A stretch of DNA of 64,000 nt, taken from positions 34,010 through 98,009 of the forward strand of contig JBGUPL010000021.1 of the NCBI GenBank assembly GCA_045130275.1. Direction: 5' to 3'. A model generated the notes under the pieces. That model did not search any database and was not told the DNA's origin. It saw nothing but the letters and a program-made list of their open reading frames with translations. The number at the start of each line of letters is the position of its first letter. Within the stretch, counting starts at the first letter, position 1. The stretch is from Bacteroidales bacterium. GTDB lineage: Bacteria > Bacteroidota > Bacteroidia > Bacteroidales > WCHB1-69. This document shows positions 1 through 64,000 of the stretch, in pieces. Position numbers and translations under genes: made by a program.

Positions 1-76
1 CTAAAATAGAAGGGGAATTGAGGATTACCTGTTATTAACTCTTAACAGCCAATAGCCAATAGCTAACAGCCAACAG

Positions 77-718
77 CTAACTAATAATCAGCTCTTGCCA
101 GCGCACTTTCGGCACGTAATGCGTGCCGTTTTCGTTGCGGTAGTAGGCGTGGCTTTCGGTTGCGGAAATATCCGTCAGCTCGATTTTCTCATTGCCTTTC
201 CCAACGGCAAGGATGAGCACGGGCGGGTAGGGGAGCGCGAACGCCTCTTCGATCTTCTTTGCGTTGAAAGCACCGATAATCAGACCGTTATAGCCTAACT
301 CCGTCGCCTTCAGCAGCATGCTTTGCACGGCGATGCCCAAGTCCACGTGCAACATCTTGCTTTCGGGCACGGTGGTGCAGACGATGATGAAGGCTTTCGG
401 CTCGGTGCCGGGAAATGGCAGGTGCAGCTCCGGCAGCATCCCGCCCAACTTGATGTTTTCCAGCACGATGTCGTCGCCGTTGCCTTCCGTTACCAGCTTG
501 AATCGCAGCGCCTGCTGGTTCTTCGCCGACGGCAACAGCGCATTCACCGCCACCATCTTCTCTAATACCGTCTCCGGAACTTTGTACGCCGGATCATACC
601 CGCGATAGCTGCGGTTCTTCTTCAGCAGCGCGTCCAACGACTGCCCCGCGCTTTTATAAACGACCTTCTGTTTGGATCGGTATTCGTCGAATTTGTTCTC
701 GATATAATTGTCAGCCAC
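77..718 (-). CDS. Nitroreductase family protein
   Basis: KNRSYRGY, PSAKNQQ, DLGIAVQSMLLKATELG motifs. Confidence 0.85.
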   Translation of the reverse strand: MADNYIENKFDEYRSKQKVVYKSAGQSLDALLKKNRSYRGYDPAYKVPETVLEKMVAVNALLPSAKNQQALRFKLVTEGNGDDIVLENIKLGGMLPELHLPFPGTEPKAFIIVCTTVPESKMLHVDLGIAVQSMLLKATELGYNGLIIGAFNAKKIEEAFALPYPPVLILAVGKGNEKIELTDISATESHAYYRNENGTHYVPKVRWQELIIS

Positions 719-726
719 GAATTTTG

Positions 727-895
727 GAATTAAGAATTAAAAATTAAGAATTATGAATTAAGAATTAAGAATGATTAGGAAGTCGAAGTCTAAGTCGAAG
801 TCTAAGTTTAAGTCTAAGTTTAAGTTCTAAGTCGAAGTCGAAGTCTAGTTTAAGTTCAAAGTCTCAAGTCTCAAGTCTCAAGTCTCAAGTCTAAG
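727..895. repeat. Composite micro-repeat spacer (AATTAAG)n + (AAGTCT)n/(AAGTCTC)n
   Basis: Direct reading. Confidence 0.9.
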
Positions 896-2651
896 TATGC
901 AACGTCCGTTCTAATTTCGCGATTTCCGCTGCGGCTTTTTGGCAGATGGGGTCGTCAAAGATGTCTGCGGACGGGGTGGGGAACATCGTGTTGGTCTGGC
1001 GGAATTCGGAAGTCAGGTCCTTCTTCCGCTCTTCGATAACCCGCTCGTAGAATCGGATTTGCGCGTCAATGGCTTCCCGGCATAGCGACAGGATGCGCGG
1101 TATGGTGACCTCGCCGTCGCAAAGGTAATCCAAAATGCAAATGGCATCTTGGAAGTGAATGAAAGAGAAGTTCTCGTCCACATATTCCAGTTGCAGTTCA
1201 TGGCTCTCCTTCAACGAAGAGGCGTTGCAGATGGCGGCCCATTGTTCGGTGGTCAGTACGTTGCCGCCCGCGTTAATCCATTGCAGGTCAGTGTTTTCTG
1301 ACAGCTCTATCAAAGTCTCGGGCTTGTTGTGGAAAACGCCTTCTGCTAAAACATAGCAGAGCATCATCTCGCGGTAGGCGGCGACGGCTTCTTTCTCTTT
1401 CAGGATTCGGATCGGCCGGTTGGACATCTCCATTTCCGGGAGTTCCGCTTCGCCCGCGAGGTGGTGGGAGAGCAGCTGGTGATTCCCCATCACGATATGT
1501 ATGGTATCCGGCGCAAGTGGCCGGTAATCATAATATTGCGTGTATTGTTGGCGTTTGTCGCGGTGTTCGTATTTCCACTCGTTGCGCATCATCGCGTAGG
1601 CGTTGTGCATCCACCAGAAGGCGGGCATGATTTCCAAACAGTTGTCCTTTACATTGTTGTTAATCAACGAGAAAGCGAACGGGATGCGCAGCGGTCGCGG
1701 GTAAGCCCCTTTGGCGATGAGGGCGTAGGGCGCGAAGGAGCAAGGGAAAGCCAACGACGTGCAGAGTCCGGGCCAGAACCCGCGTCCGGCGACCATATCG
1801 ACGTCGTTTTTACGGCCGTTATGGTTGGAGCCGAGGGTCGCACCGGCAGCCACATTGCTTTGCCCTTGGATGTGCGTGGCAATCAGGAACGAGTTGCTGT
1901 GGTGTTGCTCGTGGCACGGATAGAGGAACGAATGCCCGATTTCACAGCCCGCGATGTGGCTGTTGTCACCGATGGCGGACTGATAGACACGCGCCCCTTC
2001 GCTGATGCTGACCTGCTGTCCGACCAGGACATTCGACAGGAAAGCGCGGGAGTCGAGGTGTGCCCCGCGATGCACGATGGTGTTGTGCAGGATGACGGAG
2101 GAACCGATATGGGTGGGCTCTTCCGTCGCGGAGTCGATGTGGGCGTGCTTGATTTCGCAACAGCCCGACAGTATGGCGTTCGATTCAATGTGGGTGTTAT
2201 GGATGGCGGTGACGTTTTCAATGGTCACGTTCTCGCCGATACGGCCCATGGTTTCGGGCTCGGTGTCAGCGTAAAGATTCGGTTTTCCGGTATATAAAGC
2301 GCAGAAAACATCCGTGCTGTTCATGCCGGGCACAGCAGTGACGGTGTGTCGTCCGTCTTCGTTGCAGAGTTCCAGCGGGTAGGAGAATTGTTCTTCAGAG
2401 AAGGTAAGGGATCCGATGTTTGAGAGGCGGGCGTTTGAGCAGATATGATAATTCTCAATGTGCAAAATATTGGACATCAGAACATTGTCCTCAATTCTGA
2501 TTGTCCCATGAAAATGGCAGTTGTGTATGCCTACAATAGAAAAAGTGCAGGCGACTGAAATTTGCCTCCAGTCGTCTGCACTGTTGTTTTGCCGAATCAG
2601 CTGACTGATTTCAGCTTCTGTGAGCGGTCGCCACATAGTGTTATTCGTCAT
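891..2651 (-). CDS. DUF4954 family protein (left-handed beta-helix repeats)
   Basis: HEQHHSNSFLIA, GATLGSNHN, GRGFWPGLC, IMPAFWWMHNAYA motifs. Confidence 0.8.
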   Translation of the reverse strand: MTNNTMWRPLTEAEISQLIRQNNSADDWRQISVACTFSIVGIHNCHFHGTIRIEDNVLMSNILHIENYHICSNARLSNIGSLTFSEEQFSYPLELCNEDGRHTVTAVPGMNSTDVFCALYTGKPNLYADTEPETMGRIGENVTIENVTAIHNTHIESNAILSGCCEIKHAHIDSATEEPTHIGSSVILHNTIVHRGAHLDSRAFLSNVLVGQQVSISEGARVYQSAIGDNSHIAGCEIGHSFLYPCHEQHHSNSFLIATHIQGQSNVAAGATLGSNHNGRKNDVDMVAGRGFWPGLCTSLAFPCSFAPYALIAKGAYPRPLRIPFAFSLINNNVKDNCLEIMPAFWWMHNAYAMMRNEWKYEHRDKRQQYTQYYDYRPLAPDTIHIVMGNHQLLSHHLAGEAELPEMEMSNRPIRILKEKEAVAAYREMMLCYVLAEGVFHNKPETLIELSENTDLQWINAGGNVLTTEQWAAICNASSLKESHELQLEYVDENFSFIHFQDAICILDYLCDGEVTIPRILSLCREAIDAQIRFYERVIEERKKDLTSEFRQTNTMFPTPSADIFDDPICQKAAAEIAKLERTLHT

Positions 2652-3348
2652 CTTCGCCGAGACCGCCGAGCATCTGTTTCAGATCTTCAGGAGCATCCTT
2701 GATGTCCTTGGCATCGGACGGCAAGAGGAAAGCCGAGGGCTTCAGTTTCTTGTCGGGGGTGACCTTGGTTGCGGTGGTGATAATGGTGACGTTTTCGCCG
2801 TTCATTTCCGTCTTCACCTCGGTGGAAAGCGGATAACCCTTCAAGTCAGGATGGTCGAAAGCGTTGATCTCGTCACCGAGTCCCAGTTCGTTGGTGACCC
2901 AGAGAACGACGGAGCTTTCCTCATCCGTTTCAAGATCCGTGACCGTCACGTTGACTTTCTTGCAGTTGTAGCCGGCGATGGTTTTCGTCTCTTCGGTGTA
3001 TTGGTAATCGTATTTCTGGGTGCTTTTCTTTTTCTCCAGATCTTCTTGTTTTTTCTGGATGTAATACTTGCCGTAGCCAGGAATACCCAGAATGATCGTA
3101 TAGGTCTTGTTGTTGCCGTTAACGATGGTTGTCATGTCGATACCCACGTTCATATCCGTACGGTAGCAGTTGCCCATGACGGTGTACTCCACGGATTGTT
3201 CTGCCAATTCTGCAGCGACGTTGGGATCTGAGATACCTTCAGCGGACACCTCGAAGGTGATTTTGCCTGCGAAAGGCTTTTGTGCGAAAGCGCTCACACT
3301 GGCGATCATCATCGCGATGATGGCGAATAAACGGATTGTTCTTTTCAT
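2641..3348 (-). CDS. Secreted DUF4412/GLPGLI-like protein
   Basis: Signal peptide; ETKTIAGYNCKK motif. Confidence 0.7.
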   Translation of the reverse strand: MKRTIRLFAIIAMMIASVSAFAQKPFAGKITFEVSAEGISDPNVAAELAEQSVEYTVMGNCYRTDMNVGIDMTTIVNGNNKTYTIILGIPGYGKYYIQKKQEDLEKKKSTQKYDYQYTEETKTIAGYNCKKVNVTVTDLETDEESSVVLWVTNELGLGDEINAFDHPDLKGYPLSTEVKTEMNGENVTIITTATKVTPDKKLKPSAFLLPSDAKDIKDAPEDLKQMLGGLGEDDE

Positions 3349-3445
3349 TTTTCTACTTATTTTTTTGTTAATACTTTTGCGAAATCAATTCAAACCGCAA
3401 AGATACATTTTTTATTAAATGGTTTAAATAGAGGGGTGAATTTTT

Positions 3446-3622
3446 GACTTGGACTTAGACTATGACTTAGACTATGACTTGGATTTAGATTATGACTTAA
3501 ACTTAGACTATGACTTAGACTTAAACTTAGACTATGGTTTAAGTCATAGTTATTAGTTATAGTCATTAGTCATAGCCATAGTTATTAGTCATAGTTATTA
3601 GTCAGTAGTCATAGTCATTGTC
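3446..3622. repeat. Micro-repeat spacer (GACTTA/GACTAT)n followed by its approximate inverse (AGTCAT)n
   Basis: Direct reading. Confidence 0.9.
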
Positions 3623-3688
3623 ACCTGACATACAATAATTCTCCAATTGTGCCGTTATTCGACCGTTTTACAAACTAAAAAGATAAAT

Positions 3689-5248
3689 ATGAATACAAAG
3701 ATTTTATGGGCGGATGATGAGATTGATTTGTTGAAACCGCATATCATGTTTTTGCAGACAAAAGGTTACGATGTGATTCCCGCGATGAGTGGTATGGAGG
3801 CGCTAGAAATTCTGAAAAAGGAGTTCGTGAATATCATTTTTCTGGATGAGAACATGCCCGGGCTGAGCGGATTGGAGACGCTGCAACGACTCAAAAAGGA
3901 CTATCCGCACATCCCCATTGTGATGATCACCAAGAGCGAGGAGGAGCACATTATGGAGGACGCCATCGGTTCCAACATTGCCGACTACCTTATCAAACCT
4001 GTGAACCCCAACCAGATATTGTTGTGCCTGAAAAAGAACATCGACAACAAGAAGTTGGTGAGCGAAAAGGTGACCAGCAACTACCAGCAGTCTTTCCGCG
4101 AGCTTTCCATGCGCATCTCCGACCGTTTGAGTGTGCAAGAGTGGGATGAACTGTACAAGGAATTGGTTCGTTGGGAACTCCAGATTGAAAAGATTGAGGA
4201 TGAGAGCATTACGGAGATGTTGACGGCGCAGAAGGAGGAAGCCAATGTCCAGTTCTCCAAATTTGTGCAGCGCAACTACCTCGACTGGGTGAACGGCCGC
4301 ACCGAGGACAAACCGCTACAGTCGCACACTGTGCTGAAGGAGAAGCTGTTTCCAGCGCTCAACGACCAGAAGAGCACTTTCTTGTTTGTGATCGACAATC
4401 TGCGTTACGACCAGTGGCGGAGCATCTATCCGCTGATTCACGACTACTACTACATCCAAGACGAGAGCATCTGCTACAGCATCTTGCCCACGGCGACGCA
4501 TTATGCCCGCAATGCGCTGTTCTCAGGTCTGATGCCTTCGGTGATTGCCAAGAAATACCCCAACTATTGGCTTAACGAGAACGACGCCGGCAGCAAAAAC
4601 CAGTATGAGGAGCAGTTGTTAGGTGAATATTTGAAACGATACGGCAAAAATATCAAATATTCATACCACAAGATTCTGAATGCCGATTATGGCAAAAAGG
4701 TGTTCGACGGTTTCCACCAGATGCTGAACAATCCGCTGAATGTCATTGTCTTCAACTTTGTCGATATGCTCTCGCATGCGGGTACGGATGTGAATGTGGT
4801 CCGCGAGCTGGCCGACGACGAGAAGTCCTACCGCAGCGTAACGGCCTCATGGTTCGCCAACTCCGTGCTGTTCGATATGATCAAGTGGCTGTCTGAAAGA
4901 AAGATACCGGTCATGATCACCACTGACCACGGGACCATAAAAGTTGACCGCGCCTTGAAGATGGTGGGTGAGCGCGATCTGAACACGAACCTCCGCTACA
5001 AGGTGGGGCGCAGCAGCATGGACTACCCGGCCAAGGAGGTCTTCGAGATCAAGAACCCTGACGACGCGTTCCTCCCGAAGGAGAATATGACGCAACGGTT
5101 CATATTTGCCACCAAATCAGACTTTTTCGCATACCAGAACAATTTCAACCAGTACGTGAACCTCTACAAGAACACCTTCCAGCACGGCGGCATCTCCATG
5201 GAGGAGATGATGATCCCGTTCGTGACGCTGGCGCCGAAGAACAGTTAA
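3689..5248 (+). CDS. porX: T9SS response regulator PorX (receiver + PglZ domain)
   Basis: ILWADDEIDLLKPH, LDENMPG, IDNLRYDQW, TTDHG, FQHGGISMEEM. Confidence 0.9.
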   Translation: MNTKILWADDEIDLLKPHIMFLQTKGYDVIPAMSGMEALEILKKEFVNIIFLDENMPGLSGLETLQRLKKDYPHIPIVMITKSEEEHIMEDAIGSNIADYLIKPVNPNQILLCLKKNIDNKKLVSEKVTSNYQQSFRELSMRISDRLSVQEWDELYKELVRWELQIEKIEDESITEMLTAQKEEANVQFSKFVQRNYLDWVNGRTEDKPLQSHTVLKEKLFPALNDQKSTFLFVIDNLRYDQWRSIYPLIHDYYYIQDESICYSILPTATHYARNALFSGLMPSVIAKKYPNYWLNENDAGSKNQYEEQLLGEYLKRYGKNIKYSYHKILNADYGKKVFDGFHQMLNNPLNVIVFNFVDMLSHAGTDVNVVRELADDEKSYRSVTASWFANSVLFDMIKWLSERKIPVMITTDHGTIKVDRALKMVGERDLNTNLRYKVGRSSMDYPAKEVFEIKNPDDAFLPKENMTQRFIFATKSDFFAYQNNFNQYVNLYKNTFQHGGISMEEMMIPFVTLAPKNS

Positions 5249-5308
5249 GACGGAACAGGCCCCAAAGGAACGACAGAGGTCAGGTTATTCCTAAGCAATT
5301 TTAAAGAT

Positions 5309-5339
5309 GAAAAAAAACGCCCGAATCGGGCGTTTTTTT
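5309..5339. terminator. Bidirectional intrinsic terminator
   Basis: A-tract CGCCCG AAT CGGGCG T-tract between convergent porX and tRNA. Confidence 0.85.
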
Positions 5340-5340
5340 G

Positions 5341-5430
5341 TGGCGGAAAGTACAGGATTCGAACCTGTGAGAGCTTTTACACCCTGGCGGTTTTCGAAAC
5401 CGCTGCCTTCAGCCGCTCGGCCAACTTTCC
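5341..5430 (-). tRNA. tRNA-Ser (anticodon CGA), CCA encoded
   Basis: Reverse complement GGAAAGTTGGCCGAGCGG..GCGGT-TTCGAAA-ACCGC, long variable arm, GGTTCGAATCC..CCA. Confidence 0.95.
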
Positions 5431-5512
5431 TTTCTCAAATGAGCGCGCAAAAATACATTTTTTTTCGGTATCTCTGAGGATACATGGTTCTTTTTTTTCT
5501 TTTTCGTTTTTA

Positions 5513-5650
5513 AGGCAAAAGGCAAAAGGCAAAAGGCAATAGGCAATAGGCAATAGCAATAGGCAGGCAATAGTGAACAGTGAATGGAGAGTAGTCTAAG
5601 TCATTTGTCTATGTTTAAAAGCCAAAAGCCAACAGCTAACAGCCAATAGC
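5513..5650. repeat. (AGGCAAA/AGGCAAT)n and (AGCCAAC/AGCTAAC)n arrays
   Basis: Direct reading. Confidence 0.88.
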
Positions 5651-5690
5651 AAAAAACGCAGTCCCGGGAAAGTCCAGAACTGCGTTTTTA
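5651..5690 (-). terminator. Intrinsic terminator after pepD
   Basis: AAAAAACGCAGT...ACTGCGTTTTT inverted repeat. Confidence 0.7.
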
Positions 5691-5712
5691 GTTAATAATT
5701 CCGAAAAACGGA

Positions 5713-7167
5713 CTACTTCACGTTCTTCAGCACCTCCACGAGGAAGTCGTAAAATTTGCCGACGCTTTCGATGTTGACGCGCTCGACGGGGGAGTGCGGG
5801 TGCTCGATGGTCGGGCCGAAGGAGACCATATCCCAATCGGGATAGCAGACGCCGAAGAGGCCGCATTCCAGACCGGCGTGGATGGCCATCACTTTGGGTT
5901 CGTTGCCGTATTTCTCCTTATAGACCTTCATGCAGGTGTTCATGATCGGGCTCTGCATGTTGGGGTTCCAACCGGGATAGGCGCCGGTGAGCTCGATGCC
6001 GCATTCAGCGAGTTCGGCGATGGCGACCATCTTCTCACCCAGAGCCTCTTTCGCGCTGTTCACGCTGCTGCGCAACAGGCACTTGGCGCTCATCTCACCG
6101 TTTTCGGCGATGAAGTTGGCCAGGTTGTTGGAGGTTTCCACCAAGCCGGGCATGGAGTCGCTCATGCGCTGCACGCCGTTCGGGATGGCGAAAATCATGT
6201 TCAGGAACTGGCAAAGGGCTTTGGGCTCAATGACTTGTGCGGGGGCGTCCTCGGCCGTCACGGTGAGGCTGAGACCTTCCTCGGTGAGGGCGAACTCTTT
6301 CTTCACGACCGCCTCGAATTCCTTGGCAAAGGCCTCGAACTCAGCGGCTTTCGCGGCAGGAACGGTCAGAATGGCCGTGGCCTCGCGCGGGATGGCGTTG
6401 CGCAGACCACCGCCGTTGATGCAGGCGACACAGCCGCCGAAGTCGCGGACGGTCTTCTGCAGGAAGCGCGTGGCGATCTTATTGGCGTTGGCACGGCCGA
6501 GGTTGATGTCCATGCCGGAGTGACCGCCGTGCAGACCGGTGACGAAGAGCTTGTAACCCTTCATGCCAGCGGGCGTGGCGACGGTGGTGTAGGTGCGGTG
6601 GAAGTTGGCGTCCAGACCGCCGGCGCAGCCCACGTAGAGCTCGCCTTCCGTCTCGGAGTCAAGGTTGATGAGGATCTTGCCTTTCACGAAGCCGGGCTTC
6701 AGACCGAAGGCGCCGGTCATGCCGGTCTCCTCATCGATGGTGACGAGCACCTCGATGGGGCCGTGCTGGCAATTCGGGTCGGTGATGGCGGCCAGAGCGG
6801 CGGCCACGCCGATGCCGTCGTCAGCACCCAGAGTGGTCTTGTTGGCGCGCACCCAGCCATTGTCGATGATCGGCTCGATGGGGTCGGTCAGGAAGTCGTG
6901 TGCCTTGTCGCTGTCGGCTTGCGGCACCATGTCGCAGTGGGCCTGCAGCACGACGGGCGTGCGGTTCTCGAAGCCAGGAGTGGCGGGGACGGTGAACAGC
7001 AGGTTGCCGGTCTCGTCTTGCACCACGGGGATGTTGTTCTCTTTAGCCCATTCCTTGTACCATTTCACCACGGCAGTCTCGTGCTTGGAAGGGTGCGGGG
7101 CGTCGCAAATGTGTCCGAAAATGTCCCATAATCCTTTGGGATACAGATTCAAAAGTTCTTGATTCAT
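5713..7167 (-). CDS. pepD: Aminoacyl-histidine dipeptidase (M20)
   Basis: LQAHCDMV, TTLGADDGIG, DEETGMTGA, HAGLECG. Confidence 0.93.
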   Translation of the reverse strand: MNQELLNLYPKGLWDIFGHICDAPHPSKHETAVVKWYKEWAKENNIPVVQDETGNLLFTVPATPGFENRTPVVLQAHCDMVPQADSDKAHDFLTDPIEPIIDNGWVRANKTTLGADDGIGVAAALAAITDPNCQHGPIEVLVTIDEETGMTGAFGLKPGFVKGKILINLDSETEGELYVGCAGGLDANFHRTYTTVATPAGMKGYKLFVTGLHGGHSGMDINLGRANANKIATRFLQKTVRDFGGCVACINGGGLRNAIPREATAILTVPAAKAAEFEAFAKEFEAVVKKEFALTEEGLSLTVTAEDAPAQVIEPKALCQFLNMIFAIPNGVQRMSDSMPGLVETSNNLANFIAENGEMSAKCLLRSSVNSAKEALGEKMVAIAELAECGIELTGAYPGWNPNMQSPIMNTCMKVYKEKYGNEPKVMAIHAGLECGLFGVCYPDWDMVSFGPTIEHPHSPVERVNIESVGKFYDFLVEVLKNVK

Positions 7168-7247
7168 TGTTTTTTCCTTTTATGTTTGATTAATATTTGT
7201 ATTTCGACCAAAGAGCTGCAAAGATACGTTTTTTTTGTGAACAGCAA

Positions 7248-8054
7248 TTACCACTCGTTCTCCTCAAATATCTCCAGAATTTCGATATGGCCCGGGTGGT
7301 ACCGGAATTTCGCGATGGTGGTCGGGGTGGTGAACTCACCTTCCTCGCAACCGCTGATGATGAGCGAATATTCCGTGCCGTCCTTCATGTTGTTCTCCAT
7401 GGCGAAGTCCCATTCGACCGGTCCCTGCGAGTATAACATCTCCATGAACCCGTATTCCAGATACATCCCTGCCAACGAGTACAAGTAGTATGTAGCGGTG
7501 CCGTAGTCATCGTATATTAGGTCGCTTTCTATGAACTGCCAAAAATAAGTGAGGTTGTTGTCGGACGGGGTGATGGTCAGAACTTCTCCTTCGAAATCGA
7601 TGTCGAAATTGAGGTCGCGTTCAGGAACCGGTTTGGTGCGAAACTCAGTGACGACTGGGTTCCCGAGAATCTCGTGTGTTTCAGGGTGGATTTGGAACAC
7701 GATGAACTTGAAATCGGTGTCGTCGTAAATCGCATCCAGGTTGATTTGCCTGCTGCCGCGGTAACAGAATGCATCCAGAAAATCGCCGCTCTGAAGTTGG
7801 GAAAAGGCATCCTCCATGGCATGGATCTCCTCTAAGCAGACTTCATATTCTGGCGCATTGTAGTTCTCTTCTTTCGAACTCACGAGGACGTAGGAATAGT
7901 AGGCGTTGGTGTTCGCCGGCACCACGGTGAAACGAGCCCGGGATCCGGTCGCCGATTCCAACTTTACTTTTATCTCAGTGGGGTGGGTGTCCTCCTGTTG
8001 GCAGCCGGCAAGCAGCAACAAACTCAGGATAAGGAGTGTGAATGTTCGTTTCAT
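7248..8054 (-). CDS. Hypothetical lipoprotein
   Basis: Lipobox LAGC after hydrophobic signal. Confidence 0.7.
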   Translation of the reverse strand: MKRTFTLLILSLLLLAGCQQEDTHPTEIKVKLESATGSRARFTVVPANTNAYYSYVLVSSKEENYNAPEYEVCLEEIHAMEDAFSQLQSGDFLDAFCYRGSRQINLDAIYDDTDFKFIVFQIHPETHEILGNPVVTEFRTKPVPERDLNFDIDFEGEVLTITPSDNNLTYFWQFIESDLIYDDYGTATYYLYSLAGMYLEYGFMEMLYSQGPVEWDFAMENNMKDGTEYSLIISGCEEGEFTTPTTIAKFRYHPGHIEILEIFEENEW

Positions 8055-8064
8055 AATGTTCAGT

Positions 8065-9273
8065 TTATAGGGCTTGGGATACTATGAGGATGAATTTTAC
8101 CGCCCCGGATTGGTGGTTGCCGTAGTGGTCGAAGTCGTATGTGATATCGTTCCCTTTGAAATATTCCTCGGCTTTGAGCGCGTTGACAAAAGGCACCGTG
8201 TTGTCGTCCATGCTGTGGAAGATATAGACGGGGGCGCGGGGGGTGAACAATAAAATGGAATTCCACATCAATGTCCGGTATAGCTTTGCTGTCTGCGGAC
8301 TGCTCTTGTCGCGTCCCTCTTCGGTCATCAGGTCGCTGACAGCCGAGGCATTCAGCATGGCGTTGATTTCACCTACAGAGTATAACTTGGAGTTTATCCA
8401 ATCGTCAATGTGCTCCATCAGAATCGGCTTGAAAAAGTCACTGAGATTCAACCCCAGATTGTCGCCTTCATTGACTCCTTGCACAATCATGGGTATCGCG
8501 CAGGGGATTCCGGTCTTGTCTTCCAGCATGGTTATGTCAAACGTGGCTGCCAAGTCGTAAGGGCCGCCGCCAGCGAACGCTGCTTTAATGGGCAACTCCT
8601 TAGAGAACTCGTCCTGCAGGATTTTCATCACCCCCAAAGTGGTGGATCCCCCCTGGGAGTAGCCGACTAAGATCACCTCGTCGCTCTCGGGCTTCCGGTC
8701 GATGGCGTTCAGGTAGGGTTTCACGGCCAGGGCCATATCCACCACGCTGCGGGCGGTGCTCTCGATGTGCATATAGGGGTGTATGCGATTCGATGTGACG
8801 CCGTATCCAATGTAGTCCGCCATCACCACGGCATATCCTTTCGCCGCCAGGATGCCTTCCAACTGGAAACTCTCCGACGGGCACTCGCGGTTGGCGCCGA
8901 TGGTCCAGTGGCTCACGAGTATCATGTTCTTTATTTTGCCTTTGGCAGGAAGCAACACCTTGCCCGACAACGTGATGGGGGTTCCGTCCAAGTCGTGGCC
9001 GGTATAGGTGCCCGCAATCTGTATCACTTTGTTGCTTTTAACCGTTTCTGTCAGATTCACCACCAAGTCTGTCAAGGAGACACTGGCCACTTTCGCGTCT
9101 TCGTCACCCAACTCCATGGTGCGGATTTCAGGGTTCAGCGCTCCGTTCACAATCACGTCGCTGTATTTGACGTTCGTCACATGGAAAGTGTCGAAATCCA
9201 CGATTTCGATTTTCGGTTTCTGGCAGGCTGTCAGAAAAATAGCTGCGAGACAGGTGAAGATCCACTTATTCAT
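8065..9273 (-). CDS. Secretory lipase-family alpha/beta hydrolase lipoprotein
   Basis: Lipobox LTAC; DYIGYG, GYSQGG nucleophile elbow, HSMDDNTVP. Confidence 0.8.
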   Translation of the reverse strand: MNKWIFTCLAAIFLTACQKPKIEIVDFDTFHVTNVKYSDVIVNGALNPEIRTMELGDEDAKVASVSLTDLVVNLTETVKSNKVIQIAGTYTGHDLDGTPITLSGKVLLPAKGKIKNMILVSHWTIGANRECPSESFQLEGILAAKGYAVVMADYIGYGVTSNRIHPYMHIESTARSVVDMALAVKPYLNAIDRKPESDEVILVGYSQGGSTTLGVMKILQDEFSKELPIKAAFAGGGPYDLAATFDITMLEDKTGIPCAIPMIVQGVNEGDNLGLNLSDFFKPILMEHIDDWINSKLYSVGEINAMLNASAVSDLMTEEGRDKSSPQTAKLYRTLMWNSILLFTPRAPVYIFHSMDDNTVPFVNALKAEEYFKGNDITYDFDHYGNHQSGAVKFILIVSQAL

Positions 9274-9278
9274 ACTCT

Positions 9279-9956
9279 TTACCATTTATAATAGACACTG
9301 AACGAAAGAATACGTGAAAAAGCTTGGTAGATGGTGAGTTTGTTGGCTATGGCATTGAGGGATCCCACCTCGAGAGTGCCGCCCCACGGGCCTTTGCCCA
9401 CCTCCATGCCAATCCAGTTCAGGTTGAAAGCCGGAGCCGCACCGAAGCCGCCGGAGTTGTCGAAAGCAAGGAGCACGCCGACGCCGAAACCCGAATAGAT
9501 TCTCACCCACTCACGCTCAAAGTAGGTGAAGCGTGCCGTCAGCAACAGGTCAAGGTCCCAATTCCTGATTTTTGCCGTTGGGGAAACCTGGTTGTGGTAC
9601 CTGTCGAAGGTGGCCTTCTTCCAGAAGATGCCCTCCAGGTCGGCTTGAAGCCCTATGCTTGTCACCGTGGTCAGCCTGTACTGGTATTCGGCGAAGAGAT
9701 GCCCGGTATAACCGAAGTCGAAGGTCTCGTCGTGCCTGTAGTCGGCCGGCAGGACGTCGGGGTTGGCCCACATGCCACTCAGGTTTGGACGAAAGACTGC
9801 CGACTCGTAAATCATGTCTCCCCAGCCGATTCTCACGATGTGCCTGTTGCCCAACGACGGCTTTTCATCCTGGCAGAAGGCCGAGGGCAAAGCCAACACG
9901 GAAAGAAACAGGAATATGGCTAATGTCTTTTTCATTTCTTGCGACATTTTTTTCAA
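9279..9956 (-). CDS. Outer-membrane beta-barrel protein
   Basis: Signal peptide, alternating beta strands, C-terminal YKW. Confidence 0.65.
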   Translation of the reverse strand: MKKMSQEMKKTLAIFLFLSVLALPSAFCQDEKPSLGNRHIVRIGWGDMIYESAVFRPNLSGMWANPDVLPADYRHDETFDFGYTGHLFAEYQYRLTTVTSIGLQADLEGIFWKKATFDRYHNQVSPTAKIRNWDLDLLLTARFTYFEREWVRIYSGFGVGVLLAFDNSGGFGAAPAFNLNWIGMEVGKGPWGGTLEVGSLNAIANKLTIYQAFSRILSFSVYYKW

Positions 9957-10001
9957 AAAACACGCTGTAAAAATACATTTTTTTTTAATACGAGAAAAAC
10001 T

Positions 10002-11363
10002 TTACATTTTCCTCACAAAGAGTTGGGCATTCTCGAATTTGGTGACTTTTATTTTGTCGCCGGGGTTGGCGAAACCGTGCTCGATGGTGGCATCCAGTAC
10101 TTCGCCATCGATGTTGATTTTGCCGGAAGGACGGAGGATGGTCTGTGCAACACCTTCTTTACCAATGTATTGTTCGTTGCGCATGTCTTGTGAGGTGAAC
10201 CCCTTATCGCTGTCCAATCCGGTGCGCAGGGCCAGGGAACCGAAGCGTGTCTCCGCCAAAATCAGCTTCTTGCCGAGCCACAGAGACAGGAAAAATCCCG
10301 CCAGGGAACTCACGAGAACGAGGATGGTCATCTTGCTGATATGCGCGGAAACGTTGAATTCGGGGTCGAAGGAGAATTTGAAGCCGACGTTGAATATCAA
10401 GGTGAGGATGAGCGAGGCGACGATGAGCACGATGCCGGCGATGCCCGTGACGCCGAAGCCCGGAACGACAAAGAATTCCAGCATCAGCAAGACAAGACCG
10501 GCCAGGAAGATCAGGATCTCCCAATGTGCGGCGAGGCCTTCGAGGTAGTGCGGCGCGAAGAAGAGCAGCGCGGCGGTGATGGCGATGATGGAAGGCAGTC
10601 CGATGCCCGGTGCCTGCAGCTCGAACCAGAGGCCGCCGACGATGCACATGATGAGGATACCGCTGACGACGGGGTTCACCAGGAAGTTGATGATTTTCTC
10701 GATGGGGGAGAGCACCTGCTCGGTGATTTCCGGATTTTCGATGCCGGCCTGCGTCAGAGCCTCATCGCGGCTGCCCACCACTCCCTCGCAGAAACCGTTT
10801 TCCGCAGCCTCTTCGGAGGTGAAAGTCAGCACTTTGCCGGAGTCGCTGACACCGGGGATGGTCACATCAGGATCCACCATGGCCTGCGCGATGTTGGGGT
10901 TGCGGCCGTTGTGCTCGGCGGTGGTGCGCATGAGCGAGCGCATGTACGACTGGTACTTGTCGGGCATAATCTCCCCAGTCTGGTTGACCACGGAGGCCGC
11001 CCCGATGGAGGCGCCGGGCATCATGTAGATGCTGTCGCAGGCGATGGAGATCAGCGCGCCCGCCGAAGCCGCGTTGTTGTTGATGAAAACGAGGGTCGGC
11101 ACGGAGGTGTTGAGCAGCAACGTCCGGATTTTGTCGGCGGCGTCGAGTTCCCCGCCGAAGGTGTTCAGCTCCAGGAACAGGTAGTCGTATTTTCCGGCTT
11201 CCGCCTCCTTCACGGCCTTCTCGGTCAGCCGCAGCGCCGGCTTGGAGATGTTGTCGTCTATTTTATAGTAATAGACCTGCGTTTTCTGGGCGGAAATACT
11301 GGTGCTTATCGTCATTAACGTTACGACAAGCATAGTCAGTAGAGAATATGTTTTTTTCATCAT
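10002..11363 (-). CDS. nfeD: NfeD family membrane-bound serine protease
   Basis: LNTFGG, AASAGALI, TM region, C-terminal LRPSGK OB domain. Confidence 0.88.
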   Translation of the reverse strand: MMKKTYSLLTMLVVTLMTISTSISAQKTQVYYYKIDDNISKPALRLTEKAVKEAEAGKYDYLFLELNTFGGELDAADKIRTLLLNTSVPTLVFINNNAASAGALISIACDSIYMMPGASIGAASVVNQTGEIMPDKYQSYMRSLMRTTAEHNGRNPNIAQAMVDPDVTIPGVSDSGKVLTFTSEEAAENGFCEGVVGSRDEALTQAGIENPEITEQVLSPIEKIINFLVNPVVSGILIMCIVGGLWFELQAPGIGLPSIIAITAALLFFAPHYLEGLAAHWEILIFLAGLVLLMLEFFVVPGFGVTGIAGIVLIVASLILTLIFNVGFKFSFDPEFNVSAHISKMTILVLVSSLAGFFLSLWLGKKLILAETRFGSLALRTGLDSDKGFTSQDMRNEQYIGKEGVAQTILRPSGKINIDGEVLDATIEHGFANPGDKIKVTKFENAQLFVRKM

Positions 11364-11445
11364 TTTGAATTTCTAAATAGATGCGGCAAAGGTACATAAA
11401 ATTCTAATATACTAAGTAGCTGTTGTTATCGTGGCTTTTAAGCGA

Positions 11446-12465
11446 CTATTCCCATGCCTTACGAAACCTGATTTGTAGTTCAAGCATCCTTTTCATCAAT
11501 TCATCAAACGTCATGGCCTTTCCGAAAATAAAGTGAAGTTGCATGTCAGCGTAGTCTTCTCGCCAATTCTCCCATTCTTCCTCTGGCGGTAAAAACACGA
11601 TCCTTTGCGGTGTGTGCAGGTCATAATTCACATACTTCAAGTCATAATATGTTCGCCGATGTTCCACTATCCTCTCGTACAATATCTTGTCCTCCAGTGC
11701 TTCCTGTGCAAATTCCGTGTCCATTAGCCGCTCTAAATCATACAAATGTCGGCTCATCCTTTTGTATCTTGGTTTTGACCTTTGGAACTCCTCGCTCAAC
11801 AGAAATACTTTTTCCAAGAATGTACGTGTTGGCACTACTGTTCTGATTCTACACCCCATCTCATTATCCTCATTCGGATAATATTTAGAAATCAGGGTGT
11901 TTAGTTCCAGCTCCTGAGTGGGTTCATCCATTGATAGACAACCAATCTCCACCTTGACACGTGAAGGGATGTACATGGTAGCTTCTTCTACCACACTCTC
12001 GTAATTTACTATCAACACTGTTGGATCTGTATTGCTGTTTATGTGCGATGGCCCATCCTTTGTCATCAATTCAGTCACAGCTTCAACCCAATAGCCAGTT
12101 ATACCCATAGTTCTAAGTTGCTCATCCAGTTCGTCGCGTAGTTGCCCAACTATAAACGCACGAGCTTTGCGGCATAAGTTGTCTCGCTGAAATTTGTTCG
12201 TCCTTTTCATCCCAAAGAAAGAGTGATGCAATGCCACGTCGATATCCTCACTCAAGCGTTCAATCATGCCCCAGCCTTTTGAGAGGCTCGTGCCTCCCTT
12301 GAAACTCAGCGCATGCTTACACGAAGTTTTGAACAGAGCTTTCAACACAGCCGTCACCCACCAATCCTTTTCGATAGCTGAGACTTGCTGTAATCTACCC
12401 TGTTTTGCCACTGATTGCAGAATTACCCTGCGATCATCCACATTTAAGTCAACCCATTTAGACAT
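11446..12465 (-). CDS. AbiEii/AbiGii nucleotidyltransferase toxin
   Basis: IEKDWWVT, FKGGTSLSK, RLSEDID, RTFLEK, SRHLYD. Confidence 0.88.
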   Translation of the reverse strand: MSKWVDLNVDDRRVILQSVAKQGRLQQVSAIEKDWWVTAVLKALFKTSCKHALSFKGGTSLSKGWGMIERLSEDIDVALHHSFFGMKRTNKFQRDNLCRKARAFIVGQLRDELDEQLRTMGITGYWVEAVTELMTKDGPSHINSNTDPTVLIVNYESVVEEATMYIPSRVKVEIGCLSMDEPTQELELNTLISKYYPNEDNEMGCRIRTVVPTRTFLEKVFLLSEEFQRSKPRYKRMSRHLYDLERLMDTEFAQEALEDKILYERIVEHRRTYYDLKYVNYDLHTPQRIVFLPPEEEWENWREDYADMQLHFIFGKAMTFDELMKRMLELQIRFRKAWE

Positions 12466-12467
12466 AA

Positions 12468-13055
12468 TTATAATAATGGTATAATGATTTTTTTCATCCA
12501 GATCGGCATCCGTTGCACATCGGAGCGGAACATCTCTTTTTCCTCATTCAGGCCTATAGCCCTCTTCAGAGCAGATACTTCTTCGTCGCCTATGTTCTCC
12601 TCGCCAGTGGCCTTCAATGCTTGAACAATCAACGCGGCCAGACGGGTCTTGTAGGCAAAATTCCGAGGAACTGCGCGTTTAAGTGTCACTTCAATTCCAT
12701 CAATTGTCAATACTCTTGATGAACCAGATGTGATAAACGTGTGTTTCATAGTTACTTGCACCGATATGCCCAGCATGTTTGCAGCCGTAGCACCAGAAGG
12801 CAGCACCTGCGCATGATCGCGTTGTGCTACCGCATCTACGATCTTGGAAACTGAAGGGTACAGAGGACCGAAAGGTGTTATCTTTGGTTTACAGTAGATA
12901 CCCTTTGAGAGTCGCTTTATCACATCCTGCATTTCCAGTTCAGATAACATTTTGCTCACCTCCTTGTCAGTAGTAATATCAAGAAAATCCGATACAAAAA
13001 AGACGCTCTCTGTAGCCATCTTCTCAATTCTCATTTTCAGAACTTTACGTTTCAT
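12468..13055 (-). CDS. DUF6088 AbiEi-like antitoxin
   Basis: RLSKGIY.KP, AANMLGISVQV; directly upstream of AbiEii. Confidence 0.82.
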   Translation of the reverse strand: MKRKVLKMRIEKMATESVFFVSDFLDITTDKEVSKMLSELEMQDVIKRLSKGIYCKPKITPFGPLYPSVSKIVDAVAQRDHAQVLPSGATAANMLGISVQVTMKHTFITSGSSRVLTIDGIEVTLKRAVPRNFAYKTRLAALIVQALKATGEENIGDEEVSALKRAIGLNEEKEMFRSDVQRMPIWMKKIIIPLL

Positions 13056-13230
13056 TGCGATAATATTTTCGGCTGCAAATATACAAAAATAATGGAGAAA
13101 ACTTTGCAAAAATTTTCTCCGTTATTCGTTTCCTTTTTTTTGCATATTTCTTAATGATTAATGCATAAAGTGTAAATTCTAAGGCGTTGTTTGTTGTTTT
13201 TATCCTGTCTTATGAAAGAAATATATCAAA

Positions 13231-13278
13231 ATGCTATCTTTAGTATGTGGATTTGAGTTGTTTGCTTTCATATTTTTG
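13231..13278 (+). promoter_or_regulatory. Candidate C-box operator and -7 promoter (TATTTTTG) of controller gene
   Basis: ATGCTATCTTTAGTAT-GTG-GATTTGAGTT resembles the bipartite C-protein operator layout; -7 box ends 4 nt before ATG. Confidence 0.45.
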
Positions 13279-13282
13279 CGGC

Positions 13283-13507
13283 ATGAAAAATAGTATTACA
13301 AAGACATTTGGAATCAAGGTGGCTGAACTGCGAAAGAAACAAGGTTTATCACAGGAAGTTCTTGCCGAGATGTGCGGTCTTCATCGTACATATATCGGTT
13401 TCATAGAACGAGGTGAGAAGTCACCTACGCTAAACACTGTTGAAAAAATTATAAAAGGATTAAACATTAATATCAGTGAATTATGGGAAGCAATGCAAAT
13501 CGACTAA
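13283..13507 (+). CDS. R-M controller protein (XRE HTH)
   Basis: LSQEVLAEMCGLHRTYIGFIERGEKSPTL; overlaps REase start. Confidence 0.85.
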   Translation: MKNSITKTFGIKVAELRKKQGLSQEVLAEMCGLHRTYIGFIERGEKSPTLNTVEKIIKGLNINISELWEAMQID

Positions 13508-14085
13508 GAAAAAAATGGCAAGATTATGGCGGATTACATGCCACAACTGCGGAACACTCCTTTATAGAAGTTTTTGATAAAGTGTTTAAAGACACCGAGT
13601 ATAGAGTTTTCAGCCAACCCACATGTTTCAAAGAACTTTACGTAAATGTTCATTTATCAAAAAAGGAATTGGCAGAGATATATACCCCAAAGGAAATAAT
13701 CAAAAAGCATGGTATTCAACCAGACAGTGTTATCGTGAATACAAAAACAAATAAAAGGATTTTTGTTGAAATAAAAAGACAAGATGGATGGGTTGAAGGC
13801 AAACCACGTTCTGCAGGTCGTGGAAATGCCCACGAACGATTGTGCAAATATTTTACACCTGGTTTATTGAAAACCTTAAGAAAAGAAAGTGGCATGCGTG
13901 AGCCAAATTTGCCTTTTTGGATTGTATTTCAAGGAGATATAACACGAGATCCTTGTAGGGTGCGTGAAATTAGATATTGGTTTGACGGCAATGATACTAA
14001 TGTGTTTTTTTGGCGAGATACTTCTGATGCCAAAGAATTAATTGAGCATTTCGAAAATAGAATACTTCCGTTACTCGAAGAGTAA
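13483..14085 (+). CDS. Type II restriction endonuclease, MunI-like (predicted CAATTG)
   Basis: EIKRQDGWVEGK..SAGRGNAHER.CK.FTPGLLK and GDITRDP.RVREI closely match MunI as recalled. Confidence 0.85.
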   Translation: MGSNANRLRKKWQDYGGLHATTAEHSFIEVFDKVFKDTEYRVFSQPTCFKELYVNVHLSKKELAEIYTPKEIIKKHGIQPDSVIVNTKTNKRIFVEIKRQDGWVEGKPRSAGRGNAHERLCKYFTPGLLKTLRKESGMREPNLPFWIVFQGDITRDPCRVREIRYWFDGNDTNVFFWRDTSDAKELIEHFENRILPLLEE

Positions 14086-14097
14086 TAGGGCGGAGTG

Positions 14098-14820
14098 TTA
14101 TTCTTCCGTTTTTACTTCTCTGACATCCAATCCCCAAACATCCCAATCTTTAGGCTTTTGTCGTGCAAACAACTCGATCCTTTTTTGAGTAGGAAACATC
14201 TTTACAATGTTATCTCTAACGATATCAGGCTTTACACTATGCTCACCTCTTGGTACTCGCACCAGCTGTTGGATGTTCCTTGCGCCACGTGGAGTTGGTA
14301 TTTTACCTTTTTTGAACAATAGGCACAATTCACAGTTTGATAATGTGTATTGGCCTGGATTGTGATTCATCTTGTCCCATACAAAAGCGACTGTACGATA
14401 TTCAAATCCCCACGCTTCCCCTAATTGTATACCTTGCGCTAAATGAGGATTTGTAACCCACATAAACAGTAGACAGTTATCTGAGCAGATTTTACCCAAT
14501 GGTATTTTCATTAACTCTTTAGTCTTTACTGTAGGGTATTTAAAATTGGCAGCACTAATGAAAATACCTCGTTTCCAATCTTTGTTTTCTGTTTTGATTG
14601 AACTTTTGTCAAATTGCATTTTCCCACCGTAATCCCAAGGGGGGTCAGCATATATTATGTCATACTTTTGGTTTGGCAAGTCTGGATAAAATTCAGGTAA
14701 TTCATTGTGCATAGTTCTTCGATTCTGTTCTGGTGAATATATTTGATATCCAGATATTGTAGAACGAACCTCATTGTCTTGGGTTTGTTCCAATGGGAAC
14801 AAGGTTAAATCTTCTAACAT
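14098..14820 (-). CDS. MT-A70 family adenine DNA methyltransferase (M.MunI-like)
   Basis: IYADPPW, LFMWVT, HSVKP, RIELFAR; convergent with REase. Confidence 0.88.
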   Translation of the reverse strand: MLEDLTLFPLEQTQDNEVRSTISGYQIYSPEQNRRTMHNELPEFYPDLPNQKYDIIYADPPWDYGGKMQFDKSSIKTENKDWKRGIFISAANFKYPTVKTKELMKIPLGKICSDNCLLFMWVTNPHLAQGIQLGEAWGFEYRTVAFVWDKMNHNPGQYTLSNCELCLLFKKGKIPTPRGARNIQQLVRVPRGEHSVKPDIVRDNIVKMFPTQKRIELFARQKPKDWDVWGLDVREVKTEE

Positions 14821-14980
14821 TGTTACTTAGTTTTGAACCGCAAAAATACACTTTTTTTAGTTTTTGCCATTCTGAAGAAAGTATTAAATAACGCTTCTTG
14901 TGGAGGTGGTTAATCATATTCAATCGTACCTTCACAATTAAACCGATAATTTTGTATCTTTGCCGACTAATTTTTTGGAC

Positions 14981-15991
14981 ATGAAAAAGGAATACGTAGA
15001 TCAGATTTTTGAAGAATTCAAGAATGCTAAAATACTGGTTATCGGTGATGTAATGATTGACTGTTACCTCACAGGCAAGGTCACTCGTATCAGTCCGGAA
15101 GCGCCGGTTCCCATCGTGAATGTGCAAAACCGCAGCTACCGTCTCGGCGGTGCCGCCAATGTCGCACTCAACCTCAAGTCCCTTGGAGCGGACCCGATCC
15201 TTTGCTCCGTCATCGGTGGCGATTCCAAAGCCAAGGTCTTCTACAACTTGATGGAGGACTGCGATTTGACTTCCGACGCGATTGTGCCGATGTACGGCCG
15301 CCGCACCACCATCAAATACCGCATCATCGGCAACAACTGCCATATTGTGCGTGTGGACGACGAGCGGGTGCAGCAGCTCAAGGAGCGTGAGAAACGTCAG
15401 TTCCTGACCACGGTGGAACAAATCATCGACCATAACGACATTGACGCGGTCATCTTCGAAGATTATGACAAAGGTCTGTTTTCCAAGGATTTGATTTCCG
15501 AGATCATCAATTTCGCGCATAAGAAGAACATCTATGTCGCGGTGGACCCCAAGGAGAAGAATTTCAACAACTACGCCAATGTCAACCTCTTCAAACCCAA
15601 TATGAAGGAACTTTCCAAAGGCCTTCATGTGGAGGAGAACGCGGAGCTTTCCTTGGAGGAAATTCACGAGCTGGCAAAAGATTTCGCCTGCAAACAGAAC
15701 ATCGACAAGGTGATGGTGACGATGTCGGCGAAAGGTATCGCCTTCTACGACCGCCAGAACGACAAGTTCTTCCACCAACCCGCTTTCCAACGCCGCGTGA
15801 GCGATGTCTCCGGCGCCGGCGACACGGTGATTTCCGTCTCCACGCTCTTCCTGCTGAAGAATCATACTGTGGAGGAGACCTGCCTCGCCTCCAACCTGGC
15901 TGGCGGACTTGTTTGTGAGTATGTGGGAGTGGTGCCCATCAACGGCGCCCAGCTCAAGGCGGAGATGGTCCGGAACTCTCCCGGAAAATAA
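14981..15991 (+). CDS. Heptose-7-phosphate kinase (HldE/RfaE kinase domain, PfkB family)
   Basis: GDVMIDCY, RISPEAPVP, GGAANVA, DVSGAGDTV. Confidence 0.88.
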   Translation: MKKEYVDQIFEEFKNAKILVIGDVMIDCYLTGKVTRISPEAPVPIVNVQNRSYRLGGAANVALNLKSLGADPILCSVIGGDSKAKVFYNLMEDCDLTSDAIVPMYGRRTTIKYRIIGNNCHIVRVDDERVQQLKEREKRQFLTTVEQIIDHNDIDAVIFEDYDKGLFSKDLISEIINFAHKKNIYVAVDPKEKNFNNYANVNLFKPNMKELSKGLHVEENAELSLEEIHELAKDFACKQNIDKVMVTMSAKGIAFYDRQNDKFFHQPAFQRRVSDVSGAGDTVISVSTLFLLKNHTVEETCLASNLAGGLVCEYVGVVPINGAQLKAEMVRNSPGK

Positions 15992-16056
15992 AAAAATTGT
16001 CCTCGGAACACTAAACAGCCCGAAAACTCGTTATAGCCGCTTTGATTTCGGATTTT

Positions 16057-16773
16057 ATGAAACTTAAAAGAACAATCGCGATCACCGTCTTGACCCTCAT
16101 GGTTGCCGTTCAGGCTCATGCACAGTTCGGTGTCCCGAACCTGCTGAAATACGACAAAAGGCCATTCCATTTTGGCTTCAGCCTGGGCTACAACCTGTTC
16201 GATTACCGTATATCCTCGAAACCCGACCTCTCCGAGTACGACTCGCTGATGGTCGTGAACACCCACGCCATGAGTGGGTTCAGTCTCGGCATCGTCACCA
16301 ATCTGCGCTTGGGCAAATATTTCGACTTGCGGTTTGTCCCAGGACTCTCCTTCGGTGACCGATACATCAACTATACCATCCGTTATTCTTCTGGCAATGA
16401 ACTTGTCACCGCCAAAGATCTGGAATCCGTCTATCTTGATTTGCCTATCATGTTCAAGTACAAGTCCTCGAGAATGCTGAACAACATCAGGGCTTATGTG
16501 CTTGCCGGAGGGCAATATACCTTCGACATGATCTCTGCCAAGAAGAAAAAAGCCCCGGATAACGGTGACGTGGTACTCAAACTCAACCCCCACGACGTCC
16601 AGGCCCAGGTCGGCGTCGGCTTCGATTTCTATTGCACCTACTTCAAATTCACCACCGAGTTCAAGATGTCTTTCGGCTTCCTCAACATGCTTGTCCCGGA
16701 AGACAATATGTACGCCACCAGCGTCACATCCCTCAAGGCCAAGAATATGCAGATTTCGTTTATCTTCGAATAG
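16057..16773 (+). CDS. porT: T9SS outer-membrane protein PorT
   Basis: YDKRPFHFGFSLG, DLRFVPGLSFGDR, GFDFY..YFK, C-terminal FE. Confidence 0.8.
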   Translation: MKLKRTIAITVLTLMVAVQAHAQFGVPNLLKYDKRPFHFGFSLGYNLFDYRISSKPDLSEYDSLMVVNTHAMSGFSLGIVTNLRLGKYFDLRFVPGLSFGDRYINYTIRYSSGNELVTAKDLESVYLDLPIMFKYKSSRMLNNIRAYVLAGGQYTFDMISAKKKKAPDNGDVVLKLNPHDVQAQVGVGFDFYCTYFKFTTEFKMSFGFLNMLVPEDNMYATSVTSLKAKNMQISFIFE

Positions 16774-16801
16774 ACATAGGACGCGAATCATATATTAGAC
16801 T

Positions 16802-16876
16802 TATAACCTTAACCTTTAACCCTTAACCCTAAACCTTTAACCTTTAACCATTAACCTTTAACCTTTAACCTTTAAT
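16802..16876. repeat. (TAACCTT)n array abutting glyQS start
   Basis: Direct reading. Confidence 0.9.
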
Positions 16877-18391
16877 ATGGCAAACAACGAAGATCTTTTC
16901 AAACAAATCATAGCCCATGCGAAAGAGTATGGCTTCATTTTCCCGTCAAGCGAGATATACGACGGACTGAGCGCGGTGTATGACTACGGTCAGAACGGCG
17001 TGGAACTGAAGAACAACATCAAGCAGTATTGGTGGAAATCGATGGTGCAGTACCATGAGAACATTGTCGGACTGGACAGTGCCATCTTCATGCATCCCAC
17101 CATCTGGAAGGCTTCCGGGCATGTGGACGCGTTCAATGATCCGTTGATCGACAACAAGGATTCGAAGAAGCGCTACCGTGCCGACGTGCTGATCGAGGAT
17201 CATATCCAAAAGATTGAGGATAAGATAGATAAGGAGATAGAGAAGGCAAAGAAACGCTTTAACAATTTTGACGAGTCGCTTTATCGCCAGACCAACACCC
17301 GCGTGGTGCAATACCAAGCGCAGGTTGATGATATCCGCACACGTTTCGCCGAGCTGATGAACAACAACGACCTGGTAGGCCTGAAGGCGCTCATCGAGGA
17401 GTTGGGCATTGCCTGTCCGATTTCCGGCACGCGCAACTGGACCGACGTACGCCAGTTCAACTTGATGTTCGCCACGAAGTTGGGCTCTGTCGCCGACGGC
17501 GCCGACACGATCTACCTCCGTCCCGAGACCGCTCAGGGTATTTTCGTGAATTTCCTGAACATCTACAAGACCGGTCGTATGAAGCTGCCGTTCGGCATCG
17601 CGCAGATTGGAAAGGCCTTCAGAAATGAGATTGTGGCTCGCCAGTTCATTTTCCGTATGCGTGAGTTCGAGCAGATGGAGATGCAGTTCTTCGTGAAACC
17701 CGGTGAGGAGCTCAAATGGTTCGATTATTGGAAGCAGACCCGTCTGCAGTGGCACACCGACCTGGGCATCGCCCCGGAGAACTACCGTTTCCACGACCAC
17801 GAGAAATTAGCGCACTACGCCAATGCCGCCACAGACATTGAGTTCAAGTTCCCGTTCGGCTTCAAGGAGCTGGAGGGTATTCATTCGCGCACGAACTTCG
17901 ATTTGTCGCAGCATGAGAAATACTCCGGCAAGAAACTGCGCTATTTCGATCCTGAACTTAACGAAAACTACGTGCCGTACGTCATTGAGACGTCCATCGG
18001 CGTTGATCGTATGTTCCTGGCTGTCTTCAGCCACGCCTACACGGAAGAGACGTTGGAGGACGGCTCCACGCGCACCGTCCTGCGTCTGCCCGCCAAGCTT
18101 GCCCCCTACAAGGTGGCAGTGCTTCCGTTGGTGAAGAAAGACGGTCTGCCTGAAATCGGCCAGGAGATCTTCGACATGTTGAAGAAAGACTTCATGGTGC
18201 AGTACGAGGACAAGGACGCTATCGGCCGCCGTTACCGTCGCCAGGATGCCATCGGTACGCCATTCTGCGTCACCATCGACAACCAGACCAAGGAGGACAA
18301 CACCGTGACGGTCCGCGAGCGTGACACGATGGCCCAATACCGGCTGCCCATCGCCGATTTGACGGTTGAATTGATGAAGAAATTACGTTAA
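16877..18391 (+). CDS. glyQS: Glycine--tRNA ligase (homodimeric type)
   Basis: YLRPETAQG, FRMREFEQME, IETSIGVDR, IGRRYRRQDAIGTP. Confidence 0.95.
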   Translation: MANNEDLFKQIIAHAKEYGFIFPSSEIYDGLSAVYDYGQNGVELKNNIKQYWWKSMVQYHENIVGLDSAIFMHPTIWKASGHVDAFNDPLIDNKDSKKRYRADVLIEDHIQKIEDKIDKEIEKAKKRFNNFDESLYRQTNTRVVQYQAQVDDIRTRFAELMNNNDLVGLKALIEELGIACPISGTRNWTDVRQFNLMFATKLGSVADGADTIYLRPETAQGIFVNFLNIYKTGRMKLPFGIAQIGKAFRNEIVARQFIFRMREFEQMEMQFFVKPGEELKWFDYWKQTRLQWHTDLGIAPENYRFHDHEKLAHYANAATDIEFKFPFGFKELEGIHSRTNFDLSQHEKYSGKKLRYFDPELNENYVPYVIETSIGVDRMFLAVFSHAYTEETLEDGSTRTVLRLPAKLAPYKVAVLPLVKKDGLPEIGQEIFDMLKKDFMVQYEDKDAIGRRYRRQDAIGTPFCVTIDNQTKEDNTVTVRERDTMAQYRLPIADLTVELMKKLR

Positions 18392-18400
18392 CCCCATACT

Positions 18401-18472
18401 GTGGAGACGTGCCATTGCACGTTTCTGCACTGACAAACCGAATCGTAGAGACGCGCCGCGGCACGTCTCTAC
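18401..18472. repeat. Doublet of GTAG-type REP-like palindromes
   Basis: GTGGAGACGTGCCATTGCACGTTTCTGC and GTAGAGACGCGCCGCGGCACGTCTCTAC. Confidence 0.7.
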
Positions 18473-18557
18473 ATTTGTTTTAAAAAAAGCAGGGTATTCA
18501 TACAACAAAAAAATGTATCTTTGCAAGTTCAAAATTAAAATGGAAAATTTCTATCCG

Positions 18558-20018
18558 ATGAAAAAATATATCTTACTGATTATCATGCTGATGGCGACGG
18601 CAGGCGCTTTTGCCCAAGGGCTGAAGGCTTTCATCAGTCACAAGGCCTACTGCACAAAGAATATGCAGCCGTACATTGAGTACACGTTCATCGTGGGAGG
18701 CAACACCGTCCAATATGTGCCCGATGGCCACGGCAAGTTCTCCGCCGGTGTTGAGATACAAGTGGATATGATGCAGGCCGACACCCTTGTGAGGCAACTT
18801 CACTACATCCTCGGCAGTGATCTCTTCGAAGACTCTACGCGCGCGGGCAAACCCGATTTCGCGGATGTTCAAAACGTGCCGATACCCCAAGGGGATTATT
18901 ACCTCTATTTTTACATGAAAGATGTGAATGGCGACACGAATCGTCTTTCCTACATAGACAGGATTGTGGTTGATTTTCCCGAAGACCGCATAACGACTTC
19001 CAAGATATCGCTTTACAAGTCGCTTAAGCGCGCTGACGCGGAGAGTGTTTTCGTTAAGTACGGTTACAATCTGCCACCCCTCTATTCGAATTTCGTGCCC
19101 GAAACGCAATACACGCTGCCCTTTGCCGTGGAGATATACAACTCCAACAAAATTCTGGGAAACAGTGTGTTGAAGGCAAACTGCTATGTCGAATATGCGG
19201 AGTCGCACCTTGTCGCCAACCCGAACAACATCATCTCTGTGGAACAGCCCGCCAAGGATGTGGTACTCATCCTCAACGAGTTGAATGTCTTCAACTTGCC
19301 CTCCGGCAACTATTTCGTAGTGGTGGAGCTGTTGGATGGTCGCGACAGTCTGTTGCTGGTGGACAAGGTGTTCTTCCAGAAAAGCAACCCTTCTGTCCAG
19401 CTGAATCTGGATGACTATAGCCACACCGACATCCGGGGTACTTTTGTGGAGTTCGACACCGTCCGCAAAAAACTCATTGACGAAGTGAAATGCCTCTATC
19501 CGATCAGCAGTTTTGCAGAGCGGGAGTTCTATGAGACCCGCATGAAAGACATCCCGACTGAGCAGTTGCAGCGCTTTTTCTACAGTTTCTGGATGAAGCG
19601 GAATCCTGCGAATCCGGAGGCAGCGTGGTTGAAGTATAAGAAACGGGTGGACGAGGTGGAGAAGCTTTTCGGCAGCCGGCAGGTCCGCGGCTACCTTACC
19701 GACCGCGGCCGTGTCTATCTGCAATATGGCAAACCCAATGAAGTGAATGAGGTCCCGTCCGATCCGGTGACTTTGCCGTATGAAATATGGCATTATTACT
19801 ATCTCAACAACCAATCGAACGTGAAATTTGTGTTTTACGACCCCGTTTTGACAGGCAACGACTACGAATTGCTGCATTCCAACATGTATGGTGAGACGCA
19901 CAACCCGAACTGGCGGATGCAACTCGTGCGCAAAATCCAGACTCAGCAGGATTTGTACGATCCCATTCCTGTGGACTATTGGGGCAACGAAATGGACGAT
20001 TACTGGAAATACCATTGA
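18558..20018 (+). CDS. GWxTD domain-containing protein
   Basis: FFYSFW, GYLTDRGRVYLQYGKP, PYEIWHY. Confidence 0.85.
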   Translation: MKKYILLIIMLMATAGAFAQGLKAFISHKAYCTKNMQPYIEYTFIVGGNTVQYVPDGHGKFSAGVEIQVDMMQADTLVRQLHYILGSDLFEDSTRAGKPDFADVQNVPIPQGDYYLYFYMKDVNGDTNRLSYIDRIVVDFPEDRITTSKISLYKSLKRADAESVFVKYGYNLPPLYSNFVPETQYTLPFAVEIYNSNKILGNSVLKANCYVEYAESHLVANPNNIISVEQPAKDVVLILNELNVFNLPSGNYFVVVELLDGRDSLLLVDKVFFQKSNPSVQLNLDDYSHTDIRGTFVEFDTVRKKLIDEVKCLYPISSFAEREFYETRMKDIPTEQLQRFFYSFWMKRNPANPEAAWLKYKKRVDEVEKLFGSRQVRGYLTDRGRVYLQYGKPNEVNEVPSDPVTLPYEIWHYYYLNNQSNVKFVFYDPVLTGNDYELLHSNMYGETHNPNWRMQLVRKIQTQQDLYDPIPVDYWGNEMDDYWKYH

Positions 20019-20027
20019 TAGTTAGGA

Positions 20028-20621
20028 ATGATGAAACGTTTCTTCGACATCATAATCTCCCTGATCGTGCTGCTGGTGGGATTCCCGTTCGGTCTCCTGC
20101 TGGCATTGTTGATTGCGGTGGACTCAAGAGGTCCGGTCCTGTACAAACAAAACAGGGTGGGGCGGAATAACACGGATTTCCAACTGCTTAAATTCCGCAC
20201 GATGTGCACGGGCGCGGACCGGGGCAGTTTGATCACGGTTGGGGAAGACGATGCGCGAATCACGCGAATCGGCGCGTTTCTCCGCAAATATAAGATCGAC
20301 GAATTCCCTCAATTCATCAACATCCTGAGAGGGGAAATGAGTGTGGTGGGGCCGCGCCCCGAGGTCCGCAAATACGTCGATCTGTACACGCCAGAGCAGT
20401 TGCGCGTCCTGAGCGTGCGTCCGGGGCTCACCGACTATGCCTCGATCCGCTATGTGAACGAAAACGCATTGCTCGCCGCCTCCGCTGATCCCGAGGAGAC
20501 TTACATTCACGAGATTATGCCCGATAAACTTAGTCTTAATTTGAAATATGTTGACGAACGGTCGCTATGGGTGGACTGCAAGATCGTGATGCAAACAATA
20601 GTCGCCATATTCAAGAGGTGA
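20028..20621 (+). CDS. Bacterial sugar transferase (phosphoglycosyl transferase)
   Basis: KFRTM, DEFPQFINILRGEMSVVGPRP. Confidence 0.9.
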   Translation: MMKRFFDIIISLIVLLVGFPFGLLLALLIAVDSRGPVLYKQNRVGRNNTDFQLLKFRTMCTGADRGSLITVGEDDARITRIGAFLRKYKIDEFPQFINILRGEMSVVGPRPEVRKYVDLYTPEQLRVLSVRPGLTDYASIRYVNENALLAASADPEETYIHEIMPDKLSLNLKYVDERSLWVDCKIVMQTIVAIFKR

Positions 20622-20714
20622 GCCTGTTGTGTGCTCTGCACGCTTTTGCCGATCGGACGCAATATGTAAAAAAGTAATAATAACAACCCCATAAACCATA
20701 AACTATAAAAAGAT

Positions 20715-22304
20715 ATGTACAATCAAGAACACGGACTCTATGTGGCGCACTGCGAGGAAGGCGCGCTCTCCATTCAGGGAAAAATGGCCAACAGGCACGG
20801 TTTGATCGCCGGTGCCACCGGCACAGGCAAAACGGTCAGCCTGCAAGTTTTGGCCGAGACTTTCAGCCAGGTGGGGGTGCCCTGTTTCATGGCCGACATG
20901 AAAGGCGACTTGTCAGGTATCAGCCAGGCGGGCAAGATGAGCGGCTTCATCGAGAAGCGTCTGCCCGAATTCGGTATCGAGAACCCTGAGTTCCAGGCTT
21001 GTCCGGTGCGTTTCTACGACGTGTTCGGCGAAGAGGGGCATCCGATCCGCGCTACGGTTTCCCAAATGGGTCCGCAGCTGCTTTCCCGTCTGCTCGGCCT
21101 CAACGACACCCAGGATGGCGTCCTTAACATCGTGTTCCGCATCGCCGATGAGCGCGGGCTGATGATCATCGACCTCAAGGACCTGCGGGCGATGTTGGAG
21201 TATGTCTCCAAGCACGCCAAAGAATATACGATGAAGTACGGCAACGTCTCCACGGCCTCCATCGGCGCCATCCAACGGGCGTTGCTGCAGTTAGAGGCGC
21301 AAGGTGCGGACAAGTTCCTCGGCGAGCCGAGCTTCGACATCTACGATCTCATCCAGACGGAGAATGGCAAGGGCGTGATGAGTGTCCTGGCTGCTGACAA
21401 GCTGATGATGCAGCCAAAACTTTACAGCACCTTCCTGCTGTGGCTTCTTTCCGAACTGTATTCCACGCTTCCCGAAGTGGGCGACCTTGACAAACCGAAG
21501 CTCGTGTTCTTCTTCGACGAGGCTCATACGCTCTTCGAGGACACATCCAAAGCGTTGGTTGACAAGATAGAGCAGGTGATCCGTCTGATCCGAAGCAAGG
21601 GCGTGGGCATCTATTTCATCACGCAATATCCTACGGACATTCCTGACAATATTTTGGGTCAGTTGGGCAACCGCATCCAACATGCGTTACGCGCCTACAC
21701 GCCTAAGGATCAGAAGGCTGTGCGTGCCGCCGCCGACACGTTCCGCACGAATCCGGCGTTCAAGACAGACGAAGCCATTATGAACTTGGAAACCGGTGAG
21801 GCGTTGGTCAGTTTCCTTGACGAGAAAGGTGCCCCTGGTATCGTTCAGCGCGCCAAGGTGCTTTTCCCGCTGTCGCAGATCGGTGCCATCACTGAGGGAC
21901 AGCGCATCGACATCATCAAGCAAAGCCGTGTTTATGGCAAGTATGACACTCCTGTGGATAACGAGAGTGCTTTCGAAATGCTGATCAAGGAAGCCGAGGA
22001 AGCCTTGGCTGTCCAGGAAGAGGAAAAACGGGCGATCGAGGAGGCCAAACAAGAGGAGAAAGTGGAAAAGAAAACCTCCAAGAAGCAGGGGGTGATTGGC
22101 AAAGTTATCAAGGCCATCATCACCGCCGTCACAGGCACTTTGGCCACGGCTGCTGGCACGGCCATCAGCAACAAGGTGACCGGCAAGAAGTCCAATTCGA
22201 AGACATCCACCAAGGAAAAGGTCATCAAGAACACCACCTCCGCCGCCACAAGAACGATTACGCGGGAGATTTCACGGGATATTTTGGGGAACATCCTTAA
22301 GTGA
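20715..22304 (+). CDS. HerA-like ATPase (DUF853/YjgR family)
   Basis: [30 protein letters not shown]. Confidence 0.88.
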
Positions 22305-22350
22305 TGTAGAATGCTGAATGCTGAATGTAGAATAATACGGTCGAAGGACT

Positions 22351-22517
22351 GTTCCCCCCTTTAGGGGGATGCCCGCAGGGCAGGGGGAATCAAAACATCT
22401 TCCTTGAGAAGCCCAATCCCCTTCTGTTTTAGAAGGTGTGCCCGAAGGGCGGGATAGTATTAGATGTAAGACGCGCGAAGCGCTAATAACCCCATACAAG
22501 CGAAGCGTAGTGTGGGG
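22351..22517. repeat. Cluster of REP-like GC-rich hairpins
   Basis: TCCCCCCTTTAGGGGGA-TGCCCGCAGGGCA; CCTTCTGTTTTAGAAGG-TGCCCGAAGGGCG; CCCCATAC..GCGAAGC..GTGTGGGG. Confidence 0.55.
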
Positions 22518-22543
22518 CCAAATAAAGTCAAAAAAAGGAAAAA

Positions 22544-23575
22544 ATGCAAAAAGTATTAGTCATATACACCGGCGGTACCATCGGTATGATGATGGACCCG
22601 GAAGACAAGGCTCTGAAGCCTTTTGAATTCAAGAATATCCGGCAGCAGCTGCCTATGCTGGACCTCCTGGAGTGCGACATCACCTTCAAGAGTTTGCTGC
22701 CCCTCATCGACTCATCGGACACCAATCCGCAGTTCTGGCTCCGGCTGGTGGACATGATCGAGACCGAATATCAGAATTATGACGGTTTTGTGGTGCTGCA
22801 CGGCACCGACACGATGGCCTACACCTCCTCGGCGCTCAGTTTCCTGTTAGAGAATCTTGACAAGCCCGTCATTATCACCGGTTCGCAGCTGCCTTTGGGT
22901 GTGCTGCGCACAGACGGTCGTCGCAACATCCTCAACGCCATTGGCTTTGCCGCTGACCAAAAAGACGGGAGGCCTATGCTGAACGAGGTGTGTCTCTTCT
23001 TTCAGACGGCACTTTTCCGCGGCAACCGTATCTACAAGGACGATGCCGCCAGTTTCAATGCCTTTCACTCGCCCAATTATCCGCATCTGGCAAATGTGGG
23101 CACCGAGATATCCTATAACGAGCACTGTTTGCTTCCTAAGAGCGTTCCCGGCACCTTCATCGCTCACCACAAGATGGATAACAATGTGGGGCTCATCAAA
23201 CTCTTCCCTGGCATTAACCTCGCTACTATGGAGGCCATGCTGAACACGGAAGGTTTGCACGCTGTTGTGCTGGAGACCTTCGGCGTGGGCAATGCCCCGA
23301 CATCTCCGGATTTCCTCAAGATTCTCAAAGACGCCATCGACCGAGACATCATCCTCGTCAATATATCCCAATGCAAGGGCGGTGGCGGCGTGGAAATGCA
23401 GCGTTACGCCACGGGCAAGCACCTTGCAGACATCGGTGTTACTTCTGGAAGTGACATGACCACCGAGGCGGCCCTTACCAAGCTGATGTACCTCTTCGGC
23501 GAGGGTTATCCTTTGAATACCATACGGAAATTGTTAAAAATGTCCCTTCGCGGGGAATTAACCGAGAACTACTAA
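22544..23575 (+). CDS. ansA: L-asparaginase type I
   Basis: YTGGTIGM, HGTDTMAY, TGSQLP. Confidence 0.92.
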   Translation: MQKVLVIYTGGTIGMMMDPEDKALKPFEFKNIRQQLPMLDLLECDITFKSLLPLIDSSDTNPQFWLRLVDMIETEYQNYDGFVVLHGTDTMAYTSSALSFLLENLDKPVIITGSQLPLGVLRTDGRRNILNAIGFAADQKDGRPMLNEVCLFFQTALFRGNRIYKDDAASFNAFHSPNYPHLANVGTEISYNEHCLLPKSVPGTFIAHHKMDNNVGLIKLFPGINLATMEAMLNTEGLHAVVLETFGVGNAPTSPDFLKILKDAIDRDIILVNISQCKGGGGVEMQRYATGKHLADIGVTSGSDMTTEAALTKLMYLFGEGYPLNTIRKLLKMSLRGELTENY

Positions 23576-24249
23576 TGGAAATTGAGATTTGCTGCGGTTC
23601 AATCCAGTCGGCCGCGAATGCAAAGGCTGGCGGTGCGGTGCGTGTCGAGTTGTGCCAAGGATTAATCGAGGGGGGGACGACGCCGTCCCCAGCCACCATT
23701 GAATATGCCGTGAAAGAGCTGGGACTCAAAGTGTTCGTCCTAGTACGTCCTCGTGGCGGCGACTTCTGCTACAACGAATTGGAAATCAAAACGATGGAAG
23801 AGGATGTGGAATTCTGCAAGAAAGCTGGCGTGGCCGGCATTGTGGTCGGGTTCCTGCATCCCGACGGCAGCATCGACACGGAGCTGACCCGTCGGTTCGT
23901 GAAATTAGCCGCCCCGCTGCCCGTCACTTTCCACCGCGCCTTCGACGAATGCGCAGATCCGCTGAATGCCCTTGAGCAAATCATAGAGTGCGGGTGCGCC
24001 CGAATCCTGACCTCCGGCTGCAAGCCCACCGCTATGGAGGGTGCGGAGATGCTACAACAACTCGTTAAAAAGGCTGATGGACGAATCACGATACTCGCGG
24101 GAAGCGGTGTTACACCCGAAAATGCGGCGGCATTGCGGCAGAAGACCGGTGCGCCGGAGATTCACGGTTCCTGTAAAATCACCCGTCCTGATGGTGCCTG
24201 GGAAACGGATGCGGAACAGGTGAAAAAGCTGTTGGCGGTATTAGGGTAA
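23575..24249 (+). CDS. cutC: CutC family protein
   Basis: RVELC, GGTTPS, RPRGGDF, TFHRAFD, RILTSG. Confidence 0.92.
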   Translation: MEIEICCGSIQSAANAKAGGAVRVELCQGLIEGGTTPSPATIEYAVKELGLKVFVLVRPRGGDFCYNELEIKTMEEDVEFCKKAGVAGIVVGFLHPDGSIDTELTRRFVKLAAPLPVTFHRAFDECADPLNALEQIIECGCARILTSGCKPTAMEGAEMLQQLVKKADGRITILAGSGVTPENAAALRQKTGAPEIHGSCKITRPDGAWETDAEQVKKLLAVLG

Positions 24250-25281
24250 CCGTTTCTTGAGAGTTTCCGACACGTTTTTTGCTATGGTCAGCCGACCGGT
24301 CTGCGTGTAGTGTTCCGTTGGGAAATCGCGGTCGAAGAAGTCGGCGTCACGAACGGCTCTGAGATTGTTCACCACAATCACCCCTTGCGATTCGTAGCGG
24401 TCAGTGACATATTTCACATTCTGTTCCAGAAGATAGAGCAAATCTGGGCCGCACAAACTGTCAATTTGATCTACATTTTCCGCCAGGATATTGAATACGG
24501 GCTGCCACCCGCGTTTCTTGCATAATTTCACGATTTTGTCAAAATCCTTGATTCTGGGATTCTTGTCGTCTAACGTGCAGGCAAAGTGTTTGATGTGGTG
24601 ACAAGCCAGCGCTATGGAATCCATGGAGGGTTTTACCCCATTGTAGAGGGTACAATTGTAACCAACCCCCTGGTCCCATTCATTTGCGTTCCGATATGTG
24701 AACGGGTGGGGGAGGACGAATGTTTGCCTCATAAAGCCTCTCCTGATGAGAGTGGAGCGTTCCTTTTCTGTCCAGTTGGGATATGCCTTGAAAGCCAGCA
24801 ACATCCGTTTATACAGCGCAGGGGCCTTTTTCATCATGATCCGCTCCTTGCGAAGTGCGGGTTCCAGATCCGAATATATCCATTCCGAGGTGAAAGACCG
24901 CATGTTTACGGTCACGATGGCCGTTTTCACATCGTTGCCTCTGGGTATGTTGCGCAAAATGTCGTAGTAAACGCCTGCGTGACAAGCCCCTTTTGACAGT
25001 TTTCCGACATGATGTCCTGGCATCAGATCCTCAATCATTTGGTTGATAAACCGTTTGTCGGTGTCATCCTCACTGTACGAGTGGTTGGAGGATTCTCCAA
25101 GATATACGATGTCCATCCCTTTCTTTGCTTGCTGGGAAATCTCCATCAGTGTGGTGTTCTCATCCATATCTTTCTTATACAGTGTGAAAAAATAGATGAT
25201 ATCCAGCACTGCGAGGACCGCTATTAGCACCAGTAGCTTGACCAAGAGTTTGTTGATTATATGTTTCGTTGTTTCAGCCAT
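24241..25281 (-). CDS. Membrane-anchored SGNH/DltD-like acyltransferase partner
   Basis: N-terminal TM, YLGESS block-I-like motif, C-terminal TEHYTQTG; coupled to MBOAT gene. Confidence 0.5.
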   Translation of the reverse strand: MAETTKHIINKLLVKLLVLIAVLAVLDIIYFFTLYKKDMDENTTLMEISQQAKKGMDIVYLGESSNHSYSEDDTDKRFINQMIEDLMPGHHVGKLSKGACHAGVYYDILRNIPRGNDVKTAIVTVNMRSFTSEWIYSDLEPALRKERIMMKKAPALYKRMLLAFKAYPNWTEKERSTLIRRGFMRQTFVLPHPFTYRNANEWDQGVGYNCTLYNGVKPSMDSIALACHHIKHFACTLDDKNPRIKDFDKIVKLCKKRGWQPVFNILAENVDQIDSLCGPDLLYLLEQNVKYVTDRYESQGVIVVNNLRAVRDADFFDRDFPTEHYTQTGRLTIAKNVSETLKKRLP

Positions 25282-26703
25282 TTAGAATTGGAAATAAATG
25301 AATGGGATTTGTTCCACGGAGGACAGGGCGATGATGGCGAAGAGCAGGAAAGTGTAAATGCCCCAGCGAACAATGGTTTTCTGGTTCCCGCACCATACGT
25401 CGAAGCGGCTTTTGCGGATGAGAATGTCCGCTATTATGAAGAGTATCAGCGCAATCCATGCTATTGGCGAGACTTGCAACTGATTGTCCATGGTGCCGTT
25501 GTGGAACAGCGCGGTAAAGAGGTCGTGCAGGTTCCCGAAAGAGGTCGCCCGGAATACACTCCACAAAAGTGTAACGATTACAAAAGTTTTGGCAACATTG
25601 CAGATGTTGATGATTGTCCGGCCGGTTTTGCCCTCGATTTTGTCGAAAAGATGGATGTTGCGGAGACCGCGTTCCATTATCAGCAATACTCCGTATGCGA
25701 ATCCCCATATCATAAAAGTCCAGTTCGCGCCGTGCCAGATACCGCATACCGTGAAAACTATCAGCGTGTTGAGTGCCCAACGCGGGACAGCGACGCGGTT
25801 GCCGCCGAGGGGAATGTAGAGATAGTCGCGGAACCAGGTGGACAGCGAGATGTGCCACCGGCGCCAGAATTCCTGTATGCTTCCGGACAGATACGGCGTT
25901 TTGAAGTTGTCCATCAGCGAGAATCCCATCGTCAAGGCGCATCCGAGCGCGATGGTCGAGTATCCGAAGAAGTCACCGTAAATCTGGAACGAGTAGAACA
26001 GCATACCCAAAAGGATGTCGCTGCTGCTGTAATCGAATGGACTTTCGTAGATTTTGTCCACGTAGGCCCCGAGGTTGTCGGCTACCACCATCTTGAGGAA
26101 CAGTCCGAACAGGATGAGTCTCAGTCCGTTGGCGATATTATCGTAATTCAGTTCCTTCTGTTCGTGCAGCTGCCGGAGCAGGTTTTGCGGCCGCTCGATG
26201 GGGCCTGTGACCAGTTGCGGGTAGAACATCACGTAGAGGGCGTAGTAGCCGAAATGCCGCTCCGCCTTCTGGTTGCCGCGATAGACCTCGATGACGTAGC
26301 TCAAACTCTGAAAAGTGTGGAAAGAAAGGCCGATGGGCAGGGCGATGTCCAGAATTTTCTGCGGGTGTGACCATCCGAAATGTTGCGCGAGAGCCACGAG
26401 ATTCGCACTGCAGAAATTCAAGTATTTGAAGATGAAGAGCACTAAGCATGTGGATACGATGCTAATCACCAGACAAGTCTTTTTGCGGGGAATGTCATCC
26501 TTCCATTTCTCAATCAGGATGCCGGCGGAGTAGTCTATAAGTATGGTAATCAGTAAGATGAGGATGTATTTCGGAATGAACCACATGTAAAAGAAGCAGC
26601 TGGCGGCCAATAGGAGTAGCCAGCGCCATTTCTGCGGCATCAGATAGAAGAGCAGCGTGACGATCGGGAAAAAAATCAGAAATTCAATCGAGTTGAAGAG
26701 CAT
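25282..26703 (-). CDS. MBOAT O-acyltransferase (AlgI/DltB-like)
   Basis: LPIGLSFHTFQ, FWRRWHISLSTWFRDYLYIPLGG, GIWHGA. Confidence 0.9.
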   Translation of the reverse strand: MLFNSIEFLIFFPIVTLLFYLMPQKWRWLLLLAASCFFYMWFIPKYILILLITILIDYSAGILIEKWKDDIPRKKTCLVISIVSTCLVLFIFKYLNFCSANLVALAQHFGWSHPQKILDIALPIGLSFHTFQSLSYVIEVYRGNQKAERHFGYYALYVMFYPQLVTGPIERPQNLLRQLHEQKELNYDNIANGLRLILFGLFLKMVVADNLGAYVDKIYESPFDYSSSDILLGMLFYSFQIYGDFFGYSTIALGCALTMGFSLMDNFKTPYLSGSIQEFWRRWHISLSTWFRDYLYIPLGGNRVAVPRWALNTLIVFTVCGIWHGANWTFMIWGFAYGVLLIMERGLRNIHLFDKIEGKTGRTIINICNVAKTFVIVTLLWSVFRATSFGNLHDLFTALFHNGTMDNQLQVSPIAWIALILFIIADILIRKSRFDVWCGNQKTIVRWGIYTFLLFAIIALSSVEQIPFIYFQF

Positions 26704-26867
26704 TTCTAAGGGGTTGAATTCGGGCGGCAAAGATACAATTTTAATGGTTATTGGTTATACGTTATTGGTTATTGGTTGTTGAAGACAAGTTTCAAGGTTT
26801 CAGGTTAGAGAGAACGGCAAAAAGTGTATCTTTGCACTTGTATTTTTTGTAATAAATATATTTGGAT

Positions 26868-29510
26868 ATGAATCGTAAAATATTCCGTTTGTTAGCTCTT
26901 AATTTCTTGATTTTAACTGTTTTACCTGTGATGACTTTTGCGCAGAACGACTATTGGGCGGCGGTTCAACAGGATTACATTAACCGAACTGACATCTCGC
27001 AGGAGGTGCGTGACCAGGTCGGCATGTATAATCTGAAATCTGCGGAACAGAGTCGCAATATGTACCGCTATCTCATGTTCCTATACGCCTATATGCCGCA
27101 GAGCGACCTCGCCGACTACGATTTCGGCTTTTTCGAGCAGCAAGTGGCAACGGCCATGGAAGCACGGCGCACTTTCTCTTGGGGCAAGACAATACCTGAC
27201 GACATTTTCCGTCATTTCGTGGTCGTCTATCGCGTGAACAATGAGAATCTGGACACAGCGCGGTCCTATATTTTCCATCAGCTGAAGAACCGCATCAAGA
27301 ATATGAGTATGTACGATGCGGCGTTGGAGGTGAACCATTGGTGTCACGAATATGTTGATTATCAGCCTGCTGATGCAAGAACATCGGCGCCGTTGGCCAC
27401 GCTGAAGACCTCGCACGGGCGTTGCGGCGAGGAGAGCACCCTCACGGTGACGGCCCTCCGTGCCGTGGGCATTCCCGCCCGCCAGTGCTACACCCCGCGC
27501 TGGGCGCACTGCGACGACAACCACGCCTGGGTGGAGGTCTGGGTCGATGGCAAATGGTACTTCCTCGGCGCCTGCGAGCCCGCACCCGCCCTCAATATGG
27601 GCTGGTTTGCCAACGTCTCCACGCGTACGATGATGGTGCACACCAACGTCTTCGGCCGCTACGAAGGTCCGGAAGAGGTTAACAAGCGCACGCCTTACTA
27701 CTCCTGCATCAACCTGCTCTCCAACTACGCTGACACCGCCACGGCCTACGTCACCGTCTATGACAAACGCCATCTGCCCGCCCAAAACGCCTCCGTGTGC
27801 TTCAAACTCTACAATTATGCAGAATATTACACCCTTGCAGAGGTGAAAACCGATGAAAACGGCCGTGCAAAACTCAACACCGGTCTCGGAGACCTGTTGG
27901 TTTGGGCGAAACAGGGCGACGACTATGCCTACGCTCAGCTCGACCTGCGCAAGCAGGACCATTTGGTGCTGATTTTGAGCGACAAAGGCCCGAACCCATG
28001 GATGTCGCCCGCAGGCAATCTGATTCAGCGATTCGATATTGTTCCGCCGGTGGGCAAGCCGTTGAACAACAATGTGAGCGCCACCGCGCAACTGGCTTGC
28101 GAGAAGCGGATGGCCAAGGAGGACAAGATGCGCGAAGCCTACCGCAAGACTTTCCCCACCAAGGCGCAAACGGCAAAATACAAGAACGAATACTTCACCG
28201 CGGATGAGTTTTACGACGTGATTCACCGCAGCGAGGGCAACCACTCGGAAATCATCAAATTCCTGCAAAACCACAGCAAAAAGGTGGATGGACTTTATCT
28301 GAAAGAGTTTGTGAAAGCATTGGCGGACAAAGATTTGCGCGACACGAAAGCGGCGACGTTGGAGAGCCAGCTCGTAAGTTACAAAGCAGGCAACTATCCG
28401 GTGGAGGTTTTCATCAAAGGTATCCTGCCCGCCCGCATCTCCAATGAACTGATCCGCGACTGGCGTCACGACCTGCGTGAGGTGCTTGTTAACAGCCTCC
28501 CCGGTAATTCCAGCCCCTCTGTTAATCAGCTGATTGACTGGACAAAACGCTATATCACCGTAGATCCGCTTTGCAACTACTACAACTGTCCGATCAGCCC
28601 GATGGGGGTCTTCAAGACCCGCCGCGCCGATGCGCACTCCCGCGACATCTTCTTCGTGGCCGCCTGTCGCAGTCTCAACATCCCGTGCTACTTGGACAAC
28701 GCCTCCAACATAATTTACGTATGGAAAAACAATGATTGGCAGGAGGTTACGTTCGAGGAAGAGACGACCACTCCGAATGAGAAGTTGGCCACGCTGACCT
28801 TGCACAACCCGAAAGGTTACACCTACTACATCCATTACACGTTGCAGCGTTTCGAGAACGGCGAGTACGTCTCCTACGACTTCGAAGGAGACCCGCGTGT
28901 GGAGGTCCGCGACATAGTTCTCAACCTTCCTCCGGGCAAATATTGTCTCTCTTCCGGCAACCGCTACAGCGACGGAGAGGTCCTTTCCGAGTTGCGTTTC
29001 TTCACCTTGAAAGAAAAGGATGAATACACTATCACGATTCCCGAATTGGTGCCGCGCAATAATACTTACGGCCATTTGGATATGAATATTAACAAACTGA
29101 ATAACAAATCTTTATCGGATATACTTAAAGAATCAGGTAAAGAAAAGATGATCCTCTGTTTGGTGGCTCCCGGCACCGAACCGACCAACCATATGGCCAA
29201 GGAAATCGCTGCCAAGAAGGCCGATTATGAGGCTTGGGGCGGCAAGGTTTTACTGGTGGCCAACAACGGCAACTGGAAGAAAGAAAAGAACCAGCCCGCC
29301 AATGTGGAGGTGGTTTCCGCGAAGGTCGGTGACCTGACCGAGAGCGTTTTGGCGGCTCTGAAGAATGCTGTTCACGACGGCACCCTGCCGCACACCACTG
29401 GCGAGCGTCCGGTCTGCCTGGTCCTCGACAAAGACGGCAACATCCTCTTCGTTTCCGAAGGTTACCACATCGGATTGGGGGATTTGTTGTTGGAGGGAGT
29501 TAATGGTTAA
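26868..29510 (+). CDS. Transglutaminase-like domain secreted protein
   Basis: GRCGEES, NHAWVEVW, LGACEP. Confidence 0.85.
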   Translation: MNRKIFRLLALNFLILTVLPVMTFAQNDYWAAVQQDYINRTDISQEVRDQVGMYNLKSAEQSRNMYRYLMFLYAYMPQSDLADYDFGFFEQQVATAMEARRTFSWGKTIPDDIFRHFVVVYRVNNENLDTARSYIFHQLKNRIKNMSMYDAALEVNHWCHEYVDYQPADARTSAPLATLKTSHGRCGEESTLTVTALRAVGIPARQCYTPRWAHCDDNHAWVEVWVDGKWYFLGACEPAPALNMGWFANVSTRTMMVHTNVFGRYEGPEEVNKRTPYYSCINLLSNYADTATAYVTVYDKRHLPAQNASVCFKLYNYAEYYTLAEVKTDENGRAKLNTGLGDLLVWAKQGDDYAYAQLDLRKQDHLVLILSDKGPNPWMSPAGNLIQRFDIVPPVGKPLNNNVSATAQLACEKRMAKEDKMREAYRKTFPTKAQTAKYKNEYFTADEFYDVIHRSEGNHSEIIKFLQNHSKKVDGLYLKEFVKALADKDLRDTKAATLESQLVSYKAGNYPVEVFIKGILPARISNELIRDWRHDLREVLVNSLPGNSSPSVNQLIDWTKRYITVDPLCNYYNCPISPMGVFKTRRADAHSRDIFFVAACRSLNIPCYLDNASNIIYVWKNNDWQEVTFEEETTTPNEKLATLTLHNPKGYTYYIHYTLQRFENGEYVSYDFEGDPRVEVRDIVLNLPPGKYCLSSGNRYSDGEVLSELRFFTLKEKDEYTITIPELVPRNNTYGHLDMNINKLNNKSLSDILKESGKEKMILCLVAPGTEPTNHMAKEIAAKKADYEAWGGKVLLVANNGNWKKEKNQPANVEVVSAKVGDLTESVLAALKNAVHDGTLPHTTGERPVCLVLDKDGNILFVSEGYHIGLGDLLLEGVNG

Positions 29511-29602
29511 AGGTTAAAGGTTAATGGTTAATGGTTAGTGGTTAATGGTTAATGGTTAGTGGTTAATGGTTAGTGGTTAATGGTTAATGGTTAATGGTTA
29601 GT
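29499..29602. repeat. (GGTTAAT/GGTTAGT)n array
   Basis: Direct reading. Confidence 0.9.
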
Positions 29603-29663
29603 GGGGTGGGACATTTAATTGCAGGTTACAAGTCAAAGATTATTTAATCAAATAAAGTCAACA

Positions 29664-31319
29664 ATGAAAAGAAACGGAGAACCGACAAGACATTTTTTCA
29701 CGTATTATAACCGGACGATTCCGGAGAACTGGAATGCGCCGGCGCTGACGGATTATAACGGCACGACAAGCTATACTTATGGTGAGATGGCGGCGCGGAT
29801 GTTCAAACTTCAGATCCTGCTGGAGCAGGCTGGGGTGGGGCGTGGCGACAAGGTGGTGATTTGCAGCCGCAACTGCGCCAACTGGGCGGTTGCGTTGCTG
29901 GCCATTGCCGCCAACCAGGGCGTCATTGTTTCCATCATGGATGCTTTTGCCCCGAACGACATCATTGGGCTCACCAACCACTCCGACGCCAAGGCCATGT
30001 TTGTCAGCCAGAATGTTTGGAAAAACATTGATGTTCAACAGGTTGGTAATGTCAATCTGATTCTTGACACGGATGATTTCCAATTGTTGTTTGCCCGTAC
30101 CGAGCAGCAGGAGAATGCCTACGCGCAATATGGCCGTCTCTATCGCGAGCGTTATCCGCGGGGGTTGCAGCGTGAGGACATCAACCTGCCGACCGACAAT
30201 CTGGACGATCTGATGATCATCAACTACACTTCCGGCACCACGGGTGCGCCGCGCGGGGCGATGCTGAGTTACCGCAACATCTCCGCCAACGTGCAATACA
30301 GTCAGGAGGAGATTCCCAACCACGCCGGCTGGACGGAGGTCTGCATGTTGCCGCTGGCCCACATGTTCGGTATGACCATCGAGTTCCTCTATCAGGTGGC
30401 GGGCGGCTGCCATGTCTATTTCCTCGGTAAGACGCCCACGCCGGCCACGCTGTTGAAATGCTACGCCGAGACAAAACCGTACATGATCCTGACGGTGCCC
30501 TTGGTGATTGAAAAGATCTTCCATTCGAAGATATTCCCCGCGTTGAGGAAACCGGCTGTCAAGGCTTTGTGGAAAACGCCGGTGCTGTGCAAAATCGTGG
30601 AGAAAAAGATTTACAGCCAGCTGATGAACGCTTTCGGTGGCAAACTGATTTGGCTGATCACAGGTGGTGCCGCGCTGAATTCCAGCGTCGAGAAGGTGCT
30701 GCGTCGCATCAAGTTCCCGCTGGTGGTGGGCTATGGCATGACCGAGGCCGGTCCGCTGGTATGCTACGAGCACTGGTACAAACAACCAGTGGGTTCTTGC
30801 GGCAAAGTGGTGACCCGCAACGAAGTGGTTGTCAACTCACCCGACCCGCAGCACGAGGTCGGCGAGATTTTGTTCCGCGGCGAACACGTGATGATGGGCT
30901 ACTACAAGAACGAAGAGGCCACCCAGGCCGCCATCGACAATGATGGCTGGCTGCACACCGGCGACCTCGGACTCATGGACAAGCAGGGCAACCTCTACAT
31001 CAAAGGACGCAGCAAGGCGATGATCTTAACCTCTGGTGGGCAGAACATCTACCCCGAAGAGTTGGAATCAAAGCTCAGCACGCTGCCCGGCGTGGGCGAA
31101 ACCGTTGTCGTGGGCCGCAAGGGCAAGCTCGTCGCGCTCGTCTATCCCGACCCGGCTTTCGACTGGAGCAAGATTTCCGTGGAGGAGCAGATGCAGCAGA
31201 ACTTGGAGACCATCAACACGATGGTGGCCAAATATGAGCACATCGCCGCCATCGAGACCGTGGAGCAGGAGTTCGCGAAGACCCCGAAACGGTCAATACG
31301 TCGGTTCTTGTACAAATAA
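29664..31319 (+). CDS. Long-chain fatty acid--CoA ligase
   Basis: YTSGTTG, GYGMTE, WLHTGDLG, GQNIYPEE. Confidence 0.9.
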   Translation: MKRNGEPTRHFFTYYNRTIPENWNAPALTDYNGTTSYTYGEMAARMFKLQILLEQAGVGRGDKVVICSRNCANWAVALLAIAANQGVIVSIMDAFAPNDIIGLTNHSDAKAMFVSQNVWKNIDVQQVGNVNLILDTDDFQLLFARTEQQENAYAQYGRLYRERYPRGLQREDINLPTDNLDDLMIINYTSGTTGAPRGAMLSYRNISANVQYSQEEIPNHAGWTEVCMLPLAHMFGMTIEFLYQVAGGCHVYFLGKTPTPATLLKCYAETKPYMILTVPLVIEKIFHSKIFPALRKPAVKALWKTPVLCKIVEKKIYSQLMNAFGGKLIWLITGGAALNSSVEKVLRRIKFPLVVGYGMTEAGPLVCYEHWYKQPVGSCGKVVTRNEVVVNSPDPQHEVGEILFRGEHVMMGYYKNEEATQAAIDNDGWLHTGDLGLMDKQGNLYIKGRSKAMILTSGGQNIYPEELESKLSTLPGVGETVVVGRKGKLVALVYPDPAFDWSKISVEEQMQQNLETINTMVAKYEHIAAIETVEQEFAKTPKRSIRRFLYK

Positions 31320-31339
31320 TGTAGAATGAAAAATCTAGA

Positions 31340-32146
31340 ATGAAGAATATATTATCAACTACTTGTTTGGTTTTGTTTTCTTTCCTTTGTGTGCAGGGGC
31401 AGCCGTTGGTGATCATGCACACGAACGACACGCACAGCCAGGTTGAACCGTATTCTTACAAGGGCGATGTCAACGTGGGCGGCTATCTGCGTCGGGAGGC
31501 GGCCATCCGAGAGATTCGGGCGGACAATCCCAACACGCTGCTGTTGGATGCGGGCGACTTCTCGCAGGGCACCCCTTACTTCAACGTGTTCAAGGGATAT
31601 GTGGAGGTTCGGCTGATGAATGCCATGGGCTATGATGCCGCCACGCTGGGCAACCACGAGTTCGACAATGGTTCAGCGGCGCTTGCCGCCCGTCTGAAAA
31701 CCGCCGACTTCCCGGTCGTGTGCGCCAACTACGAGTTTGTCAACAAGAAGTTGGCCAAAGTCATCAAACCCTACGTGATCATCGAGCGCGGGGGGCTCCG
31801 GATCGGCATTTTCGGACTCGGGGTCAACCTTGACGGCTACACGGCACCGCAGATCGCCAGCGAGGTCACCTTCCTCGACCCGTTCATTTGTGCCCGTAAC
31901 GTGGTGGAGGAACTAAGACGCCAGCAGTGCGATTTGATCATCTGCCTGTCACATCTTGGGGTGAACACCAACATTCCCGAGAACGACTATGAACTGGCTC
32001 GACAAATACCTGAAATAGACGTGATTATCGGCGGTCATACGCACGAAGAGATCAATCCGCCCGTTGTAGTCGGCAACACCCGGATTTGCCAGATGACAAG
32101 CAGGGGGAAGTGTTTCGGAGTGCTGACGGTGATGATGGATAATTGA
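31340..32146 (+). CDS. 5'-nucleotidase-type metallophosphoesterase
   Basis: HTNDTHS, DAGD, LGNHEFD, GGHTH. Confidence 0.88.
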   Translation: MKNILSTTCLVLFSFLCVQGQPLVIMHTNDTHSQVEPYSYKGDVNVGGYLRREAAIREIRADNPNTLLLDAGDFSQGTPYFNVFKGYVEVRLMNAMGYDAATLGNHEFDNGSAALAARLKTADFPVVCANYEFVNKKLAKVIKPYVIIERGGLRIGIFGLGVNLDGYTAPQIASEVTFLDPFICARNVVEELRRQQCDLIICLSHLGVNTNIPENDYELARQIPEIDVIIGGHTHEEINPPVVVGNTRICQMTSRGKCFGVLTVMMDN

Positions 32147-32234
32147 TAATTGATAATGGATAATTGATGATTGATAATTGGTGGTGGAAATTGATAATTG
32201 ATAATGGATAATTGATAATGGATAATTGATAATG
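32135..32234. repeat. (GATAATT/GATAATG)n array
   Basis: Direct reading; also at 62964-62993. Confidence 0.9.
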
Positions 32235-33254
32235 AAACGGAAAATAATGGTAACGGGCGGTTGCGGATACCTCGGTTCGCACACCATCATCGCCTTGATT
32301 GAAAGCGGGAAGTACGATGTGATCTCTGTTGACAGCTGTGTGCGCAGCACACCGGAGACGATGCGTCGCGTGGAGGAAATCACCGGAGTGAAGGTGAAGA
32401 ACTACCAGGTCGATATTTGTGACAGGGAGCGCTTCTTCCATGTTTTTGAAGAGCATCCCGATGTGGCGGGTGTCATCCATTTCGCCGCCTACAAGGCCGT
32501 GGGCGAGTCGGTGGAGAAGCCGCTGATGTATTACCGCAACAACCTGGGCACAATGATGAATGTGCTGGAGGCCTGCGAGAAGTTCGGGGTCCGACACCTG
32601 CTGTTCTCCTCTTCCGCCGCTGTATATGGCGATTTGAAAATGCTGCCGGTCAGCGAGCAGACGCCGATGGGGAAGGCCGCATGCCCGTACGCGCACACCA
32701 AGCAGATCTGCGAGGGCATGATCCAGAGCGAATTGGTGGCCAACAAGGAGATGAGCGCCTTGATCCTCCGCTATTTCAACCCTGTGGGTGCTCATCCGAC
32801 CGGTCTCAACGGGGAACTCTCCCCCGACAAACCCAACAATCTGATTCCGGTCATCATGCATGTGGCCAGCGGCATCTTGCCGCAGATGACGGTTTTCGGC
32901 ACCGATTACGACACCCGCGACGGCTCCTGCATACGCGACTATCTGCATGTATGCGACATCGCTGACGCGCACGTGAAGGGCTTGGATTATTTGGTGGAAG
33001 GCAAAAACACGGAGCGTTGCGAGATCTTCAACTTGGGCAGCGGCAATGGCCTGTCCGTCTTGGAGATGCTTGATGCCGCCGAAAAGGTGGTCGGCAGGAA
33101 GCTGAACTACGTGCTCGGCGACCGCCGTCCCGGCGATATCCCCGCGATTTACGCGGACAGCACTCGCGCCAACGAGCTCCTCGGCTGGCATTGCCGGTAC
33201 GATGTCCACGACATGATGGAGAGCGCTTGGAAATGGGAGAAGCGTATCAATTAG
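32232..33254 (+). CDS. galE: UDP-glucose 4-epimerase
   Basis: TGGCGYLGSH, HFAAYKAVGES, LRYFNPVGAH. Confidence 0.93.
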   Translation: MKRKIMVTGGCGYLGSHTIIALIESGKYDVISVDSCVRSTPETMRRVEEITGVKVKNYQVDICDRERFFHVFEEHPDVAGVIHFAAYKAVGESVEKPLMYYRNNLGTMMNVLEACEKFGVRHLLFSSSAAVYGDLKMLPVSEQTPMGKAACPYAHTKQICEGMIQSELVANKEMSALILRYFNPVGAHPTGLNGELSPDKPNNLIPVIMHVASGILPQMTVFGTDYDTRDGSCIRDYLHVCDIADAHVKGLDYLVEGKNTERCEIFNLGSGNGLSVLEMLDAAEKVVGRKLNYVLGDRRPGDIPAIYADSTRANELLGWHCRYDVHDMMESAWKWEKRIN

Positions 33255-33355
33255 AAATTAGAAATTATGAATGAAGAATGTAGAATGTAGAATAAATTGA
33301 TATCATATCCTGTTATATAATACCTATTGCCTTTTGCCTTTTGCCTATTGCCTAT
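33250..33355. repeat. (AATTAGA/AATGTAG)n + (TTGCCTT/TTGCCTA)n arrays
   Basis: Direct reading. Confidence 0.85.
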
Positions 33356-33383
33356 TTACACTAATTACAAATCAAAAATATAA

Positions 33384-35108
33384 ATGTCAGAAAATTTACG
33401 GTTGGTTGCGGATTTGGCGCTGATATTGACTTCGGCGGGTGTCGTGACTGTTATTTTCAAGCTTTTGAAACAGCCCCTTGTGTTGGGCTATCTCGTGGCC
33501 GGTTTCCTCGTGGGGCCTCATTTGCACATTTTCCCCACTGTCACTGATGTGGCGGAGGTGGAGGTCTGGTCCGAAATCGGTATTATCTTCATGATGTTCA
33601 GTGTAGGACTGGAGTTCAGCTTCAAAAAGCTGATGTCGGTGGGCAGCAAGGCCTTCCTGACCGCTTTTATCGGCATTATCGGCATGATAGGAGTAGGTTC
33701 CTTGCTCGGTTTTGTGATGGGGTGGGACGTGATGGAGAGCATCTTCCTCGGCGGCATGTTGTCGATGTCTTCCACTGCCATCATCGTCAAGGCATTTGAT
33801 GACATGAACCTCAAGGACAAGCCGTTCGCGAGTCTCACCACAGTGGTGCTGATCATCCAGGACATTGTGGCCGTGGTGATGATGGTGTTGATTTCCACGG
33901 TGGCGGCGAGTAAGAACAACGGTGCCGGCCGCGAAATGCTGATGAGCATCGTGAAACTCGTCTTCTTCCTCATTCTCTGGTTTGTGGTCGGTATCTATCT
34001 GATACCCACTCTTTTGCGGAAGTTCAAAAAGTATATCAACAATGAAAACCTGTTGATCATCTCCATCGGTCTCTGCTTTGCCATGGTGATTATCGCCAAC
34101 CAGGTGGGCTTTTCATCCGCTTTGGGCGCGTTCGTCATCGGCTCTATCTTGGCTGAAACGGATGAGAGCAATCGCATCGAGCATCTCACCGAAAGTATCA
34201 AGAACCTCTTCTGTGCCATATTCTTCGTCTCTGTGGGTATGATGATCGACCCGCAAGTCTTGATTCAATATTGGAAATTGATTCTTGCTCTTGTGATTAT
34301 CACACTGGTAGTCAAGGCGTTTGTCTGTTCCGCGTCAGCAGTAATAGCTGGTTCTAACCTGGAGGATTCTGTAAAGTCCGGTTTCACACTTTCGCAGATC
34401 GGCGAGTTCGCCTTCATCATCGCGTCCGTGGCCGTGGCTCAGCACGTGATGCCCTCCTACATTTACCCGGTTATCATTGCCTCTTCGGTAATTACCACAT
34501 TCACAACGCCTTACTGGATCAAATTGGCCACACCTGTCTATAATGGACTGGAAAAACGGATGTCGCCGAAGACGAAAGCGGCGCTGGATGCATACGCGCT
34601 GTTCGGATCCAGCAACGAAGGCAAGAAGAACTGGAGCAGCATCATCAAGAGCACTATCACGAATGTGCTGGTTTTCTCGGTGTTGTCGTTCGCCACACTG
34701 GCCGTCTTGTTCGAATTCGTCATCCCGTTTGTCAAAAAACTGCCCTACGTTGAGATGATTCCCCAATGGGGATTCAACACGATGGCCGCTGTCGGGTGTT
34801 TGGTCGCCGTTTCGCCGTTCCTGTTCGGCATCGTGCGCAACAGCCCCAAAGTCCACGAACTCTACCGCAACCTGGTGAAAGAGAACCGAGCCAATATGCT
34901 GGCGGTCATCGTTTGGACGCTGATCCGATTTGTCATCGTTTTCTATTTCGTGTTCTCCATTTTGGTCAAATTCTTCAAGTTCACCAAATGGGTCATTGTG
35001 TTGATCGCTGTGGCTGTTATCTTCCTGCTTGTCCTTTCCCGCCACAACCTGAACCGCTTCACCAAATTGGAACGGAACTTCAAAACCAACCTGAACGGGG
35101 AGGAATAA
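33384..35108 (+). CDS. Cation:proton antiporter (CPA2)
   Basis: Multiple TMs, KQPLVLGY, SQIGEFAFII. Confidence 0.88.
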   Translation: MSENLRLVADLALILTSAGVVTVIFKLLKQPLVLGYLVAGFLVGPHLHIFPTVTDVAEVEVWSEIGIIFMMFSVGLEFSFKKLMSVGSKAFLTAFIGIIGMIGVGSLLGFVMGWDVMESIFLGGMLSMSSTAIIVKAFDDMNLKDKPFASLTTVVLIIQDIVAVVMMVLISTVAASKNNGAGREMLMSIVKLVFFLILWFVVGIYLIPTLLRKFKKYINNENLLIISIGLCFAMVIIANQVGFSSALGAFVIGSILAETDESNRIEHLTESIKNLFCAIFFVSVGMMIDPQVLIQYWKLILALVIITLVVKAFVCSASAVIAGSNLEDSVKSGFTLSQIGEFAFIIASVAVAQHVMPSYIYPVIIASSVITTFTTPYWIKLATPVYNGLEKRMSPKTKAALDAYALFGSSNEGKKNWSSIIKSTITNVLVFSVLSFATLAVLFEFVIPFVKKLPYVEMIPQWGFNTMAAVGCLVAVSPFLFGIVRNSPKVHELYRNLVKENRANMLAVIVWTLIRFVIVFYFVFSILVKFFKFTKWVIVLIAVAVIFLLVLSRHNLNRFTKLERNFKTNLNGEE

Positions 35109-35215
35109 TTGTGAATTAAGAATTATGAATTAAGAATTAAGAATACCCCCTAACCCATAAACTCTAAACCCTAAACCCTAAACCTTTAACCTTTAACCTT
35201 TAACCATTAACCATT
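35108..35215. repeat. (AATTAAG)n + (TAAACCC/TAACCTT)n arrays
   Basis: Direct reading; TAACC family repeats again at 35839-35913. Confidence 0.88.
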
Positions 35216-35221
35216 ACAAGC

Positions 35222-35773
35222 ATGAATACGTTATTTTTAGACCGGGACGGCATCATAAACGTGCAGATTGTGGGCGGATACGTGCGCAAGCCGGAGGAGT
35301 TTGAACTCATTCCGGGGGTGCTGACGGCGATGCAGTGGCTGCGGCCGAAGTTCCGCCACATCATCGTGGTCACCAACCAGCAGTGCGTGGCCAAGCGCAT
35401 CTGCAAGATGGAGAATATCGAGGAAATCCATCGGCGGATGATGGTCACTTTCGAGGAGAACCTCACGCCTTTGGATGCCATCTATTGCTGTCCGCATTTG
35501 GCTGGATCGGGCTGTGGTTGCCGGAAACCCGAGATCGGGATGGCGCTGCAGGCCAAGGCCGACTTCCCCGACATCGATTTCGCCGATTCCGTGATGGTCG
35601 GTGACAGTCTCTCGGACATGCAATTCGCCGTCAACGCGGGCATCATCCCCGTGCACGTCGGCGCGAAACACCCCGGAGAATACGAGAAAATCCTGGAAAT
35701 CACCTCATCGCATTATAACAACCTGCTGGATTTCGCGAAAAATCACCCGTTTAACGTTGATAATCAATCATAA
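35222..35773 (+). CDS. gmhB: Heptose-1,7-bisphosphate phosphatase (HAD IIIA)
   Basis: FLDRDG, VTNQ, CPH..CGCRKP, MVGDSLSD. Confidence 0.82.
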   Translation: MNTLFLDRDGIINVQIVGGYVRKPEEFELIPGVLTAMQWLRPKFRHIIVVTNQQCVAKRICKMENIEEIHRRMMVTFEENLTPLDAIYCCPHLAGSGCGCRKPEIGMALQAKADFPDIDFADSVMVGDSLSDMQFAVNAGIIPVHVGAKHPGEYEKILEITSSHYNNLLDFAKNHPFNVDNQS

Positions 35774-35921
35774 CAATCAATGTGCTCCACCAAGCTCTTG
35801 CCCCTGCGGTGCCGTTCAAGGAAATAGTTATATAACAATAACCCGTTAACCACTAACCACTAACCTTTAACCACTAATCTTTAACCATTAACCTTTAACC
35901 CTTAACCTTTAACAGTTAGCA

Positions 35922-36785
35922 ATGACCTTCTTCTTCATCTTCTTCCTCTGTTACCCCCTTGCCGCGTTGCCATTGGCCGTGCTATATCTGCTGTTGCCGG
36001 TGGTGTATGTGGTGGTGAACCATGTGGTTCGGTATCGGCGTAAAGTGGTGGATGAAAATATTTTACGGTCGTTTCCGGAACTGACGATGAAAGAACGGCG
36101 GAGAATAAGGAACCGTTACTATTGGCATCTTTCGCAGATTGCCATCGAGATGATCAAAATGTTGCTAATCCCGCGTTGGGCGTTGCGTTACCGCTACCGT
36201 TGCGTGGACACGGAGCTGGTGAACCGGTTTTACAGGGAGGGTAGGAGTGTGATCCTGATGTCGAGCCACTACAACAACTGGGAGTGGATGATTGTGGCGT
36301 TAGATGAGATGTTTCTGCATCACGGCATCGGGGTGGGGAAGGCCAACAGCGACAAGGTGTTCGAGAAGTGGGTGAACCGCGCGCGCACCCGCAGGGGCAC
36401 GGAGGTCTGCTTCGCCGACACTGCCCGCGACGTGTTCGCGCATTACGAAGAAAACCATATCCCCGCGGCCTACATGATGCTCGCCGACCAGTCGCCCAGC
36501 AACAAGAACAAGTGTTACGTCACGCAGTTCCTCAACCAGACTACCGGCGTAATCTATGGTCCCGAATATTTCGCCCGCAAGTACGACATTCCGGTGCTAT
36601 ACTATCAGGTCATCAAAGAACGGATAGGCAAGTACCGTATTGAGGTACAGGTGATTACGGAGCATCCCAACGACGAGGAGCCGTACGCCATCACCCAGAA
36701 ATACATCGAATTGTTGGAACAAACCATCCGCCGGAAGCCGGAGTGTTGGATCTGGAGTCACAGGCGGTGGAAGCTGAAATTTTGA
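35922..36785 (+). CDS. Lipid A biosynthesis acyltransferase (LpxL-like)
   Basis: SHYNNWEW, ADQSP, WIWSHRRWK. Confidence 0.85.
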   Translation: MTFFFIFFLCYPLAALPLAVLYLLLPVVYVVVNHVVRYRRKVVDENILRSFPELTMKERRRIRNRYYWHLSQIAIEMIKMLLIPRWALRYRYRCVDTELVNRFYREGRSVILMSSHYNNWEWMIVALDEMFLHHGIGVGKANSDKVFEKWVNRARTRRGTEVCFADTARDVFAHYEENHIPAAYMMLADQSPSNKNKCYVTQFLNQTTGVIYGPEYFARKYDIPVLYYQVIKERIGKYRIEVQVITEHPNDEEPYAITQKYIELLEQTIRRKPECWIWSHRRWKLKF

Positions 36786-36820
36786 CAAGAAATGTGAATG
36801 AAATAGCCAACGCTATGCAT

Positions 36821-36859
36821 AAAAAAAGGATTGCCAATGCTATGACAATCCTTTTTTTT
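36821..36859. terminator. Bidirectional terminator
   Basis: AAAAAAAGGATTG...CAATCCTTTTTTTT between convergent genes. Confidence 0.75.
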
Positions 36860-36892
36860 GTTCTTAGATCGGATTTTGTGCAATCGGAAAAC

Positions 36893-37807
36893 CTACTTCT
36901 TGATGAACTTGAGTGTTTCCGTGCCGTTTTCCGTGTAAACCTTCACGAAGTAGAACCCGTCGCTCAAGTCGCTGATGCCGACGTTATTGAAATGACCGGA
37001 GATGGTCTTGACCAATTGACCGTCAAGATTCATGATTTCGGCATTCAGAATCTCTTTTTCGGATGTGATGTTCAGCAAGTCGCTGGCGGGGTTCGGGTAG
37101 ATGCGGATACTGCTGCTACTGTTGTGCTCGCTGATACCGGTCGTCGGGAATTGGGAGATGACAAGATCGTCCACATAGTAGGTGCCATGAGTGTTGGGCA
37201 TCGCCGAACCGGCAAAGAAGTTGAGCGATCCAAGTTGGCAGACACCGATTTCTCCATTAATACTGTAGGAGAACGGCCATGATTCGAGGATCTCTTCGTT
37301 GATGAAGAGGGCTGCTGAGTCGTTGTCGAGGTCAACGCGAAACATGATGGGGAACCAGGTGTCGTTAGGAAAAGAAAATGTGAGGCGGTTGTCGTTCTTG
37401 TACAAAAACCCCATCCCGTTAATGTAGAATGCGCATTCGAAAGCCCACTCTTGACCAGGTTGGGCATAATGCTGTATGTTGAAATATGCACCGTTACCAT
37501 CTGAAGGAACGTAGTATTTGAAGTTAATTTCGAAAACACCGGAGTTCAGGTTATCGAACGGGAAAATGATGTCGTTGTCCCCTTCGATTTTGAGGGAATT
37601 GCTTCCGCTGAAGGCTTGCTCGGTGGAAATGTAGGCATCTTCGTCGGTTCCGGGCGCGTTGTTCCACGTGTTCTAGTCGGTGCTGTTCTGCGTACACAGT
37701 TGCTGACCGGCGGTGTAGCTGTCGAAATTGTCGGAGAAGAAGACGGTTTGCGCTTGAAGCATCACAAAGGAGAGTGCCAAGCAGAAAAGTAGTAATCCTT
37801 TTTTCAT
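36893..37807 (-). pseudogene. T9SS type A CTD cargo protein with in-frame TAG at codon 45
   Basis: MKKGLLLFCL..FSDNFDSY..STD*NTWNNAPG continues in frame to IYPNPA..TLKFIKK; TAG at 37673-37675. Confidence 0.8.
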
Positions 37808-37892
37808 AAGCGATGTTCTTATATTTGACACGGCAAAAGTACAATTTTATATGTTAAGATTTAACAGGGGGATAGGCAAAAGTTAACAGCAC

Positions 37893-37982
37893 TGCCATCT
37901 GCGCCTGCGTGAGCCACACCGTGTCCTCCTCCATCCGCACCTCCAGCCGGATGCTGTTGTCGGGTTGGTAGAGGATTTCATC
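37893..37982 (-). pseudogene. RhuM N-terminal fragment
   Basis: Translates DEILYQPDNSIRLEVRMEEDTVWLTQAQMA, paralogous to the start of 40536-41381. Confidence 0.75.
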
Positions 37983-37983
37983 C

Positions 37984-39084
37984 TTATATAGACATTAATT
38001 TTTTCATTTCATCTTCATCGGGGAGCAGTTCCATCAGTTTCTTCTGTCCTGCTTGGTATGTGGCGACACCCATAGGACGCTGGTAATCCTGAAGAACATA
38101 CTCAACAAATGTTTTGTCGGCATCTTTGCAAAGGATAATGCCAACAGGAGGGTTTTCTCCCTTAAGCTTTTCGTCGTCATCCAAAACATGAAGGTAATGA
38201 GATAGTTGTCCTAGATAAGCAGGCTTGAAGGTACCTTTTTTCAGTTCCACCACAACCAGCGAACGAAGAATCCTGTTGAAGAATAGCAGGTCCACCCAAT
38301 GGTCGTGTCCCAACTTTTCGTAATGAACTTGACATCCGATGTATGCGAAGCCCTTGCCGAAAGTCATGATGAAGTTCCGCATGTTATGGACGATCTCGTT
38401 TTCAAGGACTCGCTCGTCAATGTCCTCTTCTCTCTGACCCAATTGCTCTGTATTGATAAAATCCAGTAAGTAGGAATCTTTGAACATCTGAATGGCACGG
38501 AAGGCCTGTTTGTGGTTTGGGATTGTGTTGACGAAATTGTTAGGCATTTTGCCCTGGTTATGGTAAGTGTCCTCGGCGATTCTCTGTTGGAGACCATCTA
38601 CAGTGAGTCTTAGATCATGGCACAATTGGATATAGAATAATCGTTCTTGAAACGATTTTACACCTGCGAGTATAACGGTGTGATGGGTGAAACCAATGCC
38701 AAAGAAAGCTGTGACAGGGAAGTTTTCGTAATTCGTCAAATGCAATTGCCGAATTGTATCGCCTTCATTATCTGATGGTTCTAATTTGGCAGTTGCAACT
38801 GCCAAATTAGAGTCCAGAAGTTTCCACTGTTCGTAGAACATTCTCATATTCCGTAAGTTGCGTGCGGAGAATCCCCTCAATCCTGGCATTTCGGCCGACA
38901 ATTGACGGCTAATGGTCTCAATGGCATCTTTCCCCCAAAATCCCGAACGGGAATTCTGAGAAATGTATCGACCTATTCCATAGTATAATGCCAACTGTTC
39001 TTGGTTCACACTTGCCAAGGCCTTGGCCTGGCTCTGCAAAATGGCTGTCTTGATTTGCCTGACGGCATCGCTGTACTGATTCAT
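37984..39084 (-). CDS. YhcG/DUF1016 PD-(D/E)XK nuclease domain protein
   Basis: GFSARNLRNMRMFY, KDSYLLDF, DLLFFNR, VVELK, PVGIILC. Confidence 0.9.
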   Translation of the reverse strand: MNQYSDAVRQIKTAILQSQAKALASVNQEQLALYYGIGRYISQNSRSGFWGKDAIETISRQLSAEMPGLRGFSARNLRNMRMFYEQWKLLDSNLAVATAKLEPSDNEGDTIRQLHLTNYENFPVTAFFGIGFTHHTVILAGVKSFQERLFYIQLCHDLRLTVDGLQQRIAEDTYHNQGKMPNNFVNTIPNHKQAFRAIQMFKDSYLLDFINTEQLGQREEDIDERVLENEIVHNMRNFIMTFGKGFAYIGCQVHYEKLGHDHWVDLLFFNRILRSLVVVELKKGTFKPAYLGQLSHYLHVLDDDEKLKGENPPVGIILCKDADKTFVEYVLQDYQRPMGVATYQAGQKKLMELLPDEDEMKKLMSI

Positions 39085-39113
39085 GTTTGTCCTTTTTCGT
39101 TTTTAAGGTTATT

Positions 39114-39298
39114 GATTTCCGCCTGCAAAGATACAACAAAAACCGCTGTTTGTCAAGGGTTTTGCGTGATTTTTATTGCTGTTGAAAACCAGAGAGTTGT
39201 AATTTTTATTTACAATTTATTTTGTTGATAGTTAAGATTTAAAACCTGTATTTCGCTGATTTTTGGCTCTTGCGAGATTGAGGTTCCGTTTGACCGAA
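39114..39298 (-). repeat. ~185-bp direct repeat copy 1 (upstream/promoter region of yhcG)
   Basis: Near-identical over ~120 bp to 41411-41532, then diverging; contains -7 box TATCTTTG. Confidence 0.9.
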
Positions 39299-39368
39299 TG
39301 AACTCGCGTCATGGAACCAATCGCAGGACACAGTTGGAAGATGTTCAAATTATCAAGGCCCCTGATTG

Positions 39369-40175
39369 TCATTTCAGCATCTTTCGCCGTGATGTTTCCT
39401 CTAATATTTGCATTTGATGAATGGCGATCTTGTTCAACTTGACAAGGCGCTCTTCCTGTGGAATTTCTTCTGTGATCAAGACAGAATTTATGCTCTCGAG
39501 GTTTGACAGGCATATAAGCTGATTGATAGTGGCGTATTCGCGAATGTTCCCTTTCAAATCAGAGTGGGCATCTCGCCACTGCTTTGCTGTCATCCCGAAT
39601 AAAGCAACATTCAGCACATCAGCTTCTTCCGCATAGATGACTGATTTCTGCTGTTGTGTTAGCTCATGAGGAATAAGGTTTTCTTTTATGGCATCTGTGT
39701 GGATATGGTAGTTGATTTTCGCAAGTTCCCGTTTTGCTGACCAACCCAGCTGTTTTTGTTCTGCAGCTTTCATCCGCTGAAATTCTTTTGCCACGTATAA
39801 TTCAAACTCTACTGACAGCCATCCTGCAAACTTGAAAGCAATATCTTTATGAGCAAATGAGCCGCCATATCTACCTGATTTACAAGCAAGTCCAATTGCA
39901 TTTGTCGTTTTGATCCACTTTTGAGGCGAGAGAGTAAAAGCGTTCAATCCCGCCTGTTTCCTAAACTCCTCGAATTCGAGGGGGTTAAAACCGGGGTTAT
40001 ATAATGTTTCCCAAAGTCCCAGGTATTCAATTGTGTTTCTATTTCTGATCCAATTGCCTATTACGGATGCTGGTTCATCGGACTTGAATTTAGCCATGTC
40101 GGTCAACGACATGTAATCTTCGTCACCGACTTTTATCACTGAAATTTCGGTTTTGTCAACAATTATTTTTGCCAT
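39369..40175 (-). CDS. KilA-N domain protein
   Basis: DYMSLTDMA, NWIRNRNTIEYLGLWE, SGRYGGSFAHKDIAFKFA. Confidence 0.88.
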   Translation of the reverse strand: MAKIIVDKTEISVIKVGDEDYMSLTDMAKFKSDEPASVIGNWIRNRNTIEYLGLWETLYNPGFNPLEFEEFRKQAGLNAFTLSPQKWIKTTNAIGLACKSGRYGGSFAHKDIAFKFAGWLSVEFELYVAKEFQRMKAAEQKQLGWSAKRELAKINYHIHTDAIKENLIPHELTQQQKSVIYAEEADVLNVALFGMTAKQWRDAHSDLKGNIREYATINQLICLSNLESINSVLITEEIPQEERLVKLNKIAIHQMQILEETSRRKMLK

Positions 40176-40535
40176 GATTCTTCTGTTTTGAGTTAACATA
40201 AATATTGTCTGCAAATATACTCTAAAATAAAATATGTCAATGCTTTTACCCAAATTAATATTTGCCATTCCATCAAACAGATATGTGTTTTGATTTTACA
40301 ATTTGACATTGAATTGTTAATTTTTGATTCAGGATTTCGCAGAAAAAAGGACGTGTGGGTGAGTATTTGTGGACTTACGGCTCAGGCTCCCGTTTTGCAA
40401 GACAAGGGTGTGTTAGAAGCCAACTGTGTCTCGCAGTTGGGGGGCTTCTGTTGTTTCCTGCTCTTGCGATAAGGAGGTTCCGTTTGGTAAGGGCTGCGTG
40501 TGGTTGCGACGCTGGAAGCGTCGTCTCCTATTACT

Positions 40536-41381
40536 TCACGGCAACACCTCTTCCGCCGCCATCTCCATCCTGCAGAATGCGAACAGCCTCTTCCCCAAGT
40601 CTTTGAGGGACGCGCCGAGGTGATAGACGGTGTCGTCGATGATGAGGAAGCGGTCGTGGTAGCGGTTGCACTCTCGAATAGTGACGGGCGGATACTGCCG
40701 GTTATGCCGTTCGAGGTCGAGCTTCAGCGTCTCTGTGACGTGTCTCGTGACAATCTCTGCTGATACGCCCTCTTTCCGTTTCGCCAGCGCCAGCAATACA
40801 GAATCGTCCACATAATTGTCGATGAGCACAATCCGTTTCCGCGCCGACCGGATCAGGTCCGCCGCGAAGGCATACGCGTCGAAAATCTGGCCGTCGTAGA
40901 AGACGCCCTCGACCGGCGGCAGGGCGGTGCGCACAAAGAAGCCAATCTGTTCCTCCGTTTTGCTGACCCGCTGCTCCAGTCGTTCGATCCGTTGGTTGAT
41001 CGCGTGTCCTCGAAGGAGATACTCTTTGAGAACGGTGGTCGCCCATCGGCGGAACATGATGCCTTGTGGAGATTTCACTCGGTATCCTACTGAAAGAATC
41101 ATATCTAAATTATAGAATTCTTTCATTCTGTTTATCAGACGATTACCTTCTTTCTGAACTGTCGCAAATTTTGCGACAGTTGGGATTCCTTTCAATTCTT
41201 CTGCCTTGGCGTTTTGTATGTGTTTGCCAATGGTTTTAATGTCTCTATGGAACAAATCCGCAATCTGTTGACGATTTAGCCACACCGTGTCTTCTCGCAA
41301 TAAAACCTCCAACCGGATGCTGTTGTCGGGTTGGTATAGGATGATTTCTCCGTTTTGTGCCAAGGGTTTGTTCTCTTCCAT
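40536..41381 (-). CDS. RhuM family protein with C-terminal PLD-like domain
   Basis: EDTVWLNRQQIA, YNLDMILSVGYRVKS, IDNYVD, HDRFLIID, GASLKDLG. Confidence 0.85.
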   Translation of the reverse strand: MEENKPLAQNGEIILYQPDNSIRLEVLLREDTVWLNRQQIADLFHRDIKTIGKHIQNAKAEELKGIPTVAKFATVQKEGNRLINRMKEFYNLDMILSVGYRVKSPQGIMFRRWATTVLKEYLLRGHAINQRIERLEQRVSKTEEQIGFFVRTALPPVEGVFYDGQIFDAYAFAADLIRSARKRIVLIDNYVDDSVLLALAKRKEGVSAEIVTRHVTETLKLDLERHNRQYPPVTIRECNRYHDRFLIIDDTVYHLGASLKDLGKRLFAFCRMEMAAEEVLP

Positions 41382-41410
41382 AATGGTTGACTTTTCGTTT
41401 TGTGGTTACA

Positions 41411-41595
41411 GATTTCCGCCTGCAAATATACCACAAAAACCGCTGTTTGTCAAGGGTTTTGCGTGATTTTTATTGCTGTTGAAAACCAGATAGTTGTAAT
41501 TTTTATTTACAATTTATTTTGTTGATTGTTAAGAATTAAGGCAGGGATTTCGCTGATTTTTGACCTTTGCGAGTCTGAGGATCCGTTTGGCCGAA
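41411..41595 (-). repeat. ~185-bp direct repeat copy 2 (upstream/promoter region of rhuM)
   Basis: Matches 39114-39298. Confidence 0.9.
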
Positions 41596-42083
41596 GCCTG
41601 ATTCCATGTATTGAAGTTCCGAAGCCAACTTCCATTAAAAACAAGTAATTTTTTCAATTAAGAATGCTGGGGGAAACGGGTTTGGTGTCGGTTAACTTGA
41701 TAAAGTCCGGTCCCCCGTTTTGTACATTGCACATTGTTCATAGTACATTGATCAGTTTCCGGTAGGGGAGGGTGGCCAAACGGAATGGTGCATTTGCTGT
41801 TCGTTTCTGCTTGCGCTTGCGGGTGGCACGGCTGGTCGGTTGTCCTTGCTTTTGCGGGTTGTGCGGGTTGCGATGCGCATTGCTCTGGCGGGCAACCCAT
41901 GCACCATTCCGTTTTGCCGGAAGAGGGAGGTGTTGGATCGCGAGGGCGGTCGTTGTCGTCAAAGCAGGCGGTGGCTCGTCAGGACAGGATGGCCAAACGG
42001 AATCCCGTGCCCGCCAGGGCGTGAGCTGGCGGGTGGCTCATATTTTGATTCATTCAAAAATACACTTTTTCAATGAATTACAA

Positions 42084-42172
42084 TTCTAAATTGCACTAAA
42101 CGGTAAATTTTTGATTTTCTAAACTGCACTAAACGGTAGGTTTTTGAAGGAATGGACTGCACTAAATTGCAC
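42084..42172 (+). repeat. 33-bp-period direct repeat (TGCACTAAACGGTA core)
   Basis: TTCTAAATTGCACTAAACGGTAAATTTTTGA / TTCTAAACTGCACTAAACGGTAGGTTTTTGA plus partial third copy. Confidence 0.75.
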
Positions 42173-42387
42173 AAGCGTTTTCTGGCATTTTGGATTTGAC
42201 AATTGTACTATCAGAGAAAAGCCAACTGCCAAAGTAAAAAAAAGCCCGCCAGCATACGCTAACAGGCTTGTGTGATAAAAGTCTTCTCTATGTCTTATTG
42301 TAAAGGTCGGTCCTCTTTGCGGATAACGGCTAAGGCCTCCTCTTGGTAACAATGCTGTGCTTAAACTTGAATCATGAAAACTGGGAT

Positions 42388-43362
42388 TTATCTCACTTCA
42401 ACGCTATCAATGGAAAGTTGATTGACTTCGTAGGGATGCACCTTCACACATTCAGCCTTTTCTGGATGGAACAGCACTAAATTTTTTCCATTGGCTCTTA
42501 CTGAGCTTTTGAACTTGATGCCATCTGCCCCGCTATCCTTGAAATATTCGCAGATATACTGTGTGGGCACATATTCCAACTCCGTATCAAAACTTCGAAG
42601 GGGTTTTGACAAGTCATTGCTGATGGCCTCAAACAACACACGGCGCTTCACCTTCTGTTTAAATGTGTCTTCGCCATCATCATAAAACACCTTGAAAAGA
42701 TTCACCTTTTCTGTAAAGTCCACAATCTTCACGTTGTCTTCAAGGATAAGGAACTCCCCAATGTCTACCCTGTCGAGATAATAAGGCCTCACTTCATAAA
42801 AAGGCGTCTTGTCATCACAACACAGGTATAGATACCGTATCCCGTTAGGATTAGCCCGTCCTGGTGTGGCAAGTTCTGGCGTTGGAGGGCAACCCATATC
42901 TTCTTTTCTGAAAGCAGGCTCCTCTTTGTGATGAACGCGAGCCCTGAAGAACTTGTCGTCTTTGAACAACATCAAGGAATCTTTGTCAATGTCAAAATCA
43001 TCGAGAACATCAGCAATGGAGTCCATGTGGCAGAAAAAACGAGTATTGTTTTTCACCTCTGTCTTCACGCCCTCCCAGGCCTGCAAATAATTCTGGTATT
43101 CATCCTTGTACTTCACAAGGTCGTCTGGTTGAAAAGGATTGCCCACCATATTTAAAACCTGCGTCAAGGAAGACTCGTCAGCAAATACCTGCCAGTCATT
43201 TATTAATGATTGGGAAAGAGGTTCACCATATGGAGAGATTTCATATAATGACAATAAGGCATATAGAAAGTCCTCAACAGTCTGAACACCATCCTCACTG
43301 CCATCCTGCAAAAGGCTAACTATTTCAGAATCTGCGAAAAAGTCTTTATTCAAATCAATCAT
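42388..43362 (-). CDS. RES domain protein (NAD+-consuming family)
   Basis: FRAR, GRANPNGIRYLY, YEVRP, YVPTQYICEY, GIKFKSS, NLVLF. Confidence 0.88.
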   Translation of the reverse strand: MIDLNKDFFADSEIVSLLQDGSEDGVQTVEDFLYALLSLYEISPYGEPLSQSLINDWQVFADESSLTQVLNMVGNPFQPDDLVKYKDEYQNYLQAWEGVKTEVKNNTRFFCHMDSIADVLDDFDIDKDSLMLFKDDKFFRARVHHKEEPAFRKEDMGCPPTPELATPGRANPNGIRYLYLCCDDKTPFYEVRPYYLDRVDIGEFLILEDNVKIVDFTEKVNLFKVFYDDGEDTFKQKVKRRVLFEAISNDLSKPLRSFDTELEYVPTQYICEYFKDSGADGIKFKSSVRANGKNLVLFHPEKAECVKVHPYEVNQLSIDSVEVR

Positions 43363-44309
43363 CCTCTATCCTCCTTTTCGTGCAAGATTCGACTCATCAG
43401 TTCAAAGTGGTTCTTGATGCTGTATTTCTTGATAGCGCCAAGGCCGGGATAACTTAGTTGTGAAATCTGATTTACAGCAATAGTAGATGGTTTATCAGTA
43501 TAGAAGGGTGGTATCTTCTCATTCGCCTCACGGAATTCCTCACGGATATTGTTTGAACCATTGCGGGAATCAGAAAGGAAATGATGAACATTGATTATCT
43601 TATCTGACTTACGATATGTCATGTGAATCGCCACAACCTGAGGAAGCACGCCTCCTTCACGAAAGTTTCGGGCAAGTGCAGTAAAGTCTGAGAACCCGAA
43701 TAATCCGAATAGAGATTTATAATAACTGAAGGTATCTGAGAAGAATTCATCCAGATTGTCTCTGTATGCATTATTTGGTGTCTTCTCAGGGAAACAATCC
43801 TCAATATTAATGATCTCCTTGCCCGCATCCTTCAGATCTTCAATAATGGGTGGACGCTGAGTTAAATTCATTGCTGCGACATATTTTACAGCACCATTAT
43901 TAACAAGACCCTTAATCTTTGCGTCATCTAAATCAACAATGGTGAAAAATATAAGCATCACGTCTGCAAGTCCATTTTCACTAATCACAGTTTCAACAGC
44001 ATCCACATTGGCATTACCGTTCACCTCAAATGCAGGAGTCCAGTTCACACCTTTTATTTGTTCCAAGAAGGCAGTCATATCAAAAGCTGCTTTCTGGAAA
44101 TCACCCATCTTTGAGTTCAGAACCACTGCGAAAGGCATCTGAACTTTTCCCATTGCCTCAATACAGGACATCAAAGGCCTCATATCTTTCTTTACGGGCT
44201 CAATGATGGGCATAATATGGCGGCCATAATCTTGTCCGTAACCCTCTTCAATATATTCCTTTATAGCTTTTAGCTCATAAAGTTTTCCTCTTAAAAATGG
44301 CAAATACAT
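43359..44309 (-). CDS. sce7725 family (Beta-protein-like)
   Basis: MYLPFLRGKLYELKA, PIIEPV, GFSDF, GG..P..VAIHMTY, YPGLGAIKKYSIKNH. Confidence 0.8.
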   Translation of the reverse strand: MYLPFLRGKLYELKAIKEYIEEGYGQDYGRHIMPIIEPVKKDMRPLMSCIEAMGKVQMPFAVVLNSKMGDFQKAAFDMTAFLEQIKGVNWTPAFEVNGNANVDAVETVISENGLADVMLIFFTIVDLDDAKIKGLVNNGAVKYVAAMNLTQRPPIIEDLKDAGKEIINIEDCFPEKTPNNAYRDNLDEFFSDTFSYYKSLFGLFGFSDFTALARNFREGGVLPQVVAIHMTYRKSDKIINVHHFLSDSRNGSNNIREEFREANEKIPPFYTDKPSTIAVNQISQLSYPGLGAIKKYSIKNHFELMSRILHEKEDRG

Positions 44310-44311
44310 AT

Positions 44312-45187
44312 TCAGACTATTTTATTGTTCAGACTATTCGTTATACAATCCAACTGTTTACCGCTAAGGTGCATGCTCATACATATCTGGTATAACTCAT
44401 GCGGGGTTTGCTCCAGCAAGTCAAAACTGCTCTTTCTCTTCTCAATCGTTTCCAAGAAGGCATCATGGAGTTTCTTTCCGTCCATACCCTTTAGAACAGA
44501 CCGACATTCTTCATAGTGCTTATACTTGCTCTCCGATAGACAAGCACCGGCATAGTTTTCCGCAATAGTTTCATATTCCTCAGCTCTAAGGCAAGTCATC
44601 AACACATCCACATCGATGTTTTCATTAACATTTGCAGGACGTACCTCTTCCATGGTAATTTTACCACGAGGACCATGACAAAACGCTATGATACCCATCT
44701 CTTGGTCATAATTCTTCCAGTTGTCGATCTTGATTTGTTCCACAACCAAGTAGCACTTGTCAAAAACTCGACGGTAGTCATTCAATTGACTCTCCAACCT
44801 GCGAGGCGTATCATAGCTGGTTTTTATTTCGTATGCACGACTTTCCCCATTGAAGAATGCCAAATCAGCTATGGAATTACCCACATGGAATTCATTCACC
44901 ACAAGCGATTGCCTGCGGGCATACTGCTTACGAAGTTCTGCTATTATCTCATTCTTGAAAACATATTCGCAACGATAGTTCAATTTAAGCGATGAGTAAA
45001 AGCGATGGAGGCAGTCCATAAAAGTATCATTCTCCTTACGCATGTTTGCACGACACAGGGATGTCAGTATATCAGAGTCGCCCCAACGCAAAATGTCGGC
45101 ATACACATTCCTTCCAAAGGCCTGCGCATACTGCCGTGATTGTTGTATCTGAGCCACTACTGCCATCTTACTATCTTTTAGACTCAT
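44312..45187 (-). CDS. sce7726 family PD-(D/E)XK-like protein
   Basis: YRCEYVFKN, EFHVGNSIADL..FNG, YEIKTSYD, RLESQL.DY. Confidence 0.82.
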   Translation of the reverse strand: MSLKDSKMAVVAQIQQSRQYAQAFGRNVYADILRWGDSDILTSLCRANMRKENDTFMDCLHRFYSSLKLNYRCEYVFKNEIIAELRKQYARRQSLVVNEFHVGNSIADLAFFNGESRAYEIKTSYDTPRRLESQLNDYRRVFDKCYLVVEQIKIDNWKNYDQEMGIIAFCHGPRGKITMEEVRPANVNENIDVDVLMTCLRAEEYETIAENYAGACLSESKYKHYEECRSVLKGMDGKKLHDAFLETIEKRKSSFDLLEQTPHELYQICMSMHLSGKQLDCITNSLNNKIV

Positions 45188-45483
45188 TGAGGGGCACTTC
45201 CCCCTCAACCCACTGCAAAAATAACGAATCCTTATCAGGTTTATTGCACCTCATTTCGAAATATTATTTTTCTTGAACGAATCATCCGCGGAACTTTCAC
45301 CTGTTTTAGTCGGAAACATTGCAGTTTTTTCCGACCGCAAAAGTACAAAATATTCACTTCAATTGCATTTATGTAACTTGATGTTTTTTGCAGCCTTTCC
45401 CTATCCTGCCTATTGCATATGCTATGTCGTAGCAGCTTTTCAAATCAAACTTAAGCTTCATTCATTGCATCTTTCTATCATAA

Positions 45484-46524
45484 TTATAATACGTAACGAC
45501 CATACTTTTCAACGAGATACCCAACCAACTCGCTATCCTTGGCTTTGGCCCTTTCCTCAATCTGTGATAAACACGTGGAGAACCATCCAGGGGTTGGTTC
45601 CTTTGAAAAGAAATTATAATAATCAAATTCTTTCAGTTCCTGTTCGGTGTTGAAGGTAGGAATTTTAGTCCCTGCAACTAGTTTAAGATAGTCGTCATCA
45701 TGATATGCCCAGAAATAGCCGGAAGCCAAGACTCTTTTTCTATAGCAATCAAGAACTCTTAATAGCAATAAAAAAAAGCAGCGAATGCCTTTATATATCA
45801 CAAAGTTATATGGGCCATCAACTTCACTACGGCTGTAATAATAATCAAATGTGAAGAGTTCTTCAAAATCAGGATTTTTTTCTTTATCCCACCTTACAAT
45901 TGGTGTTAATAATACTCTAACATTTTCAAGGAATGTTTTGAAAAAAGGTATTTCTACATTCTGGCATTCTCTATCCAACGACCACGAGTCGTTATACATA
46001 TCAAAAATGTCGCGCATATTTCTCAGAAACCATTTATGTGCCAACAGTTCTTCTCTAAGGCTATAGCTTTTAGCAACAGCTCTAATCCTGTCTATTATTT
46101 CCTCTATTTCTGTTTTTTGAATAAACTCTATTGTTTTAGAACTCTCTGTGGCATCCAACAGCGATATGGCCTGCCAAAAGAGCGGGTCAGTCATATAAAC
46201 AGTTTCAGTTTTCAAATCCACACACAATGCTATAACTGGTATGCTATAGGATAATTCCGCCCAATACCTAAGGGTTGTTTGTTTTATGCCTCCGATTGTA
46301 GGATGCCCATCTTGTTTTATGTTTAACTCATTACTACTTTTTACTTGAACCTTCACACAATGCCCACACACACGGCCATCCTCAACCAATTCTATCTCAA
46401 AATCAATTCCATAGTCCTGTGAAGTAACATTCCTGAATATGCCTAATTCCCTAAGTTTATACAGAATAATGGCAAATGAATCTGATTCATTTTTATGCTG
46501 TCTTATCTGTTGTGGAAAATTCAT
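45484..46524 (-). CDS. DUF4365 restriction-endonuclease-fold protein
   Basis: DYGIDFEIE, KVQVKSS, TLRYW, PVI. Confidence 0.75.
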   Translation of the reverse strand: MNFPQQIRQHKNESDSFAIILYKLRELGIFRNVTSQDYGIDFEIELVEDGRVCGHCVKVQVKSSNELNIKQDGHPTIGGIKQTTLRYWAELSYSIPVIALCVDLKTETVYMTDPLFWQAISLLDATESSKTIEFIQKTEIEEIIDRIRAVAKSYSLREELLAHKWFLRNMRDIFDMYNDSWSLDRECQNVEIPFFKTFLENVRVLLTPIVRWDKEKNPDFEELFTFDYYYSRSEVDGPYNFVIYKGIRCFFLLLLRVLDCYRKRVLASGYFWAYHDDDYLKLVAGTKIPTFNTEQELKEFDYYNFFSKEPTPGWFSTCLSQIEERAKAKDSELVGYLVEKYGRYVL

Positions 46525-46675
46525 TTCTATTTGTATTGATTATTTCTATTTTCTTTTAACTTTCCGGTGTCATATCCGTGAATTCTAAATTCCTTAGGTT
46601 TATCATTTCTACCATCGAATTTCCACCCAATTCATGCACATTTGCGGTCAAGCCTACAAAAGAGCCTTCCGTTTC

Positions 46676-46831
46676 CTATCCAATGATTTCCCATTCACCT
46701 GAATCGTTCTCACCTATGAGCACATTCAGCCCAGGAGTAAACGTCAGGTCAAGGTTCGGATTTTCCAAGTTAATATCACCCAGAGACCCAAACTTACGGA
46801 AATTACACAATTTTATATTTGACAGATACAT
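46676..46831 (-). pseudogene. Truncated OLD/GajA-type ABC ATPase N-terminus
   Basis: MYLSNIKLCNFRKFG..FTPGLNVLIGENDSG breaks off inside Walker A, then EWEIIG*. Confidence 0.7.
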
Positions 46832-46852
46832 GCCATTCTCTCAAAAGATAAT

Positions 46853-47764
46853 TTACAACAAAGTCAGCGCATACTTAATCAGTTCTGTGATACCATTCCC
46901 GGTGATGCTTGATGCCACTCCAGATAGAAACGTAGGTATTGCAGAGAAAAACCTTTTCAGCACCTTTTTATTAGGGTGCTCTTTTTGCAATTCAGACTTG
47001 ATGTCTTTAGATACTTCATCATAATCAGTATTTGGCTGAGCTGTGGCAATCTTGTCAATCTCAGCCAAGATTTTGAGCAATTCCTGCTTGTTATCTGCAC
47101 CAATTGTGTTATTGTCGCCTGTCACAACGGTAGCTCCTTGCGCGTTAATATCGCCACTATCAGTGTTCATAATCACCGAATTGTTGTTAATTGTAATCAT
47201 TTGCGGGTTAGTTTTAATAAATGTATTGAAATTAATATCTTCTTCACTGCTGACATTCAGCAAAGAATCAATAAAAACCGATTTTAGATCAAATAGAATC
47301 TGAGAGAGTGCTGCTGTTGTAGTATATTGATAAGTATCTTGGATGTCACCGTTTATGAATTCGAAAAAGAAATGATAAGCATAAACAGGAACCTTCACCC
47401 TTATCGTACCATCATTGCTTGCATCCTTGCATAAATTATCTATTTTCGTAATTGACATGTGGCAAGGGAGGCTGGATAAACGATTCCTCACATTTTCATT
47501 TTCAATCATGTCAATTGGAAAATCCACACGGGCAGTACCACGGGATGGAACAAAAACACCCACTTTCAATCCACAATTCAAAATTCGGTATCTGGGAGGC
47601 TTTTCTTCCTCATAGCCATTCAATTCTTTTGAAACCCACGCCAGCAGTTCTATATCACCCTTTTTTGAAGCGAATATTATTGTTTTCAGCAAAATATCCG
47701 AGATAGAACCATTGTTTGTCAGATCCATTAGGATATTTTCTGCAAGTTCCTTAAGATCTACCAC
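46853..47764 (-). CDS. AbiTii-like N-terminal domain protein
   Basis: ISDILLK..ELLAWVSKELNGY..PRYR. Confidence 0.7.
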   Translation of the reverse strand: MVDLKELAENILMDLTNNGSISDILLKTIIFASKKGDIELLAWVSKELNGYEEEKPPRYRILNCGLKVGVFVPSRGTARVDFPIDMIENENVRNRLSSLPCHMSITKIDNLCKDASNDGTIRVKVPVYAYHFFFEFINGDIQDTYQYTTTAALSQILFDLKSVFIDSLLNVSSEEDINFNTFIKTNPQMITINNNSVIMNTDSGDINAQGATVVTGDNNTIGADNKQELLKILAEIDKIATAQPNTDYDEVSKDIKSELQKEHPNKKVLKRFFSAIPTFLSGVASSITGNGITELIKYALTLL

Positions 47765-47781
47765 AATAACACCTTGTCAAT

Positions 47782-48780
47782 TCATGTTCTTGGATCGTTC
47801 ATCACTTCTTTACAAACCTCAATTCGTTTCAAGTGTTGCCCTATTATTTTTTTATCGAGGCTTATCAACAGTATAAGGTAACGAGAAGGAAATCCATTAT
47901 CACAGTAGCGACGCTCCAAGTCCAAACATTCTTGTTGGTTCCTGACAAGTCCTTTCTTGTTTACCTCCATAGCTGAAATAGCCGCCATATAGGCGTCATC
48001 CTCACCATAGAAAGCAATAAACTTTTCCTTGTCATAATTATACTTATTCTTCTTTTCCTCAATATTCAGAACATCCAGATAGCCAGATTCTTCAAGCAGT
48101 TTTGCAATTTCTTCATCATCTTCGGGATGACTCGAAACATAGTCTGTCAGGGCCTTCATGTTTCGTATCTTTCCATCATCGAATTTGGCCACAGAATCAA
48201 ACAACTTTTCAGTAGACCTTACCATATCATCTATAACATCATAGGTGGCAGCGAATTTTAAATCAAAGTCCTTGGCCATTCTGAGGAAATCGCGATGAAC
48301 CTCCACATAGTCCGACTCAAGAAGCTCTTGAGGAGTACACATTTCTACATTTTCCACTATTTTTAATCCTGAGAACTCATATGCTTTTGCTACCAACCGC
48401 GTGCATATCTGTGTATCATACGTAAATCTATTGGTTATCCCATACTCCATTCTTAATGCATCCGTTTTCGCGTATGGATTACCAACTACAAACCGTGCAT
48501 AATATACTGCAGCATCAATTGTATATGGTTTCAGGTATTCAGGTTTTACTCTTAATACACACGTGTCCGCAGTATTATCAAATAATAGTCTGGACAGATT
48601 TCGAGCCTGCACTCTTTTGTCAGCTTCAATATACGACGAGTGTTCTACATAAATCAAGGCATGTGAAAACTCGCTGTTTGTAGCTTCTCTCACCTTGTCA
48701 CTTATCTTATTACCAGGGATTCGTGTTAGAATGATATCACCATACTGAAGCTTGGTCAGGTCATATAAGTACTTCACCAT
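47782..48780 (-). CDS. Permuted papain-like NlpC/P60 (YiiX/YebB-like) protein
   Basis: LQYGDIIL, FSHALIY, CTRLVAKAY, TPQEL (His precedes Cys). Confidence 0.8.
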   Translation of the reverse strand: MVKYLYDLTKLQYGDIILTRIPGNKISDKVREATNSEFSHALIYVEHSSYIEADKRVQARNLSRLLFDNTADTCVLRVKPEYLKPYTIDAAVYYARFVVGNPYAKTDALRMEYGITNRFTYDTQICTRLVAKAYEFSGLKIVENVEMCTPQELLESDYVEVHRDFLRMAKDFDLKFAATYDVIDDMVRSTEKLFDSVAKFDDGKIRNMKALTDYVSSHPEDDEEIAKLLEESGYLDVLNIEEKKNKYNYDKEKFIAFYGEDDAYMAAISAMEVNKKGLVRNQQECLDLERRYCDNGFPSRYLILLISLDKKIIGQHLKRIEVCKEVMNDPRT

Positions 48781-49420
48781 TGGAAATTGTTTATTTGTTG
48801 ATAGAGTTTTTTCTTCACTTCATCAGATTCCACAAAATATTGTACAAACAGACTGATTGCATGTTTGGCTTCAATTACATTATTATCATATAGTTGTAAA
48901 CTTCTTGTGTCATCCTGAAGCACCACATCAATATCCACCATCTTATACAACACCTCTGAATCTTTATTTCCCTTATGAACACAAATGAAATCATATCCAT
49001 ATCCAGCCCAATTCCATTCATATTTGTACTCTGTGCAATATCACGCATTTACAACAGCACATAGTCCATATTAGGAATATCATTCAGCTTGTTTTGGAGA
49101 AGATATGACTCTGGCAGATTATTAGTATTACCATTTCTAACGCTATTAGGAGAAACAAAAACATGCTCGTCTGTAAACAAGTTCCCCATCAGCAAAGCAG
49201 GATAGCCATCAACTCTACACTCCTCCATAAAAGCCAAGTGCATAAGTCCAGCATGTTTTATAAGGTCATAATTCTTCAATGCATATTCGGGGGAACCAAT
49301 GTGGCTGATTTTTACCACAGCAGATAGCCCACTTGACATTACAGGCTTCGTGTATTTATAGACCTCACAATTAGCCCCATGGCCAAATAATTCAAGGTCT
49401 GAAAAATTTAGATATTCCAT
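48774..49420 (-). pseudogene. Kinase-like gene with internal TAA and a frameshift
   Basis: FGHGANCEVY, AVVKI; after TAA (49049-49051) reads MRDIAQ..DMISF, then shifted frame VHKG..YKMVDID..NFQW*, whose stop overlaps the next ATG. Confidence 0.55.
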
Positions 49421-50175
49421 ATTGTAGTCTTTGTCTCTAGGAACTTCTTTTGCAAGTCTGGGCGGCTTGCCACCTGCGGTATTGCTTCCTTATTTTAGCA
49501 AAAGCAAACTTGACACATTAGCGATATGTTTGCCGGAACATTTCTATTCCGGAACATTTCTATTTGTTCTGATTAACATGCTTATTCTCCACCGCCACTA
49601 AAAGCCAACTGGTTGAATTTCTCCACACTGTCAGGATTCAGTTCCCCTGTATTCATATATTATTTTTATTCTTCCACTACGACCACTGGTTACGTTCTAC
49701 TGGAATATAGCGAGAAGGCTTTTGTCGTTCTCTTTCAAGAACCGCATCTCCTCCTCACATCTTTTTATCCCTTTCTCCTCCAGATTCATAACGAAAGAAT
49801 ATTTTCAATATCTGTTGACCTATAAGCACCCTCTGGGCTCCCCCAAGCACAATTCCACTCTCAAGGCATCAAACTATGCCACCACCTAGTTTCCCGTCTT
49901 ACAAGACCATTCCATCCTTGGACGTCCATTAGCATTCTCCCAAAAGCTGTTTCGATGTCATCAGTGATAAAACCAACTATTCCTCCAAGTTTCGAACATG
50001 GAGGCGAATGAGGGATGGCGTTTTACAAACGCTTGAAATCCAAAGCCTTCCGAACCCGGAGGGCTGTTTTTGGATTTTCCCTTGTTTTGCCGACATTTAT
50101 CGCTGCAAAGCTACAGAAAAATTTAATTTCTTTCTGCAAAAAAATCTTAAGATGTTTTTGCATTGGCTTCCACCC

Positions 50176-50226
50176 AATCGAGTATGAGATGAACACTACT
50201 CGGAGGTGGTCACCTCTTTTCGGTTC
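50176..50226 (-). mobile_element. Group II intron 3'-end (domain VI) relic
   Basis: Minus strand CGAAAAGAGGTG..TGTTCATCTCATACTCGATT; homologous to 52823-52870. Confidence 0.5.
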
Positions 50227-50348
50227 GCCCAACATGGAGAAAATTTTGCAATAATTTTCACCATTTCCTCTCTCACCCGATGTTCAATATTAGTCAAATT
50301 TGACAAGTCCCAAAACAAAGTACCAAACAGCTGCCGGATTGCAAGAGA

Positions 50349-51545
50349 CTATTCCTTAGATGACGGTTCTGCGGTTTTTTCTTTGTTTAGCTTCTTCTTG
50401 GCTGACTTCTCCTCTGTGTTTTTTTCTTCAATAACATCCCTCTCCTTTTGAACGGGTTCGGCGGCATTTCCGTCCGGCTGGGTGTTTACCACTCGATAAC
50501 CGCCGGTCTTCTTACTGCCGACATACGTGATACGCTCCTGTTTGCGGAGTTCTGAGAGGCAGCGTTCCACGGTACTCAACGAGTGGGACGTCTTGGCAAC
50601 GATATCGGCTGATTTGCAATTAGGGTGCTTCTGAATACAGCTGAATACTGCTTCTATTGCATCTTTTGGCGGTAAGATCGGCTTCCGTTTCATGTCCCGA
50701 TGTGCAGTTTTCTTGGGAGCCTTTTTTTTGCCCGCTTGTACTCTATAACGCATTATACCTTCAGCAACTATCTCTTCAATTTGTTCCTGGTTTTGGGATT
50801 CCAACTTGAAAGTAATTGCCTCCTCTTGCCAAGGCATTTTTTTCATTATCACCACATTGTCCTTACACGCTCTAATGTGTCGGAACGGCAATAGCGTGGT
50901 GGCTGTTATACGGATGAAATCATCTCCGAGCAGCTGCGCAAGATGCTTCATGGAACCGTACCTTGTGTAATGCTTGTTCTGCACCAAATAAATATATGCA
51001 TAATTACCGTCTTGAAGACAATAAAAGATGTCGTCAATAGGCACAAGAAGAATATTGTGTTCCGAATCTTCAACATCAATTTTCCGAACATCCTGGTAAA
51101 CAACCCGCACCTCTTTTTCCAAAGATTGTTGAAAATGCTTTCGGTCTCGGAGGAGAAAAGGGAAAAAATTCAATGCAATGTTGCGTCCAATAACAAAGAA
51201 AAGAATTCTTGAAAAGAAATTAAAAGAGCCTACCATCTGTATAACTTGTTCATTACATGACACAATGTTATGATACGCAATAGCCATATCCATAATACCT
51301 GTAATGATGGCAATGAGCAACAGAGTCAACCAATAGATGTAATGTGGACGTTTTTGATAAAGCTTTGGATAAAGTAGGAAGTAATTGACATATAGAGACC
51401 CTAACAACAGAAGTCCAGCCAATAATTCTTTAAAATAACTGCCAGCGTATGGGCGCAGAATCGAGTTCTGGGTAAAAAGCCACAATGTGAGGATACAGAA
51501 AATGACATTCAAAAGAATAATGGCGACGGTGCTAAGGTGTTTCAT
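50349..51545 (-). CDS. Membrane-anchored LytTR-domain regulator with C-terminal winged HTH
   Basis: ~4 TMs; DDIFYCLQDGNYAYIY..SMKHLAQLLGDDFIRI; SLSTVERCLSELR..VGSKKTGGY. Confidence 0.7.
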   Translation of the reverse strand: MKHLSTVAIILLNVIFCILTLWLFTQNSILRPYAGSYFKELLAGLLLLGSLYVNYFLLYPKLYQKRPHYIYWLTLLLIAIITGIMDMAIAYHNIVSCNEQVIQMVGSFNFFSRILFFVIGRNIALNFFPFLLRDRKHFQQSLEKEVRVVYQDVRKIDVEDSEHNILLVPIDDIFYCLQDGNYAYIYLVQNKHYTRYGSMKHLAQLLGDDFIRITATTLLPFRHIRACKDNVVIMKKMPWQEEAITFKLESQNQEQIEEIVAEGIMRYRVQAGKKKAPKKTAHRDMKRKPILPPKDAIEAVFSCIQKHPNCKSADIVAKTSHSLSTVERCLSELRKQERITYVGSKKTGGYRVVNTQPDGNAAEPVQKERDVIEEKNTEEKSAKKKLNKEKTAEPSSKE

Positions 51546-51616
51546 TGCGATTCAATTTGATTACGGCGGCAAAAATAAACTTTTTTTAGACAAGTTTCAG
51601 CAGAAACAATAACTAA

Positions 51617-51801
51617 TCGCCTCGAAATTTATTTATCACCTCGAAAAATGAAATTTTAATAGGATTTGTAATACGCTGATCCCCAGTTATATACCCCCCC
51701 CCTGTTAAGGGATAATTTGTGAGAGGCGACATGTTTTTGATTCGAGGCGACATATTCCAGACGGACGGGATAAAATATATTGAAACCAGTTGTATTTTTG
51801 C
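51617..51801. promoter_or_regulatory. Divergent promoter region with GAGGCGA repeats
   Basis: GAGGCGACAT at 51723 and 51744 (21-bp period) before TATTTTTG; opposite-strand pair TC(G/A)CCTCGAAA at 51617 and 51636. Confidence 0.55.
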
Positions 51802-51841
51802 CGTTGAAAAAATAAGAAATTAACATCAAAATCGAAGCGTA

Positions 51842-52066
51842 ATGAAAAAAGTATTGACATTGACACTTTTCGCAGCCATATTATTTGTCGCATGTGAAAA
51901 AGAGAACGTCCAAACGGCAACACAAGGACAAAATCTCAACCGAGTAATTTTGCTACCCGATGAAGAAAAAACAGGAGCACCATCAATTATTTTAGCGTTG
52001 ACAATGGGACATAGCAGTAAAGATTGCAAGGGGTGTATTATGATAGATGCCGGTACGAGCAAATAA
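51842..52066 (+). CDS. Short, probably truncated lipoprotein
   Basis: Lipobox FVAC; CKGC near the abrupt end. Confidence 0.55.
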   Translation: MKKVLTLTLFAAILFVACEKENVQTATQGQNLNRVILLPDEEKTGAPSIILALTMGHSSKDCKGCIMIDAGTSK

Positions 52067-52304
52067 TGCGACTCGGAATGAATTAAACAATTAAAAATCA
52101 AATAGTTGAACAAACATAAACAAAAAAAACATCAACAAGCTGCAACCTTTTGAAAGTTTTGCGTCTTATTATAGAAATATGTTTTAATTTTACAGCGTTG
52201 TTTGCTTATCTTGATGTTTAACGGACTTCGCACCAAGGTCAGCGGCAACGCGAAGAAGTAAAAAATAGAAGTCCCCTTAAGAGCAACGAAAAATCATTGC
52301 TATT

Positions 52305-52796
52305 ATGAAAAAAGAGACAATAAGATTATTATTTTCCATAGCGGCGTTTTTTTGCTGGCTGTCACTGATGTCCGTAGCTTGCGACCCCGCATGTCACGAT
52401 AAGTTTTATTTGAAAAACACGTTGGACACCCCCATCACCTATTCGCAATTCAACACCAAAGACAGCACCCAGCGCAACATAGTCACCATTCAACCAGGAG
52501 AAAGCAAACTGGTTTATGAGTATGTCGGAAGGGATTCACAATTCGAATCTATCGTGTCATCACCTTATTGTGATGAATTACAATTATCTGCCAACAACAA
52601 TTGTCATATGGTCACCTTTTCGGACGGCACTACATGGCAATGGGAATTGTCAAATCAAATCAACATTGACAAGCATCCTTATCTTATAAGATGTTGGAAT
52701 ATTTTGAACTCTTCAAACACAAAACACAGATCTGATTACGAAGTTGAATATGTGGTTGACAGTGTTGATTATCAAAATGCTATTCAACGTCATTAA
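52305..52796 (+). CDS. Hypothetical lipoprotein
   Basis: Lipobox SVAC-DP. Confidence 0.65.
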   Translation: MKKETIRLLFSIAAFFCWLSLMSVACDPACHDKFYLKNTLDTPITYSQFNTKDSTQRNIVTIQPGESKLVYEYVGRDSQFESIVSSPYCDELQLSANNNCHMVTFSDGTTWQWELSNQINIDKHPYLIRCWNILNSSNTKHRSDYEVEYVVDSVDYQNAIQRH

Positions 52797-52822
52797 TATC
52801 TGCATTGTTAACTCATAAATCG

Positions 52823-52922
52823 AATCGAGTAGGAGGTGAACATTGATCAATGATGTTCACCTCTTTTCGTGTTCTGCTGTTCACTCCTCCTATCATGCAT
52901 AAAGTTCTACACATGGCAATTC
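52823..52922 (-). mobile_element. Degenerate group II intron domains V-VI relic
   Basis: Minus strand GAATTGCCATGTGTAGAACTTTATGCATGATAGGAGGAG..CACCTCCTACTCGATT aligns by eye to class IIC DV consensus, mostly via transitions. Confidence 0.6.
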
Positions 52923-53034
52923 TTTCACATTTTGGCTACCCAAATAATATTCTGGGAAGCCAACCAGCTAATCAAACTATTACAGCCTTGATAGGTGCTT
53001 CTTAACTGATTGATTTGAGTGGCAGTATTTTTCA

Positions 53035-53101
53035 AGGGCGACCGGGCACGCTATCCATTCAAACTTCGCGGCAAGCCGCTCGTAACCATTCCTATCGTTG
53101 T
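53035..53101 (+). repeat. 67-bp direct repeat copy 1
   Basis: 65/67 identical to 55388-55454. Confidence 0.92.
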
Positions 53102-53194
53102 CGCTTTTTTTTCAACAAACTGCAACCTTTTGTTTTTTTTGCATCTTATCCATACAGAGCGGATTATTTTGTAATTTTGTGCCGCGAAAAGACG

Positions 53195-54304
53195 ATGAGA
53201 CCGAACCGCACATATAGCCCATGTCTCCCGCAGACCGCGCAGATTTCCGCAGAGATTCTCCGCGCGGATACGCGTGATACGCGAGATACGCGGAGATTCC
53301 TTGCGCGACACGCGGTGTCTTTTTCAATTTCAATTCCTAATTCCACATTGCTAATTCCTAATTGGACCCGCCACCCCGACCACCTCGGCTCAGCCTCGTG
53401 GATCACCAACATCTACGGCAGAACAATCCAGCATTTGTACTACCTGCCATACGGCGAAGACTTGGTGAACCAGCAGCACACGGCTGTTGGTGCCATGTAC
53501 ACTTTCAGTGCCAAGGAGAAAGATACAGAAACTGGCTATTCCTACTTTGGTTCACGCTACTACAACTCTGACTTGAGCATTTGGTTGAGTGTGGACCCGA
53601 TGGCGGACAAGTATCCGAGTATGAGTTCGTATGTGTATTGCGCGGACAACCCGGTGAAGTTGGTGGATCCGAATGGGGAAGATTGGGTTGAGCGTGAGGT
53701 GGAAGGACGAAAAGAAGTTTATTATGACAGGTCTGTCAAATCTCAGGCTGATGTAAACAAAAAGTATGGAGAAAGTTCTGGCGTAAGGCATCTTGCAGAT
53801 GGGACAAAAGTTGGCAATGGTCAATACACCGTTTACAATGACCATAAAGGAAACAAAAATGGTGTTGTGAAAGACGCTAACGGAAATACTATAAATCCAG
53901 ATAGAACAATAATTTACGGAAAAGGTTATACTCTTTTTGCTGGTGTGACAGATGAAAGTGTTAATGCGGAATCTTTACACAACAATATGTTTGGTTCTAG
54001 TTATATTGGCGCAGATAATCCCAAAAGCTATAATGGGGAAGACAATTATGATTATCAACCCACATGGAGTCCAACAGAAATGGCGGCTTATCGTCACGAC
54101 AAGGCGTATGATGCAGTTGGAGCCGAAGGAGTGTCAGGAGCATTGTTAAACCAACGCACAAAATGCGCAGACCAATGTTTAATTTATGAGTGTAAAAAAA
54201 TTGCAAAAAACCCTAAAATAAACACATCAGAAAGAAGTAGAGCGAGAAAAATCGCTTTTGGTTTTTCCTGTATAGATTTTATATTTAAAACACCACGTTT
54301 TTAA
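53195..54304 (+). CDS. Orphan Rhs core + C-terminal toxin (PLA2-like)
   Basis: HPDHLGS, YLPYGE, KEKDTETG, RYY, NPVKLVDPNGED; tip has YIGADNP..AAYRHDKAYD..ADQCL. Start codon uncertain. Confidence 0.8.
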   Translation: MRPNRTYSPCLPQTAQISAEILRADTRDTRDTRRFLARHAVSFSISIPNSTLLIPNWTRHPDHLGSASWITNIYGRTIQHLYYLPYGEDLVNQQHTAVGAMYTFSAKEKDTETGYSYFGSRYYNSDLSIWLSVDPMADKYPSMSSYVYCADNPVKLVDPNGEDWVEREVEGRKEVYYDRSVKSQADVNKKYGESSGVRHLADGTKVGNGQYTVYNDHKGNKNGVVKDANGNTINPDRTIIYGKGYTLFAGVTDESVNAESLHNNMFGSSYIGADNPKSYNGEDNYDYQPTWSPTEMAAYRHDKAYDAVGAEGVSGALLNQRTKCADQCLIYECKKIAKNPKINTSERSRARKIAFGFSCIDFIFKTPRF

Positions 54305-54312
54305 AAAGCAGT

Positions 54313-54873
54313 ATGAAAACAATGGGATACTTGAATAAATCCATTAAGTTTCTTTTTTATATTGTTATTGTTGGAACACTGTTTTATATAGTGTGGGCCT
54401 GTTTTTTTGTCGCCACTTTTCATGGAGACACATACGGTAAATCGGAAGCATACGTAATTGATATTAATACAAATACGAGTGATAGACCCCTTAATTCTGC
54501 TGACATCCTTGATTTATTATATGGTTTTCAGTCTTCGCATCCTCAATTTAAATTAATGGACACAGATACACAAGGGAATATATATCATAACTTTTCAGAT
54601 AAAATAGATAACCGAAACGATCAATATTTGGTTTTCTTCTATATGAAGGATATTAATTTAACATTCTCTTGTGTAACTGAAGTTACTTCTAAAAATCATC
54701 CTTTAATAAAATTGTATGCCATTAATGAAGGTTCTGTGTTTCGTCATTGGGAGAGAATTAACAACTACAAGGAAATATCTCGCAAAAAAAACAAGGTAAT
54801 GAAGAAAAAATTTGAAACTGAGATTTTAGATGATTTGGGTGTAAAATGGAGGCACAGGAGGTTTTGGGACTAA
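54313..54873 (+). CDS. Putative membrane-anchored immunity protein
   Basis: Starts 8 nt after the toxin stop, AT-rich, N-terminal TM. Confidence 0.55.
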   Translation: MKTMGYLNKSIKFLFYIVIVGTLFYIVWACFFVATFHGDTYGKSEAYVIDINTNTSDRPLNSADILDLLYGFQSSHPQFKLMDTDTQGNIYHNFSDKIDNRNDQYLVFFYMKDINLTFSCVTEVTSKNHPLIKLYAINEGSVFRHWERINNYKEISRKKNKVMKKKFETEILDDLGVKWRHRRFWD

Positions 54874-54975
54874 AAATATTGCCTCACAAAGCAGATGTAT
54901 GAATGCATTAATGATCTAAATCAATTGGATTGTCGTTCAAACCAAATATTATTCATTCTCAAAAACATTAAAAAA

Positions 54976-55374
54976 ATGAAAAAAGTATTTTTTATCCTGG
55001 CGATAGCATTCGCCGCAGTAACAGCAATGACCTCTTGTTCCGACAAGGAGGTGACCCGAGAGTCTTTCATCGGAACTTGGGAGGTTACGTCTTATCAAGA
55101 GAAACCCACTTCCGGTACAGAGTGGAGAGATATGCTTGATGGTGGCATGACGCTCACAGTCAAAGCAGACGGAACCTGTCTCATCCAATATTCGGATGGC
55201 TCATCGGAAAATTCCCCTTGGGCATACGACGAAAGCACAAACAAGCTTCTTATTATGTTCCAAAATTGGACGGTGCAGAAATGTTCCAAAAAGGAAATTC
55301 AACTCTATTGTGACGAATTTGCAGACACTTACCTTGCTGAGGTTCAACGCGCCACGCTAAAAAGAGTCAAGTAG
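54976..55374 (+). CDS. Lipocalin-like lipoprotein
   Basis: Lipobox MTSC; FIGTWEV; TLKRVK end. Confidence 0.7.
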   Translation: MKKVFFILAIAFAAVTAMTSCSDKEVTRESFIGTWEVTSYQEKPTSGTEWRDMLDGGMTLTVKADGTCLIQYSDGSSENSPWAYDESTNKLLIMFQNWTVQKCSKKEIQLYCDEFADTYLAEVQRATLKRVK

Positions 55375-55387
55375 TTCTTTCTTTTTC

Positions 55388-55454
55388 AGGGCGACCGGGC
55401 ACGCTATCCATTCAAACTTCGCGGCAGGCCGCTCGTAACCATTTCTATCGTTGT
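55388..55454 (+). repeat. 67-bp direct repeat copy 2
   Basis: Matches 53035-53101. Confidence 0.92.
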
Positions 55455-55511
55455 AGCGGAATCAAGGACGTGGAAAACGCATTCGACCATCATGAATGCG
55501 TTTTCCACGTT

Positions 55512-55970
55512 TATAGTATCTATTGCTACCCGAAAACAGACACGGACTTGGGACTGGGTGTCATCTATCCCGGTTTTGATGAGATTGCCCAGGCTATTGC
55601 CAAACGTGACAAGGCTCAGATCGTTCCTGCGGGCGCATACGCCGTGAACAAATTGGGACTCAGCACACAGGTGCCTATGAATGTCGTTTTCCTCACCAGC
55701 GGAGAAAGCCGCAAAGTTGTGATACGTAACGGCAGAGGCATCCTCTTCAAACATGCCGCGCCGAGAAATTTCGCGTTTGAGAATTCTTTCGCCCAACTCC
55801 TTTCGGTAGCACTCAAGGAAATCGGGAAAGACAATCTCGATTCCGAGCAAAAAAACACGCTCAAACGCATTCTCCATGAGCAACCGCGCATATCGGAAAA
55901 AGATTTGAGCCTAATGACTGTCTGGATTAGAAAACTTATAAACGAATTGTATGATGAATGATTTATGGCG
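55512..55970 (+). pseudogene. N-truncated DUF6088 antitoxin, plus first codons of a possible AbiEii
   Basis: IYCYPK..AIAKRDKAQIVPAGAYAVNKLGLSTQVPM; overlapping ATGAATGATTTATGG, then homology lost. Confidence 0.7.
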
Positions 55971-56487
55971 AAAAGTTGCCATTTGGCCAGCTATTGGAGC
56001 GAATCCAAGAACTGGAGGCGCGTTTCCACACCTTACGGCATTAGAACCTTGATGTCTCGCACTCGTAGGCTCAGCACGACCGATTTATTCTTATCTTATC
56101 ATAATTATCATATTCAGACTTCTTGTTTTCCACTATCTTTATGATTGTCAATCATTTATAGGGGTTTTCGTATGTTAATATGGCTTGGCAAAAGTACACA
56201 AAAAATACTGACACTTCATCAGACAACAAGGAAACAGTCATCCGTCTGGCAGGAAACTCTGCCTATTAGATTGCTATTCCTTGCAACCATGAGTTTTACG
56301 CCTTCTACGACATTGCCGCACCTTAAACCTTAAACCCTTAACATCTAAACTCTATTAAACTTCCCACAATAATTTCGACACTTCCGCGTTATATCTCAGT
56401 TTGTCTGACGCACCTCGCTGGAACTGGAGGCGCACTGTGTGATCTTATATCGTATAATAATTGTATAAACCTATAATTCAAGCCATT

Positions 56488-57054
56488 ATGAAAAAGAGTA
56501 TTCTAACCATCATGACCCTTGTGGCCCTTTTGATGTGCGGCTGCGAGCAAGACCCAAACAACCCTGGCGGTTCCCACAACCCCGGCGGCAACACCGACCC
56601 CGACAACCCCTCCGTTGATGTCACCCCCTATCTGGGCAAATACCTGATGAGCCGCCACACCGAGCTCTCCATCAATGTGCTCGGCATGTTCTCCTTCCCG
56701 CTCGACAAAGACCTCGATGTGGAAATGGTCACCGTCAAAAGCGACCCCACGGTCGAGAACGGCATCATCATCAGCAATAACGATGCCCTCTACCTGCGCG
56801 GCATTGTCGATACCGACGGCCTCCATCTTCAAAACGACACTGTCAATCTTGTCATTGACACCACCGTCGCGAACTATCCCCTCAACTTCGGTGTCAGTGT
56901 CAGCATGACCCATCCCACCATCCAACCGCCCGTGAACGGTGTTATGGAATGGACCAGCATCGCAACCGGCAGCGCCGCCACCTCCGTCCTCGGCATCCCC
57001 ATCACTGCAACCCTTACCGGCGATATGCGCTACAAAACCATTTGGAGCAACTAA
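56488..57054 (+). CDS. Hypothetical lipoprotein
   Basis: Lipobox MCGC, NPGG low-complexity linker. Confidence 0.7.
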   Translation: MKKSILTIMTLVALLMCGCEQDPNNPGGSHNPGGNTDPDNPSVDVTPYLGKYLMSRHTELSINVLGMFSFPLDKDLDVEMVTVKSDPTVENGIIISNNDALYLRGIVDTDGLHLQNDTVNLVIDTTVANYPLNFGVSVSMTHPTIQPPVNGVMEWTSIATGSAATSVLGIPITATLTGDMRYKTIWSN

Positions 57055-57078
57055 ATATCTGATTTATAATCCTTAAGC

Positions 57079-57115
57079 TAAAAGATGCGCCCTCGACTGG
57101 ACGCATCTTTTTTTA
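57079..57115 (+). terminator. Intrinsic terminator
   Basis: AAAAGATGCG...CGCATCTTTTTT. Confidence 0.7.
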
Positions 57116-57179
57116 TTCCCAAAAGTGCTGAAAACAACATGCTTTTAGTATTGTATGACCTGCAAAAGTCCGTCTGGCC

Positions 57180-57509
57180 GTGGAGAGGAACGGCTATTTC
57201 TTCCGTCAGTATCCGTTGGTGAGCAACGGGCGGATGGTGGAGAACAAGCCCAAGAACAAGGCCTTGCGCCACGCCCTGTGCGAGCTGGACGGCAAAATCG
57301 TGACGGTGAGCAGTCTCGACAAGGAGTCGTTCCATGATTTCGCCCAAGCGGTTGCGGACCTCGGCGTGCAGAACGCCATCGCTCTCACCGGCGGCGATGC
57401 CTACGGTTTCCGCCGCGACCAGGAGAACGGATTCCAGCCGTGGGGTGGGGATGTCAAGATGTGGAAGCCTTTGGAACACGTGAATTTCATTGTCTGGAGG
57501 GAGTTCTAA
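57180..57509 (+). pseudogene. 3' fragment of a host-like gene (possibly phosphodiester glycosidase-like)
   Basis: Backbone-like codon usage, no clear start; FRQYPLV, LGVQNAIALTGG. Confidence 0.4.
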
Positions 57510-57583
57510 AAAAAACGTGCGGGAGAGAATTTCTCCCCCGCACGGAACGTTCCCAACGGGAACGGATAAGAAAGCCCGCCGGA

Positions 57584-58147
57584 TTACTCCTTGATTTTGT
57601 TGACCTGGTCCTTGACGGCGTTCTCGAGACGGTTGATGCCGAAGAGTGCGACGAGATAAGCCACTCCGATGAGGACAAGGCCCAGACCGAACAGCCAGGT
57701 GAGTGTGATGCCGGAAGCGTCCAGGTTATACAGTCCGAGGCAGCCCAACGCGGCGCCGGCAATGCCGAGAAGCATGATCACCCACCAGTAGGCGAATCCG
57801 AATTTCTTGTAGTCAAAACTTTGGACGAACAGGACGATGCCCTCGAACATCACCCAAAGGGCGAAAATGATGGGCAGCGAGATGGCCAACCAGATGGAGT
57901 TGCAGAGGAAGATGATGCCGACGAGGATCTGCAGCAGCGCGGAGAGCATACGGGTACCGCTGTTCGGGAGGAATCGTTGCGTGCGCAGGGTGAACACGAA
58001 ACGCGAGATACCGGCCACAAGGGTGAAACAACCGATGAGCATCGCCATGGAGATCAGCGTGGCGTCGGGATTGATGAAACACATAATACCGGTTGCGATA
58101 AGCAGAACACCGGTAATTCCCAACCAAATTTTACTACTTTTGTTCAT
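57584..58147 (-). CDS. HdeD/DUF308 membrane protein
   Basis: Six short TM helices, GIMCFINP. Confidence 0.75.
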   Translation of the reverse strand: MNKSSKIWLGITGVLLIATGIMCFINPDATLISMAMLIGCFTLVAGISRFVFTLRTQRFLPNSGTRMLSALLQILVGIIFLCNSIWLAISLPIIFALWVMFEGIVLFVQSFDYKKFGFAYWWVIMLLGIAGAALGCLGLYNLDASGITLTWLFGLGLVLIGVAYLVALFGINRLENAVKDQVNKIKE

Positions 58148-58388
58148 AATTATGTAATTTAATTGTGATTATTTTTGAATGATTAATTTGACGGTGGCAA
58201 AAATAAAAAATCTTCGATTTGTTGTTACAATGAATTTTGGGTTAGATGGTTAGAAGGTTAGGAGGTTAGAAGGTTAATGGGGTAGGGATGGTGGTAAACG
58301 GCTTATTGATAGTGAATTGCAAAATTATGAAACAAAACACACACGATTACGGAATTTTTTTTGTATTTTTGCGGGTTGAATTAGTGAA

Positions 58389-58469
58389 TGGTTATAGGTT
58401 ATAGGTTATGGGTTATTGAAGCCAATAGCCAATAGCTAAAAGCCAAAAGCCAATAGCCAATAGCTAAAA
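58389..58469. repeat. (GGTTATA)n + (AGCCAAT)n arrays
   Basis: Direct reading. Confidence 0.88.
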
Positions 58470-58504
58470 CAAGCAAGAACGGAACAAATTTAAATTTCGA
58501 AAAT

Positions 58505-59167
58505 ATGGATAAAAATCAAATGAGAGAAATCATCGCCAAGAGAGTTGCGAAAGAACTCCATGACGGCGATGTGGTGAATTTGGGAATCGGTCTGCCGACC
58601 ATGGTTCCGAACTATCTGCCTAAGAACGTGAACGTTATCCTGCAATCGGAGAACGGTCTGCTCGGTATGGGCCCGACACCCGCCGAAGGTCAGGAAGACG
58701 ACAACCTGGTGAACTCCGGCGGCGGTTACATCACCGCGCAGCCTGGCGCCGTCTCTTTCAGCTCCGCCGACTCTTTCAGCATCATCCGCGGCGGTCACGT
58801 CGATGTGACGGTCCTCGGTGCCATGCAGGTGGATGAGCAGGGCGACCTCGCCAACTGGATGATCCCCGGCAAGCTTACCCCCGGTATGGGCGGCGCTATG
58901 GACCTCCTCGTGGGTGCCCGCAAGGTGATCCTCGCAATGGAGCACACCCAGAAAGGCAACCCGAAAATCCTCCACAAATGCAATCTGCCGTTGACCGCCA
59001 AAGGCCAGGTGAACCTCATTGTCACCGAGATGGGCGTGATGGAAGTCACCGACAAGGGCATCGTCTTAACCGAAATTTATCCTGAGTTCACGGTTGAAGA
59101 TGTGCAGGCAGCCACGGAAGCCACGCTGATCATTTCGCCGAACTTGAAAAAAATGGAAATTGATTAG
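58505..59167 (+). CDS. 3-oxoacid/butyrate CoA-transferase beta subunit
   Basis: VNLGIGLPT, QSENG, GMGGAMDL. Confidence 0.9.
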   Translation: MDKNQMREIIAKRVAKELHDGDVVNLGIGLPTMVPNYLPKNVNVILQSENGLLGMGPTPAEGQEDDNLVNSGGGYITAQPGAVSFSSADSFSIIRGGHVDVTVLGAMQVDEQGDLANWMIPGKLTPGMGGAMDLLVGARKVILAMEHTQKGNPKILHKCNLPLTAKGQVNLIVTEMGVMEVTDKGIVLTEIYPEFTVEDVQAATEATLIISPNLKKMEID

Positions 59168-59253
59168 GCAAAAGGCAAAAGGCAAAAGGCAAAAGGCAAA
59201 AGAAAACCCAATGGGAGGCATTACTATTGCCTGTTGCCTGTTGCCTGTTGCCT
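59166..59253. repeat. (AGGCAAA)5 ... (TTGCCTG)n inverted arrays
   Basis: Direct reading. Confidence 0.88.
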
Positions 59254-59294
59254 TGATACGATAGAACGAATTAATAACAAAAACTTACGATAAA

Positions 59295-60434
59295 ATGGAT
59301 TTTGGTTTTTCAAAGAGAGAAGAACTCTTCTTACAGATGATCCGCGAGTTTGCGGAGAACGAGGTCAAGCCGCTCGCCGCTGAAGTGGATGAGCAGGAGC
59401 GTTTCCCGATGGAGACGGTCGAGAAAATGGCCAAGATAGGAATCATGGGCATCCCTGTGCCGGTGGAATACGGCGGACAGGGCGGCACCAACCAGATGTA
59501 TTCAATGGCCGTGGAGGAGCTCTCCCGCGTGTGCGCCACCACCGGCGTCATCGTGTCGGCTCACACCTCGCTGTGTATCAACCCGATACTCGAATACGGA
59601 ACAGAAGAACAAAAGATGAAATATGTGCCGAAGTTGGCTGCCGGCGAGTGGATCGGCGCTTTCGGCCTCACGGAACCCAACGCCGGCACGGACGCTGCCA
59701 TGCAGCAGACGACCGCCGTTCTGGACGGTGACGAGTGGGTGCTCAACGGCACGAAGATCTTCATCACCAACGCCGGTTACGCACACGTCTATGTGGTGAT
59801 GGCCATGACCAACAAGGAAATGGGTACCCGCGGCATCTCCGCCTTCATCGTGGAGAAAGGCACGCCCGGTTTCTCCATCGGCAAGAAGGAGAAGAAGATG
59901 GGTATCCGCGGCTCCGCCACCTGCGAGCTGATTTTCGAGAACTGCCGCATCCCGAAGGAGAACCTCCTCGGCGAGCAGGGCAAGGGCTTCAAAATCGCCA
60001 TGAACACGCTGAACGGCGGCCGTATCGGTATCGCCGCTCAGGCACTCGGTATCGCACAAGGTGCTCTGGATGAGACCGTTAAATACACGAAAGAGCGTAA
60101 ACAGTTCGGTCGTGCCATCAGCGCGTTCCAGAACACGCAGTTCCAGTTAGCCAACCTGGACGCCAAGATTCAGGCCGCCCGTCTGTTGGTGCGCGAGGCT
60201 TCCTATAATAAGGATATGCACAAACCTTACGCCGTCGAGGCCGCACGCTGCAAGCTTTTCGCCGCCGAGACTGCTATGGAGGTGACCACCAAGGCTGTGC
60301 AGTTCCACGGCGGTTACGGTTACACCCGCGAATATCCGGTGGAGCGCATGATGCGTGACGCCAAGATCACCGAGATCTACGAAGGCACCTCAGAGGTCCA
60401 GAGAATGGTCATTGCCGGTAATTTATTCAAATAA
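59295..60434 (+). CDS. bcd: Butyryl-CoA dehydrogenase
   Basis: FGLTEPNAGTDA, KIFITN, MGIRGS, IYEGTSEVQR; upstream of etfBA. Confidence 0.85.
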   Translation: MDFGFSKREELFLQMIREFAENEVKPLAAEVDEQERFPMETVEKMAKIGIMGIPVPVEYGGQGGTNQMYSMAVEELSRVCATTGVIVSAHTSLCINPILEYGTEEQKMKYVPKLAAGEWIGAFGLTEPNAGTDAAMQQTTAVLDGDEWVLNGTKIFITNAGYAHVYVVMAMTNKEMGTRGISAFIVEKGTPGFSIGKKEKKMGIRGSATCELIFENCRIPKENLLGEQGKGFKIAMNTLNGGRIGIAAQALGIAQGALDETVKYTKERKQFGRAISAFQNTQFQLANLDAKIQAARLLVREASYNKDMHKPYAVEAARCKLFAAETAMEVTTKAVQFHGGYGYTREYPVERMMRDAKITEIYEGTSEVQRMVIAGNLFK

Positions 60435-60452
60435 TCAAGAACATAGAACATT

Positions 60453-61232
60453 ATGAATATAGTAGTTTGTATCAAACAAGTTCCGAACACGAACGAAATC
60501 AAGATCAACCCCGAAACCGGGACGTTGATCCGCGACGGCGTGCCCAGCATCATGAACCCCGATGACAAGGGCGGCCTCGAAATGGCCCTGCGCCTGAAAG
60601 ACCAGTACGGCGCCAATGTCACCGTCATCACGATGGGACCGCCGCAAGCCGACGCCATCCTCCGCGAGGCCTTCGCCATGGGTGCCGATCGCGCCATCCT
60701 GCTCACCGACCGCAAGTTCGCCGGTGCTGATACGCTGGCCACCTCATACGCACTGGCCGGTGCCATCAAGACCCTCGATTACGACTTGATCATTGCCGGT
60801 CGTCAAGCCATCGATGGCGACACCGCGCAGGTGGCCCCCGAAATGGCTGAACATCTGGGACTTCCGCAGGTTTCCTACACCGTGGATCTCAAATACAACA
60901 ACGGCCTTTGTTTGGTGAAGAAAGAGACGGAAGAGGGCTACCAGATGCTGGAAGTGCCCACGCCGTGCGTGCTCACCGTGCTGGCCACCGCCAACCAACC
61001 GCGCTACATGAGCGTGAAGGGCATTATGGAAGCTTTCGACAAGGAAGTGGAAATCTGGACCGCCGACAAGATCGATGTCGATCCTAACCGCTTGGGTCTC
61101 AAAGGTTCCCCGACCCGCGTGAAGAAATCCTTCACCAAACCTCAGAAATCTCCCGGCCAAGTCTATGAAGTGGATGCGGAAGAAGCTGTCGGTATCATTA
61201 TCAGCAAACTGAAAGAAAAATTCATTATCTAA
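60453..61232 (+). CDS. etfB: Electron transfer flavoprotein beta
   Basis: VCIKQVP, AGADTLAT, GRQAIDGDTAQV. Confidence 0.92.
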   Translation: MNIVVCIKQVPNTNEIKINPETGTLIRDGVPSIMNPDDKGGLEMALRLKDQYGANVTVITMGPPQADAILREAFAMGADRAILLTDRKFAGADTLATSYALAGAIKTLDYDLIIAGRQAIDGDTAQVAPEMAEHLGLPQVSYTVDLKYNNGLCLVKKETEEGYQMLEVPTPCVLTVLATANQPRYMSVKGIMEAFDKEVEIWTADKIDVDPNRLGLKGSPTRVKKSFTKPQKSPGQVYEVDAEEAVGIIISKLKEKFII

Positions 61233-61250
61233 CCCCAAAACAACAGAAAA

Positions 61251-62261
61251 ATGGAAAAAACCGATTATAAAAACGTATTTGTATTCGCTGAACAACGTGA
61301 CGGTGTCATCCAATCTGTTGCGTTGGAGCTGCTCGGCAAAGCCCATGAGCTGGCCGGTGTGCTGAATGAGAAGGTGGTGGCCGTCCTCCCCGGACACAAC
61401 ATCACCAAGCACGCCCAGATGCTCATCGAATACGGTGCCGATGAAGTCATCTGCATCGACGAGCCCGAATTAAAAGACTATCTCACAGAACAATACGCAC
61501 AGACCATCTGTCAGGTGGTGAACAAGTTCAAACCCAGCATCCTGATGATCGGCGCCACGACGATCGGCCGTGACCTTGGTCCTCGTTTGGCTGCCCGTCT
61601 CACCACTGGCCTCACCGCCGACTGCACCCGTTTGGAGATTTCCGAGGAGGGTGAGCTGATGATGACCCGTCCGGCCTTCGGCGGCAACCTGATGGCCACG
61701 ATCATGTGTACGGAGCATCGTCCGCAGATGTCCACCGTGCGTCCTGGCGTGATGCAGAAGATGACCCGCGACGCCAACCGCAAGGGTAACGTCATCACCT
61801 TCAAGCCCGAATTCGACAAGAGCAAGTTCCTCGTCCGCATGGTTGAGAACGTGAAGGTTGACAAGGGCAAAGTCGATATCACCGACGCGAAGGTGCTCGT
61901 TTCCGGCGGCCGCGGTGTCGGTTGCAAGGAGGGTTTCGAGAAGTTGCAAGCTCTCGCAGACGTGTTCCCGAACGCGGAGGTTTCCTCTTCCCGCGCCATG
62001 GTGGATGCCGGCATCATCGACCACGACCGTCAGGTGGGTCAGACCGGCAAGACCGTGCGTCCTGACCTCTATTTCGCCCTCGGTATCTCCGGTGCCATCC
62101 AGCACTTGGCCGGTATGGAAGAGTCCGATTTCATCATCGCCGTCAACAAAGACAAGTTCGCGCCCATCTTTTCGGTGGCCGACCTTGGTATCGTGTGCGA
62201 CCTTAACAAGGTGGTGCCGTTGTTGACCACGCGTTTGGCCGCTGAAATCGAGAAGAAATAA
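61251..62261 (+). CDS. etfA: Electron transfer flavoprotein alpha
   Basis: TGLTADCT, SGGRG, QVGQTGK, GISGAIQH. Confidence 0.92.
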   Translation: MEKTDYKNVFVFAEQRDGVIQSVALELLGKAHELAGVLNEKVVAVLPGHNITKHAQMLIEYGADEVICIDEPELKDYLTEQYAQTICQVVNKFKPSILMIGATTIGRDLGPRLAARLTTGLTADCTRLEISEEGELMMTRPAFGGNLMATIMCTEHRPQMSTVRPGVMQKMTRDANRKGNVITFKPEFDKSKFLVRMVENVKVDKGKVDITDAKVLVSGGRGVGCKEGFEKLQALADVFPNAEVSSSRAMVDAGIIDHDRQVGQTGKTVRPDLYFALGISGAIQHLAGMEESDFIIAVNKDKFAPIFSVADLGIVCDLNKVVPLLTTRLAAEIEKK

Positions 62262-62271
62262 TGATTCACTC

Positions 62272-62301
62272 TGTAGAGACGCAATGCATTGCGTCTCTAC
62301 A
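62272..62301. repeat. Perfect 30-bp GTAG-type REP-like palindrome
   Basis: TGTAGAGACGCAATGCATTGCGTCTCTACA. Confidence 0.8.
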
Positions 62302-62320
62302 TTGTTTTTGAACGGATTAA

Positions 62321-62980
62321 ATGATTGAGGTCAAAGAAATTGAGAAATCCTACGGCAGTTTGCAGGTCTTGAAGAAGGTTTCCCTGTCGATAGAGAACAG
62401 CAAAGTCGTGACGATTGTCGGTCCTTCCGGGGCCGGCAAATCGACGTTGTTGCACATCATCGGCACGTTGGACAAGCCGGATAGGGGAGAGGTGGTCATT
62501 GACGGCGTGAATCTCAACAGCTTGTCCGACGACAAGTTGGCGGAGTTCCGCAACCGGCATATCGGTTTCGTCTATCAGTTCCACCATCTGCTGCCCGAAT
62601 TCACGGCGCTGGAGAACGTGGCGATGCCCGCGCTCATTGCGGGAAAGAGCCGAAAGGAATCCTTTAAGAGAGCGCAGGAACTTCTTGATTTCTTGAAACT
62701 TGCGGATAGGGTAGGGCACAAACCCGCGCAATTGTCGGGAGGGGAGCAGCAACGTGTTTCCGTGGCCCGGGCGCTGATGAACAACCCCGAGCTGATCCTC
62801 GCCGACGAGCCCTCCGGCAACCTCGACACCGAGAACGCCCGCAAGCTCCACGACCTTTTCTTCGTCCTCCGCGACACCTTCAAGCAGACTTTCCTCATCG
62901 TCACGCACAATGAAGAGTTGGCGCAGCTGTCGGATCGGAAAATTGTGCTGCAAGACGGTTCTGTAATTGATAATGGATAA
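62321..62980 (+). CDS. lolD: Lipoprotein-releasing ABC ATPase
   Basis: [36 protein letters not shown]. Confidence 0.8.
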
Positions 62981-63011
62981 TTGATAATTGATAATTCTTA
63001 ATTCTTTATTC

Positions 63012-63611
63012 ATGAAACATCTAAAGAAACTAACCATCATTCTCGCCGTCACCGCCACGTTGCTTTTCGCGGGCGGATGCGGACTCGCGCAGCTGATCAA
63101 CCTGATCAACTGCAAATTCAATCTGGCCAACGTCAGCGACATTACGTGGGCGGGCATTAACCTGAGTAACATCAAGAATATCAGTGACTTGCAGTGGTCC
63201 GATTTGCAAAAAGCCTTGCAAGCGGTCAAGAATAAGGACTTCCGGATCGGTTGCAATGTCAACGTGAATGCGAAGAACGAGACCGAGAAACCGGCCAAGC
63301 TGTGCGCCTACGACTACGACCTTCTGTTGGAAGGATCGTCTATCGCGCAGGGCAGCAGCGCGTCGCGTACCACCATCATCAATCCGAAGACCACTACGCT
63401 GATCCAAGTCCCGTTGAGCATGGACCTGGTGAGCATTTTCAGGAACGGAGACGCCAAAAACGTCATCAACCTTGCCCGCAACCTGATGGACTACGGGAAC
63501 GGCACGGAATCCAACGTCAAGGTGAAATTCACCCCTTACATCAACACGCCGAACGGCACGGGGAAGGGTGCTAAAATGCCGACCATAACCTTAAATAAAA
63601 CATTTCAGTAA
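63012..63611 (+). CDS. LEA_2-like lipoprotein
   Basis: Lipobox AGGC; NVNAKN..YDYDL pattern. Confidence 0.6.
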   Translation: MKHLKKLTIILAVTATLLFAGGCGLAQLINLINCKFNLANVSDITWAGINLSNIKNISDLQWSDLQKALQAVKNKDFRIGCNVNVNAKNETEKPAKLCAYDYDLLLEGSSIAQGSSASRTTIINPKTTTLIQVPLSMDLVSIFRNGDAKNVINLARNLMDYGNGTESNVKVKFTPYINTPNGTGKGAKMPTITLNKTFQ

Positions 63612-63623
63612 AAACCAAAACTT

Positions 63624-64000
63624 ATGATTCAACGAGTTCAATCCATCTTTTTGTTAATTGCCACGATTATTCCTATCGTACTGATATTCGTGCCGTTTGG
63701 GTTTGTGGACACCGAACTGGCGCGTTATGTCTATAATTCCATCTCACTGAAGGAGATGATTCCCGACGGCGCCTCCGTCATCCGCCTATACTATTTGGCA
63801 TTCTGTCTGGTTTTGACCGCAGGGATGTCGTGTTTCGCGCTTTTCCGCTACAAAAACCGCGTGAAGCAAATGCAGACCGTTTCGCTGACGATGATCATCT
63901 TCCTGATCACGCTCTTGTTGGTGTTGTGGGTCTGTCCCGACATACTCTTCAAGAAGTTCTTCGGTGCGCGGATGGAGGATTTCACGTTTACCTTCAACAC
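63624..64000 (+). CDS. DUF4293 family membrane protein (partial, runs off window)
   Basis: MIQRVQSIFLL start; FRYKNRVKQ. Confidence 0.75.
   Translation, partial: MIQRVQSIFLLIATIIPIVLIFVPFGFVDTELARYVYNSISLKEMIPDGASVIRLYYLAFCLVLTAGMSCFALFRYKNRVKQMQTVSLTMIIFLITLLLVLWVCPDILFKKFFGARMEDFTFTFN

Follow-up and report, generated by a model that had tools for sequence, protein, structure and literature searches.

The arrays of the window and of the genome

The window, a stretch of 64 kb, lies on contig C21 of genome G000, that of an uncultured rumen bacterium, and its intergenic spacers are densely filled with short tandem arrays (Table 1). Running Tandem Repeats Finder (TRF) on the window and removing overlapping rows left 34 arrays of period 6 to 8; the 31 that lie outside called genes are spread over 19 spacers. 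Genes were delimited with a crude ORF caller, and the main polarity result was repeated without gene calls. The initial annotation had placed arrays in about 20 spacers, with the same families in both orientations and with spacers that join two different families; TRF returned a match at every coordinate set, both orientations were found, and several spacers do join families (e.g., 727-896, 33249-33356, 35113-35216, and 58390-58464).

Table 1. Tandem arrays in the spacers of the window. All rows are from TRF, that at 727..896 also from sequence reading; family members are given with their own coordinates where these differ from those of the row.
Position	Strand	Array	Family	Context
44..81		AACAGCC/AATAGCC, 5.4 copies, 83% matches	AGCCAAT type	adjoins 3' end of nitroreductase-family gene (77-718, minus; Pfam)
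727..896		(GAATTAA)6.6 then (AAGTCT)18.7	AATTAAG (727-772); AAGTCT hexamer (780-896)	takes up all of the spacer that separates two minus-strand genes
3446..3623		inverted hexamer arrays, GACTTA arm and AGTCAT arm	AAGTCT hexamer (3446-3533 and 3542-3623, mutually inverted)	long hairpin, divergent spacer upstream of porX
5512..5655		AAGGCAA (5512-5565) and AAAAGCC (5617-5655)	AGGCAAW (5512-5565); AGCCAAT type (5617-5655)	tRNA-Ser (5341-5430, minus) to dipeptidase gene 3' end
16804..16875	+	(TAACCTT)10 leader, G-free, structure-free	TAACCWT/GGTTA	ends 1 nt before glyS start codon
20689..20709	+	short CCATAAA		just before start of HerA-like ATPase gene
22304..22333	+	GAATGCT/ATGCAGA	AATGTAG	begins at stop codon of gene 20715-22304
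26741..26781		TTATTGG	TAACCWT/GGTTA	divergent spacer; same family 14 nt longer in G018
29499..29604	+	(GTTAATG)15	TAACCWT/GGTTA	begins 11 nt before transglutaminase-like gene stop (Pfam)
31318..31348	+	AATGAAG/AATCTAG	AATGTAG	spans stop 31319 and start 31340; in G018 10 nt shorter and of the same family
32130..32233	+	(TGATAAT)15, C-free	GATAATK	fills spacer ahead of galE
33249..33356	+	AATTAGA and GAATGTA (both C-free, after stop), then CCTATTG (before start)	AATGTAG (33269-33293); AGGCAAW (33323-33356, as CCTATTG)	three arrays, one spacer
35107..35216	+	(GAATTAA)n from stop codon, then graded CCCTAAA, CCTTTAA, CCATTAA to start	AATTAAG (35113-35144); TAACCWT/GGTTA (35148-35216)	CPA2 antiporter/HAD-like spacer
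35846..35913	+	(TTAACCA/TAACCTT)9.7, G-free	TAACCWT/GGTTA	before lpxL-like start
56320..56341	+	short ACCTTAA		edge of low-GC island
58240..58469		GGTTAGAA (8-mer), GGTTATA, AGCCAAT	TAACCWT/GGTTA (58240-58276, 58390-58416); AGCCAAT type (58420-58464)	divergent spacer
59166..59253	+	(AGGCAAA)5.3, 24-nt loop, (TTGCCTG)3.9	AGGCAAW (59166-59202 and 59227-59253, inverted)	gene-less array hairpin
62964..63011	+	TAATTGA then TAATTCT	GATAATK (62964-62996)	bridge two genes; exactly +7 nt in G018

Genome-wide, 797 period-7 arrays make up 27.1 kb of the 307.9 kb of intergenic DNA (8.8%), and the TRF rows number 829 for period 7, 149 for period 6, and 197 for period 8. Period-7 rows in the spacers fall from 591 to 6 when the spacer sequences are mononucleotide-shuffled, and about 78% of spacers hold no array. 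The scarcity in AT-rich islands that had been described from the window is borne out: positions 37000 to 56000 hold one period-7 row (53332-53363, inside a called gene) and a sole period-8 row (52081-52113), and across the genome an array is found in 1/62 spacers flanked by genes below 44% GC, whereas from 48% GC upwards the three bins give 179/696, 221/557, and 34/93. What the window shows is a population of heptanucleotide arrays that extends over the genome and the genus and is confined to non-coding spacers outside the islands, in the resident chromosome.

Unit repertoire and turnover

The arrays draw on 75 effective unit classes, compared to 803 expected from composition, with the top units enriched 10 to 120 times. 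Canonical units total 157, of which 39 occur in at least five arrays (common units); most are found in both orientations, and 788/797 arrays fall in one network of units linked by single substitutions. In same-genus relatives, 76/118 arrays use one of the 39 common units of G000, compared to 2/136 in G057, a genome of another family that is equally heptamer-rich and has the same GC content; other families give 7/64 and 3/24. Because of this difference between same-genus relatives and G057, universal constraints do not account for the shared repertoire; the choice of units is lineage inherited and genus specific. The earlier argument that a few units recurring at unrelated loci speak against local slippage alone is strengthened by the same numbers.

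At any given site, array turnover within the genus is complete. Lengths differ from those of close relatives by -7 nt (G041) and by +7 and +14 nt (G018), and one 106-nt array is present or absent between relatives (29499..29604, wholly missing from G018, where the segment of 126 nt in G000 is 25 nt). Unit switching at orthologous spacers, suggested as a check on the window, was seen at 32130 and 59166; at the former, G018 has a ACGATGAG 8-mer array and a CACTAAT-type array instead. Units are replaced at orthologous sites although the flanking proteins are 97 to 100% identical, and in the antiporter/HAD spacer unit, copy number, and length all vary among 10 same-genus genomes, of which G008 and G004 have a spacer of only about 30 nt. 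Arrays alter in whole-unit steps and through mutated units, the hallmark of strand slippage, which is part of the explanation and alone insufficient.

One could nonetheless regard the arrays as plain neutral microsatellites, born by local duplication and slippage and drifting through unit space, with repertoire, polarity, and hairpins as by-products of spacer tolerance and with four-helix-bundle cassettes merely inserting into pre-existing hairpins. The whole-unit length steps agree with this, as do the graded variants within arrays (CCCTAAA to CCTTTAA to CCATTAA at 35148-35216), the single connected network, and the fact that 296/735 arrays start within -21 to +3 of a stop codon, in register with it. 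Moreover, no conserved flanks or target duplications surround the arrays, and recent copying was not clearly proven for any pair of arrays at separate loci: the long stretches in common are of a size reachable by chance in two-variant arrays, and one case is probably an assembly overlap. However, universal tolerance rules do not predict the repertoire contrast of 2/136 and 76/118, and the glyS leader array arose without a visible seed, since the closest named relatives L131-L134 (86 to 93% GlyRS identity) lack it, just a few bases separating the preceding stop from the start. With the hairpin and cassette sites described below also against it, we consider this account somewhat unlikely. The suggestion that the arrays are mobile-element footprints is not supported, as they lack the conserved flanks typical of a classical mobile element.

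Hairpins and four-helix-bundle cassettes

About one in ten array spacers holds two reverse-complementary arrays that form a long hairpin starting at a stop codon. Inverted neighbouring pairs number 28/165, where 7.3 would be expected and the highest count over 500 permutations was 18, and in 28/28 listed inverted pairs, read by eye, the G-richer arm comes first. Array-dependent folding of -10 kcal/mol or lower is seen in 42/460 array spacers, with 7 in the opposite direction, and is absent from about 377/460. The window has hairpins in 2/19 array spacers: the segment 3430-3640 folds at -74 kcal/mol (z -7.4; 0/200 shuffles as good), and the hairpin at 59166..59253 (-39.9 kcal/mol, z -4.7) starts within the TAG stop of a CoA-transferase gene and is followed by about 40 unstructured nucleotides and the start of an acyl-CoA dehydrogenase gene.

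At this ctfB-acd site, 17/27 same-genus spacers fold with z of -3 or lower, 14 by inverted repeat arms, 2 carrying a REP palindrome, and 1 by a short stem. The inverted arms include at least five tandem-unit families (AGGCAAA, AGTGATC, AGACTTW, a GGTAAAD 8-mer, and AGTTGAG) that differ by species, each common genome-wide and all anchored on the same TAG, a pattern that speaks against purely local birth of neutral repeats. The hairpin stays in place across species, its two arms changing unit in concert.

The genome has 10 matches to TIGR02436, the four-helix-bundle (23S-IVS protein) family, 8 of them full-length genes. None of the 10 is on contig C21, in agreement with the initial annotation, whose proposed link between heptamer arrays and such genes proved sound: 7/8 full-length genes sit between inverted arrays, compared to a baseline of 153/2682 genes (5.7%) with arrays on both flanks (binomial p 1.5e-8). 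In 8/8 cassettes the minimum-energy fold pairs the two arms with each other, over 22 to 61 bp. A survey of 29 other families of the order found arrays on both flanks of 17 such genes (strictly inverted in 11), on one flank of 7, and on neither flank of 5. Period-7 arrays number 7 in 359 kb from genomes without a four-helix-bundle gene compared to 40 in 400 kb from genomes with one (20 genomes, at most 40 kb each, G057 alone contributing 16/40 arrays). Followed across the genus, one site holds the cassette in 7 members, an internally deleted remnant between arms in 1, a collapsed palindrome in 1, a gene-less hairpin of another unit in 5, and a REP-like palindrome in 3 (G033, G018, and G046). 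Another 13 loci comprise 2 that are incomplete and 11 whose spacers, of 5 to 72 nt, lack such an element. Arm units are shared by 4/19 pairs of four-helix-bundle proteins at least 50% identical, compared to 8/234 less similar pairs (p 0.008), and the sharing pairs occupy non-syntenic places. Arm units that move with related genes to non-syntenic sites are again not what neutral microsatellites would give.

The same association could mean that each heptamer is a putative site for a single-strand binder, such as a four-helix-bundle, cold-shock, or S1-type protein, and that the arrays form a regulatory network; binding tracts were also suggested in the initial annotation, and MacGregor 2015 (PMC4679880) proposed such binders for TAACTGA repeats. 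The seven array-flanked genes, whose arms comprise six simple units and a complex one of 34 to 48 nt, and the tendency of related proteins to have arm units in common fit this idea. However, units at orthologous sites are replaced while the regulated genes stay the same, most units are used in both orientations, and 157 canonical units, 39 of them common, would have to be matched with about 8 candidate proteins, making this reading quite improbable.

Strand polarity

Array units follow a strand rule: in the 5' to 3' direction, a strand that runs out of a gene contains G and is poor in C, and one that runs into a gene contains C and is poor in G. The rule applies equally at gene starts and ends and in all four gene-orientation classes. 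Arrays at the left of spacers are 193 G-type and 50 C-type, and those at the right are 172 C-type and 52 G-type; neighbouring pairs, taken without gene calls, are 67 G-then-C and 3 C-then-G, with ratios of 14:0 at same-genus loci and 14:3 in G057. In the window, 17 arrays are concordant and 5 discordant, the C-type array at 44..81, at the right edge of its own spacer, being among those that agree. Almost complete absence of one base marks 429/797 arrays, and before starts the arrays have 9.7% G, with 108/230 lacking G. After stops, 285/364 units contain a stop triplet, compared to 208 if the units were inverted; before starts, 44/230 contain a start triplet, compared to 94 if inverted. The rule is weaker in divergent spacers (42:23 compared to 323:79; Fisher p 0.009), whose arrays need not be part of a transcript, and non-array spacers have no G/C polarity of this kind. 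Beside tRNA genes, a small sample, 6 arrays are concordant, 1 discordant, and 4 neutral (p 0.13); since the rule is also seen there, where start and stop codons play no role, a purely translational filter fits poorly.

Such polarity may reflect selection for RNA function. Bacteroidota initiate translation without reliance on Shine-Dalgarno pairing, and G-free arrays before starts could be ribosome landing pads free of structure and start codons, while C-poor arrays and hairpins after stops could keep cistrons insulated from one another, hinder the loading of Rho, or make the message upstream more stable. In line with this, the 103-nt glyS leader (16774-16876) folds at just -0.3 kcal/mol, G and start triplets are scarce ahead of start codons, stop triplets are overrepresented behind stop codons, polarity weakens in divergent spacers, and the ctfB-acd hairpin is kept while its sequence changes. 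However, close relatives do without the array at glyS and in the antiporter/HAD spacer, most spacers and nearly all those by island genes have none, and non-array spacers are unpolarised; because of this, the pattern looks like tolerance rather than need, and we judge selected function unlikely as the general explanation.

A telomerase-like or slippage-prone polymerase adding repeats to free 3' ends at spacer breaks would likewise place the same G-type strand away from both gene edges and yield inverted arms of one unit. The strand rule is indeed mirror symmetric about the spacer whatever the gene orientation, hairpin arms carry the same unit and switch together, and the repertoire is lineage specific. 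However, the units joined in most spacers are not complementary, no RNA turned up as a candidate template, and neither a reverse transcriptase (RVT_1) nor Ku was found in the 96% complete genome, where controls were detected, which also tells against the templated (retro) process put forward in the initial annotation. We regard end extension as highly improbable.

Proposed origin and role

Taken as a whole, the observations are best explained, in our view and with modest confidence, by arrays that are seeded within the lineage, turned over by slippage, and filtered in transcripts, with a subset forming hairpins. New arrays would mostly be seeded from the existing arrays of the lineage and not from local sequence, candidate routes being the hairpin cassette together with gene-less forms derived from it, copying by fold-back or template switching, and recombination between arrays. 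The cassette and hairpin route can directly explain just a minority, since most array spacers are not hairpins. After seeding, slippage would expand, shrink, and mutate the arrays. In keeping with the triplet counts and with the weaker polarity of divergent spacers, the strand rule may then be a filter acting on the transcript, such that arrays bringing start triplets or G-rich tracts before a gene, or lacking stop triplets behind one, would be lost; because such a filter would remove the rest, surviving arrays would be translation-neutral and mostly structure-free filler. The hairpin subset contains candidate RNase-III-type or stabiliser stem-loops between cistrons.

The arrays described here are members of the known heptanucleotide class of long simple sequence repeats. 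Together, the strand rule, the genus-specific units, the hairpins, and the arms around the mystery four-helix-bundle genes leave the long-standing puzzle of heptamer repeats in bacteria more open to testing.

Heptamer arrays fill spacers throughout the genome

The initial annotation had described degenerate tandem repeats, mostly of 7-nt period, in spacers between genes of the window; Tandem Repeats Finder (TRF) recovered all of these arrays, and the observation is correct and even understated, since the system is genome-wide and genus-wide. Once overlaps are removed, the window holds 34 arrays of period 6 to 8 in 19 spacers, and many of these spacers, read from the sequence, are almost entirely array. 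The layout at 35107-35221, for instance, is stop-(GAATTAA)n-(CCCTAAA to CCTTTAA to CCATTAA)n-start. The CCCTAAA/GTTTAGG unit, found here and on another contig, matches the plant-type telomere repeat, which we take to be a coincidence.

Across the assembly (3.19 Mb in 134 contigs, 50.6% GC, 96% complete; 2,682 genes and 90.3% coding by our own ORF-based caller), TRF returned 829 period-7 rows (26 per 100 kb), compared with 149 at period 6 and 197 at period 8; the period-7 rows reduce to 797 non-redundant arrays. Of 307.9 kb of intergenic sequence, 27.1 kb (8.8%) belongs to arrays of period 7, 14, 21, or 28, and spacers contain 591 period-7 rows compared with 6 in mononucleotide shuffles of the same spacers. 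Among array bases, 83% are intergenic for period 7 and 15% for period 9. Co-directional (362/1,639), divergent (65/307), and convergent (56/291) spacers are hit alike; since ~22% of spacers bear arrays in every orientation class, phase-variation contingency loci were set aside. CRISPR was likewise set aside, the copies being head-to-tail and without unique spacers, as were protein-coding repeats, since a 7-nt period cannot stay in frame. The scarcity of arrays in low-GC islands, also claimed at the outset, is borne out genome-wide: arrays occupy only 1 of 62 spacers between genes of less than 44% GC, and are found in 179/696 at 48-52%, and in 221/557 at 52-56%. Two islands of 38-44% GC in the window are nearly array-free, and in one of them an ORF encodes an RHS repeat-associated core domain.

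Arrays sit close to gene ends. Array-to-stop distances fall between -21 and +3 in 296 of 735 cases, and therefore the stop codon usually lies inside the first unit. Gaps of 1 to 14 nt to a start codon were seen in 155 of 746 cases, with arrays that are G-poor on the sense strand, and an equally large set is found at stop codons.

The window encodes the type IX secretion system regulator PorX, which puts it in Bacteroidota, and the closest named relatives by glycyl-tRNA synthetase (GlyRS) are Bacteroidales from yak, sheep, and goat rumen. When a 9.9-kb stretch was sampled for words, 12 ruminant gut metagenome runs contained at least half of them, and 6 RNA runs contained small shares only. Arrays of this kind are a practical hazard for the assembly and binning of rumen metagenomes.

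Array composition follows a strand rule at gene edges

One base, usually C or G, is almost missing from 429 of the 797 arrays. Read in the direction of the neighboring gene, arrays after stop codons contain 11% C and 23% G (146/364 without C, 30/364 without G), while arrays before start codons contain 10% G and 22% C (108/230 without G, 41/230 without C); array-free spacers have no such contrast. Put as a strand rule, G-type arrays (C-poor, with G) leave genes and C-type arrays (G-poor, with C) enter them. On the plus strand, arrays at the left of a spacer are G-type in 193 and C-type in 50 cases, and those at the right are C-type in 172 and G-type in 52. The rule is present in all four gene-orientation classes and is weakest in divergent spacers (Fisher p 0.009). 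Independently of gene calls, neighboring arrays are ordered G-then-C 67 times and C-then-G 3 times; the same comparison gives 14:0 in same-genus loci and 14:3 in G057, a genome from a different family of the same order, which obeys the rule less strictly. Within the window, 17 arrays are concordant and 5 discordant, at least two of the latter filling whole spacers of 7 to 20 nt. When orientation was compared with transcription unit family by unit family, most units occurred in both orientations with moderate biases, and the strand signal became clear only once arrays were classed by G/C type and spacer side.

Two explanations fit the strand rule, and they are mathematically equivalent at gene edges. 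The first is a filter acting on the transcript. It is favored by the weaker rule in divergent spacers and by the triplets that the units carry: a stop triplet occurs in 285/364 after-stop units and would occur in 208 if the units were inverted, and a start triplet occurs in 44/230 before-start units and would occur in 94 on inversion. However, arrays next to tRNA genes also follow the rule (6 concordant, 1 discordant, and 4 neutral genome-wide), which favors something more general. The second explanation is a built-in polarity of hairpin elements, and the G-richer arm does come first in all 28 listed pairs of inverted neighboring arrays, as read by eye. In the window, the spacer upstream of a tRNA-Ser gene holds two arrays.

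Units are shared across the genus while individual arrays turn over

Among the 797 arrays, 157 canonical units occur, of which 39 are common. The effective unit number is 75 compared with 803 expected from base composition, the top units are enriched 10 to 120 times, and a network of single substitutions joins 788 of the 797 arrays in one component. These 39 common units are used by 76 of 118 period-7 arrays in same-genus genomes (~327 kb of loci), compared with 2 of 136 arrays in 440 kb of G057, which has the same GC content (0.51) and is as heptamer-rich (137 period-7 rows in 440 kb); in other families, they account for 7/64 and 3/24 arrays. The units of G057 are quite different and GC-richer, including AACCGGC, AAATCGT, and ACCCGAT (loci L115, L116, and L241-L260). 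Of all the evidence, the genus-specific repertoire speaks most strongly against slippage at each locus as the sole cause, which was the main inference of the initial annotation.

Individual arrays change quickly against this shared repertoire. The spacers between the antiporter, HAD-like, and lpxL-like genes differ in unit, copy number, and length in all 10 same-genus genomes compared, in which the proteins are 75-97% identical, and the antiporter/HAD-like spacer alone ranges from 29 to 205 nt. Orthologous array sites were also compared with the relatives of highest DNA identity among our searches, eight with G018 and two with G041. Lengths differ by -7, +7, and +14 nt, a 106-nt array at 29499 is found in G000 (the genome under study) only, and the unit switching that the initial annotation had proposed to look for at orthologous spacers occurs at 32130 and 59166. 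Slippage is thus demonstrably at work in the arrays. Short-term rates rest on few sites, because in the 96%-identity comparison G041 is collinear with the window at two array sites only. The 72-nt TAACCTT array before glyS is missing from relatives whose GlyRS is 86-93% identical; in these, the upstream stop and the glyS start are only a few bases apart.

Searches for mobility, copying, or templating

Retro-templated repeats, of the telomerase or diversity-generating retroelement-like (DGR-like) kind, have no candidate enzyme here: no reverse transcriptase (PF00078/RVT_1) was matched in the 96% complete genome while control genomes were positive. The end-joining protein Ku was not found in the genome either. 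The only Rfam family in the window at gathering score is the tRNA-Ser, at 5344-5430, with none in the spacers. Classical mobile repeats (MITE or REP) were set aside as well: 247 of 1,395 array flanks resemble any other flank, and these are accounted for by a TTTGC-containing motif, presumably the Bacteroidota promoter element, three families of REP-like palindromes, and paralogous gene ends, with no conserved flanks, target-site duplication, or mobile-element signature beyond these. Ten of the paralogous gene ends (contigs C31, C76, C112, C103, C85, and C13), which from their translation we take to be type IX secretion system (T9SS) C-terminal sorting domains, have a CAATGTA-type array within 60 nt, which may sit within the end of the putative sorting domain or stand in for it.

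Long stretches of irregular unit order shared between different loci gave no proof of recent array-to-array copying. The longest, of 83 and 62 nt with two variant units mixed, are of chance size given the many comparisons and are evidence neither way, and one long match between loci is probably the same locus split across two contig ends.

Hairpins keep their place and switch their units

Neighboring arrays are reverse complements of each other in 28 of 165 pairs, where 7.3 would be expected and 500 permutations reached 18 at most; the loops measure 3-86 nt in 24 pairs and 414-510 nt in 4. As a folding control, each array spacer was compared with a version in which one array was reversed. An array-dependent stability of at least 10 kcal/mol was found in 42 of 460 array spacers and the opposite in 7, and therefore roughly a tenth of array spacers are hairpins and most are not. 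Of the 19 array spacers in the window, two are hairpins, one of them upstream of porX, which encodes a T9SS regulator, and 17 are not; the array in the glyS leader is free of structure (-0.3 kcal/mol across 103 nt).

Coordinates of array-associated and neighboring features (window positions unless a contig is named), with predicted folding energies
Feature	Position	Energy (kcal/mol)	z
Hexamer-armed stem upstream of porX	3446-3623	-74	-7.4
(AGGCAAA)5-loop-(TTGCCTG)4 hairpin	59166-59253	-39.9	-4.7
REP-like palindrome adjoining array	about 18440-18475		
REP-like palindrome adjoining array	about 22334-22400		
REP-like palindrome adjoining array	35783-35826		
(CCCTAAA)n / (GTTTAGG)n array	35148-35184		
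(CCCTAAA)n / (GTTTAGG)n array	G000:C133:19084-19138		
tRNA-Ser (CGA), minus strand	5341-5430		
Low-GC island	12000-16000		
Low-GC island	38000-56000		
ORF with RHS repeat-associated core domain	53015-54304		
Four-helix-bundle ORF (L002)	G000:C110:32240-32641		

The second of these hairpins, in the spacer between the CoA-transferase and acyl-CoA dehydrogenase genes, could be followed through the genus. Of 27 readable same-genus spacers, 17 fold at z <= -3: 14 with inverted repeat arms, 2 with a REP palindrome, and 1 with a short stem only. The 14 draw on at least five families of tandem units (AGGCAAA, AGTGATC, AGACTTW, the 8-mer GGTAAAD, and AGTTGAG). The array-built stems begin at or just past the stop codon, mostly on TAG, and a leader of ~40 nt before the acyl-CoA dehydrogenase start is conserved among closer relatives. 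At this site, position and structure are kept and sequence is not.

The three REP-like palindrome families adjoining arrays are of the types CTACC.AGCTCTTGCCCC...GGGGC..CTCAAGG, CCCCTTCT...AGAAGGGG.GCCCG, and GTAGAGACGCGCC..GGCACGTCTCTAC; in 6 relatives, the orthologous spacer retains a palindrome of the first type. Within the genus, one and the same site can carry a REP in some genomes and an array hairpin in others.

Four-helix-bundle genes are flanked by inverted arrays

An association of heptamer arrays with four-helix-bundle genes had been mentioned in the initial annotation, together with the statement that the window has no such gene. Both hold. The genome has 8 full-length and 2 partial matches to TIGR02436, and none of the 10 lies on contig C21, of which the window covers 34010-98009. 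Seven of the 8 full-length genes lie between two inverted arrays of one unit, compared with a baseline of 153/2,682 genes with arrays on both flanks (binomial p 1.5e-8), and the two arms pair with each other in the minimum-energy fold of all 8 cassettes, over 22-61 bp. In the best-scoring four-helix-bundle gene from each of 29 other families of the order, arrays of 6-8 nt are found on both flanks in 17, on one in 7, and on none in 5, with 11 strictly inverted, so that 24 of 29 have an array on at least one side. For the GxxExxY family (TIGR04256), which the initial annotation had named among small inserted genes to look for, the genome has one partial match, and no tandem-repeat row lies within 600 nt of it.

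Arm units are shared in 4 of 19 pairs of cassettes whose proteins are at least 50% identical and in 8 of 234 less similar pairs, and the four closely related pairs have no flanking genes in common. In a comparison of one genome per family of the order, with small samples, 11 genomes with a four-helix-bundle gene have 40 period-7 arrays in 400 kb (16 of them from G057) and 9 without have 7 in 359 kb (one-sided Mann-Whitney p 0.001). A homologue of RNase III is present in G000 at 160.6 bits, below the cut-off of 166.25. In one four-helix-bundle ORF (L002), the reading frame meets no stop before its (CAACAGC)n arm and continues into it, so that 410 aa are open in all; stop triplets are lacking from both strands of AACAGCC units, and therefore this arm may encode a repeat tail.

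Through the genus, the site of one G000 cassette is occupied by the cassette in 7 loci, by a gene-less hairpin of another common unit in 5, by a REP-like palindrome in 3, by a collapsed 37-nt palindrome in 1, and by an internally deleted gene in 1; of the other 13 loci, 2 are unreadable and 11 are spacers of 5-72 nt without such an element. The deleted gene (L223, G017:C16, orthologous to G000:C133:39483-39962) lies in a 177-nt spacer, in which a remnant of the first ~15 and last few codons of the four-helix-bundle gene stands between intact heptamer arms. Such an internal deletion is therefore a route by which gene-less hairpins can arise.

What the arrays might be

The arrays are most likely self-propagating filler that the genome tolerates and that constraints on the transcript have shaped. 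The boldest reading would give the four-helix-bundle protein a causal role. In its fullest form, which we consider unlikely, the heptamer arrays would be propagating arms, half-arms, and decayed copies of a family of hairpin elements like the intervening sequences (IVS) of rRNA, and the four-helix-bundle protein (23S-IVS/Avd family), the only gene of the element, would recognize the arms or help generate them. The lineage repertoire would then be kept because arrays descend from resident cassettes, and the order of a G-type arm first and a C-type arm second would be inherent in the element. If correct, this reading would explain the dominance of heptamers among bacterial long repeats and give a function to a very common four-helix-bundle family.

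Heptamer repeats have been known for decades in scattered bacterial lineages without agreement on their cause or role. With arrays taking up about a tenth of its intergenic DNA, G000 stands at the extreme, and the problem becomes testable through several regularities: the strand rule applies to starts and ends of genes alike, the genus passes on its units while individual arrays appear and vanish, hairpins keep their place while both arms switch unit together, and there is a tight physical link to four-helix-bundle genes of the family that occurs inside 23S rRNA intervening sequences. A causal cassette link would assign a function to a widespread protein family and explain mechanistically why heptamers are in excess; otherwise, the arrays are still a natural experiment on the 5' leaders and 3' trailers that bacteria tolerate.

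Comparison with known repeat systems

Several families of tandem heptamers, the short tandemly repeated repetitive (STRR) sequences, are scattered in the intergenic DNA of one lineage, the heterocystous cyanobacteria, which belong to a different phylum and are not known to share the G000 units. Like REP/BIME elements, the G000 arrays lie just after stop codons and between co-directional genes, and REPs take the place of the array hairpin at the same orthologous site in relatives. Unlike REPs, which are single conserved palindromes, the arrays consist of tandem copies, share no conserved sequence, and for the most part lack structure.

The arrays belong to the known class of heptanucleotide long simple sequence repeats (LSSR). 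LSSR have units of 5-11 nt, with heptanucleotides the most abundant class; they lie mostly between genes, turn up sporadically among lineages, and have been attributed to slippage, without a known function (Mrazek, Guo and Shah 2007, as summarized in PMC4679880). G000 shares with them head-to-tail units beyond chance (591 versus 6 rows), the dominance of period 7, which is not divisible by 3 and is mostly kept out of coding DNA, and copy-number change by slippage in steps of -7, +7, and +14 nt. Set against the LSSR summary in PMC4679880, G000 is extremely dense in arrays (26 TRF rows per 100 kb, 8.8% of intergenic DNA), and its repertoire peculiar to the genus, its G/C strand rule with mirror symmetry, its hairpins with inverted arms, and the four-helix-bundle cassette link have no evident counterpart there.

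TAACTGA direct repeats, in the available part of MacGregor 2015 (PMC4679880), occur in marine Beggiatoaceae, some Cyanobacteria, and five Bacteroidetes; they are intergenic, often end a few bases before a start codon, and have a fixed orientation. Some Bacteroidetes have longer arrays and spacers with other heptamers, while close relatives are without them, and as described there the system uses a single unit, with related heptamers rarely repeated. In contrast, G000 uses 157 canonical units, its arrays are also found at stop codons, and AACTGAT (canonical TAACTGA) is absent from its 60 commonest units.

The cassettes resemble the IVS of Coxiella burnetii 23S rRNA, in which an S23p four-helix-bundle ORF lies in the loop of a 28-bp terminal stem; in the accessible part of that account, ORF-bearing IVS are regarded as selfish and horizontally moved, and the stem is cut by RNase III (PMC4990558). 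G000 likewise has eight S23p/PF05635/TIGR02436 genes with arms pairing over 22-61 bp and an RNase III homologue, and the two window hairpins have terminal inverted repeats forming a long stem. Unlike the IVS so described, the G000 elements lie between protein genes and not in rRNA, their stems, all predicted, are built of tandem heptamers, and gene-less forms are far commoner, the window arrays all being gene-less.

Searches of the open full-text literature (subscription journals and database family notes lie outside this scope) found no paper that joins heptamer arrays with the four-helix-bundle family or describes the strand rule. Within a known class of repeats, the genus-specific units, the mirror-symmetric strand rule, the hairpins that switch units, and the association with cassettes extend past what was found in that literature.
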